This document shows positions 1 to 64,000 of a DNA stretch of 64,000 nt, one piece after another. The DNA is from Eledone cirrhosa. Taxonomy: Eukaryota. Made by a program: the position numbers and the translations under genes. Every line of letters begins with the position of its first letter. Position 1 is the stretch's first letter. The DNA lies in assembly GCA_964016885.1 (NCBI GenBank), contig OZ024740.1:212412001-212476000 (forward strand). Reading direction: 5' to 3'. The notes under the pieces are model-generated. The model did not search any database, had not been told where the DNA came from, and saw nothing but the letters and a program-made list of their open reading frames with translations.

Positions 1-1643
1 TATGATCGCACAGCGTGTACTCCTGGACGGACTCACCTACATAAACTTTTCGGTTGAGGATAGGCGGCCTTCATGTTACCATTGGTTTAGCAGGGGTCAC
101 CTGAGGGCTTCCTGTCCTAAATTAATGAACCAAAAAAAGGCTCTTATGCCGACACCCATCAAAACAACACAACCACCAACACCACCACAACAACAACACC
201 AACACACAAAAATAACCACAACAAACACAGTCTCACCCAACCCCACTCCACCTAAAACCACTGCAAAATCACATACAGACACAACAGCTCCCCAATCACA
301 CAGACGATACAACAGATGAGGCTATCTCGCCATCACCCAGTGAAGACGAGGGAGAATCGCATCGCTCGAAAAGAAAGAAAAGACATCACAAAAGCAAAAA
401 ACCAGCAAACACTACCACAAACATACAACCACCAACAGAAACAACAAAAACATCACAAACAAAACCCCCACCTCCTGAAAACAAAATACCTACAACAAAA
501 CGAAAGCACACACAAGAACTACAGACAAAAATTAACACAACACAAGAAAATTACACTTACACTTACATAAACACTGAAAACAAAACACTAATGGAGACCA
601 TCACGAACGACCCTTCGGCTTTCACCGAAGGGAAAACTTTCGCCCACTCTATTAAAAATAGCAAAAAACTGAACCTAAAACTGATTAGGGTCCCTATATA
701 AACTTATAGGTCCCTAAAAGAAACATTTGAGAAGGATGTGGGGAATTCCTGCGTGAAACCACTCAACCGCGTCCTTCTCAAATGTCTCCCCACCCCAGAC
801 ACCCCCATCCCACCAGACCCCACCCCACCAAACATCTGCGTCCCCACCCCGCCGGAAACCACCACCCATCCAGACAACCCCTCCAACACCCCCATGGAAA
901 TCGTGCGGCCTGGTCCCCAGGAGACGAGGGGTGAGTGATCTCTTTTCCTCTTTTAACTTTTCAGCACCAACATGGCCAATATAAGAATTGGATGTGTGAA
1001 CGTACGCGGCCTGGGGATGACCTGGAAACAGGGCAAACTCTTAAACGACCTCAGGTCGCACAGTATGGATGTGGTAGCCATTTGCGAGTCCAGGATCCAC
1101 GGTGAAGGACAGCTGGCCCCATCTTCGATGACTTTGAGATCTACGCATCTCTCTGTCAACCGGCGGTGGGGGCGGAGTTGCCGTTTTGCTGCGGAAACAC
1201 CTGGGCCTCGTAACACAGACGGTACATATGGACCCGGAGGGTCGACTGGTGGTCCTAGATGTTGACGGTAGTGAAGGTGGAGCCTTCAGGCTGGTGGCTG
1301 CATATGCCCCATCCGGGACACCGCGGCCAGACTTCTTCAAACGTCTAGAGACTTTTCTGGGAACGTCTCGGACCCTCGGGCCTTCTCTCTATATCAGCCT
1401 GTAGGTTGAGGAAAAGGAGGAGGAGAGGAAAGGAGTACAAACGCTTCGTACTCCTGGAGATGAGGGTTGCACATTTTTTTTCGGGGGTATGTGTTACTCA
1501 TATAAACTGTCTCCCTCTATTGGGGAAAATCGACTAACTTTTTAAATTCCATTTGTGATAACATTTTACACGTTTTTATTGTATCTAAACTTCCCCCTTT
1601 ATATTTGTCTCCTTCTTTTGTGCCCCTGTGGCTAATAAAAAAA
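1..1643 (+). mobile_element. Tx1/L1-clade LINE copy 1, internally deleted, 5' part outside the window
   Basis: ORF1 3' half, then the APE endonuclease N-terminus (NVRGL...VAICES...GGAFRLVAAYAP) fused at about 1377 directly to the ORF2 C-terminus GPSLYISL*. The 3' UTR ends CCCTGTGGCTAATAAA. Confidence 0.85.
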
Positions 1644-1653
1644 TATATCTATC

Positions 1654-4600
1654 AGACGTGTGTAACTTCGCGGAGAAGTTTCCGTTAATTTATGTAAGAA
1701 AAAAACGTAAGTTTTTAGTTAAATTTTATATCATTGTGTAACTCGACCCCCCGTCGGGACCTTCAGGTGGTGGGTCAACTCATTTTCGCCCCTACAGGGG
1801 CGGAATATCCATTTGAAATATTTTTTCTCCATCGAATCTTGGAAAAAAATATTGTAAAATTTTGATTACGTTATGAACGCTGCGTCCAACGATAATGGTG
1901 GTGGAGAGGCGGTAAGACTACAAAGCTCGCAGTCAACAACGTCTTCTTCACTAGATACTATAGAGATGGAAAGACGAAATGAAAATGTAAAAACGAATTC
2001 ATATCCAAACAACACAAATGACACCTAACAATTCAATGACAACAAAAATAACAGCAACACCAATAATGATGATAAAAGTAACAATGATAACAACAACAAA
2101 GAAAAAAATAAAGACAACACCAATAACACCAGCATCAAAGACAACAACAACACCAAGGAAAATACGAATAATACCAACATCGGTGACAACTGGAATAACA
2201 ACAACAATAACAACAATAATGACAAAACCACCAATACGGATTCTACAAAGAAACCAAAACTTCCTTTGCAGAGAAAGTTCAAAAAAAGGAGGAATTGATA
2301 TATCTCGACATAACAAAAGCTGAACAACTTTTAAAGGACGCTAGGAGATATGTCACTTTCGAAAAAAATGGTGCTTTCAGCATCAATTCTCCGGTAGAAA
2401 TTCGCAAGGATACTGCTCTCAAAACGATAGTTTTTAGGACAGTTTCCAATTCTACCCGACAACCAGTCCAATTGACGGCCCAAAATTACTCTGTGTCGCC
2501 AATTGTATCCAACCTCTACACCTTTTTCCCTACATACATGGGAAAAGGGACACAAAAGATCAGAATCACGACTGTCACACCAAAGGTGAACATATGGTGG
2601 ATACTGTGCGGCTTCATCAATTTTGATGAAGACAGAATACTGTCAGTAGGAAAGTCCCCCAGAGATGTATTCAATGGGACTAGCATTGAAATTCTGGTGC
2701 AAATGAGCCCAGAGCGAATAGCTATGATCCCACAACGTGTACTCCTGGACGAACTCACCTACATAAACTTTTCGGTTGAGGGTAGGCGGCCTTCACGTTA
2801 CCATTGGTTTAGCAGGGGTCAGCTGAGGGCTTCCTGTCCTAAATTAATGAATCAAAAAAGGCTCTTCTGCCGACACCCATCAAAACAACACAACCACCAA
2901 CACCACCACCACAACAACAACACCAACACACAAAAATAACCACAACAAACACAGTCTCACCCAACCCCACTCCACCTAAAACCACTGCAAAATTACATAC
3001 AGACACAACAGCTCCCCAAGACATACCCCTCCCCAATCATACAGACGATACAACAGATGAGGCTATCTCGCCATCACCCAGTGAAGACGAGGGAGAATCG
3101 CATCGCTCGAAAAGAAAGAAAAGACATCACAAAAGCAAAAAACCAGCAAACACTACCACAAACATACAACCACCAACAGAAACAACAAAAACATCACTAA
3201 CAAAACCCCCACCTCCTGAAAACAAAATACCTACAACAAAACGAAAGCACACACAAGAACTACAGACAAAAACAAACACAACACAAGAAAATTACACTTA
3301 CACTTACATAAACACTGAAAACAAAACACAAATGGAGACCATCACGAACGACCCTTCGGTTTTCACCGAAGGGAAAACTTTCGCCCACTCTATTAAAAAT
3401 AGCAAAAAACTGAACCTAAAACTGATTACGGTCCCTATACAAACTTATAGGTCCCTAAAAGAAACATTTGAGAAGGATGTGGGGAATTCCTGCGTGAAAC
3501 CACTCAACCGCGTCCTTCTCAAATGTCTCCCCACCCCAGACACCCCCATCCCACCAGACCCCACCCCACCAAACATCTGCGTCCCCACCCCGCCGGAAAC
3601 CACCACCCATCCAGACAACCCCTCCAACACCCCCATGGAAATCGTGCGGCCTGGTTCCCAGAAGACGAAGGGTGAGTGATCTCTTTTCCTCTTTTAACTT
3701 TTCAGCACCAACATGGCCAATATAAGAGTTGGATGTGTGAACGTACGCAGCCTGGGGATGCCCTGGAAACAGGGCAAACTCTTAAACGACCTCAGGTCGC
3801 ACAGTATGGATGTGGTAGCCATTTGCGAGTCCAGGATCCACGGCGAGCGACAGCTGGCCCCCATCTTCGATAACTTTGAGATCTACGCATCTCTCTGTCA
3901 ACCGGGGGGTGGGGGAGGAGTTGCCGTTTTGCTGCGGAAACACCTGGGCCTCGTACCACAGACGGTACATCTGGACCCGGAGGGTCGACTGGTGGTCCTA
4001 GACGTTGACGGTAGTGAAGGTGGAGCCTTCAGGCTGGTGGCCGCATATGCCCCATCCGGGACACCGCGGCCAGACTTCTTCAAACGTCTAGAGACTTTTC
4101 TGGGAACGTCTCGGACCCTGCAAAAAAGATCTGTCCGAGGTGCGTGCGAGACGAAGAAACCTTCGCGCACGCATTCATACACTGCCCGGGCGTCACTGAC
4201 CTGTGGGGCTATGTAGAACGACTATTGTCGCGGGTGGGACCAATCCAGTTGATCACCGAGTCCATTGTCATGATCAAACCGCCACTCTCCTTCAAAAACG
4301 AAGGAGAGGCGGTTATTCTTTGTGTGATAGCTATGGCGAAAGAGGTTGTATGGTGGACAAGGTTGAAAGGGCTGAGGTCAGACACCTTTCTCTCCGGCCA
4401 ACAACTGATTCTTTTTTTCAAATACTACTTTGGAAGAAGAATCAGGATGGAGGAGAGGTGCTGTACCCCAGCAAGTTTTATGAAAGGTGGGTGAAAGTGG
4501 CGAGAATGGCCCGAGTGAATGGGCCTTCTCTCTATATGAGCCTGTAGGTTGAGGAAAAGGAGGAGGAGAGGAAAGGAGTACAAACTCTTCGTACCCCTGG

Positions 4601-4788
4601 AGATGAGGGTTGCACATTTTTTTTTTAGGGGGTATGTGTTACCCATATAAACTGTCTCCCTCTATTGGGGAAAATCGACTAACTTTTTAAATTCCATTTG
4701 TGATAACATTTTACACGTTTTTATTGTATCTAAACTTCCCCCTTTGTATTTGTCCCCTTCTTTTGTGCCCCTGTGGCTAATAAAGAAA
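1654..4788 (+). mobile_element. Tx1/L1-clade LINE copy 2, non-autonomous (RT deleted)
   Basis: 5' UTR, frameshifted ORF1 (about 1874-3679), and APE 3713-4113 joined to the C-terminal CCHC region (CPRC..ET..HAFIHC). Near-identical to copy 1 where they overlap. Confidence 0.88.
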
Positions 4789-5020
4789 TATATCTATCTA
4801 TCTCTCTTTCTGTCTGACGTGTGGAACATCGCCGGTAAGCTTTTTTGTTAATTTCTATGCAAAAAAACGATCTAATTGTTTGAAAAAACACAACACTTTG
4901 CAGATTAACCCCCAAGCTGAATTGTCAGCAGGGTGGTAATTCCATTTTTCGCCCCCGCAGGGGCGAAAATTTTATTTTAAAAATTTGTTTTAAAATATCA
5001 GATTTTACAAAGTAAATAAC

Positions 5021-6913
5021 TTGAGCAACACTAGAACGCTGGAGAACGTTAATAGTGAAAACAGAGAGAAAGTGGCAGATATTAACGTTATATCTGCTTC
5101 TGCTACTATGGACGTCGCCATAGATACAACTGTCACAAAAGAAAAAAATATATTAACATTTGAAAATTTTACAATTTCTACCGCGGAAAAAAATAACAAT
5201 AACACACAGGAAAACACAGCAAAAAAACCCATTGACATACATACACATGAAAAAGACATCAACAACTCTACAGATACATCTACACATAAAGTTTCACCTC
5301 GACAAGGAACTGAGATTTCCAATAAAGATAACAACATCATCAACAGCAATACCACACAAAAAAAGAAAATGTCTTTCGCTGACACAGTGAACAAGAAACA
5401 AGATCTTATAAATCTTGATATCTCCAACGCAAGAGATATGCTCCAGCAAGGGAGAAAATGTGTAACTTTCGAAGAAAGAGGTGGGTTTAGAATTAACTCA
5501 CCCCTTGAAATAAAGGAAAACACAAACCGCGGATCAATCACTTTTAGGACTGTGTTAAATTCGTCAAGAAAGCCGACATTTGTTAATCAAGCAGATATAG
5601 AAGATTCTTTCAAGGAAATTCTAGCAAATGTCGATTTTCTCCAGCGAGGAAAACACTACGAAAGTGTTTCCGTACTGTTTAAAAGCGAGGCACTCGCCCC
5701 AAAAAACTCTGTGACACCAATAGTGTCAAAAGCATACACCTTTTTCCCTACATACATGGGGAAAAGGACACAAGAAATAAAAATAAAAAACATACCTCCA
5801 AGCATTTACATCTGGTGGATCTTGGCTGGCTTCGTAGAGCCAGAAACAGACATAATACTTTCGATACGAAAATCTATTCGACAAAGGTGGGCGGGCACAG
5901 ATTTGGAGATTCTGTTGCAAATGAAACCGGAGAGAATCTCCAAAATACCCGAAAGAGTCGTTATTGATAATAACAACAAAATAAACATTTCGGTAGAAGG
6001 ACGAAAATTTCATTGCTTTCGCTGTGGTAGCACAGCTCACCTAAAAGCTTCTTGTCCACAAACACACAACAACATCATAAAAAAACGCTATTACCAACAC
6101 CAACACCAAAACAACCACCACCACCACAAATACAACGACAGACGAAACGAGCAACCACACCAAAACAAACAGACACTCAACCAACAACAACAGAAAAAAC
6201 AGAGACAACACCCCTGAAGAACACATCCCCACTCCATCCCACTCCATCAAACACTACCACAAACACACATACCGAAACACCACCACCACCACACAACATA
6301 CCCTTACCCCCCACACCTGACGATGATTATTCATCGACGGATGAAGCTGCTTCTCCTCCTTTAAGTGAAGAAGAGGGAGAACCGCGGAAATCTAAAAAAC
6401 AAAAAAAAGAGACATCACAAAACCCCCAAAACTCCAATCACCAACACCAACACACAACCACAGACACAAACAACAACACAAACAACACCACAGTCAAACA
6501 CCCCCCTATCAGCAAAACCAGCACCAACACCACCCCAAACACAAGCACCCACCATAAAAAGAAAACTCCCGGACGAACAACAAACTAAAACAACACAACA
6601 AAAACACAAACAACAATACGCATAAATCAACGCAAACAACAAGAGTTTGATGGAGGTCATCTCCCAAAACCCCAAGGTGGAGACGGAGGGCAAAACTTTC
6701 GTCAATGCAGAATCGTCTCCACACCTTAAACTTATAAGGGTTTCTATGGAAACCTATAAAGACCTAAACATTAAATTTTCACAGGACGTGGGCAACCCCT
6801 GCCACAAACCCATCAACCGCGTCCTGTTTAAATGTTTCCCCACCCCACCCAACACCCCATCCAGCACCCAAATGGAGATTGAACAACCCGATCTCCAGGA
6901 AACGAAAAGGTAA
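5021..6913 (+). pseudogene. Tx1-like ORF1 (RRM-like region, CCHC knuckle, Thr/Pro-rich linker), frameshifted
   Basis: Three consecutive ORF pieces in different frames (5021-6217, 6052-6588, 6647-6913), homologous to ORF1 of copies 1 and 2. Confidence 0.8.
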
Positions 6914-6954
6914 GTGCACCTTTCGCCCTTTTTCTCCAACTTTTCCTCACCAAC

Positions 6955-9900
6955 ATGGCTGGTTTACGAGTTGGAACCGTGAATGTGCGTGGCCTAGGGA
7001 TGCCCTGGAAACAGGGCCAACTTTTAAACGACCTTAGGTCACACAGTATGGATGTGATAGCCATCACCGAGTCCAGGATCCACAACAGGCAGCAACTAAC
7101 CCCCATCTTCGACGACTTTGAGATCTACGCATCTCTCTGTCAGCCAGGAGGTGGAGGTGGAGTGGCTGTTATGTTTCGGAAGAACCTGGACGTCGGAGTA
7201 CAGCAAGTACACTTGGACCCGGAGGGTAGACTGGTAGTCCTAGACGTGAACAGTATCGGAGGAGGAGCCTTCAGACTAGTGGCCGTTTATGCCCCGACCG
7301 GGCAATCGCAATCACGGCCAGACTTCTTTAAGCGTCTAGAGTCTTTTCTGGGAACGTCTCGCTCCTTACTTTTAGTGGGGGACTGGAATGGTATCCTAGA
7401 TGCACGATGGCTCTATGTGGGAGCATGTCCCAGTAGAGCGGGGTGCAACAGCCTCAAAACTTTAATCGGCCAATTCCAACTGGCCGATAGGTATCGACTG
7501 GATTTCCCGACTGCACCACAGTGGACGTGGGTAAACCGCAGTGGGACATCTAGATCGTATTTAGATAGGTTCTTCATTAGAGAAAGGGACAAGGAGATGT
7601 TAAGCTGTCCACGAATGCACATGGTTGCCTATTCAGATCACAAGTTAGTCGTCTGCTTAGTCAACCGTGATAGAATACATAGACAGGGTCCCGGATACTG
7701 GAAGCTGAACGTGTCGTTGCCGGCACGTAAAGCTTACAGTGAACGGATAAGTAGACTAGTCAAGCAACAGTTAACGGGAGCCATCGTCAACAATAGATGG
7801 TGGTACTCTCTCAAGAAAGCAATTAGAATAGAATCGATAGGGTATAGCAGAGAGTTAGCCTTAGAGAAAAACAGAATAGAAAGAGAACTAGTAGCCAAGG
7901 TAGATGAGGCACTTAGAAGTGGCAACGCGGCTAGAGTGTTAGCGTCGAGAACGGCACTGGACCAGTTCTTCGATGCGAAACACGAAGGCTGCGTGGTCAG
8001 AAGCAAAACACGTGCTCTAGGAAACGAAGGAGCGAAAGCTGTCAGCTGGGCCCGAGTGGCGGAGGCAAAAAGTGGCAACAAGACCACGATTCGGTCTTTG
8101 AAAGACAAAAACGGACGCGTGCAACTTGACCCCAAGCAAATGTGCGCGGCCTTTCAGCGGCACTTTGCGCGACTGTTTGAGCAGAACGACGGTGAGCCGA
8201 ACGGGGCAATGGACTTTAATTCATACCTCGACGGCCTGCCGCGTCTCTCGAACACGGAAGCCGAGTTCTGCGAAAGACCGATCACGGACACTTAGATACG
8301 GGACGCTCTGGGCCGCTGCGGGAAACGCAAGTCACCCGGTCTAGATGGTCTACCCTACGAATTTTACATAGGCATGCCAGACTTGTTCTCTGGCGTTCTC
8401 GAAGCCGTCTACTGCAATTGGCAGCAGAACGGGAGAATTCCCAGTTCTGCAGGCAAGGGCGTAGTAACGCTGATCAGGAAAGACGAGAACAAGGTGGACG
8501 AAATTAACAACTTCAGGCCCATAAGAGTTAAACACAGGCTCAACACAGAGTTAAAAATTTTGGCCAAGGTGCTAGTGACGAGGCTGGCGCTTGTCGTCGA
8601 GAAACTGGTAGGGAAAGCGCAAACGTGTGCAATCCCGACCAGGTCCATACACGACAACCTCCACTTCATGCGATACATCATAGAGAGGGTGGGTAGTAAA
8701 CCCGGCTTCGGTGGGGCTCTGATCAACTTGGATCAGTCTAAGGCATTCGATAGGGTCGACCATCGATACTTGGAAGCGGTTCTCAAGGCGGCCAGTTTCG
8801 GTCCCATGTTCAGAGGATGGATCGAGGCGATGCACACCAGCATCTGCTCGAGGGTCAAGGTGAATGGCTACCTATCGGAGCCGTTCGCAATCACGCATTC
8901 CATTCGACAGGGATGCCCTCTCTCCTCCATTCTGTATGTATTGACTCTAGAGCCACTACTGCGGAAATTGGAGCTGTTGCAGGGCATCCCCCTAGAACCG
9001 GGACTGCGCAAAGCGGCGTCGGCTTATGCCGACGACGTAACGGTAATGGTGTCGAGCACCTCAGAAATCGGGGTGATCGGCAACTTACTGAAAGAATACG
9101 AAACGCTGACGGGAGCAAAATTAAACCCAGACATGTCTGTCGGTTTGCAACTCGGTACGTGGAGAGGCAAACCGATTACATCCGACAGCGTCGTTGGACG
9201 CTAGACGGACGGACCGGTGAAATTGCTCGGGGTCTGGTTCGGTCCAGACCTCCAGTTGGAGAAAAACTGGAACGAGGTCACGGCCAAGGTGTTTGCACTC
9301 ACTCAGAAGTGGGCAGAGTGCAAACTGTCCTTGAAATGTCGATCGGAGGTGGCGAAAACTTTCATAGCGTCCGTCATCTACTACCGCTTGACTGTCGTGC
9401 CTTGTCCCCGTGAACACCTCGCCAAGATGGAACGCATGCTCTTCTAATTTCTGTGGAAGAAGCAGGCTCCGCTGGTGAGGAGATCCGTCTGCTGTCAGCA
9501 CCCTTCCAACAGAGGGCTGGGAATGCCGTGGCTGATGATGCGCAAACATGCGCTGAGGCTGCGGCATCTCCAGGTATTCCTCACCGACCCCCAACCGGTG
9601 TGGGCACCGTTTGTGAGACAGGCTTTCCCACAGCTCGTCTCGCTAACGGAGCTGCAGTCCTGGGTGAAGAAAAGACCGAAAACGATGGGCGCCTGGCACA
9701 TTGAATGCGCTCAGGCGCTCACAGTCCTCTGGCAAGCGGGCGCAGCAATCAGTGGAGACTCCACTTCGACATTCTATAGAGGGATTGTACGTTACAAGGG
9801 CGACGACGTGCTCGGAGAGACTCAGGTCGTCGAAGAAGATGAGCTCACCAGTCTGTTTGGTAGGACTTTCCGCCCGGGACCTATGGACAACTTCCAGAGG

Positions 9901-10410
9901 TCCCTGGCCTGGCAGTGCTACCGAGGAGCTCTACCGGTTCGTGACAAGATCTACAGGCACGGACGCCCTGGCAGTGATCCTTCCAAGAGGACGTGTCCAA
10001 GATGTGCGCAGGACATTGAAACAGTTCTGCACGCAATTGTACACTGCCCGGGCGTAAGCGACCTGTGGAACTATGCAGAACAACTGCTGTCGCGTATGGG
10101 ACAAATCCAGTTGACTGCCGAGTCCATAGTAAGGATCAAACCGCCAGCCTCTTTCAAAAACGAAAGAGAGGCGGTTTTCCTCTGTACGGTGGCTATGGTG
10201 AAAGAAGTTATATGGTAGACGAGGTTGAGAGGACTGAGGACAGATGCCTTTCTCTGCGGACAACAATTGATTCCCTTCTTTAAGTATCACTTTAGAAGGA
10301 GAATCAGGGTGGAGAGAGAGGCACTGCACCCCAGTAAATTTACTGAAAGGTGGGTGAATGAAGCGAAAATGGCCCGAGTGATTGGGCCTTCTCTGTTTAT
10401 AAGCCTGTAG
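6955..10410 (+). pseudogene. Tx1-like ORF2 (APE + RT + zinc finger) with four in-frame stops
   Basis: The pieces starting at 6955, 8374, 9217, 9475 and 10225 are all in one frame. Stops at 8293, 9202, 9445 and 10216 replace residues that are E, W, K/R and W in sister copies. Confidence 0.9.
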
Positions 10411-10759
10411 GTTGAGGAAGAGAGCAAAAGGAAGAAAGGAGCACTTGCACAACACGCTCCTGGAGTTGAGGGTTGTTCTATCGACGGGGTATTAAACAAG
10501 CCATTTTTGGCGCTTGCCCCCTATTGGGGATTTCGATTGATGAAATTGTTTGTTTTTATATTTTTTACACGACTGTATGTAAAATCCCCGGCATGTCTTT
10601 GTATTGTACCCTTTTCTTGTTGCGCCCTTGTGGCTAATAAAGAAATCTATCTATCTATCTATCTATCGATCGATTGATCTATCGATCTATCTCTCTCTAT
10701 ATATATATGAAAATTTGACACCTAGTCCATATTATTATTAGTATTGTTCACCTACACAC

Positions 10760-11710
10760 ATATAAATAACACTTATCTCACAGAAAACCCATACAACCCC
10801 AAAAGAAAAATTCCTCAATGACATCGAAGATTTCCAGCAAACGCTTTCCAGGGGGATGTACAAAGACATCATTCAGGAGAGGGCCACAACCAGTCAGAAC
10901 GACGGAAGAACCGTCCTTCCTCCACAAGAACTGTGGGAAGTGGTCTTTCCCCATTTTCCCACTCTTTTTCAACATTGCCTTACTCAGAATAGGCAGTGTA
11001 AATGCACGTAGCCTGGTATCATCATAGAAGCAGGGCCACCTGCTCAATGACCTCAGGTCAATAAACATAGATGTGGTGGCCATCAGCAAGAATTTCCGAG
11101 GCACAAGCCTTCGCACCAGTCTTCGACGGTTACGGTGTGTACGCATCTTCAAGCCGACCGGGATCGGGAGGCGGAGTAGCACTGTTGTTTCGGAAAGGCC
11201 TGGACCCAGAAGGTAAGCCGGTGGTGCTGGACGTGAACAGAAGCAAAGGCGATGCTTTCAGGCTAGTGGCTCTTTAAACCTCGCAAACCTGTTCAGACGT
11301 TTCCAACTTTCTGAGAGGTACCGACTGGATTTCCCGAATGTGCCAATGTGGACATGAATAAACCTCATGGGTCATCCAGATCGTACGTAGATAGGGTGTT
11401 TTGTAAAGAAGTAGATAGTTCTAGCATAGGTTGCCCACAATTCAAGATAGTCAACTACACGGACCACAAATTTGTGATTTGTGTAATCGACTTAGATAGG
11501 CTTCATAGACAGGGAGGTCCACAGCGGGTGCATGTTACTCGATCCCGGGAAAATGTGTTCGGCTTTTCAGCATCACTTCGCTCGGCTCTTCGCGGACAGC
11601 GGCGGGCCGGATAGCAGAATGGACTTTAGTGCTTACCTCGACGTTTTGTTGCGGCTCTCGTTCACTGAGGTGGAGTGTTGCGAAAAGCCGATAACAACTT
11701 TAAAGTACGG
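10760..11710 (+). mobile_element. Degraded Tx1-like fragment (ORF1 end plus APE region), related to the 32.4-38.6 kb family
   Basis: LRIGSVNAR, GGGVALLFRKGLDPEGK, SRSYVDRVFCKE and YTDHKFV, with multiple deletions. Confidence 0.8.
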
Positions 11711-12161
11711 GAGGCAACAATTAAAAATTTGTTGTAGTGATGTCTACCATAAATTCATAGCGAAAAGCCTTCAAAATATTTTAAATAAACATACAGTATA
11801 TTATTAAATATACAATACGTATATTCATATGAATGTACGTATCGCTATTTCAGAGCTCCAACACAAATTTCTAATTGTTGCTGGGCCAGCTACCGCTCTG
11901 TATGTTAATGATTTGGTTTTTTCCTAGAATATATATTATGTACGAAGCTGAATTTTTGGCTTTTGAAGCGCTGAGAATATATGTATGTATATATATAAGT
12001 ATAAAGAAAGTGCTTAATGTCACCTTCCTTTTAAATGTATATTTTCAGCGGAAGTTGTCAAGGACTATGTTATCTTCAATGTCATTTTCTCTTAATGATA
12101 TAATATGGTTTAATAAAGATCTGATGACTATTTTCAGCTAAAGTTTTCTTCATTGGATAAA

Positions 12162-12246
12162 ATGGTATCACTTCAGAAGCTGCGTAGGAGTTTTGTTATA
12201 TTTGTAACAATATTATTTGTTGCAATTATAATATTGAAATTTCAAC
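12162..12246 (+). CDS. Coding exon 1 of HtrL/YibB-like type II membrane protein (signal anchor MVSLQKLRRSFVIFVTILFVAIIILKFQ)
   Basis: AAAATGG start context. Basic N-tail plus a hydrophobic stretch of about 16 aa, ending in the consensus donor C|GTAAGT (phase 1). Acceptor-like TTTTCAG at 12131-12137 upstream. Translated by hand; not in the ORF track. Confidence 0.7.
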
Positions 12247-12938
12247 GTAAGTTATATTTCATTTCTTATAATTTTCATTATAATTTTACATTTCTTTTAT
12301 TTTAAAATCGCATTTTCCACATTATTAGATGTTTTTGTTTAATTCATATGTTTTAATAAAGTGTTATTGTTGATGTGAGATAAGTCAGCTGTGTTTTATA
12401 TAAATTTAGTATTGAGTTCATAAAGAGATTAAAGAATCTTATTAATGTTTCAAATAAACCAAATGTTCTGGTTTAGAGTGAACATGAAGAAAGCAATAGT
12501 CCAAAGTAGGAATCAAAGTAGAAATATATAAAATGTCCATTAAGCCATAGATTTGTTTCTGTTATTATTTGTACTGAAACTAATGTTTTGATATTATTTT
12601 TGTTTAGAGTTTATCAAGTTAAAGTTAGAATTAGTTATTTATATATGGTTTTCAGTTAAGTTTAACTGAATATGACATATCAACGTTTTTTACCAGTAAT
12701 TATATCAGGATGGAATCTTCTACAATTTACTTTGACATTCTTGCCCAGAAATAATTCCAAACACCATTATTCATGCCAGTTCTACTCAATAGTACTTTAC
12801 AAAGACAAACCCATTAGAGAGAAACTGATGTGAAAAATGTAATTTTAATGTAGATCTCATTTTTATTTAAATATTTAATATTTAAATATATCAATATTAT
12901 GTATTGTATTTCAATAATTATTTTTATATTATTTACAG

Positions 12939-12985
12939 GCCAGGAATTTGTAGAAAAGACTAAGTTTAAACTTATAGGAGCCTAT
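12939..12985 (+). CDS. Coding exon 2 of HtrL/YibB-like gene (RQEFVEKTKFKLIGAY)
   Basis: Acceptor TTTACAG| and donor |GTAAGA. The 47-nt open exon converts phase 1 to phase 0, exactly bridging exon 1 and exon 3. Confidence 0.6.
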
Positions 12986-13292
12986 GTAAGAATTTCTTAA
13001 ATTTCTTCTTAATATATTTTAGTAAAAGAAAATTGAACTATGGGAATAAAAGTATTGATGCATTATTTGGGAATATTGTCCTTCTTAATATGTATGTATG
13101 TATATATATATATATATATCTATACGGGATAACAAATAATAGTTATATGCAGTCCACTTAGGTGTAGTCCAGTTATGGTATTCCGGGTAGTGGATGATAT
13201 CAACGCTTGGCTTGGTTTGACTCAACAAGACGTTTTCATAGTGATGTTGCGAGTATGATGTAATTCCTATGTTGTAAACACTTGGAGTAATA

Positions 13293-13701
13293 ATAAATCA
13301 GGAAAGAAGATTGACATGGTTTGCTATACAAAAAAAGGTTTTTAATCTCATTGCTGACAATTGTTTCTCTGAACTGGTAGGTCTAGAGATCTCTATCCGC
13401 TTGTTTTCACGTTACTCGATCGCCAATACAAAATTATAACCAGTCAGTTCTTCGGAGCAAGCGAGAATGAAGAGGATATACAGGCATGAAAGGAATATAC
13501 AGGCTACTATATGAAGTAGTAATGGCATTCAGTTAGAACAATAATAACAGAACTGACTGGTTATAATTTTGTATTGGCGATCGAGTAACGTGAAAACAAG
13601 CGGATAGCGATCTCTAGACCTACCAGTTCAGAGAAACAATTGTCAGCAATGAGATTAAAAACCTTTTTTTGTATAGCAAACCATGTCAATCTTCTTTCCT
13701 G

Positions 13702-13707
<6 letters not shown>
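13293..13707. repeat. Fold-back element (arms 13293-13451 and 13549-13707), Penelope pLTR-like
   Basis: Near-perfect inverted arms of about 159 bp, read directly. Ends in (TA)n. Confidence 0.9.
13351..13460 (-). ncRNA. Type I hammerhead ribozyme-like motif (U4C core variant)
   Basis: Minus strand reads TTGCT-CCGAAGA-[CTGA/CTGGT..ACCAG/TCAG stem II]-GAAAC-AATT-GTC-AGCAA. Stem I is TTGCT/AGCAA and loop 3 is palindromic. Confidence 0.6.
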
Positions 13708-13743
<36 letters not shown>

Positions 13744-13853
13744 GCCTGCCCACCCAGCCAGTGGGATGGCGTCATCGTATGGCTAAAATAGCACGTGCTG
13801 TGACCAGCGGCGCCGATGGGCGCCCGACAGACTGGTCGGTCAAGGTGATCAAG

Positions 13854-15078
<1,225 letters not shown>

Positions 15079-15407
15079 TATATATATATATATATAATAG
15101 ATTCACGAAACACGTGTTAGGTGTGATTACGAATAAAATGTTAAACTGAAACTTGGATCTCTCAATACAAATATATATTTCTTTTCGGAACACGCCCCCT
15201 TTCAGTTCCGAAAAGAAATATAGTGTGCTAAAATGAAAAGAATTTCTTTAGGTCACATCTTGGCATTAAACCCAAAGAGTCCTTTCCCTATTCAAGATGT
15301 GACCAAAATAAATTTGGCTGCTATTTCCAACAGGTCAAGCAACTGCAGAGAAGCAAACATATTTGTTATTATTGCTGCTTTTAGCCAAAATGTTTTTGTT
15401 GAAATTA

Positions 15408-15600
15408 ATAATTGTTTCTACTTTTGGCACAAGGCCAGCAATTATCCCAGTGCATTACTGGTACTTTATTTTATCGACCCTGTAAGGATAAAAGGCAAAG
15501 TTAACCTCGGCGGGATTTGAACTCAGACCGTAACGGGCTGTAACACTATGCTGCAAAGCATTTCGTCCGACCCTCTACCGATGCTGCCAATCCACCGCCC
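15408..15600 (-). mobile_element. tRNA-derived SINE with Deu/Nin-like core (octopus-type)
   Basis: A box TGGCAGCATCGG, B box GAGTTCAAATCC, core TTTGCCTTT.ATCCTTAC.GGGTCGATAAAATAAAGTACCAG. A partial tandem copy lies at 15612-15685. Confidence 0.8.
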
Positions 15601-15879
15601 TTGAAATTAATAATTGTTTCTACGTTTGGCACAAGGCCAGCAATTAACCAGAGCATTACTGGTACTTTATTTTATCGACCCCGTAATAATGTTTACATGA
15701 TAGGTACGTTTGTAAAAAGAACAGATTCAAAACAACGCTACCATTTAAATGAAATAGTTCAACATTAGACAATTACTAGCAGAACAACCATCCGCGGGTG
15801 GTTTTCTACTGGCATACGTAGTGTGCATATTGGTATTATACGCAAATATATATATGTAAATTGAAAAGTAAATTGATAA

Positions 15880-16325
15880 TATCTTCTTCTTCGCCCACTT
15901 ATTTCTGTCGTGGGGCAGAGTCCTTCTCAAACATCTCCAGCTAATCCAGCTGGATCCCAAAGCGTGACCAGCCAAGCTCGTGGATGTTATCCAACTATCT
16001 TGCTCGGGGTCTACCTCTGGGTCTCTTGCCGGTTGATTTTGCCTGTAAAATGTGTCCAGCGATTCTTTACTGAGACATTCTAACCACATGCTCATAATAT
16101 CGGAGTGGTGATCTCTCAACTATCAGGAATACCAGGAAGACAGCGAATTTGGCTTTTACACCTACCCTCTTCTTCTGATTGCTGAATGCTGAAGCTGCCG
16201 CATTACTGCACCAGCTTTTGCAATTGTTACACTTAATTCAGCCTCCTGCTTTCCATCACTTATGAACACGGCTCCGAGAAACTTGAACTTCTCTAACTGC
16301 TTCAGTAGAACTCCATTCACATGTA
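15880..16325 (-). mobile_element. RTE-type LINE 3' fragment
   Basis: LKQLEKFKFLG..DG...IAKA, with a (GAA)n tail on the minus strand. Copies at 22305-22755 and 23775-24430. Confidence 0.7.
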
Positions 16326-16689
16326 TATAAATTTGAGGGACTTCTGTCCACCCGTCCATCACACAATGTGTATGTGTGTTTGTGTGAATGTATGTGCATG
16401 TAAAAGGAGGGAAAGTAATACACACACATATATGTCTCTAACTTACAATCAGTGCCACACACACACATACACACACACACATGTCTCTAATTTAAGAACG
16501 CCGACAAAATCACGCGCGCGCATAACACATATATACTATAAATATACAAATCAAACTTCGTGAATCATACGGATAAAAATCTGATTCAAAGTAAAAAAGT
16601 GAATTGTCTGCGATCTTAAATTTTTTAATGAATTTATATAGTAGTATAATGTGTCTGCAAACATGAAAAGTAAATCAAAAAGCAATGTA

Positions 16690-17447
16690 TAACCTGTAAA
16701 ATAAGCCCTCATATTAACTGTAAAACTAGAAATGTAGTGTATAGCATAAGATGTACCGAAGGACAATGTAGAGACAAAAATATAGTGTGCATAGGTGAGA
16801 CAGCTCGTAGTGTAGGGGAACGGATAAATGAACACTGGCGAGACCTTCAAGATAGTAAAGAATCATCTGTACTCTACCAACATGCTAAAATAGAACACAA
16901 GGGTAAATTAGAGAACATAGAAATAAAAATAGAATCTACACACAGAAAAGACGCAATGTTTCGACAAATTACAGAGGCAATAAACATAAAAGAATTACAA
17001 CCAAAATTAAATAGAAAATATGAGTGGAACAGCAACATCACAACTTACAATTAAGGACAAAATGAAAACACACACACACATAGAACAAACAACCAACCAG
17101 TAACATGTAAATAAACAAATAAATAAATGAACATAAACACACACAGACACCCGGATGTGGCGCATGCGCAGACTGAGCACACAACACACACACAGAAACA
17201 AATTGGCGTAGGACAGAACAAAGGAGAGGCACAGAAACAAAGAAAGGAATCCCCAGTCACTGTAGAGGTCACAGAGTGTGTGATGAAAGAACTATGACAA
17301 TATATAAACAACTATCTGGTTGTGGAACCAACCAACCAACCAGAAACTTATAAATTTATAAATTTATTATAAATTTATTATAATAAATTGAAGTGAAAGC
17401 AACTGGTGCGTGTGTTTCTTATTGGCAACATGACCCTCCCAAAGTAT

Positions 17448-17450
<3 letters not shown>
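16690..17450 (+). mobile_element. Penelope-like element GIY-YIG C-terminus plus 3' region
   Basis: VYSIRC..C...CIGETARSVGERINEH..SVLYQH..RQITEAINI..LNRKYEW, followed by (TA)n. Confidence 0.75.
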
Positions 17451-17501
<51 letters not shown>

Positions 17502-18616
17502 CCCCTACCAACATGGATAATAAAAAGCATAAATCACTGAAACGTAAAGAGTGACATGAAGCAGAAAGGCAGGAGTCAGCCAAGCGGTCTATTACAGATT
17601 TTATAATACCGCAACCACTATCCACATCAATGTCCAGTTCTGCAACAAATAATCAAGAAACAAGAAACAATACCCATGGGGATGATGCAGTGACATGTGA
17701 GTTGTAAGAACAGGGAGGAGTTACTTTGGATGTAGAGACATACATGTGCATCCTTTTCTAATCAACCCAGGTCCAGTACTATTTCTGTCTTCATCGTTCC
17801 GGTATCTGTACTGCCTGTAGTTGCAACATCGGAGTACATAGCTTTAACTAGTGACGGAGGATCGGATATTACTTGAGACATAAATGACTTAGTTTCTAAT
17901 GCACATTCTGTAAATGAACTTTTACAAGAAAATGAAAGATCAGCTACTGGAATCTTCGAACGTCCATCATGATCAAATCTGGAAACTGTTTTTTACTGAA
18001 CATCCATGTCAGCCTACTGTTTGATGCGCGTTTGTATGAGAGGAAAATTATGAATGACTCAGTCTCAAGAAACTGGCTTAAATATAACAAAGAAGATGAA
18101 TGGATATTTCATCCATAGATCAGATTAGCATTGTTATTCGGTATGTGCTTCAAGGGGTTACCTGTGAGCTACTACTTTCAGTTTTGCCAAGTACTGATTG
18201 CACAGGACAGATTTTTTTTATCTATTGACTGTAAAACTACAGCATTTTAAAATTGACCCCAAAATGTTGTGTACCTACAGTTTCCTTTTTTCAATTTGCT
18301 CCAGAATTTAGTAACTTTTGTAAAGGCATCATACAAGAAAATGGGTGTATGGATAGAAGTTGTTGGCAATCATCTAGGACAAGAAATAATGAAACCATTA
18401 AAACTAATTGGTATGCACGTATACATACTTATATATATATATATATATATAAAGAATTAGTATATCTACCAATATATATATACAGATGTATACCTATGCT
18501 AGCAAATATATAGGTTTTGTCTTAGTAACTTTGTGGTTCAATGCAAGGGGATGCAGAACAATTATATGAAAGACGTAAAATAAGAAAATTATAAAAATTT
18601 ACTTACTAAAATTTCA

Positions 18617-18700
18617 CTCCAACTAATTAGTTTCTGAAAGGGAATAAACATGGTTTCCGATTGGAACAACATGGAGAAATATCCTTTCGTCATCAGGGAG
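18617..18700 (-). ncRNA. Type I hammerhead ribozyme motif
   Basis: CTCC-CTGATGA-cGAAAGG...CCTTTCa-GAAAC-TAATTA-GTT-GGAG: canonical core with all three stems. Confidence 0.72.
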
Positions 18701-18924
18701 ATCTGTTCTCAGCTAAGTTCCCAGGCAAAGCGTGGACACAGGGAACTTATACAAAAATAATTCAGTGGATGGAAAAAAGCAAGCGAGGACTAGATTCCAG
18801 GATATTGAAAAAATCACTGCCTACTTAGTCGGTGGCGAATTCATCCACGGTGACATCCACTGAATTATTTTTGTATAAGTTCCCTGTGTCCACGCTTTGC
18901 CTGGGAACTTAGCTGAGAACAGAT

Positions 18925-19010
18925 CGCCCTGATGACGAAAGGATATTTCTCCATGTTGTTCCAATCGGAAACCATGTTTATTCCCTTTCAGAAACTAATT
19001 AGTTGGAGCG
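18925..19010 (+). ncRNA. Type I hammerhead ribozyme motif (mirror copy)
   Basis: CGCC-CTGATGA(18929-18935)...GAAAC(18991)-TAATTA-GTT-GGAG, with one stem-I mismatch. Confidence 0.65.
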
Positions 19011-19057
19011 AAATTTTAGTAAGTAAATTTTTATAATTTTCTTATGTTACGTCTTTC

Positions 19058-19089
<32 letters not shown>

Positions 19090-19339
19090 CGAGAGAGAGA
19101 GAGGGGGATAATTTTATTCACAGTTGTATAAATAGCATTGCAAATATTGATAGAAATATGAAAGAAATAGTAAAAAAAAAAAAGGATAAAAACGAAACCA
19201 AGCAACGAAGAGCCAAAAGGAGGCGTAAAGAAGGGCAGATCTGACTGGATAGGAAAGTAGGAGAAAGGGCTATAAATACCATAAATGAGAGGAAAAGGAC
19301 TATGAGGTTAGAAAAGGACTACGAGGTTACAAAAAGCAA

Positions 19340-21100
19340 GGACTATGAGGTTACAGAAGAAATTGAGGGGAAGGGGAGAGGGTGATAGGCACAATGCCTG
19401 GGAAGGGTGGTGTTCGGGCTGCACTCTGCGGACAAAACTGCAAGGGCATTACCGCAGACAATGGCCAGCGACACCCGCTGCAACAACCACCTCACCTCGC
19501 AGGGTACCTTCCTCAGACGGGCTGCTGACAATCATATTTTACGCAGGAGAAGGGCAGTATGGTATCCGAGGACGCCTGAGGTCTCGACGGCGACCGGTAC
19601 GAAGAGGAAGAGGCCGGACAAGCCCCGGTATTTAGTTGCCTTCCTGTCCTCTACATTACGGGCCTCAGTCTATGGTTGAAGCGACTAAGTTGGAGATGGA
19701 GAACATGTCACAGCATGTGTCAGCTCAGATGAGGGATTTACCTCCTTTGAATGGGAAGGGGGTAATTCCGTCAGAGCGTTTGCTCCATTGTTGAGGCCTG
19801 CTGGCTCCAGTTGTGATATAAACCTTACAAATAAACCGAACCAAAATACACGATCAATGCGACAGAAAGAAAGGGAAACAAAATCAAAACCGGCCATTAA
19901 TTCACTACCAATGCGACAACGGAATTTTTTTAGGTAAGCCAACACGGGTGATGGCGAGGCTCAGGCGCTGAAACAACCAGACACCCTCAAGGGCATCACC
20001 TGACATCTCCATAAGGTGAGCCGCCAACGATGACAAGAACTTTGCTGTCAGCGGTCCAGCTCCGCCAAACATCTCGAACGCCACAGGCTGGAAAAATAAT
20101 GATTTGATAGTTCTCGGTATTTTCTGATTTTATTCTGTTTGGTGGCAATCGAAGCAGTGACCCTCACATTTAACACGACATCCATGATGTGAGAGGGAGC
20201 AAAAGAGTCACAGATTGTGGCGTTCCAGATGAGACATTTGCCTGTTATCCAGGGACTAAGGGTAAGGCCGTCTGGTCTCTCCCCATGACTTCTGAATAAT
20301 CCAGCTGGCTCCAATTCTGAGGGGTATTTACTCGAGCTAGAGCCCGCTTAATGATCATGTTTATCTCGGTGTGACAGACGAAGCAACAAGTATTCAGGCC
20401 ACAGGACAAACCGTGGAGGCCTGTGGGGTCGTGGGACCTTCCACAACGATATTTCAAATCCCAACAGACATCGGTTCCCACTTGGGGTGCAATGGAGATC
20501 TGGAGCTCGTCCTGACTAAACAAGAATAGTTTCTGCCAATCCGAAATGTTGTTGGATAAGCAAACATTCTTCAGCAGCTTGGAGAGAGTAGGGACGAAAC
20601 TGGTCCGAGCTCCCTTTGGGATTCTGTTGATGAGTTTCAACTTAAACTCGCCCTGGAGGGCAGCGGAAAAATCGTCAACAGGGATCTGAACGTCGGAGTT
20701 AGGTTCTGACCTCCAATATAAGTCGGAGCTGAAGTGACATTGGTTTCACGTCTGGTTTGAAAAATTTCGGCATTAGAATTGGGATTCAGACGGGGAGGAG
20801 AAGTTGGTGGGGGTAAGGTAACTATAGAGGTAGAGGGAGGAATCAGGCGAACAGCATTAACTCTGGCTTTGGGGCTCGGTTGGGGGAAAGGTGACGTTGG
20901 AGGCAAGCTAGGTGTTACAGGAGTGGTGGGGTGAATAAATGGATGAATAGGGCTAATTTTGGTTGAATTCGATGATGGAGGGGTAGGGAACGGGATGACA
21001 AAGGCTGATAGGATGTTACGAAACCGACCATCAATGTTAAATCTACCATTGGATGGGCATAGAAAAGGGATGCATGGACCGTACGGGAATAGGAGGTTGG
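19340..21100 (-). mobile_element. CRE-like RLE retrotransposon remnants (internally deleted, two C-terminal ends)
   Basis: RIPKGAR..WQKLFLF fused to C..CG...HGLSC, then RPDGLTLSPW..CLIWNAT, KIRKY and LFQRLSLAI. A second end LLQRVSLAIVCGNA lies at 19340-19540. Confidence 0.7.
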
Positions 21101-21448
21101 GAGCGAGCTAAAACAGAGAAATAGATTCTGTATTTGTGGCGAAATGTATGCAAGATGTTAAGATGAATGTTGTGTGTAAACATTTAAAACAGGAAATTCA
21201 ATATGAGAGTAAAAACTGCAAAAATAGAACAGTGAGGCACTAAAACATTGAAGAGAGGAATTTGAAACTGAAAAAGGAATTTTGAGATGTACCAAAAACG
21301 AGGAAATGTGTTTGTAAACGTTTAAAACAATAAATTCGATAAAAGTCCTAAATTTAGAACTGCGAGATATTAAAATATTGAAGAGGGGGAGTTAAAACTG
21401 AAGAAAGAACGTAAAAAGAAATCCTCAGATGTACCAAAAACAGTGAAA

Positions 21449-21504
<56 letters not shown>

Positions 21505-21832
21505 ATATATATATATATATAATAGATTCACGAAACACGTGTTAGGTGTGATTACGAATAAAATGTTAAACTGAAACTTGGATCTCTCAATACAAATATA
21601 TATTTCTTTTCGGAACACGCCCCCTTTCAGTTCCGAAAAGAAATATAGTGTGCTAAAATGAAAAGAAGTTCTTTAGGTCACATCTTGGCATTAAACCCAA
21701 AGAGTCCTTTCCCTATTCAAGATGTGACCAAAATAAATTTGGCTGCTATTTCCAACAGGTCAAGCAACTGCATAGAAGCAAACATATTTGTTATTATTGC
21801 TGCTTTTAGCCAAAATGTTTTTGTTGAAATTA

Positions 21833-22026
21833 ATAATTGTTTCTACTTTTGGCACAAGGCCAGCAATTATCCCAGTGCATTACTGGTACTTTATTTTATC
21901 GACCCTGTAAGGATAAAAGGCAAAGTTAACCTCGGCGGGATTTGAACTCAGACCTTAACGGGCTGTAACACTATGCTGCAAAGCATTTCGTCCGACCCTC
22001 TACCGATGCTGCCAATCCATCGCCCT
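21833..22026 (-). mobile_element. SINE, same family
   Basis: Duplicate of 15408-15600. Confidence 0.8.
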
Positions 22027-22903
22027 TGAAATTAATAATTGTTTCTACGTTTGGCACAAGGCCAGCAATTAACCAGAGCATTACTGGTACTTTATTTTAT
22101 CGACCCCGTAATAATGTTTACATGATAGGTACGTTTGTAAAAAGAACAGATTCAAAACAACGCTACCATTTAAATGAAATAGTTCAACATTAGACATTAC
22201 TAGCAGAACAACCATCCGCGGGTGGTTTTCTACTGGCATATGTAGTGTGCATATTGGTATTATACGCAAATATATATATGTAAATTGAAAAGTAAATTGA
22301 TAATATCTTCTTCTTCGCCCACTTATTTCTGAGAGGGTCGTGGAGAAGAGTCCTTCTCAAACATCTCCAGCTAATCCAGCTGGATCCCAAAGCGTGACCA
22401 GCCAAGCTCATGGAAGTTATCCAACTATCTTGCTCGGGGTCTATCTCTGGGTCTCTTGCCGGTTGATTTTGCCTGTAAAATGTGTCCAGCGATTCTCTAC
22501 TGAGACATTCTAACCACATACTCATAATATCGGAGTTGTGATCCCTCAACTATCAGGAATACCAGGAAGACAGCGAATTTGGCTTTTACACCTACCCTCT
22601 TCTTCTGATTGCTGAATGCTGAAGCTGCCGCATTACTGCACCAGCTTTTGCAATTGTTACACTTAATTCAGCCTCCTGCCTTCCATCACTTATGAACACA
22701 GCCCCGAGATACTTGAACTTCTCTAACTGCTTCAGTAGAACTCCATTCACATGTATATAAATTTGAGGGACTTCTGTCCACCCGTCCATCACACAATGTG
22801 TATGTGTGTTTGTGTGAATGTATGTGCATGTAAAAGGAGGGAAAGTGATACACACACATATATGTCTCTAACTTACAATCAGTGCCACACACACACACAC
22901 ACA

Positions 22904-22958
<55 letters not shown>

Positions 22959-23009
22959 CTCTAATTTAAGAACGCCGACAAAATCACGCGCGCGCACATA
23001 CACTCACTG

Positions 23010-23470
23010 TCCTATTAACACTTAGGAGCTTTGGCCCGAGCAAACATCCCTTCAATTTTGGAACCGTCTGGGTTGTCCAGATGGGAAAAGACTTGACGGT
23101 CTTACTCTGTGCTCCTGGTCAAGAGGCAGGTGTCTTACCTGGGACGTCACAGTTAGTGACTCTTTTGCTTCTTCCCACATCCTGGATGCAGCGGTAAGGG
23201 CGAGAGCTACAGCATCCGCAGCTGAACAGAACAAAATCCTAAAATACCGTGTTCTCTCTGCTAACTACATTATCCAGCCTGTGACGTTCAAGATGTTTGG
23301 GGGAGTCGGGCTACTGACAGCGAGGTTCTTATCTTCATTGGCGGCTCGACAAACAGAGGTAACTGGTGATGCTCGTGAGGGCACTTGGTTGTTCCAGCAC
23401 CTCAGCCTCGCCATCACCTCGGGTAACGCTGCAAGCGTGCTGGCTTCCTCAAAAATTAATAGAGAGGTTT
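23010..23470 (+). mobile_element. CRE-like RLE endonuclease fragment
   Basis: DGKRLDGLTL..W..G..LTWDVTV..KILKY..LFQHLSLAITSGNA. Confidence 0.7.
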
Positions 23471-23774
23471 CCCAGTGCTCCTCGCTATATTGTTATCTTT
23501 TGCTCTGGTAGCGGCTCGTTTGTCCAGCCCTTTCGCCTGCATTTTGTTCTATGTGGGCTATGTGGTCTAAGATGTGTGTATTACGTGTTTGTGTATTTTT
23601 GGCTCTTTCTTTTTTTCTTTTTCCCTTTCCTTTGTATATATTATATTTGTCAGTGTTTTCGTTCCAAACCGCCCTTCATGTGGTTTTCTGCTAGCATATG
23701 TAGTGTGCATATTGGTATTATACGCAAATATATATGCATATAGATATATGTAAATTGAAAAGTAAATTGACAAT

Positions 23775-24430
23775 ATCTTCTTCTTCACCCACTTATTTCT
23801 GAGAGGGTCGTGGGGGCAGAGTCCTTCTCAAACACTCCTTCCAGCAAGTCTGTCAGTAGCAAACATCTCTAACTGATCCAGCTGGATCCTAAAGCGTAAC
23901 CAGCCAAGCTCATGGTTGTTATCCAACTATCTTGCTCAGAGTCTACCCCTGGGTCTCTTGCCGGTTGGTTTTGCCTGTAAAATCTGTCCAGCGATTCTTT
24001 ACTGAGACATTCTAACCACATGGTCATAATATCGAAGTTGTGATCTCTCAATTCGGAGAAGTAGCGGCTCTACCAGGAGTGACTCTCTGGTCCCTGAACT
24101 ATGCACTTTATCGAGTAACGTTACTCCAAGGACCCTTCGGAGGAATCCCATTTCTGCCGCTTTTATTTGCAATTGTATTATTTTGGTCATTACTCAAGAG
24201 TCATGATCCCCGGTAAGAGTTGGCAGGAATACCAGGAAGACAGCGAGTTTGGCTTTTACACCTACCCCCCCCCCCTTCATCTGATTGCTGAATGCTGAGG
24301 CTGGCGCATTACTGCATCACCTTTTGCAATTCTTGCACTTAATTAAGCCTCCTGCCTTCCATCACTCATGAACACGGTTCCAAGATACTTACATTTCTCG
24401 AACTTCTTCAGTAGAACTCCTTTCACATGT
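23775..24430 (-). mobile_element. RTE-type LINE 3' fragment (less deleted copy)
   Basis: AAEMGFLRRVLGVTLLDKV..VEPLLLRIERSQLRY. Confidence 0.75.
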
Positions 24431-24629
24431 ATATAAATTTGAGGGACTTCTGTCCACCCGTCCATCACGCGATATGTATGTGTGTTTGTGTGAATGTATG
24501 TGTGTGTAAAAGGAAGGAAAGGGATACACATATATATATATGTATAATTTAAAAACAGTGACACATACACGTGTCTCTAATTTAAGAACGCCGACAAAAT
24601 CACGCGCGCGCACATACACACACTGTCCT

Positions 24630-25090
24630 ATTACCACTTAAGAACTTTGGCCCGAGCAAACATCCCCTCAATTTTGGAACCGTCTGGGTTGTCCTGAATT
24701 GATGGGAAAAGACTTGACGGTCTTACTCTGTGCTCCTGGTCAAGAGGCAGGTGTCTTACCTGGGACGTCACAGTTAGTGACTCTTTTGCTTCTTCCCATA
24801 TCCTGGATGCAACGGTAAGGGCGAGAGCTACAGCTTCCGCAGCTGAACGGAACAACATCCTAAAATACCGTGTTCTGTCAGCTAACTACATAATCCAGCC
24901 TGTGGCGTTCGAGACGTTTGGGGGAGTCGGGCTACTGACAGTGATGTTCTTATCTTCACTGGCGGCTCACCAAACAGAGGTAACTGGTGATGCTTGTGAG
25001 GGCACTTGGTTGTTCCAGTACCTCAGCCTCGCCATCACCCCAGGTAACGCTGCGAGCGTGCTGGCTTCCTCAGAAATTATTAGAGAGGTT
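24630..25090 (+). mobile_element. CRE-like RLE fragment (duplicate of 23010-23470)
   Basis: High nucleotide similarity. PVAFETFGG..LFQYLSLAITPGNA. Confidence 0.7.
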
Positions 25091-25255
25091 TCCCAGTGCT
25101 CCTCGCTATATTGCTATCTTTTGCTCTGCTAGTGGCTCGTTTGTCCACTCTTTCGCCTGCATTTTGTTCTATGTGGTCTAAGATGTGTGTATTACCTGCT
25201 TGTGTATTTTTCTCGTTTTTTTTCCTTTCCCTTTCATTTGTATATATTATATTGA

Positions 25256-25640
25256 ATAGGCAGTATCAGTAGAAGGTCGGACGCCATACTTTACAACATA
25301 GTTACGTTCTTTACGGTCTGAGTTCAAATCCCGTCGAGGTTAACTTTGCCTTTCATCCTTACGGGGCCGATAAAATAAAGTACCAGTAATGCACTGGATA
25401 ATTGCTGGCCTTGTGCCAAAAGTAGAAACAATTATTAAAACAATTATTATTATGGTGGATTGGCAGTATCGGTAGAGGGTCGGATGCATGCTTTGCAGCA
25501 TAGAGTTACGGCCCTTTACGATCTGAGTTCAAATCCAACCGGGGTTAACTCTGCCTTTCATCCTTACGGGGTCGATAAAATAAATTACCAGTAATACACT
25601 GGGATAATTGCTGGCCTTGTGCCAAAAGTAGAAACAATTA
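25256..25640 (+). mobile_element. Two tandem SINE copies
   Basis: A/B boxes and core at 25256-25432 and 25453-25640. Confidence 0.8.
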
Positions 25641-25674
25641 TATTTGTTAGTGTTTTCGTTCTGTAACCATTATA

Positions 25675-26872
25675 TTAAATGAGTTTTTAAAAAAAGAGTT
25701 AATAAATAAATAAAGAATTAATGAATAAATAAAACGTTATACTTGTTTTCCAATTCACCGAACGCTGCTATCATGAATGTATGTGTGTGTGTTTATGTAA
25801 ATGTGTGTATGTTTGTGTGAAAGTATGTGTGAAAGTATGTGTATTTGCGTGAATGTCCGTGAGCGTCTATTTTTATAAGTTTGTGTTTGCGCGATTATAC
25901 TTATATACTCATAATAGTTATATACTCAAACATATAGTTGTATGTATGTGCACACTCATACGCGTCAGCGTGTAGAAAATCATAATCTCTCTATCTCTCT
26001 CATCACACACTCTCTCTTTCTATATATATGGTAGTTGAAGTGGTGGTGGTGGCAACGATACACCGGAAGTGTAGAAATGTGAATGAAAATTTGAAAAGAA
26101 GTCAATTTTAAATTATTTATAGTTACGAAATTTAGTTTCGAAATTTAGGGCGTAAATTACGTAATATTCATTCATTATTTATTCAAAGTAATCCAACTTA
26201 TTTTACTAACTGGATTAAAAGAAATAAACCGTACGCAGTCCCGCAGACCTTACTTTATTATAGTTTAGATTTTTATACAAATGAGTTTTAAAAAAAGAGT
26301 TAAACTGTGTTGTTAATAAATAAGTAGAACGTTATACTTGTTTTACCCTCCCATTTCCAATTCATCGAACGCTGCTATCATGTTTGTTGTATGTGTGTTT
26401 GTTTAAATGTATGTGTGTGAAAATATGTGTATTTGTGTGAATGTATGTTCTTGAGCGTGTATAAGTTTTATAAGTTTGTGTTTGCGCGATTATAGTTATA
26501 TACTCATAATAGTTATATACTCATACATATAAATGTATGTATGTACATATACATACGCGTCAGCGTGCTGAAAATCGTAATCGCTCTATCTGTATCTCTC
26601 TCCTCACACACTCTCTCTTTCTATATATATGGTAGTTGAAGTGGTGGGCGTGGCGGCGATATACCAGAAGTGTAGAAATTTGAAATTTTGAAAAGAAGTC
26701 AATTTTAAATAAGCAATAAAATCATTTATATTAAATTTAATAAAAATTTAGTACATAAATTATGTAATATTCATTCATTATTTATTCAAAGTAATCCAAC
26801 TTATTTTACAAACGGGATAAAAAGAAATAAACCGTACGCAGTCCCGCACTCCTTACTTTATTATAGTTAAGA
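25675..26872 (-). mobile_element. Tandem pair of roughly 600-bp non-autonomous Helitron-like units
   Basis: Two diverged direct repeats (25675-26269, 26278-26872). Each begins on the minus strand with A^TCT.AACTATAATAAAG, a Helitron-type 5' end. Confidence 0.55.
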
Positions 26873-26873
26873 T

Positions 26874-27443
26874 ATAACGGCTATCTGGCCCTGTGCCGTG
26901 CTAAAGGGTAGATGTGTATTTGTATACACCTTTCAACTGCGGACGTTTTATATTCTTGATAATTCTAATTTATTTCGATATTGTTAGAGACTTGGCTCCT
27001 TGGACAACACATCCACACAAACACTCACACACAAACACTCACTCACACATACACACTCACAAAAGTGCAGCCAATCATCTAAGAACGATAGTTAAAAATA
27101 ATTATTACATACACACACATCTACACAATCATACACATAAACAGACTCAGAGAAAATAACCATCACATGCACACACATATGTGTGTGAGTATGTGTGTGT
27201 GTATATACATTTATATGTATGAGTAACACAGGTGTAGCGAACGCTGTTCTCTGTTTTCTATAGTTTGTCACAGTCCTCTTCCTTCCACACTCATCACATA
27301 GATGTGTGTGTATGTAATCATTATTTTGTATAATGTATATGTTTATGTATATGTATGTATTCATATTCAAATACTGAAACAGATGAGTTACCTCTCTTTG
27401 CGTGACGTACAAAAACACGAGAGCATTATATATATATTATAGA
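26874..27443 (-). mobile_element. Non-autonomous Helitron-like element
   Basis: Minus-strand 5' end A^TCTATAATATATATATAATG and a degenerate 3' hairpin near 26885-26910. Confidence 0.45.
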
Positions 27444-27449
27444 TTATAA

Positions 27450-27640
27450 AGGCGGTGGATTGCCAGTATCGGTAGAGGGTCGGACGCCATGCTTTGCAGC
27501 ATAGAGTTATGTCCCTTTACGGTCTGAGTTCAAATCCCGACTAGTTTAACTTTGCCTTTCATCCTTACGGGGTCGATAAAATAAAGTACCAGTAATGCAC
27601 TGGGATGATTGATGGCCTTGTGCCAAAAGTAGAAATAATT
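27450..27640 (+). mobile_element. SINE, same family
   Basis: GGCGGTGGATTG..GAGTTCAAATCC..core..CCAAAAGTAGAAA. Confidence 0.8.
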
Positions 27641-28369
27641 ATATATTAGTAGATTATTTGGATGATCGTGCTGGTAGTTGATTGTGTTGTGGTATTGATT
27701 CGTTTGTTGCGAGCGTGCTCACTTGTAGCTTGCTGTATCGTGTGGTCACTGTTGTGTGACACAGTGTGACCAGAGGTTGCATGTGTGCAGGTAAGTGAGT
27801 GTTCAATAAGATGATGATGATATGATAGTTCCTTGATCACGCAGAAAATGAATATATCTAAATGAATATATCTAAATGAACCACGATGACACCAAACCGC
27901 CATATTATTAATTTATTGAAAATAACTCACGCCGGAGCTATACGAAAAATAGACAGGAATTATGTACGTTATTTGTTTGTTACCAAGAAAACATCATGAA
28001 CTTCACTGGCTTTGTTAAGAGAGAGACCAAGAGATAGAGATTGAGTGAAAGAGAGAGAATAAATCGCCATTTATTTCAATCACTATTCTGAAGATATTCA
28101 CGTAACTTTCACTCAATTTTCCATTTAATCCCCATTTTAATTTTTAAAACAGTTTTCGTGAAAAATGTTCTCACTCTTTTCAAGAGGAGACGGGGTAGAT
28201 GTAGATGATCAGTATACTACAGTGAAGCAAAGACGAGTACAGTTAGCCAGAGAAAGGTCACTAGAGACCCATGCATCAACGAAAGCAAAGACATGAAAAC
28301 GACCAGAGGAGAGATGCTGCATGCAAACAATAGCAAGGGAAAAATAATTAGAATAATTACGCCAGAAAA

Positions 28370-29504
28370 ATGCAATCCGCCGGAGCCAAGAACCAAGAGT
28401 CAAAAGAGGAAAGAGAAAAAAGTTTAAAGGATGCCAATGAGACAATAGGTCAGCGAGAGATTAGACAACGAAAAAACCAGGAGCAAACAGTTGCTGCAAG
28501 ACTTCGCCGATCCTCAGAGGAGAGACGTAAGCGTCTTGATCAAAATAGGCTGAATAAGTTTCACAAAAGAGTTACACCTTTCAAGGGGAGTTGGAAAGGA
28601 TCAACTTTCAACTATGATCCAAAACATGATTATTCTACAGAGATATTGATTGATATTGGAGCAATGTCAAAAGAGTGCAGTTTTTGTAAAGGAAAGAAAT
28701 GGGAAAGAGAAACCACCACTATGTGTTGTGATGGAGGAACAGATACTTTGAAGCTATTGTTTTGGGAAACACATCAAGGAGCATGCACTCCTTGAAAACA
28801 TTACGAATTATAATTCTGCTTTCCAAATGACCTGCTTTGGTAGTAATATTTTAAGAGAAGGGAACATGAAGCCAACTTTTAAAGTTCAAGGTCAACTATA
28901 CCATTGTATTGGATCTTTGTTACCAACTGATGGCAAAAATCCTCAGTTTTTACAGCTATAATTTGTGGCAAATTACAAGGGGCAGACTTTGCAACGATCA
29001 TTTAACCTTCCAAATTTGAAAGACGAGTTAATCTTTGATTTGCAAGATATGTTGCATGCAAACAATAGCTACATCAAAAACTTCAAATATGCATTATAAC
29101 CTGCACTGCTCACTGAATATAAGATAGTTATTGATGCAGACATAAAGCCTGTTGCTGAACTCTGAGGCTGCTACAATGCCCCTGCTGCAAATGAAGTAGC
29201 AGCAATTATTACAGGCGACGAGTATGGGAAGAGAGATATTATTTAAGGAAGAGGAAATAAGATGCAACGGATAAATGTAACCCACTGATCATATGGTGCA
29301 CTCCAGTATCCATTAATCTGTGTATTTGGCCAAGATAGATATCACTTTGGTATAAAAGAAACAGGTCTTAAAAGAAGAGTTCCTGCACGGACAAAAATAG
29401 TAAGCTGCATGGAATTCTATGATTACCTTTTCATATTAAGAGAGCAAGACATCAACATTCTTCATCGTTCACGCGACCTCTTCCAGCAATTTGCAGTTGA
29501 TGTG

Positions 29505-29506
<2 letters not shown>
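28370..29506 (+). mobile_element. Helitron RepHel N-terminal pseudogene fragment
   Basis: IGAMSKECSFCKGKKW..MCCDGG, YNSAFQMTCFG, TFKVQGQLYH.IGSL, YNAP..NEVA, YGALQYP and RDLFQQFAVD. Confidence 0.85.
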
Positions 29507-29582
<76 letters not shown>

Positions 29583-29583
<1 letters not shown>

Positions 29584-30472
29584 TAGCAGCTGAGGCCACT
29601 TTTTATTAAGTTAATAATTTGAAAAATATTATTGAAAGTTTATTATAAAGAAGCAGTTTCAGGTAAAAATAATAGAAATATGCACTTGGGGCTGGACGGC
29701 GTACAATGAGAAGTGGAGCGACGTGAAAAGCGTTGTTTATTAACAGCGAAATAGCAATGTCGATGATATGCAATTTGAAAAATACTACTTACTGTTAGTG
29801 GTGGTTAACATGTATTAGAATTAAAATAAAAACCGCGTTCCTTCTTCGCAATTTAAGGGTTTTATTTTTTTGATGGAAAACAGTGACCGTACTGCAGAAT
29901 CGATTTCATAAAACGGTACTGTATGATCGTTAAATGTAGACGGATGATAGTTTATTAACAGCGAAATAGAAATGTCGATGATATGCAAGTTTAAAAATGC
30001 ATAAAAATGATAATGAAACGTACTGTAGAAGGCAACAGTTTATTAGTCTGCATTTTCAAACTTGCATATCATCGACATTGCTATTTCGCTGTTAATAAAC
30101 AACGCTTTTCACGTCGCTCCACTTCTCATTGTACGCCGTCCAGCCCCAAGTGCATATTTCTATTTTTTTTCCTGAAACTGCTTCTTTATAATAAACTTTC
30201 AATAATATTTTTCAAATTATTGGTACTGTATGTTAATAGCGAAAGAACGTTGATGAGTTTAAAAATTTGTATGAAATTGTAAATAACTAATCCAAGTAAT
30301 AGAACAAGGGGAAATAACTCACCGAACGCGATAGTAAATAGACCGTTTGGGGCTCTAGGGGCCACATTTTTCAAGTTAGGTGTGTAAATTTTCATGTCCG
30401 TCCGACCACGTCTACTACCATTTAACCGTTCACATCTGAATTTCAACCACCACCCATTTCACAAATATATAT

Positions 30473-30476
<4 letters not shown>
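29583..30476 (-). mobile_element. Non-autonomous Helitron-like element with an internal ~170-bp inverted repeat
   Basis: CTAG^T 3' end next to (TA)n. Inverted arms at 29613-29782 and 30052-30221. Confidence 0.5.
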
Positions 30477-30538
<62 letters not shown>

Positions 30539-31029
30539 GACAGAGAGACAGAGAGTGATGTCTGCGCGTTCTTTGTTTCGCGAACAGCATCTCTAATTGA
30601 GTCAGTGAAGATTTGTGTGGGTGTGTCAGTGTGTGTGTGTGTGTGTGTGTCGTCACACAATAGATCAAAGTATCAGTAGGTTTGTCGTTTTACAGCAGTC
30701 ATTGAAAGTTAGGTGATACTAACTACAACACAAACCCATTTTACAGAACACAGAAAAAATTGATTCTATTTGAAATTAATCTACGGTGTATAATAATTTT
30801 TCTTTTTGACGATAGTGTCATATTATTATTGACCTAATAAAGTACCAGTAATGCACTGGGTAATTGCTGGCCTTGTGCCAAAAGTAGAAATAATTATTAT
30901 TGACCTAATTCAGATGACAGTGTCAACCTATTCTCTAAGGCTGCGATTTGCATTTATATCTATTTTTTTATATTGATTTGTATTGTTTGTTCGTTTTTTC
31001 ACGATATTTTCCAAGAAAATTAATTTCAT

Positions 31030-31645
31030 CATGTCACCAAAATACCGCTCATCTATCGCTGTAGTTACAATGTCAGCCAAACGGTTGAAATCTCCAAGCG
31101 AAAGAGAAACTCAGAGACGGGAAACAGAAAGACGATCGCAACTTTCTGAAAGTGAACAGAACTTGAGACGGGAAACAGAAAGATTAAGGCAAGAATAAAG
31201 ACAACCTCAACAAACAGAGGCTGAATATGAAAATCACCAAGAGGCAATGAGAGTTGCGATACAAACACGGCGGGCACAAAGGACTCTTCAAGGCAGAATA
31301 AACTGGCTAAGAGCTGCGTTTTCATATGATCCATCGAGAAATTATAGAAATGATCCTAAAGTTGCGATTGGTAGCATGGATATTACACTTGGCATGTTAC
31401 TTAGGAGGAAAGGTCAGACCTCCACTGATAGAGGATCCTCCAGCTTTTATCCATATACTACTTACAGACCGTACTAACGAAGCTAAACACCTCAGGAGCA
31501 ATGTTATTCGGTATATTGTTGCATTTCAGATGACGTCCTTTGGAGCTGAAAAAGATCATACTGGCTATGGTTATTTCACATTTAAAATCCAAGGACAATG
31601 CAAACATTTAATCAGCAGTTTACTCCCCCAGCCTAATACGGATGT
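31030..31645 (+). mobile_element. Second Helitron RepHel N-terminal fragment
   Basis: AAFSYDP..IGSM, GGKV.P, AFQMTSFGA and TFKIQGQ..HLISSLLP. Confidence 0.78.
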
Positions 31646-32214
31646 TATTGTTTCTCTCTCTCTTTCTCACACGCTCCCTCTCACTCTCTCTCTCTTTCTC
31701 TCTCTCATTATCTCTATCTACCCCTCTCTCTCATATTGTATATAAAGAAGTATTACATTTATGGTATAAATTATGACAATAATAATTAATGATAAAATAA
31801 TTCCAACAATAATATGATGAAATAAGAATTATATTTCGGAGTAATTATTCTGCCCTAGTTTTCTACAACTATGGAATTTCAATAGTGTCAAGTTGAGCAT
31901 AATGAATTGCAGTGTTTGAGAGTAGAATCATTGTAGTAATTTCAATTTAATATGTACTCAAATACATATCTTATAATTTCAGAAATCGTCAACTTTGTTA
32001 AGAAGTAGATAAAGGACATGTTATTTTATTGTTTTTTTTTATATCATAACTTTGTAAGTTCACCAATTTGGTTGGAGTAGAAATGAAGAATCCACCAATT
32101 TAATTACCAACTACAAACAATTTTTAAAGGATTGTAACGATCGAACTTGACACCAACTACAAACAATTTTCAAAACAAGTAAGATTGATGTTGCTGAGAC
32201 AGCAATAATAATAA

Positions 32215-32406
32215 TGATTTCTGATTTAGGTACAAGGCCAGCAATTTTAGGGGCAGGGAAAGTCGATTAAATCGACCCCAGTGCGTGACTGGTACTTTAT
32301 TTTATCGACCTCAGCAGGATTTAAACTCAGAACGTAAAGGGCCATAACTCTATGCTGCAAAAGCATGGTGTCTGACGCTCTACCGATACTGCTAATCCAC
32401 CGCCCT
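32215..32406 (-). mobile_element. SINE, related subfamily
   Basis: Same head and core, different tail. Confidence 0.7.
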
Positions 32407-32447
32407 TATACTACTACTACTATTAATAATAATGATAATAATAATAA

Positions 32448-35400
32448 GAATGCTTTTTTTATTAGCCATACAGGGCTCACATTAAGGAAACATTAAATAC
32501 GGTACAGGAAGATACAGTGTGGGTTTTTGTGTAAAATAAAATTTATAAAAGTGATTAAGAAAATAAACAAAAAAAAAACAAATTCCCCAAAAGTGAGGGG
32601 ACTCCAAGGATTACTCGTGGAGAAAGCCCGCAAAAAGCCACGGTCACCATGGCTGCTAGGGCAAGCGCCCTCTCCCAGTTGTCCTCCCTCAATACTACAG
32701 GCACACGCTCCGGGTAGGCGCATTCACACGGGCCATTCTTGCTTCTCTCACTCCTACCCACCCCTTTCAACAAACTAGCTGGAAAGCTACACTTCCCTTT
32801 CCACCCTGATTTTCCTTTTCAGGTAAAAACTGAAAACGTTAATGAGAGCGTCGCCGAAGAGGAAAGTGTCCTCTTCAACCCTTTCAGACGCGTCCACCAT
32901 ACAACCCCTTTCACCATAGCCACCGGGCAGATAAAACTGCTTGCCCTTCCTGGTTAAAGGAGGGCGGTGGGGTAATCTTCATGATGGACTCAGCTAATAG
33001 CCTGATCCACACTACACGCGACAGCAGATGTCTAACATAAACCCACATGTCAACGATACACGGATACTGGACGAGTGCGTGTTAGACTGTTTCGTCGTCC
33101 CATGCGCATCTCGGACAGGCCCGGCTGACGGCACTTCTATGCCTGTAAAGTTTATCTCGAACTGGCAACGTTCCCCGGTAGCACTGTCAGGTCAGGGATT
33201 TCTGCAAGGTATCCATTGGCCCTGGACTGAAAGTCCTCTGGAAGGTAATAGCTAGTTGGATTTCGTCGGCACCAAGACTTTCCCAAAGGACGTCGCCGCC
33301 GCTCTTGCCCTCCACTAACATTCTATAGAAAGCCAAGGTGGAGTTTCCACCGATCCCAAAGCCCGATTGGCAAAGGGCAGTGAGCGTTTGGAGACATTCC
33401 AATTTCCAAGCGCTTGCTCTCGGTTTCCGCTTGACCCAGAACTGCAGCTCCTTCAAGGAGATGAGTTGAAGAAAAACGTGCCAAGCGAAAGGAAACCTCA
33501 CATGCTCACCGCCGAGGAAAATCTGGAGATGACGTAGTCTCCACGTAGCGGGTGTTGACAGCAGATGGAACCGCATCCCTTCCACAAAAACGAAACAACA
33601 AACGATCTAGTGCAGTCAGACGAGTCTTAGGACAAGGCACGAAGATCAGGCGTACATCACGCGTACATCACGCCCGATTGGTCGAGGGCTGTGAGAGCCT
33701 GAAGACATTCCAGTCTCCAAGCGCTCCCTCTCGGTCTTCGCTTGACCCAGGACTGCAGCTCCGTCAAGGAGACGAGCTGGGGAAAGACGTGTCTAGCAAA
33801 CGGCGACCACACCTGATCACCGTCGAGGAAGAGGTGGAGATGTCGTAGCCTGAGCGCGTGTCTGCTCATCATCAGCCACGGCATGCCCAGCCCTCCGCGT
33901 AGCGGGTGTTGACAGCAGATGGACCGCCTGACCACCGGAGAGCGTCCCTTCCACAAAAAGCGAAAGAGCAAACGCTCCAGCGCAGTCAGGCGGGGCTTAG
34001 GACAAGATACGACGGTCATGCGGTAGTAGATGACGGATGCGATGTACGCGTTAGCCAACTCCGCTCGACCTTTCAGGGATAGCTTCCTCTCGGCCCATTT
34101 CTGGGTGAGAAAAGCCACCCTGCTCGTCACCTCGTCCCAGTTTTTGTCCGTCTGGAGGTCCGGACCGAACCAGACTCCTAGCAATTTAACCGGTTCGTCC
34201 GTCCAGCGCCCGACGACGCTGTTGGACGGCATGGACCTGCCTCTCCAGGTGCCGAGCTGCAGGCTCACTGACTTTTCCTGGTTGATCATTGCTCCTGTCA
34301 CCGCTTCGTATTCTCATAGTGTAGTGCCGATCGGCTCGATGTGTTTGGCGTTCGACAACACTACGGTGACATCGTCCGCATATGCTGACACGGATCTTCC
34401 GCATCCTAGTTCGCGCCGGACCCCCCTCAACGTCTCCAGTTTGTGCAGTAATGGCTCGAGAGTCAATACGTACAAGAGGGACGAGAGGGGACATCCTTGG
34501 CGGACCGAGCGCATGATGTTGAACGGTTCCGAAAGATGACCGTTCACTCTCACCACAGAGCAGATGTCGCTGTGCATGGCAGCGATCCAGCCTCTAAAGA
34601 CGGGCCCAAAGCCAGCCGCCCTCAGGACTGCCGCTAGGTAACGATGGTCGACCCTATCGAAAGCTTTCGACTGATCTAAATTGATCAAGGACCCACCCGT
34701 GCCAGGTTCCCTAGCTACCCTCTCTACGATGTATCACATGAGGTGGAGGTTGTCGGGGATGGATCTGTCGGGAATGGCGCACGTCTGCGCCTCTCCCACC
34801 AGACCACCAACGACAAGCGCCAACCTCTTTGCTAGCACCTTGACAAAAATCTTGAACTCTGTGTTTAGTAAAGTTATGGGCCTGAAATTATCTATGTTAT
34901 CCCCCTTGTTCGGATCCTTTCTCAGCAGCACCACAGCTCCTCGGCTGACAGAGCTGGGAGTTCTCCCGTTCTGTTGCCAGTTGCAGTAGACGTCCGCCAA
35001 GAGGCCTCCGAACAAATCTGGCATCTGTATGTAAAGTTCATAGGGCAGACCATCCAAACCAGGCGATTTACCCCTTGTGCGGCCAGTCATTGCCTCCCGT
35101 ACTTCAGCGGCTGTTATCTGCTTTTCGCAACACTCCGCCTCAGTGGCCGAGAGCCCCGGCAGTACGTCGAGGTAGACACTAAAGTCCATCCCTCGATCCG
35201 GCCCGCCGCTGGCCCCGAACAGCTGTGCGAAGTGTCGCTGAAAAGCTTCACACACTTGCCCGGGATCGAGTAGCATGCGCCCGTCGTGGTCCACCAAAGA
35301 CCGGATCGTGGCTTTGTTGCCACGACGCGCCTCCGCCACTCGGGCCCATTGAACGGCTTTCGTCCCCTCGTCTCTGAGAGCACGCACCCTAGCTCTGACA

Positions 35401-38400
35401 ACGCAGCCTTCGTGCTTTGCATTGAAGAATTGGTCAAGGGCCAATTTCGCCGCAAGTATGTCGGTCGCGATGCTTTTGCTAAGCGCCTCGTCTAATTTTG
35501 TAACTAATTCTCCCTCTGCTCTATTTTTCTCTATTGCTAAAGCCTTACTAAACCTAATGGACTCTATTCTAATTGCTCTTTTCAGAGCAAACCACCACTT
35601 GTTGTTGACGATGGCCCCCGTCAACGCCCGCTTAACTAGTTCGCTAATCCGGTCCCTGTAGGCCTTGCGCGCTGGTAAGGACGCGTTTAGCTTCCAGTAG
35701 CCGGGTCCTCGTCTATGAAGCCTATCTAAGTCAAGCACACATATCACGAATTTGTGGTCCGTGTTGCTGACTATCTTGAATTGTGGACAGCCTATGCTAG
35801 ACCTATCTATTTCCTTACAAAATAATATATCTAGATATGATCTGGATGACCCTATACGATTTGTCCAAGTCCACATTGGCACATTCGGGAAATCAAATCG
35901 GTACTTCTCAGATAGTTTAAAACGCCTGAGCAGGTTGGTGAGGCTTTTGCACCGTCCTCCCCTATCCGCTGATCCCACACAGTCCCAGCGTGCATCTAAG
36001 ATCCCGTTCCAGTCGCCCACTAACACTAAAGAGCGGGACGTTCCAAGAAAGGTCTCCAGACGCCGGAAGAAATCAGGCCGCCCTGCTCCTGTCGGGGGAT
36101 AGACGGCCACTAGCCTGAAAGCTTTCCCGTCTCCGCTGGTCATGTCTAGCACCACCAGCTTACCTTCTGGGTCCAGGAAGATGGCCCGTATGACGAGATC
36201 CAAACCTCTCCGAAAAAGCACAGCAACTCCTCTCCTCGATCCCGGACGGCTGGGAGATGCGAACACATCGTAGCCGCCGAAGATCGGTGCGAAGGCCCGT
36301 GCTTCGGAGATTCTGGTCTCGCTGATGGCCACTACATCTATGTTTAGTAACCTGAGGTCGTTGAGCAGGTGGCCCTGCTTCCATGACAACCCCAAACCAC
36401 GCGCATTTATGCTGCCTATTCTGAGTGAGGTCATGTTGAAATGGAGAGGAAAAGATGGGTAAGACCACTTACCTTACTTCTCGTTGAGGAAGGATGGTTT
36501 CTCCATCCTTTTCACTGCTTGTGACCTCCTCCGGAAGGATGTCCTTATAAATCCTCCTGGAGAGTGTTTGTCGGCAGTCTCCGATGTCTTTGGGGAATTT
36601 TTGTTTTAGTGTCGTGCACGTATTCTGTGTGATGCGAGTGATTTGTATGTGTGGAGGTGGTGTGAACTTTTGGGTTGTTGTGTAGTCTTTTTCTGTGATG
36701 CTGGTGTTGTGTTGGATGTAGTGTAATAATTGGTTGTTCAAATTTAATGCTGTGTAGTGTGTATCGTTTTGGTTGTTTTGTTTTGTTTGCGTTTGTTGTG
36801 GGTTTGTTTCTGTTTCGCTATTTGGTGACTTTTGTGGTGTTGGTGATGGTGGTGTTGGGGTTAATGATGGTGATGGTGTTGGTGTTTGTTGTGATGGGGT
36901 TGGTGATGCTGGTGTGGATGGTGGCATATCTGTACTAACTTTTTTGATTGATAGTTTATTTGTTTCCCTCTGTATTTTGTTTTTGGACGGGGAGGGAAGA
37001 GAATTTTTTCTTTTTTGGTTTCTTTTTTTCTTTTTTCCTGATACCGTTACCCACTCCTCGTCGTCACAATCTGTCTCCAGTTGTGATAGGCCGGGGAGTG
37101 GAAAATCCTCCACAGGCGTTAGTTTTGGTTGTGGCGTGGTGGATGGTGTAGGCGGTGGTGCTAGTTCTGGCGCGTTGGGTGGTGGTGGTGTTGGTTCCTG
37201 AGGTTGTTGCTGTTACAGATGCTTCTCTTGTTGGTGCTACAGTGGTTGTTGCCATCTCTGCTGCTGGTGGTGTTGATGGTTGAGTCACTGGGGTGGGTAA
37301 GAGAGGTGGCCTCAACCTTTTAGCCTGAGGGCAGAAAGCCCTTAGGTGGGTTCCTTCACCACAAACGACACACCTAGGCCTTCTTCCCTCGACAATTACG
37401 GTGAGGTGGCTGCCGTCAGTGAGGTCTATTACCTCTGGGATATCCTCAATGCTTTTTTGGTCTGCTTGGATAAGGAGCTCCATCCCTGATCCGGACCAGT
37501 TCTCCTGCTTTTCTTTCGCTATTTCGATTATCTTGGTGTTGGCTTCGATGCCGGCGAGGACGGCAGCTATTAGCCAGGGAATTTCGATGGCCGGTGGAAC
37601 GTGGGTAACCCTGATCTTTACGAGTCTCTGGCCACAATAGCTTGGGACGAGTGTGAAGTCGTCACTTCTTAATGGGGCCATGGAGTGTTCTCTAGTCTCC
37701 TGTGGTGTTTCAAAGAATACGTCCACGGTTCCATATTTTTACCCACGTCTGATGTGAGTTTTTTTTCCCCGCACATGTCCCAAAGCTATTTCGATTTGGG
37801 ACTCGGATGCCCGTTCCACTCGGCGCGATTTTATATTAATTGTTCGATAAGACACGATGCATAGGCGCTGATGCTCCATTTTATTATGTGTGGGGGGGGG
37901 AGGCTAACCCTGTACCTATCTTTCTTTACCATTTTTTTGGCTTCTTCTAATTCCTCCTGAGTTACCTGAAATGCTTCGCACTGTTTTGCTACTCTGGCAA
38001 AACTCAGAGTAGTCATTGTTGCTGTTGTTGTTATCGTTATTTTTGTTATTATTAATTTTAGTTTCAGTTGTGGTGGTGGTGGCGTCAGTGGTGTTCGGTG
38101 TGGAAGAGTTCATTTTGGTTGAATTCATTTCGATATCACGAGTTAATTTATTTTTTTCTTTTGTTTCTGTTGTCGCGGTGGTGGTGGGGGTGGTGGTTGT
38201 CGCGGTGGTGGTGGTGGCGGCTTTAACACTTGCAGTCATTGGTAATGGCGGGAAATGAATGTCTGCCTGAGACAAATTTAAAATATTGCTACTGCTTATA
38301 TTTTTAGTGTTGGCAAACGTAGTAATATTTACAATGGTGGTGTCGGTGTGAGGTGTTAGTTTGTGAGGAAGGAATGAATCTGAGTCATCCATGATTTTTC

Positions 38401-38606
38401 AAAGAAAAATTTTTGTTTGATAATTATAAAAGTTTAAATTTTGGCCTTAAGGCCCTAATTTTTTTGGGTGTCCTTTTCAGATAACAATGTATGTGCACTT
38501 ATATACAGTTAACAATAAAAATTTTCCATGAATGGCAATTTTAAACAACTGAAAATAACAAACCTTTGCGGAGCTCACGATGATACGATTTGCTACGTAG
38601 GTCGCC
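32448..38606 (-). mobile_element. Tx1/L1-clade LINE (family A), near full length, inserted in (TAA)n
   Basis: ORF1 38392-36469 (CVVCGEGTHLRAFC knuckle) and ORF2 36434-32695 (APE, RT YADD, frameshifts). AATAAA 3' end and (TAA)n on both flanks. Confidence 0.92.
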
Positions 38607-38634
<28 letters not shown>

Positions 38635-38638
<4 letters not shown>

Positions 38639-39440
38639 AATCGGAGACTGAAGGACTGATTATATCAGCACAAGATCAGTGTCTGCCAACAAAAAATTAC
38701 CAAGCCAACATAATAAAAAATGGATGCAACCCATTATGCCGTGTATGTAAAAAACAACCAGAGACCATTGATCATATAATTTCAATGTGCAGTCCTATAG
38801 CTCCAACCGAATACCTAAACAGGCATGACAGAGCTGCACAATACATACATTGGATAATGTGTAAGCATTTTGACCTGTCCCATCAAAAGAATTGGTGGGA
38901 GCATCAACCACCTCCCATACTTGAAAAAGATCACATCTCAATCTTGTGGAACTTTAGCATCCAAACCGAAAAATAGATGCAAATAGACCTGATATAATAC
39001 TGAAGGACTTTAAAAAGGGTGTATGCCTGCTAATTGATATGTCCGTTCCAATAGACAAGAATGTATCTATAAAAATATTTGAAAAATTGAGCAAGTATAA
39101 GGACCTGGAGATAGAAATTGGAAAAATGTGGAAATTGAGAACTAAAACAATACCAGTGGTTGTAGGCGCTCTGGGAATGATACCTAAGAGGTCTAATGAT
39201 TACTTATCGGAAATCCCAGGAAACCCGCGTATAGGAGAAATACAAAAGATAGTACTAATGGGAACTGCCTATATACTAAGGAAGATTCTGTCAATATAAG
39301 TACATAACAAGTCTAAACACCTAAAGATGCATGTGTGAGTATGTTCTTTCTTGAACATGGAGGACCTTGTTGTCTCTTGAGGTCACTGGTTGTGACTTGG
39401 TGATAACTCGTATGAACATAAAGCAAGATAAATGCAGCTG
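38635..39440 (+). mobile_element. 5'-truncated R4/Dong-like RLE non-LTR retrotransposon
   Basis: ETEGLIISAQDQ, CRVC..PETIDHIISMC (CCHC), RHD, RPDII..LIDMSVP, EKLSKYKDL and IPVVVGALG. Flanked by (TAA)n on both sides. Confidence 0.85.
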
Positions 39441-39459
39441 TAATAATAATAATAATAAT

Positions 39460-42400
39460 GATTTCATTTATTGACACAAGGGCCGACATATAGGGGACAA
39501 CACAAAAGACTGGGACAGTGGGGTTTTACAGAAAAATCGAGTAAATAATATGAATAACAACAAAGTAACAATAACAAAGTAACAATAAAGTAACAATAAA
39601 ATTACAAAAAGAAAAAAATTCCCCAATAGGGGGGATGACCACTTAGAGTTCCCTCAGGTACCCCACCAATCCTGAACGACCCGACGCTTCGAGAGCACCC
39701 TAGAAGGGCACCCCTCACCTCTTCAAATTTACCTACCTACAGCCGCATGACCAGAGTAGGCCCACTCACACGGGCCATTCTCGCCACATTCACCCACCTT
39801 TCAGCAAATGTACTGGGGGGCAGCGCTTCTTTCTCCACCCTCACCTTCCTTTCCAAGTGAAACTTGAAAAAGTTGATAAGGGATTGGCCGAAGAGAAAAG
39901 TGTCTGTCTTCAGTCCTTTCAACCTCGTCCACCATACAACCTCTTTCGCTACTGCCACCAGACAGAGAAAAATTGCCTGCCCTTCGTGGCCAAAAGAAGG
40001 CGGCGGGTCGATCTTCACTATGGACTCGGCCGATAGCCGGATCCTTTCTACACGCGACAAGAGCTGTTCAACATAACTCCACAAGTCAGTAATGCACGGA
40101 CACTGGACGAGTGCGTGCAGAACGGTTTCGTCGCTCTGCGCGCATCTCGGGCAGGTCCGTCTGACAGCACTTCCGTGCCTGTAGAGTTTATCTCGAACCG
40201 GCAGTGCCCCCCGGTAGCACTGCCAAGCGAGGGATTTTTGGAAATTATCCATCGTCCTCGGCTCGAAATTCCTCCGGTACAGACTGGTTAGTTCGACTTC
40301 GTTGACTCCCAGAGCCTCTCCGAGTTCGTCGTCGCACTTGCCCACCACTAATCCTCTATAGAACTCGAGAATGGAAGTTCCACTGACCGCATTGCCCGCC
40401 TGGTAGAGAGCAGTGAGTGCCTGGCAACATTCCAGATGCCAGTCATCCAGTCTCGGTCTCTTCTTGACCCAGGACTGCAACTCAGTCAAAGAAACGAGCT
40501 GCGGAAAGGCCCGTCTGACAAACGGCGACCACACCATTTCACCGTTTAGGCAGAATATCTGGAGATGCTGCAGCCTCAGCGCATGCCTGCGCATCATTAG
40601 CCACGGCATGCCCAGCCCTCCACGTAGAGGGTGCTGGCAGCAGATGGACCGCCTCACCAGTGGAACCTGACCCCTCCACAAGAATTTGAAGAGGAGCCGC
40701 TCCAAGATGGCGAGGCGCGAACGGGGGCAAGGGACGACAGTCAGACGGTAGTAGATGACGGACGCGATGTACGCGTTCGCCACCTCCGCCCGACCTTTCA
40801 GTGATAGCTTCATCCTAGCCCATTTCTGGGTGAGACTGACTACCCTGCCCGTCACCTCGTCCCAATTCTTATCCCCCTGGAGGTCTGGCCCGAACCAAAG
40901 CCGTGGCAACTTTACCGGTCCGTCCGTTCAGCGCCTAACGACGTTGTTGGACGGCATGGACTTGCCTCTCCAGGTACCGAGTTGCAAGCCCACTGACTTT
41001 TCCGGGTTAACTTTTGCTCCCGTCAACCTTTCATATTCCTCCAATAAGTTGCCAACCACCTCGATTTCTGAGGTGTCCGACACCATCACGGTGATGTCGT
41101 CCTCATAAGCCGACACAGCCTCTCCGCGTCCCGGTTCGAGCGGGATGCCCTGCAACAGCTCCAGCTTCCGCAGTAAAGGCTTGAGAGTCAATACGTACAG
41201 AAGGGATGAGAGAGGGCACCCTTGACAGACCGATCGGGAGACCTGAAACGGTTCCGAGAGGTGGCCATTAATTTTGACCATCGAGCAGGTGCCGCTGTGC
41301 ATTGCAGCGATCCAGCTTCTGAGGACGGGGCCGAAGCCAGCCGCCTTGAGGACAGCCTCCAGGTACCGATGGTCGACCCTATCGAATGCTTTTGATTGAT
41401 CTAAATTGATCAGAGCCCCACCAAAGCCAGGTTTATACCCTACCCTCTCTATGATGTATCGCATTAGGTGGAGGTTGTCGTGTATGGAGCTGGTTGGGAT
41501 TGCGCAAGTTTGCACCTCCCCAACCAAATCCCCGACGACAAGCGCCAACCTCTTCGTTAACACCCTGGCCAAAATCTTAAACTCTGTGTTGAGCAGAGTT
41601 ATGGGCCTGAAATTGTCTAATGTGTACCTCTTGTTCTCGTCTTTCCTTATCAGCGTCACTAGGCCCCGGCTCACAGAACTGGGAATACTCCCGTTTTGCT
41701 GCCAGTTGCAGTAGAGGGCTTCGAGGAGATTGGAGAACAAGTCTGGCATATTTACGTAAAGCTCGTAGGGCAGACCATCCAAACCGGGTGACTTGCGCCT
41801 CATGCAGCCGACAATGGTATCCTGAATCTCGGCTGAAGTAATTGGCCTTTCGCAGCGCCCAGCGCCAGCCGTCGAGAGTTGCGGCAAGCCATCGAGGTAG
41901 GGACTGAAGTCCGCCACCATCTCTGACCCGCCACTTCCCCCGAACAACCCAGCAAAATGTTGGCGAAAGGCCTCACACATCCGCTTGGAATCGTTCAGCT
42001 CGTGTCCGTCTCGGTCCGTCAAAGACCGAATCGTGGTTTTCTTACCACGCTGTGCCTCTGCCACGCGGGCCCATCGAACAGCTTTGGTTCCCTCCTTTCT
42101 CAGAGCACGCGCCTTAGCTCTGACAATGCAACCTTCGTGTTTCGCATTGAAGAAATGGTCTAATGCCTTTCTCGCCGCTAGCACATCAGTTGCAATGACA
42201 CGACCAATAGCCTCGTCTAACTTATCTACCAACTCCCCCTCCTTTCTATTTTTCTCTAATGCTACTTCTTTGCTAAACTCTATCGACATTACTCTAATCT
42301 CTCTTTTGAGAGCCCCCCACCATCTATTGTTGACGATTCCCCCTGTCAACTTTTTCTTAACTAAATTGTTGACCTGGTCCCTGTAAGCCTTACGTGCCGG

Positions 42401-45373
42401 AAATGACATGTTTAGCTTCCAGTAACCAGGTCCTAACCTACGCGTCTTATCTAGGTCGACCATACAGATCACAAACTTGTGATCTGAATAGGCAACCGTT
42501 TCAAAACGTGGACAGCTTACACTATTTCTGTCTATTTTCCTAATGAATATCCTGTCTATATACGATCTAGATGACCCTATGCGGTTAGCTCAGGTCCACA
42601 CTGGCGCATTAGGGAAATCTACTCGGTACCTGTCAGACAGTTGGAACTGGCTGATCAGGTTCTTGAGGCTTTTGCACCCCCCGCTCCTATCGGATACTCC
42701 AACACAGTCCCAGCGTGCGTCTAAGATGCCGTTCCAGTCCCCCGCTAACAGTAAAGGGCGAGACGTACCCAGAAAGGCTTCCAGGCGTCTAAAGAAGTCC
42801 GGCCATCCTTCCCCAGTAGGAGCATACACGGCCACCAGTCTAAAGGCACCACCTTCATTATTGTTCACGTCCAGGACCACCAACTTCCCGTCCGTGTCCC
42901 GGAAGATCGACCTTACCTCGAGATCCAGGCCTTTTCTAAACAGCACTTCCACCCCGCCTCCCATTCCCGGCCGGCTAACAGATGCAAAGATCTGATAGTC
43001 GTCGAAAATGGGGGCTAGTGCGCGCGTGTCGGAAATCCTGGTCTCGCTGACGGCAATTACATCCATTTCTAGAGACCTGAGGTCGTTGAGCAGGTGACCC
43101 TGCTTCCAGGACGATCCCAGGTCTCGGACATTTAAACATCTTACTCTTAATACGGCCATGTTGGCAGGTTAAACAGAGAGAGAGGAAGGTTTACTTACCT
43201 TCCGGGCTCTTGTGAAGGTCGGGTTGTTCGTCCTCCATAGTTAGTGGGGTTTCTTTTGGGAACCCCTTTAAAAGTCTTGAAGTGAGTTTTACGTTCGGGG
43301 TTCCCGTGTCCCGAGGAAAGCTGTCTCGTATTTCTTTGAATATGTCGAGCGACATTCGCACCAGAACCAAATCTTCCGGCACGCGAAATGTGCTCGATTT
43401 AAACATTTCCCCCTCTTTTTGTATATTTTCACTTCGTGCTACGAGGGCCATCAGTTCCTTGTTGGCCCTCCTGACGAGCACGAAGTTTTGTATGTTTTGT
43501 TGGTGTGATTTTATTTGTTTGCGTGGCTGTGATGGTGATGGTTTTGTTGGTGTTGTTTCGGTTGTATCTGTGTTTGTTGTGAGTGCGGTGTCTGTGGTTT
43601 CAGATGTTTGTATGTATATTTGTTCTTGCGTCTGTTTCGGTTGTTTGTGTTTGGGGGATTCTGGTGATGGTGATGGTGATGGTGGTGTTGATGTTGGTTT
43701 TATGGGAGAGATGTTTGCGTGGGTGGTGTCTGCGTTTTTTTTGTGGGTGCTTTTGTGCTTTGTTGAGTTTTCTTTTTTTTTTTGTGTTTCCTTTTTTGTA
43801 TTTTGGGGGATTTTGGATTTCCCTCATTTTCACTACTGGTAGATGAGGGGTATGTGTCTGTAAGTGTGTCTGTATGTATGTTTATGGTTTTATTGGTGTG
43901 TGTATTATTTTGGAGAGGGGGAATTTGACAGCTTTCCTCGTTTCCCCCCTGGGTGGTCAATGTTGGTGGTTGTCTGTCTATTGGTGTTGTTGTTGGTGGT
44001 TTTGCCGGTGCTGGTGTTGGTTGTGGTCCTCGCCCCGGCGTCGGCAGCAGTGGAGCCTTTCGACCCCTTGCCTCTTTCAGCAGTTGAGGGCAGAAGGCTT
44101 GCAAATGGGATTTTTCCCCACAAACAAAACACTGCGGCCTTTTGCCTTCGGTCATGATGTGAATGACCGTCCCATTCTGAAGGCGGATGTGGTCCGGGAT
44201 TGTCTTCACATTCTCGGGCCTGATCTGGAGAAGGATCTCCAGGTCAACCCAGGACCAGTCCTCTCTGGCCGTTCTGGTCACTTCTATAGGGACTGTATCC
44301 GTCCCCTCCACAATCACACATCCCAGAAGCCACCACATGTCAAGTCCTGGTGGGATTCTGGGAATGCGGATACGGGCCGTTCTTTTTCCCATGTGGGAGG
44401 GGTACATTATGACGTTGCTGGTTTTGCAAGGAGTCATAGAGTGTTGCATAGTGAGGGCTTCTGACTTGAACAACACCGAAATGGTGCCGTACTGTCTGCC
44501 CCTCTCTATGTCCTGGGTGTCTTCTCTGATGCACCTCAGCGCGACTTCAACATCTTCTTGTGGGATTAAAGCTGCCCTTTTGGTTTGTGCTGAGATGCAT
44601 CTATAATGCACTCCACTGCCTCAATAGCTTCTACCGGGACAGTTAAGTTGGCCCAAGTTTGCTCTTGCTTGAAGAGCTTCCATGCCTGGGCCAACTTTTC
44701 ATCTTTGTTTGAGAGGTCCATGCTGAAGCATGGCCTCTTTTTTGCTGCTGCCGGCAGCGAAAGTGTTCTTCATGTTTTCGTTGTGGATTTTGTTGTCGTT
44801 GTTCTTGTTGGTGTTGTTGTTAGCACTCTCGCTGTTATCATTGTTGTCTTTGTTGCCACCGTTGTTCTCGGTGCAGTTGGTATTGTTGCTGTTGGTGTTG
44901 TCGCTATTTGTTTTCATGTTAGTGGTGTTGATATTGTTGTTGTATTTGTTATTTTTCTTTTTTGTTATCTGTATTTTCGTTGTCGCTGTTACTGTCATTT
45001 TTTTCAAAATTAGTGTTCTTATTGGTATCATTGGTGTCTTTGTTTACCTTGTTTGTGGTGGTGCTTGTGTTATCCATGTGTGTTAATTTCGCTGTAGCGC
45101 TCCTCTCAACTTCTACGTCGTTGTCGCACGACAGTCGACATATCGCTAGGGGGCGTGGCTCAGCCATGTTTTTTCTTCTTCGTAAATTTTTTAACATGTA
45201 TAAAAAAGTTCAAATATTTGGGCGAAAAGGCCCAAATATTATACTTTCCCCTTCACGGGGCAAAGTCTAAGGGCTTTTATCCCTTACACAACAAGAAATA
45301 TTTAACAACAAATAATTTTAACAGGCAAATAAAGCGACTTACTGTGAGCGAGCAAAATACGTCCGCTTAGACC
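39460..45373 (-). mobile_element. Tx1/L1-clade LINE (family B), full length, inserted in (TAA)n
   Basis: ORF1 about 45168-43191 (CFVCGEKSHLQAFC). ORF2 43159-39737 has APE, RT and CPRCAQSDETVLHALVQC, with a few stops and a frameshift. (TAA)n on both flanks. Confidence 0.93.
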
Positions 45374-45410
<37 letters not shown>

Positions 45411-45411
<1 letters not shown>

Positions 45412-45665
45412 GGATGATTTGTTATGTCTTCATTATGTTTATCGAGCAGTGACACGCGTTTCGCTATTAATCAGCTCAAGGTCGATCTGTATCGATCTAA
45501 CCCGCCTCTGGAGTCAAAATCTCGTTGGACCACAGCAGAGGTCTGGCGAGCTTCTGGCTCCACAAGAGTCGGGTTAGATCGATACAGATCGAACCTTGGG
45601 CTAATTAATAGCGAAACGCATGTCACTGCTCGATAAACACAATGAAGACATAACAAATCCTCCTT
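45411..45665. repeat. Fold-back element (arms 45411-45504 and 45570-45665) between oppositely oriented (TAA)n and (TTA)n tracts
   Basis: Inverted arms of about 95 bp, read directly. Confidence 0.88.
45534..45630 (+). ncRNA. Degenerate type I hammerhead motif (A6G)
   Basis: AGCA..GT-CTGGCGA-GCT...AGC-GAAAC-GCAT-GTC-AC-TGCT. Confidence 0.5.
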
Positions 45666-45687
45666 ATTATTATTATTATTATTGTTA

Positions 45688-46290
45688 TTTCCTTTATTAT
45701 TTTTATTGCGCTTCATTACTGCTTTTCCGAGCAAACTTCTGTGCGCCTTGGGTATGTGCAGTGTAGTTTTTGCTGATGTTGTTTCTATTGTATTGATAGT
45801 ACTTTACGAAATATGTGTGGAGTGCCTAGTAGCGCTATCTTTTGTATGCTGTATATATTTGTAAGTCCTGGAGTTTTGGCTATGTATTTGTCTGTGTGTT
45901 TTTAATCATTCCTAGAGCACCTATTATTATAGGTATTGTATCTGTTTTCATTTTCCACTTTCGAGTTATTTCTATCGCTAGATCTTTATATTTGGAGAGT
46001 TTCTCTATTTTCTTGGAAGATATATTGTCGTCTGTGGGGATAGATACATCTATTAAAAGGCATTTTTTTTCTTTGTGGTCTTTGACTATAATACCTGGTC
46101 GGTTGGTCTTGACCTCTCTGTCTGTATGTATTGGCATATCTCAGAGAATGGTTGCTTTGTCATTCTCTGACACTTTTTCTGGTATGTGTTTGTACCATCT
46201 TTTTTATGTTGGTATTTCATAATGCTGGCATAATTTCCAGTGTATGAAGGTTCCAACTCTATCATGCCTGCGGATATATCTTTTGTTTAC
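45688..46290 (-). mobile_element. R4/Dong-like RLE element, 3' fragment
   Basis: DMPIHTDREVKTNRPGII..CLLIDVSIP..EKLSKYKDL..IPIIIGALG. The 3' end abuts (TAA)n on the minus strand. Confidence 0.8.
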
Positions 46291-46499
46291 TTCGACTCAA
46301 CCGTGAATATAATTATATGTAGTAGAGATACCGCCTTAACAAAGATTTATAAAAGACATATATACAATCTGAGCCTCAACAGCATCAAACAACCAGAACT
46401 AGACATTAACCCCCAACACTTAAATTAACAAGTAAGACGTATTATTAAAAGTTAATTGGTTTATATAACTAAATCGTCTGATTCAGCGGAAGCTAGCGG

Positions 46500-48320
46500 T
46501 GGATAGACACCTATTGAAACTAGTGGTAGCAGCTAGGAACATATAGGTGTTCCCAGTACCAGTAGAAGATTACCTGACACTATAACATCAAAGCCAACAG
46601 TGATAAATAGAGAGATAATGCGATTGCTGAAGCTATAGGCAACCGACTACAGACTTCTCTCAACACATTATTGGAAATACAAACCTATTTGGGAGGATAT
46701 GTTTCAGTAGGTTGAAAACCTTAATTAGAGTTACAGGCCATGCAACATCAATATAAGAAAAGAAGCCTCCAAACTAGAACTAATAGCAGGTAATTATCTA
46801 ACTGGATATGTGAACCAATAAATCTTTTGATAATTGTGTCTGCTATTACATTGTTAACTTATCAGAAGGAACCGAAGCCACACAATCAAGATACATGGGC
46901 ACACAGCTTAAAAACAGCATTTTCTCCTTTCAAAGACATATCTCACTGATATTTGAAATTATGAAATTTGATGTGGACAACAATTTCACACAACACAAGA
47001 AAAGTTTAAGAGAGAAATCAGAAACGGGATTTAGAGATAAAGGATTAAAAAAAACCAACTGAACACGCAGCTGCAACAGAAACACTAATCTACAGCATAT
47101 AAACAGCAAATACTGAATCGACTATTTGCCAGGGATGTCAAATCGATCTCTTATAGCTTCACTGTAGTGTGGCTGGACTAACAGAAGACCTTCATTAATA
47201 TACTTCATTGGTTGAGTGAAAAGGCTTCATAGTTAGTCACACAACCACTTGTAGCTGTTATCCAATGTCTGGCCAAGTCATGCTTCATCCCATTTTGAGA
47301 TGATAGGAAGCAAAGTGAAGCTGATATTATACACCACCAACACACATCTTGCAGAGCGATAGAATGTCAGTGCAGATCGTTATTGTTCTCATTAAACCCA
47401 TTAACATACCTGCTCACAAAAAATTAGAAATATTTCTCATCTTTTCTTTGTTAATGACCTGAAGTTGTATGGGCCAAACATCTTACAAACCATAGAGAAA
47501 ATTGGCGCTCATTTGCCAACTTTCTACAGGCTGATGTTTAATGATTCCAAATGTGCATTATTGGTGATGAAACATAGAAAGGTTGTAACTCTCCCCGAAA
47601 AACTAAACATGAACGGCTTGACAATACAATCTTTACATTGACGTGTCAACTACAGGTATCTTAGACAAGATGGGAATGTCAGATATGATGGACCTCTATA
47701 TAAGGAGAGTGCTAAGAATAAATACCTCAGGAGAGGTATCGTAATGCAAACATTTGGCCTTCTCAACTGGTCACTGTAAGAACTTAACTAGGAATGAACA
47801 CGAATGCGCAAGCAGCTCATTGTTACTGGAAATGTCAACATCAATTGGGATGTGGACAGACAATAACTCCCATGCTAGGAATGTGGGCAGGATCTAAAAT
47901 CCATATCAACATTGTATGAGGTCTGAATACTAACACTAAAACAATATCTTCAACAGAAGAAAAAAGTCAGCAACTATCTCATCCAGTTTTATAAACACGA
48001 AAATAACAATATTGTTAGAATATCCATTGAACATGAGAAGAAACATGAAATAAAAGCTGTCACAAATCTCTCTCCCAAGATCATTGGAAATCTTTTCTCA
48101 ATGCTTGAAGAAAATAAAAAGTTAGATTGAAAATGTTGTACATGGGTACTTAAGATGGGAAATGCAGGCCATAGAGGTGGTAAATCACACTAAATAACTT
48201 ACATGGAATTCCGACAAGTTCTTAACATTGCTCATTGAAGGAAACCTCTATGTAATCCAAGAACAAGAAATGACTACCATGTACCAACTGAACAAAAGCG
48301 GAAAATTATCAGCTCCTTAA
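46500..48320 (+). mobile_element. Highly degraded R4/Dong-like element
   Basis: Residual RT and post-RT motifs (FVNDLKLYG, NYRYLRQD, EGNLYVIQEQE). 47932-47985 matches 58933-58990. Confidence 0.55.
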
Positions 48321-48995
48321 TTCATAAGCTATGATATTTGGAACTTTCAAAATATGTAAAATATTCTTAAAATTTAAAGGATGAATAATTGAATATAAGG
48401 CGACGAGATATTCGTCTTCTTTAAAAACGTACCACCGGGGAGCCGGAGAGATTTCCAATCAAAATAAACTTGAATTGAAGAAAAATAGTCAAACGACATG
48501 TATGTCTTTATGATGTTTTATACTATTTTATGGTAATTGGTATGTCCATTAATATTTTTGTAAATTGTTTCATATATCATCATCATTATCATCATTATCA
48601 TAATTTTTACGTCAACTTTTCCATGCTGGGAGTTTTTGATATAAAGTTGTACAGGAAAATGTCCTTCATGAAGCCAACTCTTTTAGTCGGCTTTTACGAC
48701 ATACGGGGATTCAATTTGTCTATTTTATAAATTAAGACATATATGGGAATCTTGGATTTAATTTATTAGGTCATACATTTTGATACAGATCAGATATATT
48801 TGCTAAAATAATTTATTTGTTTAATTAATGCGAAATGATTTACTTTATCTCATGATTTTTTTGCTAGTCATTTCTTTGTTTTCTAAATATATTTTGTCAT
48901 TCCTATGGTATGAAATACGACACTCTAAAATATTTCGCATTATATTTTCATTATATCATCTCTTAATGTAATTTTCTATATTATTTATTTTACAG

Positions 48996-49898
48996 GATCA
49001 TATGATGACATTAATAGATAACTTGAATATAGCAATCACTTCAATAAAAAAAAAAAACATTCTCCCTTTTGAAAAAGATCTTCCAAAAAACACCATAAAC
49101 CTTTCCAAAGAAATCACAATATTGACTGCATATTTTAATATAGGAACCTTTGGAAAGGGAAGTCCTGGAAATAAGCGTCGTCCCAGCGCGTATTACAAAT
49201 GGATGTCTGTATTTGCTAACATCACTAATAATTTAATTGTTTATACTGATGATGAAACTACATATAAATCATTTCAAAAGATGAGGAGCAGATTTTCCAA
49301 AGAACAAACCAAGTTATTTCTGATAGATACGAAAACATTGTGGACATTTCAGATAAAAAAAAATATTTCTGATATATTTAGTCAACCTGGTTACCCAAAA
49401 CATCATCCCAATACAGTTTTGCCAGAATACGCTTGTGTTGTGCATGCAAAATTTGAGTTACTTAACCGAATTATAAGAAAGAACTATTTTCATACGAAAT
49501 ACTTTATGTGGTTAGATATGGGATATTTCAGATCACCCCATTATAGTTCCGAAATGAGACTTGCAATACCTAAAGATTTTAATGATTCTAGCGTTGCATA
49601 TAGCCAAATAGGTAGTTTTAATAAGAATGTAACCTATAAAAATATTGTTTATAGCAATATGGTGTGGTTGGCAGGTGGCTGTAACCTTGGCAAATATGAT
49701 GTTTTGTACAAATTTACTCAAGAGTATTTAAACTTTGTTAAGAAATCTTTGTCCTTGAAGCTTATAAGTACAGAACAGCAAATCATATATGGAATGTATG
49801 TTGACAAAGAAAAACCCAAAACACAGCTTCAACTTTATAAATCAGGTTGGTTTAAATTAGGTACTGTATGTTATGAAGCTGGGAAGAAATCAACATAA
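48996..49898 (+). CDS. Coding exon 3 (main domain) of HtrL/YibB-like putative glycosyltransferase-fold protein
   Basis: Intact 298-aa ORF preceded in frame by acceptor TATTTTACAG|GAT. Motifs TILTAYFNIG, NNLIVYTD, PEYACVVHAKF, FMWLDMGY, WLAGG and TEQQII are colinear with bacterial HtrL as I recall it (TIITAYFDIG, PEYVLV..LK, WIDFGY, IIGG, DDQGI). Confidence 0.8.
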   Translation, partial: DHMMTLIDNLNIAITSIKKKNILPFEKDLPKNTINLSKEITILTAYFNIGTFGKGSPGNKRRPSAYYKWMSVFANITNNLIVYTDDETTYKSFQKMRSRFSKEQTKLFLIDTKTLWTFQIKKNISDIFSQPGYPKHHPNTVLPEYACVVHAKFELLNRIIRKNYFHTKYFMWLDMGYFRSPHYSSEMRLAIPKDFNDSSVAYSQIGSFNKNVTYKNIVYSNMVWLAGGCNLGKYDVLYKFTQEYLNFVKKSLSLKLISTEQQIIYGMYVDKEKPKTQLQLYKSGWFKLGTVCYEAGKKST

Positions 49899-50227
49899 TT
49901 GATATGTGTGTACAGTATTAAAGACTTGTATAAAAGTGTATTGATATATCATCATCTTATTAAGACATATTAACTTCCCTGTAATTCCCTGGATCAGATG
50001 ATTCTTTATGTCCTTAACATTTACTTCCTTCATTTTCAATTAAGAGAACCAACCACAAAATGAATTTAAAGGTCGTCAATTCATAAAATCACGTGTCTTT
50101 GCAGTATGATGCATAACAAAATGAAATACTTTTTATGAAATACTAATTATATTTTGAAAGAATGGGTTGTCTATACATATTTACAAGTTCTCAATGATCC
50201 TCTTCATATTTTCATTAAATAGCAAAA

Positions 50228-50510
50228 TAATTGTTTCTACCTTTGGCACAAGACCAGCAATTACCCAGTACATTACTGGTACTTTATTTTATAGACTCCG
50301 TAAGGATGAAAGGCGAAGTTAACCTAGGTGGGATTTGACCTCAGACCATAAAGGGCCGTAACACTTTGCTGCAAAGCATGGCGTCCGACTCTCTACCGAT
50401 ACTGCCAATCCACCGCCCTATATAATTGTTTCTACTTTTGGCACAAGGCCAGCAAATTAACCAGTACATTACTGGTACTTTATTTTATCGACCCCGTAAG
50501 GATGAAAGGC
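50228..50510 (-). mobile_element. SINE (full 50228-50418 plus partial 50422-50510) in the putative 3' UTR of the HtrL-like gene
   Basis: Family match. Confidence 0.8.
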
Positions 50511-50524
50511 ATGATAAAAATTGC

Positions 50525-50530
50525 AATAAA
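50525..50530 (+). terminator. Candidate polyadenylation signal AATAAA of the HtrL-like gene
   Basis: AATAAA about 630 nt after the stop codon. An ATTAAA near 49917 is an alternative. Confidence 0.35.
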
Positions 50531-50625
50531 GACCAAAATACTATGATACTCCAATTAAACTAAAAACGCTTTTTCCTGTTATGTTTGTCTACAACAGAAC
50601 TTATAATCACATTGCTTCTGTGTGA

Positions 50626-53600
50626 TGGGCGTGGCATGTGTTGTGGTGCCGTGTTAGCCCACTTGGGCGTGGCATGTGTTGTGGTGCCGTGTTAGCCCGC
50701 ATGGGTGTGGCATGTGTTGTGGTGCCGTGTTAGCCCACATGGGCGTGGCATGTGTTGTGGTGCCGTGTTAGCCCACATGGGCGTGGCATGTGTTGTGGTG
50801 CCGTGTTAGCCCACATGGGCGTGGCATGTGTTGTGGTGCCGTGTTAGCCCACTTGGGCGTGGCATGTGTTGTGGTGCCGTGTTAGCCCACATGGGCGTGG
50901 CATGTGTTGTGGTGCCGTGTTAGCCCACATGGGCGTGGCATGTGTTGTTGTGCCGTGTTAGCCCACATGGGCGTGGCATGTTTTGTGGTGCCGTGTTAGC
51001 CCACATGGGCGTGCCATGTGTTGTGGTGCCGTGTTAGCCCACATGGGCGTGGCATGTGTTGTGGTGCCGTGTTAGCCCACATGGGCGTGTCATTTGTTGT
51101 GGTGCCGTGTTAGCCCACATGGGCGTGGCATGTGTTGTGGTGCCGTGTTAGCCCACATGGGCGTGGCATGTGTTGTGGTGCCGTGTTAGCCCACATGGGC
51201 GTGCTATGTTTTGTGCTGCCGTGTTAGACCACATGGGCGTGGCATGTTTTGTGGTGCCGTGTTAGCCCACATGGGCGTAGCATGTGTTGTGGTGCCGTGT
51301 TAGCCCACATGGGCGTGCCATGTTTTGTAGTGCCGTGTTAGCCCACATGGGCGTGGCATGTTTTGTGGTGCCGTGTTAGCGCACATGGACGTGCCATGTT
51401 TTGTGGTGTCGTGTTAGCCCACATGGGCGTGCCATGTTTTGTGGTGCCGTGTTAGCCCACATGGGCGTGGCATGTGTTGTGTTGCCGTGTTAGCCCACAT
51501 GGGCGTGCCATGTTTTGTGGTGTCGTGTTAGCCCCCATGGGCGTGGCATGTGTTGTGGTGCCGTGTTAGCCCACATGGGCGTGGCATGTGTTGTCGTGCC
51601 GTGTTAGCCCACACGGGCGTGCCATGTTTTGTGGTGCCGTGTTAGCCCACATGGTCGTGCCATGTTTTGTAGTGCCGTGTTAGCCCACATGGGCGTGGCA
51701 TGTTTTGTGGTGCCGTGTTAGCGCACATGGGCGTGCCATGTTTTGTGGTGTCGTGTTAGCCCACATGGGCGTGCCTTGTTTTGTGGTGCCGTGTTAGCCC
51801 ACATGGGCGTGGAATGTGTTGTGTTGCCGTGTTAGCCCACATGGGCGTGCCATGTTTTGTGGTGCCGTGTTAGCCCACATGGGCATGCCATGTTTTGTGG
51901 TGCCGTGTTAGCCCACATGGGCGTGGCATGTTTTGTGGTGCCGTGTTAGCCCACATGGGCGTGGCATGTTTTGTGGTGCCGTGTTAGCCCACATGGGCGT
52001 AGCATGTGTTGTGGTGCCGTGTTAGCCCACATGGGCGTGCCATGATTTGTAGTGCCGTGTTAGCCCACATGGGCGTGGCATGTTTTGTGGTGCCGTGTTA
52101 GCTCATATGGGCGTGGCATGTTTTGTGGTGCCGTGTTAGCCAACATGGGCGTAGCATGTGTTGTGGTGCCGAGTTAGCCCACATGGGCGTGCCATGTTTT
52201 GTAGTGTCGTGTTAGCCCACATGGGCGTGGCATGTTTTGTGGTGCCGTGTTAGCGCACATGGGCGTGCCATGTTTTGTGGTGTCGTGTTAGCCCACATGG
52301 GCGTGCCATGTTTTGTGGTGCCGTGTTAGCCCACATGGGCGTGGCATGTGTTGCGGTGCCGTGTTAGCCCAGATGGACGTAGCATGTGTTATGGTGCCGT
52401 GTTAGCCCACATGGGCGTGCCATGTTTTGTAGTGCCGTGTTAGCTTACATGGGCGTGGCATGTTTTGTGGTGCCGTGTTAGCGCACATGGGCGTGCCATG
52501 TTTTGTGGTGTCGTGTTAGCCCACATGGGCGTGCCATGTTTTGTGGTGCCGTGTTAGCCCACATGGGCGTGGCATGTGTTGTCGTGCCGTGTTAGCCCAC
52601 ATGGGCGTGCCATGTTTTGTGGTGCCGTGTTAGCCCACATGGGCGTGCCATGTTTTTTGGTGCCGTGTTAGCCCACATGGGCGTGGCATGTGTTGTGGTG
52701 CCGTGTTAGCCCAGATGGGCGTGGCATGTTTTGTGGTGCCGTGTTAGCCCACATGGGCGTGGCATGTTTTGTGGTGCCGTGTTAGCCCACATGGGCGTAG
52801 CATGTGTTGTGGTGCCGTGTTAGCCCACATGGGCGTGCCATGTTTTGTAGTGCCGTGTTAGCCCACATGGGCGTGGCATGTTTTGTGGTGCCGTGTTAGC
52901 GCACATGGACGTGACATGTTTTGTGGTGTCGTGTTAGCCCACATGGGCGTGCCATGTTTTGTGGTGCCGTGTTAGCCCACATGGGCGTGGCATGTGTTGT
53001 GGTGCCGTGTTAGCGCACATGGGTGCGCCATGTTTTGTGGTGCCGTGTTAGCCCACATGGGGGTGGCATGTGTTGTGGTGCCGTGTTAGCCCACATGGGC
53101 GTGGCATGTGTTGTGGTGCCGTGTTAGCCCACATGGGCGTGGCATGTTTTGTAGTGCCGTGTTAGCCCACATGGGCGTGACATGTGTTGTGGTGCCGTGT
53201 TAGCCCACATGGGCGTGGCATGTGTTGTGGTGCCGTGTTAGACCACATGGGCGTGGCATGTTTTGTAGTGCCGTGTTAGCCCACATAGGCGTGGCATGTG
53301 TTGTGGTGCCGTGTTAGCCCACATGGGCGTGGCATGTGTTGTGGTGCCGTGTTAGCCCAGATGGGCGTGGCATGTTTTGTGGTGCCGTGTTAGCGCACAT
53401 GGGCGTGCCATGTTTTGTGGTGCCGTGTTAGCCCACATGGGCGTGGCATGTTTTGTGGTGCCGTGTTAGCCCTCATGGGCGTAGCATGTGTTGTGGTGCC
53501 GTGTTAGCCCACATGGGCGTGCCATGTTTTGTGGTGCCGTGTTAGCCCACATGGGCGTGGCATGTTTTGTTGTGCCGTGTTAGCCCACAAGGGCGTGGCA

Positions 53601-53850
53601 TGTTTTGTGGTGCCGTGTTAGCCCACATGGGCGTGCCATGTTTTGTGGTGCCGTGTTAGCCCACATGGGCGTGGCATGTGTTGTGGTGCCGTGTTAGCCC
53701 ACATGGGCGTGGCATGTTTTGTGGTGCTGTGTTAGCCCACATGGGCGTGGCATGTGTTGTAGTGCCGTGTTAGCCCACATGGGCGTGGAATGTGTTGTGG
53801 TGGCGTGTTAGCCCACATGGGCGTGGCATGTGTTGTGGTGCCGTGTTAGC
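50626..53850. repeat. 38-bp GC-rich tandem satellite, about 85 units
   Basis: Consensus CCACATGGGCGTGGCATGT(G/T)TTGTGGTGCCGTGTTAGC, repeated head-to-tail with no spacers. Confidence 0.97.
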
Positions 53851-54229
53851 ACATCAGTGTCTAGAATATGAGACCTCCATGAGATCTTGAGGATACACAC
53901 ACATATACATACATATATACATACATACGCACATATATATATATGTACATACATATGCACATAGATACATACATACACACACATACATACATTTATTCAT
54001 ACATACATACAAACCTAAATGATGGCTGTAAACTTTGCTAAGAGTATTGCAATCGCTTGTCAGTTTACAGAAAATGGTGCACCTTTAGGCTACGGCCAAC
54101 CACACGAACCTGTATCATATCTTGAACAAGCAATGCCTGTACTTTGAAGGTTTTTTAAGTGGGGAAAGGCCTTGCACTCGACCAATCCCACTCTCTGAGC
54201 ATCGAAAACACTACCCGAAAAGGAGAACT

Positions 54230-57200
54230 GGTCAACATCATCGGATGCTTCCGAAGCCGCAGGTTTTTTCAGTTTTCTTCTCCTAGAAAGGTGCTATGAC
54301 AACAACTGGGGGTCTTTCATTCCCAGGTGAAAAGAAAATTGTGCTATTTGGATGGCCGTGCTCTGCTGAGTTCCTCCGCCCTTTGCTGGGTCTTGTATTT
54401 CATCCCGCGGGGTGTCCAAATATCACCCTCCTTACCAAGCAAGCTTGTTCCGGCTTGCCGGTTTAGTCACCGACGACCCGACCATGACACAGGTTGTACT
54501 GGGTTACAAACAAACATACATACATGCATACATGCATACATACATAAATACATGGTGGTTGCCAACTCGTTTTCGAGTACGGCCACTACTTTATATCCAT
54601 GTAGGAGAAACCCTACCGATGCGCTGAACGAGTGTGTCTTTTTAGTCCAGCCAGCGACTGAAAACTCTGGTACAAACACTACACTTGTGACAGTTATTGA
54701 CACATAGTGCTGGGCCCATGGTACCATGTGACGACAAGTGCAGAGAGATCTCCAGATATAAAGCAATGCCTGTGCCGTGAAGCTTTTATAGTTAGCAAAG
54801 GCACGGTACAAAGCCAGTCCCACTCTCTTAACCAAGATGATATTTACCAAAAAGAAGAACAAGTCAACATCATTGGATACCATCAGGGTTGCAGGTGTTA
54901 TATCAGAGTTTTCCTTCTACTAGAATTCTGCCTTGACAAAGTCTAAGGGGTTATCTCTCCCGGTGATTTTGGATGGTCATTGATTCTTAAAAGCTCCTTT
55001 GCCCTTTGACAGGTTTTGTTTTTAGTCCTGCAGGATGTCCAAAGTCACCCTCCTCACCAAGAAACCTTGGTGGGTTGTCAGTTTAGTCGCCAACGACCCG
55101 ACCATGAGACAGGTTGTACTTGGATACATGTTACCAGTAGCACCAACTGGTGACCTGACATGGAAACCTCTCAACACAGAGACAAATTTATCAGGACACC
55201 CGATCTTCCTGAGAATTTTTCACGGGGAAACTCTATTCACTGTATCAAAAGCCTTTGTCATATCGATACATACCTGATATATGTCCAGCTTCTACTGAAT
55301 ACATTTCTCCTGCAGCTGTCTCACCATAAATACATACATACATACATGATAATGGTTACAACTCGATTTCGAGTAATACTATCGCTTGACACCTAAGCAT
55401 GAACAGCACAGATGTGGCTTTTTAGTCCTGCTAGGGACTTGTACACTCTTGCACAGACACTGCAACAATGGGGGCCTCTCTCAGTAAGTTTTACAGTTCT
55501 GTTTCGGTGTACCTTCAATGAAGTAAGCTCTTTACCACCCCCACAAACAGAAATGTCATACAATGCACAGTTGACAGTGTCCCCATGTACGTAGCTTCTC
55601 AGATGACTTCCAAAACCCATCCTACTTAGACAAAACCTGCCATATTCTTTACAGGTTAAATCACCCTGCATGCCAAAATACTTAGACAAAACAGACTCGA
55701 GGCCTTTACGAGCACACTTTTAATTTTGTCTCAATGGAAATACCATGCTGAGACCATAGACGTCCATCCAGTTTTCAAAATGAATCACTTGCCTTCTTGA
55801 TTCGGAGAGAAATTTCTTAATCCAGAGTATTGGTCATATTCAGTGCTGTCTAGATATACAAACTTATCCACGGCTTTCAATTTATGGTCATAGACTTATA
55901 TATTTGGTGTAGAGTAAGCTTTGCTGGGATGCAGTTGGTACAACACTACAGTTTTTTTTCAGACTGATTGTTAGGCCCAAAGCATTGAATGCTTTCGAAA
56001 AAGAATCCATGAGATGTCAGCGATATAAATATCTTTGTTCTAGCAGCAAACCTTCTGACATTGAACATTTTAACTGTTGTTCGATGTTTAATGTAGACCC
56101 CATGTGGGCAAGCTTCAAAACCATAAAGAAAACCATACCAAAGTACAATATCCCTTTGCTTAACACCCTTTTCAACCATAATGAGAACAGAGAGCTTACA
56201 ACCCACATCAAAACTTGCCTTCATTCCATCATGGAAACCTCTCAACACAGATACAAATTTATCAGAACACCCGATCTTCCTGAGAATTTTTCACGGGGAA
56301 ACTCTATTCACTGTATCAAAAGCCTTTGTCATATCGATACATACCTGATACATGTCCAGCTTCTACTGAATACATTTCTCCTGCAGCTGTCTCACCATAA
56401 AAATCATGTCCCCTACCATTTCTAAGGCCACACTGAGATTCAGGAAGGCTTTCATCAGCGATGTTGTCAAGGAGTCTGTCTAGTATGATCCTACATTAAA
56501 CCTTGCCTACAACAGATAGAATGGATATCCCACGGCAATTGCTACAGTCGTCCTTTCCACCTTTGCCTTTATAGAAAACCGACATTAGTATATCTTTCCA
56601 ATCATGTGGGCCACCACTCTCTTCAACATACATACACACATACATACAAACATGATGGCTGCCCCCCTCGTTATCGAGTATGGCCATTGCACGACATAAC
56701 ATTATAAATAATTATCAATTAATGCTATCGTGCAATGCTTGTGCGTGAATATTTTTTTAAAGTAAGGAAAGACTGTGCACTGAGCCAATCCCACTCTCTG
56801 AGCGACAGTAGCTATAACCAGAAAAAAAAAATATCAACATCATCGATAACTACTGAGTCGCAGGTTTTATATCGGAGATATCCCAGTTTCCTGAGTTTCC
56901 TTCTCTTAGAAGAATGCCCTGACAAAGGCTAGGGGTCCTTCACTCCCAGTGGTTTAACCGCGCGATCGGGTATCCAGACCGATTATTTCTATGTCCCCCT
57001 GCACATACATACACATGCATACATGTATATACATGTATATATATACACATATATATATACATGCATACATGTATATACATATTTACACATTTTGGGATGG
57101 CCGTTGACTCTTATGGGTTCTTCCGCCCTTTGTCAGGTTTTGGTTTTTGTCCTGCAGGGTGTCCAAAACCAACCTCCTCACCAAGTAGACTTGATGGGGG

Positions 57201-57250
57201 TTGCCGGTTTATTCGCCGACGACCCGACCATGTGACAGGTTGTACAGGTT
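54230..57250 (-). repeat. Three diverged copies of an RTE 5'-UTR-like segment (about 54230-54505, 54880-55125, 56845-57250) among (CATA)n
   Basis: Shared CGACGACCCGACCATG..ACAGGTTGTAC and TTCTCCTAGAA..GACAA blocks. Confidence 0.55.
55390..56625 (-). mobile_element. Degraded RTE (BovB-like) LINE
   Basis: YKGKGGKDDCSNCRGISILSVVGKV, FHDGMKA..GVKQ, and a C-terminal CSVCARVYKSLAGLKSH. Confidence 0.75.
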
Positions 57251-57349
57251 GTACATACATAATACAAAGAAGGCATGCACAGTAGTGCATGCCTTCTTTG
57301 TATTATGTATGTATGTACATGTATGTATGTCTGCATGCATGCAGACATA

Positions 57350-58882
57350 CATACATATCTACCTAGTTGATGTGTAAATTCCAATGAGAGAGTCTTGTAA
57401 CTATGTTAGAAACCGACTCTCTTTCTCTATTGGCAAAAATTGGTGAAATTATAAAGCCAGAACATACATACATACATACATGCATACATACATACATAGA
57501 CGAAATCCGAGCAGTTGATGTTAGAACTCGAAAAATACTAAACAACACCGGAAACTTCCACATCAGCAGTGACATAGACCACCTTTACTTGAAACGTAAG
57601 CAGGGAGGCAGAGGCCTAACATTAGTCCAGACAGCATTTGAATGTCGTATCATATCCTTCCGACATCTACGAACCTCGAAGCGTAGGAGCCCGTCTCTCG
57701 AGCAAGTCTATTTGTATGAAACAGATAAGATAATGAGAGTTGGGAAGGAACTCCTCGAGAGATATTCCCTGTGTGATAATCAAAAACTCACACCCAGGGA
57801 AATCGCTCAGCAATATCGCAGTGAATCCATGGATGAAAAACTGCATGCCTATCAGCAAAAAAATCATGCATGGATATGTTGCCAGGAAGCTCCAGAGTGA
57901 GAGTAGTATAGATAAGGAAAGTAGTCTATCTTGGACCAACAACCGCTATATTGGCTCCCACTTTGAAGGATACGCTTTTGCAATCCAGGAACTGGAGATT
58001 AGCATGAAATACCTGATTCACAAAAGAGATAGAGATGCAGGCAAAACACCTTGATGTGATAACAAGTGCAGACTCTACAGAATTAACATCGAAGATGTCA
58101 CCCATGTCATCAGCAGCTGTTCAAAGAGGTCATCGCGGTACTATCTACCTATGAGACATGATGTAGTGGCCAAAACACTGTACAATGCAATCCGTAGAAA
58201 AGATAGCCCCGATAATATACACATCAAAAGCTACAGCAATGTGGAAGACATCCATATACATAATATGAAAGAGTACTGGTGGAATGTTCCAGTAAAAACC
58301 CAAATAAAATGCAGGCATAACAGACCATATATTATGATATGGGACAGGGAAAAGAAAGGATGCACAGTAGTGGAAATTAGCTGCCCAGCAGATGCCAATA
58401 TAATATCAAAGATTAGCGAAAAGGAGAATATTTATGCGGAACTGATGAGAAATCTGTAGATACTCCACCCTGATTACACCTTCAGATTTATGCCTGTGAT
58501 TATTGGGGCACTGGGGGTATGTTAGTAACTGCCTCAATACAAATCTTGAGAAAAAAAAGCTAGGCTTCACAGGAACAGAAAGAACACAACTAGTTAGGAA
58601 ATTACAAGTACAATCCATTAATGGAACAGTAAAAATATGTAAAACATTCCAAATATTTTGCATCTAATAACTGCATGTACATATACAAAGCATATACACA
58701 TGCACACATACAACTCAAAACATACACATCCACACATACAATGACATCCATATCTACACATGCATGCATACATACATATCTACCCAGTTGATGTGTAAAT
58801 TCCATTGAGAGAGTCTTGTGTCTATGTTAGAAACCGACTCTCTCTCTATTGGGAAAAATTTGTGAAATTATAAAACCAGAAG
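57350..58882 (+). mobile_element. R4/Dong-like RLE element(s) in (CATA)n; 3' UTR present twice
   Basis: DVRTRKIL..SDIDHLYLKRKQGGRGL, EGYAFAIQE, RHDVVAK and HNRP..EISCP. The 3' end sequence at 58770-58882 is repeated at 57350-57462. Confidence 0.8.
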
Positions 58883-58924
58883 AACAATCATATGTATTAA
58901 CATCATATTAACATCATACGAGAC

Positions 58925-59990
58925 CCGGATAGTAACACTGAAGCAACATCTTCAACAGAAGAAAAAGGTCAGCAACCATCTTGCACAGGTTTATGCGCAT
59001 GAAGGTAATAATTGTTTCTACTTTTGGCACAAGGCCAGAAATTATCCCAGTACATTACTGGTGCTTTATTTTATCGACCCCGTAAGGATGAAAGGCAAAG
59101 CAAACCTCGTCGGGATTTGAACTCAGGGCGTAAAGGGACATAATTCTATGCTGCAACTCTGACGCTCTACTGATACTGCCAATCCACCAAGGTAATAATA
59201 TCATTAGGATAGCCATTGATCTGGAGGAGAGACATGGAATAAGGCCTGATATAAATCTCTCACCCAGGAACATTGGTAGATCCTATTTTAATATGAATCA
59301 CTTAACAGAGAAAGTTGAGCATTGGTACCTCAGACGAAAAGCACAGACTATAAATCATTCAAAATGCCTGGCATGGAGTTCCGACAAGATTATAACATCC
59401 CCCCTTGAAGGATATCTCTATGCAATAAAGGAACAAGAAATCCCTACTAAATATCTACTATACAAAAGTGGAGGGCCATCAGTCGACAAAAAATGAAGGC
59501 TATGTAAAACAAAGACCGAAAGTGTTAACTATATTGTTGCCAACTGTGAAAGAATGTCGTCTCGTTAATACCTCCCTGTGAGATGTGATGTGATAGCTAG
59601 AACCATCTAAAACGCACTAAGGAAAACAAAATTAGAAACAAATAAGGAGGAATATGTTGAGATAGATGGCACTAAGGAATACTGGTGTAACCTGAAAATA
59701 AAAACTGTCACCAAATTAAAGCACAACCGGCCTGATATTGTTGTTTGGGACCACACATTGAAAACGTGATCTGTTGTAGAGATCAACTGCCCACTTGATG
59801 TCAACGTTGTAAGAAAAATACAGGAGAAGGAGGACATCAAGGGACCATTGATGAAAAGTTTGTAGATCCAGTATCCAAGATACATCTTCAGCTTCATACC
59901 CATCATTTTTGGAGCTACAGGTTATATACCAACTTGCTTTGACCAAAGTATGACTGAACTTAGATTTGTGAACAAAGAGCTTCTTCTTGT
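58925..59990 (+). mobile_element. Degraded R4/Dong-like fragment interrupted by a SINE
   Basis: EGYLYAIKEQEIPTKYL and KHNRPDIVVWD..VVEINCP motifs. Confidence 0.7.
59008..59188 (-). mobile_element. SINE, same family
   Basis: Family match. Confidence 0.78.
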
Positions 59991-59994
59991 GACG

Positions 59995-60435
59995 CTAAAC
60001 TCTGCCAGTTGCAGACTGCGCATCAACATGAGATATTTTTCTCCACAAAGTTCGATCACCAACAGCAGAGTTTAAAGAGCAAAGATCAAGTCCAGTCCAT
60101 AATTCAACATTATCAAACCATGGTTTTGGCTCCCGGCCTTTGTTTCTCTTACCAGCCAACCTTCCTTCCAGGTATAACCTACTCACACTATGAGTTGATC
60201 TTTTTATATGACCGTATAGTTTGAGCACTCTTGACTTGATAATTGATGTTTGGTAATGTTGAGCAGCTCATTGATACAGATACGGTTGGTGAGCTGCTTG
60301 CCAGTCATAAGTCTCATGATGTGGTTCTGGAATGTAGAGAGCTTCTGAAGTGATCTTGTCGTCCAATTAACACAGTCAAGACCATATAACACAACTGGTA
60401 GGATGTAAGTATCAAAGATCTTAGCCTTCAAATGG
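59995..60435 (-). mobile_element. RTE/RTEX-like LINE 3' fragment
   Basis: ILPVVLYG..W, LKLYGHIKR and EGRLAGKRNKGR..W.D. Confidence 0.7.
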
Positions 60436-60657
60436 ACAAAGAGCGCGGCTCCCTAATTCATAGACTACAAATGACCGCGATATCTGGCATCTTCAAAGTT
60501 TGAAAAACATTCTTGCTATTCAAGGGATAACAATTTCTTTTCTTTTACAACATTGCCACCAGGTCAAAATGTACTCGAAATTAAGAGAGAAAGAACATAC
60601 ATACATACATACATGCATACACACATACATACATACATACATACATACATACATACA

Positions 60658-60689
<32 letters not shown>

Positions 60690-61379
60690 CACTTGGTTCT
60701 TTACATTACTTTTCTTGATTTCCCCTTCACGACTGAATACGTTATGAGCATCGCCGAATCCTTTTACATGCATCTGTCCGTCTACCCCAGGCCGCTATAA
60801 TCTGCCCACCTACCCAAGCAACACATATGTAAACCTATATGTCGTAATTGAAGGAACAGAACCGTGAGTCAGAAATCTTTGTCCACCTAGGCAGCATATT
60901 CAGCTATTCTTACCTTTTAACTGAAAAAGTATCTCTACGGCTTCAGAAGACAACTGAATTTTTTAGGACTTTTGAGTCATATGTCTAGTTCAAATATGAA
61001 ATCATACGGTTAAATAAATAAGAAATATCGTACCTATAATTAACCAACTTCTCTTCTTTACTCATGTGAAACATGAACCCGTTACAAGTACCATATAAAT
61101 GAGACAAAGTTAAAAGTGTATAATGCTTGTCTTTTCATCAGTGCTGTTTTAAAGATATATTCTAAATGTCAGCTTGTTCTCGCGAACTCAAGATGCAGAC
61201 ATTTTGAGTGTTGTGTATTGAAGCAGTGGTGTTCATGAACCCCTTATTACTTATCTTGTACCCACAAACGATAAGAAGATCCCAAATCTGGTCCTGTATG
61301 CGTAAAGTAGTCCCAGCACAAACCATGACAGCCGTTTAAGAGTTGGGCAAAGTCCTCTGTAGCACTCGAAAGACGTGTA

Positions 61380-61640
61380 TAACTGTTGATAAAATTACCA
61401 AAGTTGTTAACCTTCTTGATGTCACCCTGGAATTAGATGCTGGTTTATGTAGACTTTACCATAAAGTAGGTGAATGCTTCTTTTTATGTATATAAACAAA
61501 TACAGAGAAACAAATCTCCAACCCTACGGTAACAAAATGCGGAAGAATAAACTGTGGCACTTGCCTATACTTAATTGAAGGAAAAATTTAAAGATGGCTA
61601 AACTTTTACAGTGAAAGACAACTTCACCTGTAGAAAAATT
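61380..61640 (+). mobile_element. Degraded Penelope-like fragment
   Basis: VNLLDVTL and KCGRINCGTC...FTVKDNFTC linker motifs. Confidence 0.45.
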
Positions 61641-62864
61641 AAATGGTAAGAAACAGGGCTTGTTTTTTTACCTTAATTTATTCATATGTCCTGGTATTTC
61701 GAGATTAATAATTCTTTTTCCGAGAAAAATGAAGGAACTATTCCAGTATGGGGTGTGGCTTGCTATACCATGCTGGCTGGAAGTGGTCTTTTTTTCCAAC
61801 TTCTTTTGTTTTAAAGTTAAGATCTGGACAGGTCCAATGAGCACAGAGTTGTTTCACTTTAAATCCGCTTAGATGCATATATATTAATACACGCTGACAC
61901 ACCCGTGCATGCATACATGTGTGTGTGTAAGCACGAACGCAAATACGTAAACACGCATGGATGGAATCATGTAAACACATGTAAACACACGATTTCTCCC
62001 GGATGGATAATGTGCTCGTAAGTGGGCCCATGTGTGTCCTTATGTATAGAGTCCAGTGGCCTTCTAAGTTCGGTGTTATGTGCCTAGTTCTATGTTAGGT
62101 ATTTTGTGCTTAGTTCTAGTCTATTATTGTCAACAGTCCCTAGACACGTTTCATGTACTCAAGTTAAGTGCTTACACTTCGTACTATACGGTGGTAATCA
62201 CTTGAAACAGTTTTCATACTAAGACTGTTTCTTAAGACATCAACTATTGTCTTGTTTTTACATTCTAACAGCAGAAAAGAGAGGAAATAAACGAAGAGAA
62301 AACACGAGGAATATTTAGAAACATAAATATTCCTCGTGCTTTCTCTTCGTTTATTTAGAAACATAAATAAAACCAAACTAACCTGAAATGCAATATGGAA
62401 AAAGGAAAGATAACAAATGGAGGAGTTTTTTGTTTCTTTTAAGATAGATGTTTAAATAAATACAAAACAAATGAACCTCATTCGTTCTTCTCGTTTGTGA
62501 ACTGAAAGAAGTGAATGACAAAGACAGTGTGGATGTAGTTTTTGTGATAGCTACCATAATACTATTTTCTTTCGTTTATTTTATATATATATGCAAAGAA
62601 ATAATAATAATAATGGTAACAAAAACAACAAAAGCAACATACCCCCACCACCTCTTCGCCAAATACCAGATATGAACTTGTGTAAAATTTCTGGATTACT
62701 TGTTTTCTTAAGTAACAAAGATAGTGGTAAGTATTCGATGACTATAAACGTCGGTAAAAGATTATGTATATACACACATTTATATACATGGATGGTAGTG
62801 GTGGTGGTGGTAGTGGGGATATGGTGGTGGTGGTGTTGGTGGTGGTGGTGGTGGTGGTGATAGA

Positions 62865-63110
62865 GTGTGTTCTGGCTATGATTTAATGCTTCCTTAATTC
62901 TGAGATTGCCGAGGTTTCTTTCTTTTGTTTCAACCTTAACTGTTATTCTTTTGGTGGTGTTTTTGTATTTCTCTAAGTGTTTCTTGAATGAGGAAGCGTT
63001 AGTGTTAAAGTGTTCCTTAATCATGATGTGTATGTGCCTGGTGGTGATACCTATATAGAAGTTGTCACATGTATCACACTGTAATCCCTATACGACGTAT
63101 GCTTCATGAC
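62865..63110 (-). mobile_element. Penelope-like GIY-YIG fragment
   Basis: VV..QCDTCDNFYIGITTRHIHIMIKEH..LRIKEAL. Confidence 0.65.
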
Positions 63111-63184
63111 ATATGTCTGTGTTATTGATGGGGCAGTTGACCAGCATGCAGCGTCTATTGAGTTCTGTAAGTCAACTCCTAGAT

Positions 63185-63300
63185 CAAAGGTTCTCAACGG
63201 AGGGCGTTTCAGAGCTCCAGGGGGCGTTTTGGGGCAAGGGGGCGTTAGGGAGGCGTTTGAAGATTTGGGGGCGCTGGAAGGCTCTTTACTTTTGTAAATT
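63185..63300 (+). mobile_element. Possible hAT (Charlie-type) terminal fragment
   Basis: CAAAGGTTCTCAAC TIR-like start after CTCCTAGAT, followed by GGGGGCG subterminal repeats. Confidence 0.35.
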
Positions 63301-63685
63301 TTATAAGCCATATTTGTACGTCTCTGAGACAGCCAGTGTGAATGCATTTGAATGAAGAAAACGAAGAAAATAGATAAAAGAAGCTTGTCAACGAATTCCC
63401 TATGGAGATAAAAGAAAAACGAAAGAAATCAAAGAAAATGAAAATAAGGACCACGTCAACTATTACAAGAACAACTTCAACAGAAATGACAAAAAAAAAG
63501 AAACACTGAGGATGAAAGGTGTTGGTATATACTTATACATACAAAAAAAACATAAATCATGTCACATATACACACACTTAAATATAAATGCATGCATATT
63601 TACAAATATATAAATGTATAGTTATACACATACGTACATGTATGTATATATATATATATATGTATGTATATATGTATGTATGTAG

Positions 63686-63741
<56 letters not shown>

Positions 63742-63777
63742 GTATAGAAAGTATTGTAGCAAGAAGCCAACAGTATT

Positions 63778-63831
<54 letters not shown>

Positions 63832-64000
63832 CACACACACCGCACATATATATTTTGTTCCTTTTTCAGTGTGGTCTACCTCTGGTAGTAGGGTCCGTAC
63901 CGTAGATAGAACTCAATGTAACCCAGTAAGAACTAACATTAGTGAGGTTCTGTGATCGGTGAGTTAATTCTTTAGATACAGAGTCTGACATTAGGTATTA

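Follow-up and report, generated by a model that had tools for sequence, protein, structure and literature searches.

Two-ORF LINEs in the window

The window analysed here, a 64,000-nucleotide stretch of a 3.0 Gb eukaryotic genome, contains five copies of two-ORF, L1-clade LINEs, in which ORF1 encodes a CCHC zinc knuckle and ORF2 carries APE endonuclease (PF03372), RT (PF00078) and zf-RVT (PF13966) domains. Relatives elsewhere in the genome retain an uninterrupted ORF2 of 1139–1145 amino acids. The L1-clade assignment follows from the two ORFs, the APE, RT and C-terminal cysteine domains of ORF2, the lack of LTRs, and the 3′ poly(A) signal with a simple-repeat tail. Insertions lie at (TATC)n or (ATT)n, and a tandem arrangement is common: TATC repeats adjoin 13 of 14 family E 5′ ends, and families A, B and D adjoin ATT repeats. 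Target-sequence preference is a trait of the Tx1 group according to PMC4494074; since a reference search recovered no named Tx1 element, 'Tx1-like' is used as a working label, and the putative assignment to Tx1 is based on architecture and target preference. Family letters are our own: copies 1 and 2 belong to family C′, copy 3 to E, copy 4 to A and copy 5 to B, in agreement with the initial annotation, which had assigned the five copies to four families. Family F is very young and forms head-to-tail arrays of at least six elements, with a short tandem repeat upstream of the 5′ end (L092–L094, L244–L260).

Three copies lie on the forward strand. Copy 1 comprises a donor motif, GTGAGT, at 931–936 (phase 1, with the ORF1 stop two codons further on), a pyrimidine spacer at 937–974 with a YAG 7 nt ahead of the ORF2 ATG (972), and an ORF2 remnant at 972–1404 that has an internal deletion near 1377 and ends in TAG. 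In copy 2, the donor GTGAGT (3672–3677, phase 1) precedes an ORF2 (3713–4547) that carries an internal deletion near 4120 and also ends in TAG, with a competing AG 7 nt upstream. Copy 3 has an ORF1 at 5108–6912, with the CCHC zinc knuckle, that is frameshifted in this copy; its donor GTAAGT (6910–6915, phase 2) overlaps the TAA stop, its ORF2 (6955–10410; APE, RT, zf-RVT) is interrupted by stops and ends in TAG|G, a candidate acceptor, and its 3′UTR (10411–10641) has a purine-rich start, a hairpin and AATAAA, with (TATC)n coming next. After copy 3, at 10780–11700, lie the decayed remains of a sixth copy, A/D-like and with a mutated donor.

On the reverse strand, copy 4 has a donor GTAAGT at 36467–36472 (phase 2) and a broken ORF2 at 33660–36434. 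The copy is 94–96% identical to family A down to about 33750 and 78–82% identical beyond; its distal end is an older, non-A element at 32460–33640. Copy 5 has a donor GTAAGT at 43193–43198 (phase 1) and an interrupted ORF2 at 39737–43159 that ends in TAG|G. A donor-like GTAGGT stands straight after the ORF2 stop in family B (39731–39736 in the window, reverse strand).

The breakpoints of the ORF2 deletions in copies 1 and 2 are not at the donor. These two deletions and one at locus L173 are independent, and all three fall on nearly the same endonuclease-coding spot about 410–420 nt into ORF2, which is not a GT site and may be a hotspot. Elsewhere in the window, 49002–49898 (forward strand) holds an uninterrupted reading frame of 298 amino acids matching HtrL_YibB (PF09612, E 4e-20), a family described as bacterial.

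A conserved splice donor motif at the ORF1 stop

Consensus 5′ splice sites had been reported at 931, 3672 and 6910 on the forward strand and at 36472 and 43198 on the reverse strand, with a pyrimidine tract and CAACATG downstream of each; we found all five donors, and the downstream features of each, as described. Counts of the donor, gap and CAACATG arrangement in the window are 3 and 2, where shuffled sequence would be expected to give 0.06 and 0.04; as the copies are related, this shows only that they are not random DNA.

A genome search for ORF2 starts that contained no donor term matched 9,459 sites. GTRAGT or GTAGGT was found upstream in 93 of the first 100 listed, which cover 36 Mb at the start of a single contig and from which family E was dropped by a filter letter; six others had one-base variants and one had lost the motif by deletion. 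Among 15 lineage representatives, 58–97% identical across the endonuclease region, a donor-like site was kept in every one, in both reading phases and with all three stop codons. Positions G−1, G+1, T+2, R+3, R+4 and T+6 are invariant in all 15 and G+5 is present in 14, whereas the same lineages all agree at only 6 of 38 fourfold sites. Variants are confined to GTAAGT, GTGAGT, GTAGGT and GTAATT, the spacer between donor and ORF2 measures 25–52 nt, and family G2 keeps the donor although its stop is 13 codons away.

As initially proposed, the donor phase varies, being phase 1 in copies 1, 2 and 5 and phase 2 in copies 3 and 4; beyond the window, phase 1 is found in B, D, C′ and G2, and the phase 2 form reads Arg, then TAA, TGA or TAG. 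The further claim that this variation excludes protein constraint was overstated, since in phase 2 bases −2 to +1 make up the Arg codon and +2 to +4 the stop codon, and G+5 is free of codons in phase 2 only. With the motif partly codon-constrained in each phase, its conservation alone is suggestive rather than proof, and the donor is apparently under selection. None of 15 distant metagenome loci examined (of 33) had a donor on the ORF1 stop, and an outgroup sought in viral contigs yielded nothing.

In the 5′UTRs of several families a further donor-like motif stands close to the 5′ end; after it come TAAC and a YAG that lies within or next to a GC hairpin. Examples are GTAAGT in copy 2 (1707–1712, forward strand), a sequence also present in relatives, GTAAGC in copy 3 (4835–4840, forward strand), where most relatives have GTAAGT, GTAAGT in copy 5 (45337–45342, reverse strand), and loci L093, L096, L098 and L106. 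The corresponding putative intron was missing from none of 28 5′ ends (0 of 14 in family F, from 17 fetched, and 0 of 14 in family E, from 20 fetched).

The ORF2 end as a candidate acceptor

The initial annotation had paired these donors with a CTGTAG at the end of each ORF2. The hexamer is present at 1404, 4547, 10410, 32695 and 39737, but that at 32695 belongs to the older element and not to the one that carries the donor at 36472. Across families, an AG at the ORF2 stop was found in 13 of 15 lineages, with a weak context in B and D; it is absent from A and A2, whose intact copies end in CTGTAA. This CTGTAA type made up 13 of the first 100 listed ORF2 ends, and A/A2 was the commonest type among the first 100 listed ORF2 starts.

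The eight lineages of the (TATC)n clade (F, G, H, C, C2, C3, C′ and E) have the best context, in that the ORF2 stop ranks 2–5 in pyrimidine content among 95–122 YAG sites, and after it come a G and a stretch rich in purines. All eight also have a second AG 7 nt upstream of the stop, in phase 2 of ORF2. In B, B2 and D, the ORF2 stop ranks 14–23 of about 120 YAG sites. Within one codon past the ORF2-end AG, 10 of 11 families have a stop codon in phase 1 or 2; in 6 of the 11 this stop is in the phase of that family's donor, and in the other five it is not. Taken together, the acceptor side is weaker than the donor side, and the ORF2-end AG is only partly supported as its candidate partner.

Two other candidates were set aside: a CAG in the family A 3′UTR, considered as a compensating acceptor, is also present in lineages that keep TAG, and two conserved AGs inside ORF2 are embedded in codons and have left no fossil. 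At three family E loci on different contigs (L031, L035 and L036), the same 7 nt between the two ORF2-end AGs are missing, which removes the stop.

Chimeric families are joined at the donor cut

A search for ORF1 ends without a following GT brought chimeras to light. In three families, A2, G2 and T8, ORF1 ends exactly at the donor cut and continues into another element after a CAG, with out-of-register offsets of 43 nt in A2, 23 nt in G2 and 76 nt in T8. The 5′ parents of A2 and G2 lie outside our sample, and their donor position was taken from D and C.

In A2, a D-like ORF1 end is fused at the D cut to an A tail past a CAG 43 nt before the donor; the first unit matches D at 35 of 41 positions against 24 of 42 for A, and the second matches A at 36 of 43 against 23 of 43 for D. 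Identity to family A is 64–76% over the 5′ half and 95–97% from the junction on. The family is abundant and intact, occupying at least 11 of the first 100 ORF2 starts listed, with an open ORF1 (712 codons) and ORF2 (1139 amino acids) at locus L107. G2, which was first met among ORF2 starts listed without selection by the search that lacked a donor term, has a C-like ORF1 end fused at the cut to a G element past a CAG 23 nt before the G donor (17 matches), and its downstream part is 94–97% identical to a G locus, L102. In T8, found at four loci by a pattern that fixed the cut, a C-type ORF1 (93–97%) stops exactly at its donor cut and G2 sequence takes over directly behind a CAG, 76 nt upstream of the matching point.

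Across each of the three joints only AG is shared, the 3′ parent has CAG, and long in-register homology was available. Among 129 unique ORF1 tails, a set enriched by targeted searches, A2, G2 and T8 alone had gained out-of-register sequence close to the donor, and in all three the gain ends at the cut; the remaining differences were single-copy deletions or changes in spacer length. D does stand immediately upstream of A in tandem (L239 and L240). Pyrimidine content is poor at two of the three fossil acceptors (0.44 and 0.50), and microhomology deletions that do not involve AG also begin at the donor (L173, L183 and L158). Two further loci (L180 and L187) show a G2-type junction after a fully C-type ORF1, either by a repeat of the same splice or by in-register recombination. 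The chimeric junctions look like fossils of splicing between tandem neighbours.

ORF2-less copies and splice joints

HAL1 elements consist of ORF1 only, and are what a retrotransposed ORF2-less RNA would become. The initial annotation had called for a search for precise ORF2-less retrocopies; eight junction patterns, applied to the genome for families other than B, B2, D and I and for acceptors other than those starting with G and a non-T base, found none, nor any dispersed ORF1-only copies with a 3′ tail in the same families. The first pattern matched six sites, all point mutants or a 7-nt deletion, the second five point mutants, and two others nothing, even though their halves were verified on real loci (one fits only two of five F loci). 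Both matches of a further pattern were ORF2 ends. A pattern with 24 matches returned three T8 junctions among small deletions and substitutions; its trailing-letter filter hid G2, and its complement returned 18 matches, 17 of them G2 and one a deletion one base away from a precise splice. The last pattern, run without a complement, returned six small deletions and one non-AG deletion.

How much this absence weighs depends on the mobility of such RNAs. L1 proteins favour their own RNA (PMC5860796), which makes the absence weigh less; strict 3′-end recognition, described for other LINEs in PMC3747384, would, if applicable here, make it weigh more. In four contig runs of unrecorded kind on copy 3, none of the 15 joints listed of 209 starts at the donor, and for X4 alone, possibly DNA, on copies 2 and 3, none of seven joints did, which is evidence neither way.

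Discussion

In LINEs, ORF1p far exceeds ORF2p, and LINE lineages repeatedly gain new 5′ ends. The motif on the ORF1 stop may bear on how both come about. Three hybrid families joined exactly at the cut make a working donor likely, and together with the conservation of the motif they now support its initial reading as a functional 5′ splice site. The three junctions were probably made by the spliceosome: splicing would run from the donor of one element into another, either in trans or along a read-through transcript that spans tandem neighbours. The chimeric RNA, which keeps an ORF2, would then retrotranspose in cis.

That the donor normally serves to splice out ORF2 and yield an ORF1-only mRNA is a reading that we favour tentatively. 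The usual partner would be the AG at the ORF2 stop or 7 nt before it and, in family A, a site in the 3′UTR. Unspliced RNA would act as genome and ORF2 template, and spliced RNA would supply excess ORF1p, so that splicing may control the ORF1:ORF2 ratio and avoid NMD. As ORF2-less products would need ORF2p in trans, few fossils of them would be expected.

The strongest competing explanation, though less likely, is that selection on the donor serves U1 binding and not regular splicing, for RNA stability, suppression of early polyadenylation or nuclear handling, and that the chimeras reflect rare mis-splicing of an unpaired donor. It would account for a donor much better conserved than any acceptor, for the A/A2 ORF2 ends without AG, for the lack of ORF2-less copies in our searches, and for 5′UTRs that carry donor-like motifs and yet showed no intron loss; such a U1 role is described for plant Ty1/copia in PMC5580714. 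It fits less well with the acceptor-like ORF2-end AG in eight lineages, and AATAAA and ATTAAA are absent from ORF2 in all four families checked, which leaves nothing nearby for U1 to protect.

It is improbable that the motif has no splice function, being kept by descent either as an Arg codon with a stop and its +4 G termination context or as a site for protein binding, with chimeras produced by DNA deletions within tandem arrays or by template switches at 2-nt microhomology. In phase 2 codons constrain most bases of the motif, phase shifts occur between close relatives, non-AG microhomology deletions arise at the same spot, and a human L1 donor is retained because of an overlapping RUNX3 site, according to PMC5860796. 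Yet the motif outlives phase shifts, three different stop codons and divergence to 58% identity, it persists in G2 with the stop 13 codons off, and two junctions found independently of any pattern fall on the cut within about 105 scanned positions, for which we estimate a rough chance near 1e-3.

Still less probably, the main partners of the donor lie downstream of the element, in the next tandem element or in host exons, with ORF1 exported as a first exon. Each of the three fossil junctions fits this reading and tandem arrays are common, but the element would gain no clear benefit, and the fossil set is biased, since only ORF2-retaining products fossilise easily. A mini-intron within the spacer, whose excision would take out the ORF1 stop and join the two ORFs, is very improbable: YAG precedes the ATG in C, I and B2, and C would fuse in frame, but the first AG lies merely 28–61 nt from the donor, the frame is not conserved across families, and the pattern searches found no spacer-less copy, though such a product would move in cis.

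Splicing from the ORF1-stop donor, as we propose it, has parallels in known systems. Subgenomic gag splicing, with the spliced RNA shown, is described for the Arabidopsis Ty1/copia element EVD (PMC5580714), which resembles our elements in that a U1-type donor is conserved towards the end of its structural gene and an excess of structural protein is proposed. That element is a one-ORF LTR element, whereas here a two-ORF non-LTR element, known from DNA alone, has the donor on its ORF1 stop, and an AG at the ORF2 stop is missing in A/A2. As in human L1 SpIREs (PMC5860796), retrotransposed copies with a junction at a donor and an AG are read as fossils of LINE splicing; SpIREs, however, are 5′UTR or 5′UTR/ORF1 deletions within one element and dead ends, while the junctions here connect one element to another, bring in extra sequence, leave both ORFs in place and gave rise to families that spread, of which A2 is open and common. 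In mRNA/L1 5′ chimeras credited to trans-splicing (bioRxiv 10.1101/2025.02.02.635956), the 5′ partner likewise stops exactly at a donor and a near-full-length LINE is joined at an acceptor, but that partner is an exon of the host, whereas in our chimeras its place is taken by the entire 5′ half of a second LINE family, cut at the LINE's own conserved donor. The Tx1-group elements Kibi and Koshi (PMC4494074, with no splice site mentioned in the available part) share the L1-clade architecture and simple-repeat insertion and differ in their targets, which here are (TATC)n and (ATT)n. In the literature searched, which lay outside subscription papers and Repbase notes, we found no earlier account that places a splice donor on the ORF1 stop of a LINE, and the available parts of PMC10901741, PMC5120415, PMC3747384 and PMC13282606 do not mention one.

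The literature cited here regards splicing in LINEs as harmful or accidental. In contrast, the lineage described here keeps a donor under apparent selection, and its host genome contains three family-founding junctions at that very nucleotide. It is plausible, and we suggest it with slightly more reserve than the routine removal of ORF2, that this LINE lineage runs a retrovirus-like two-RNA programme and that the same selected donor also moves whole 5′ modules, promoter and ORF1 together, onto the ORF2 of neighbouring elements in tandem. If so, splicing would found successful new LINE families rather than kill them.
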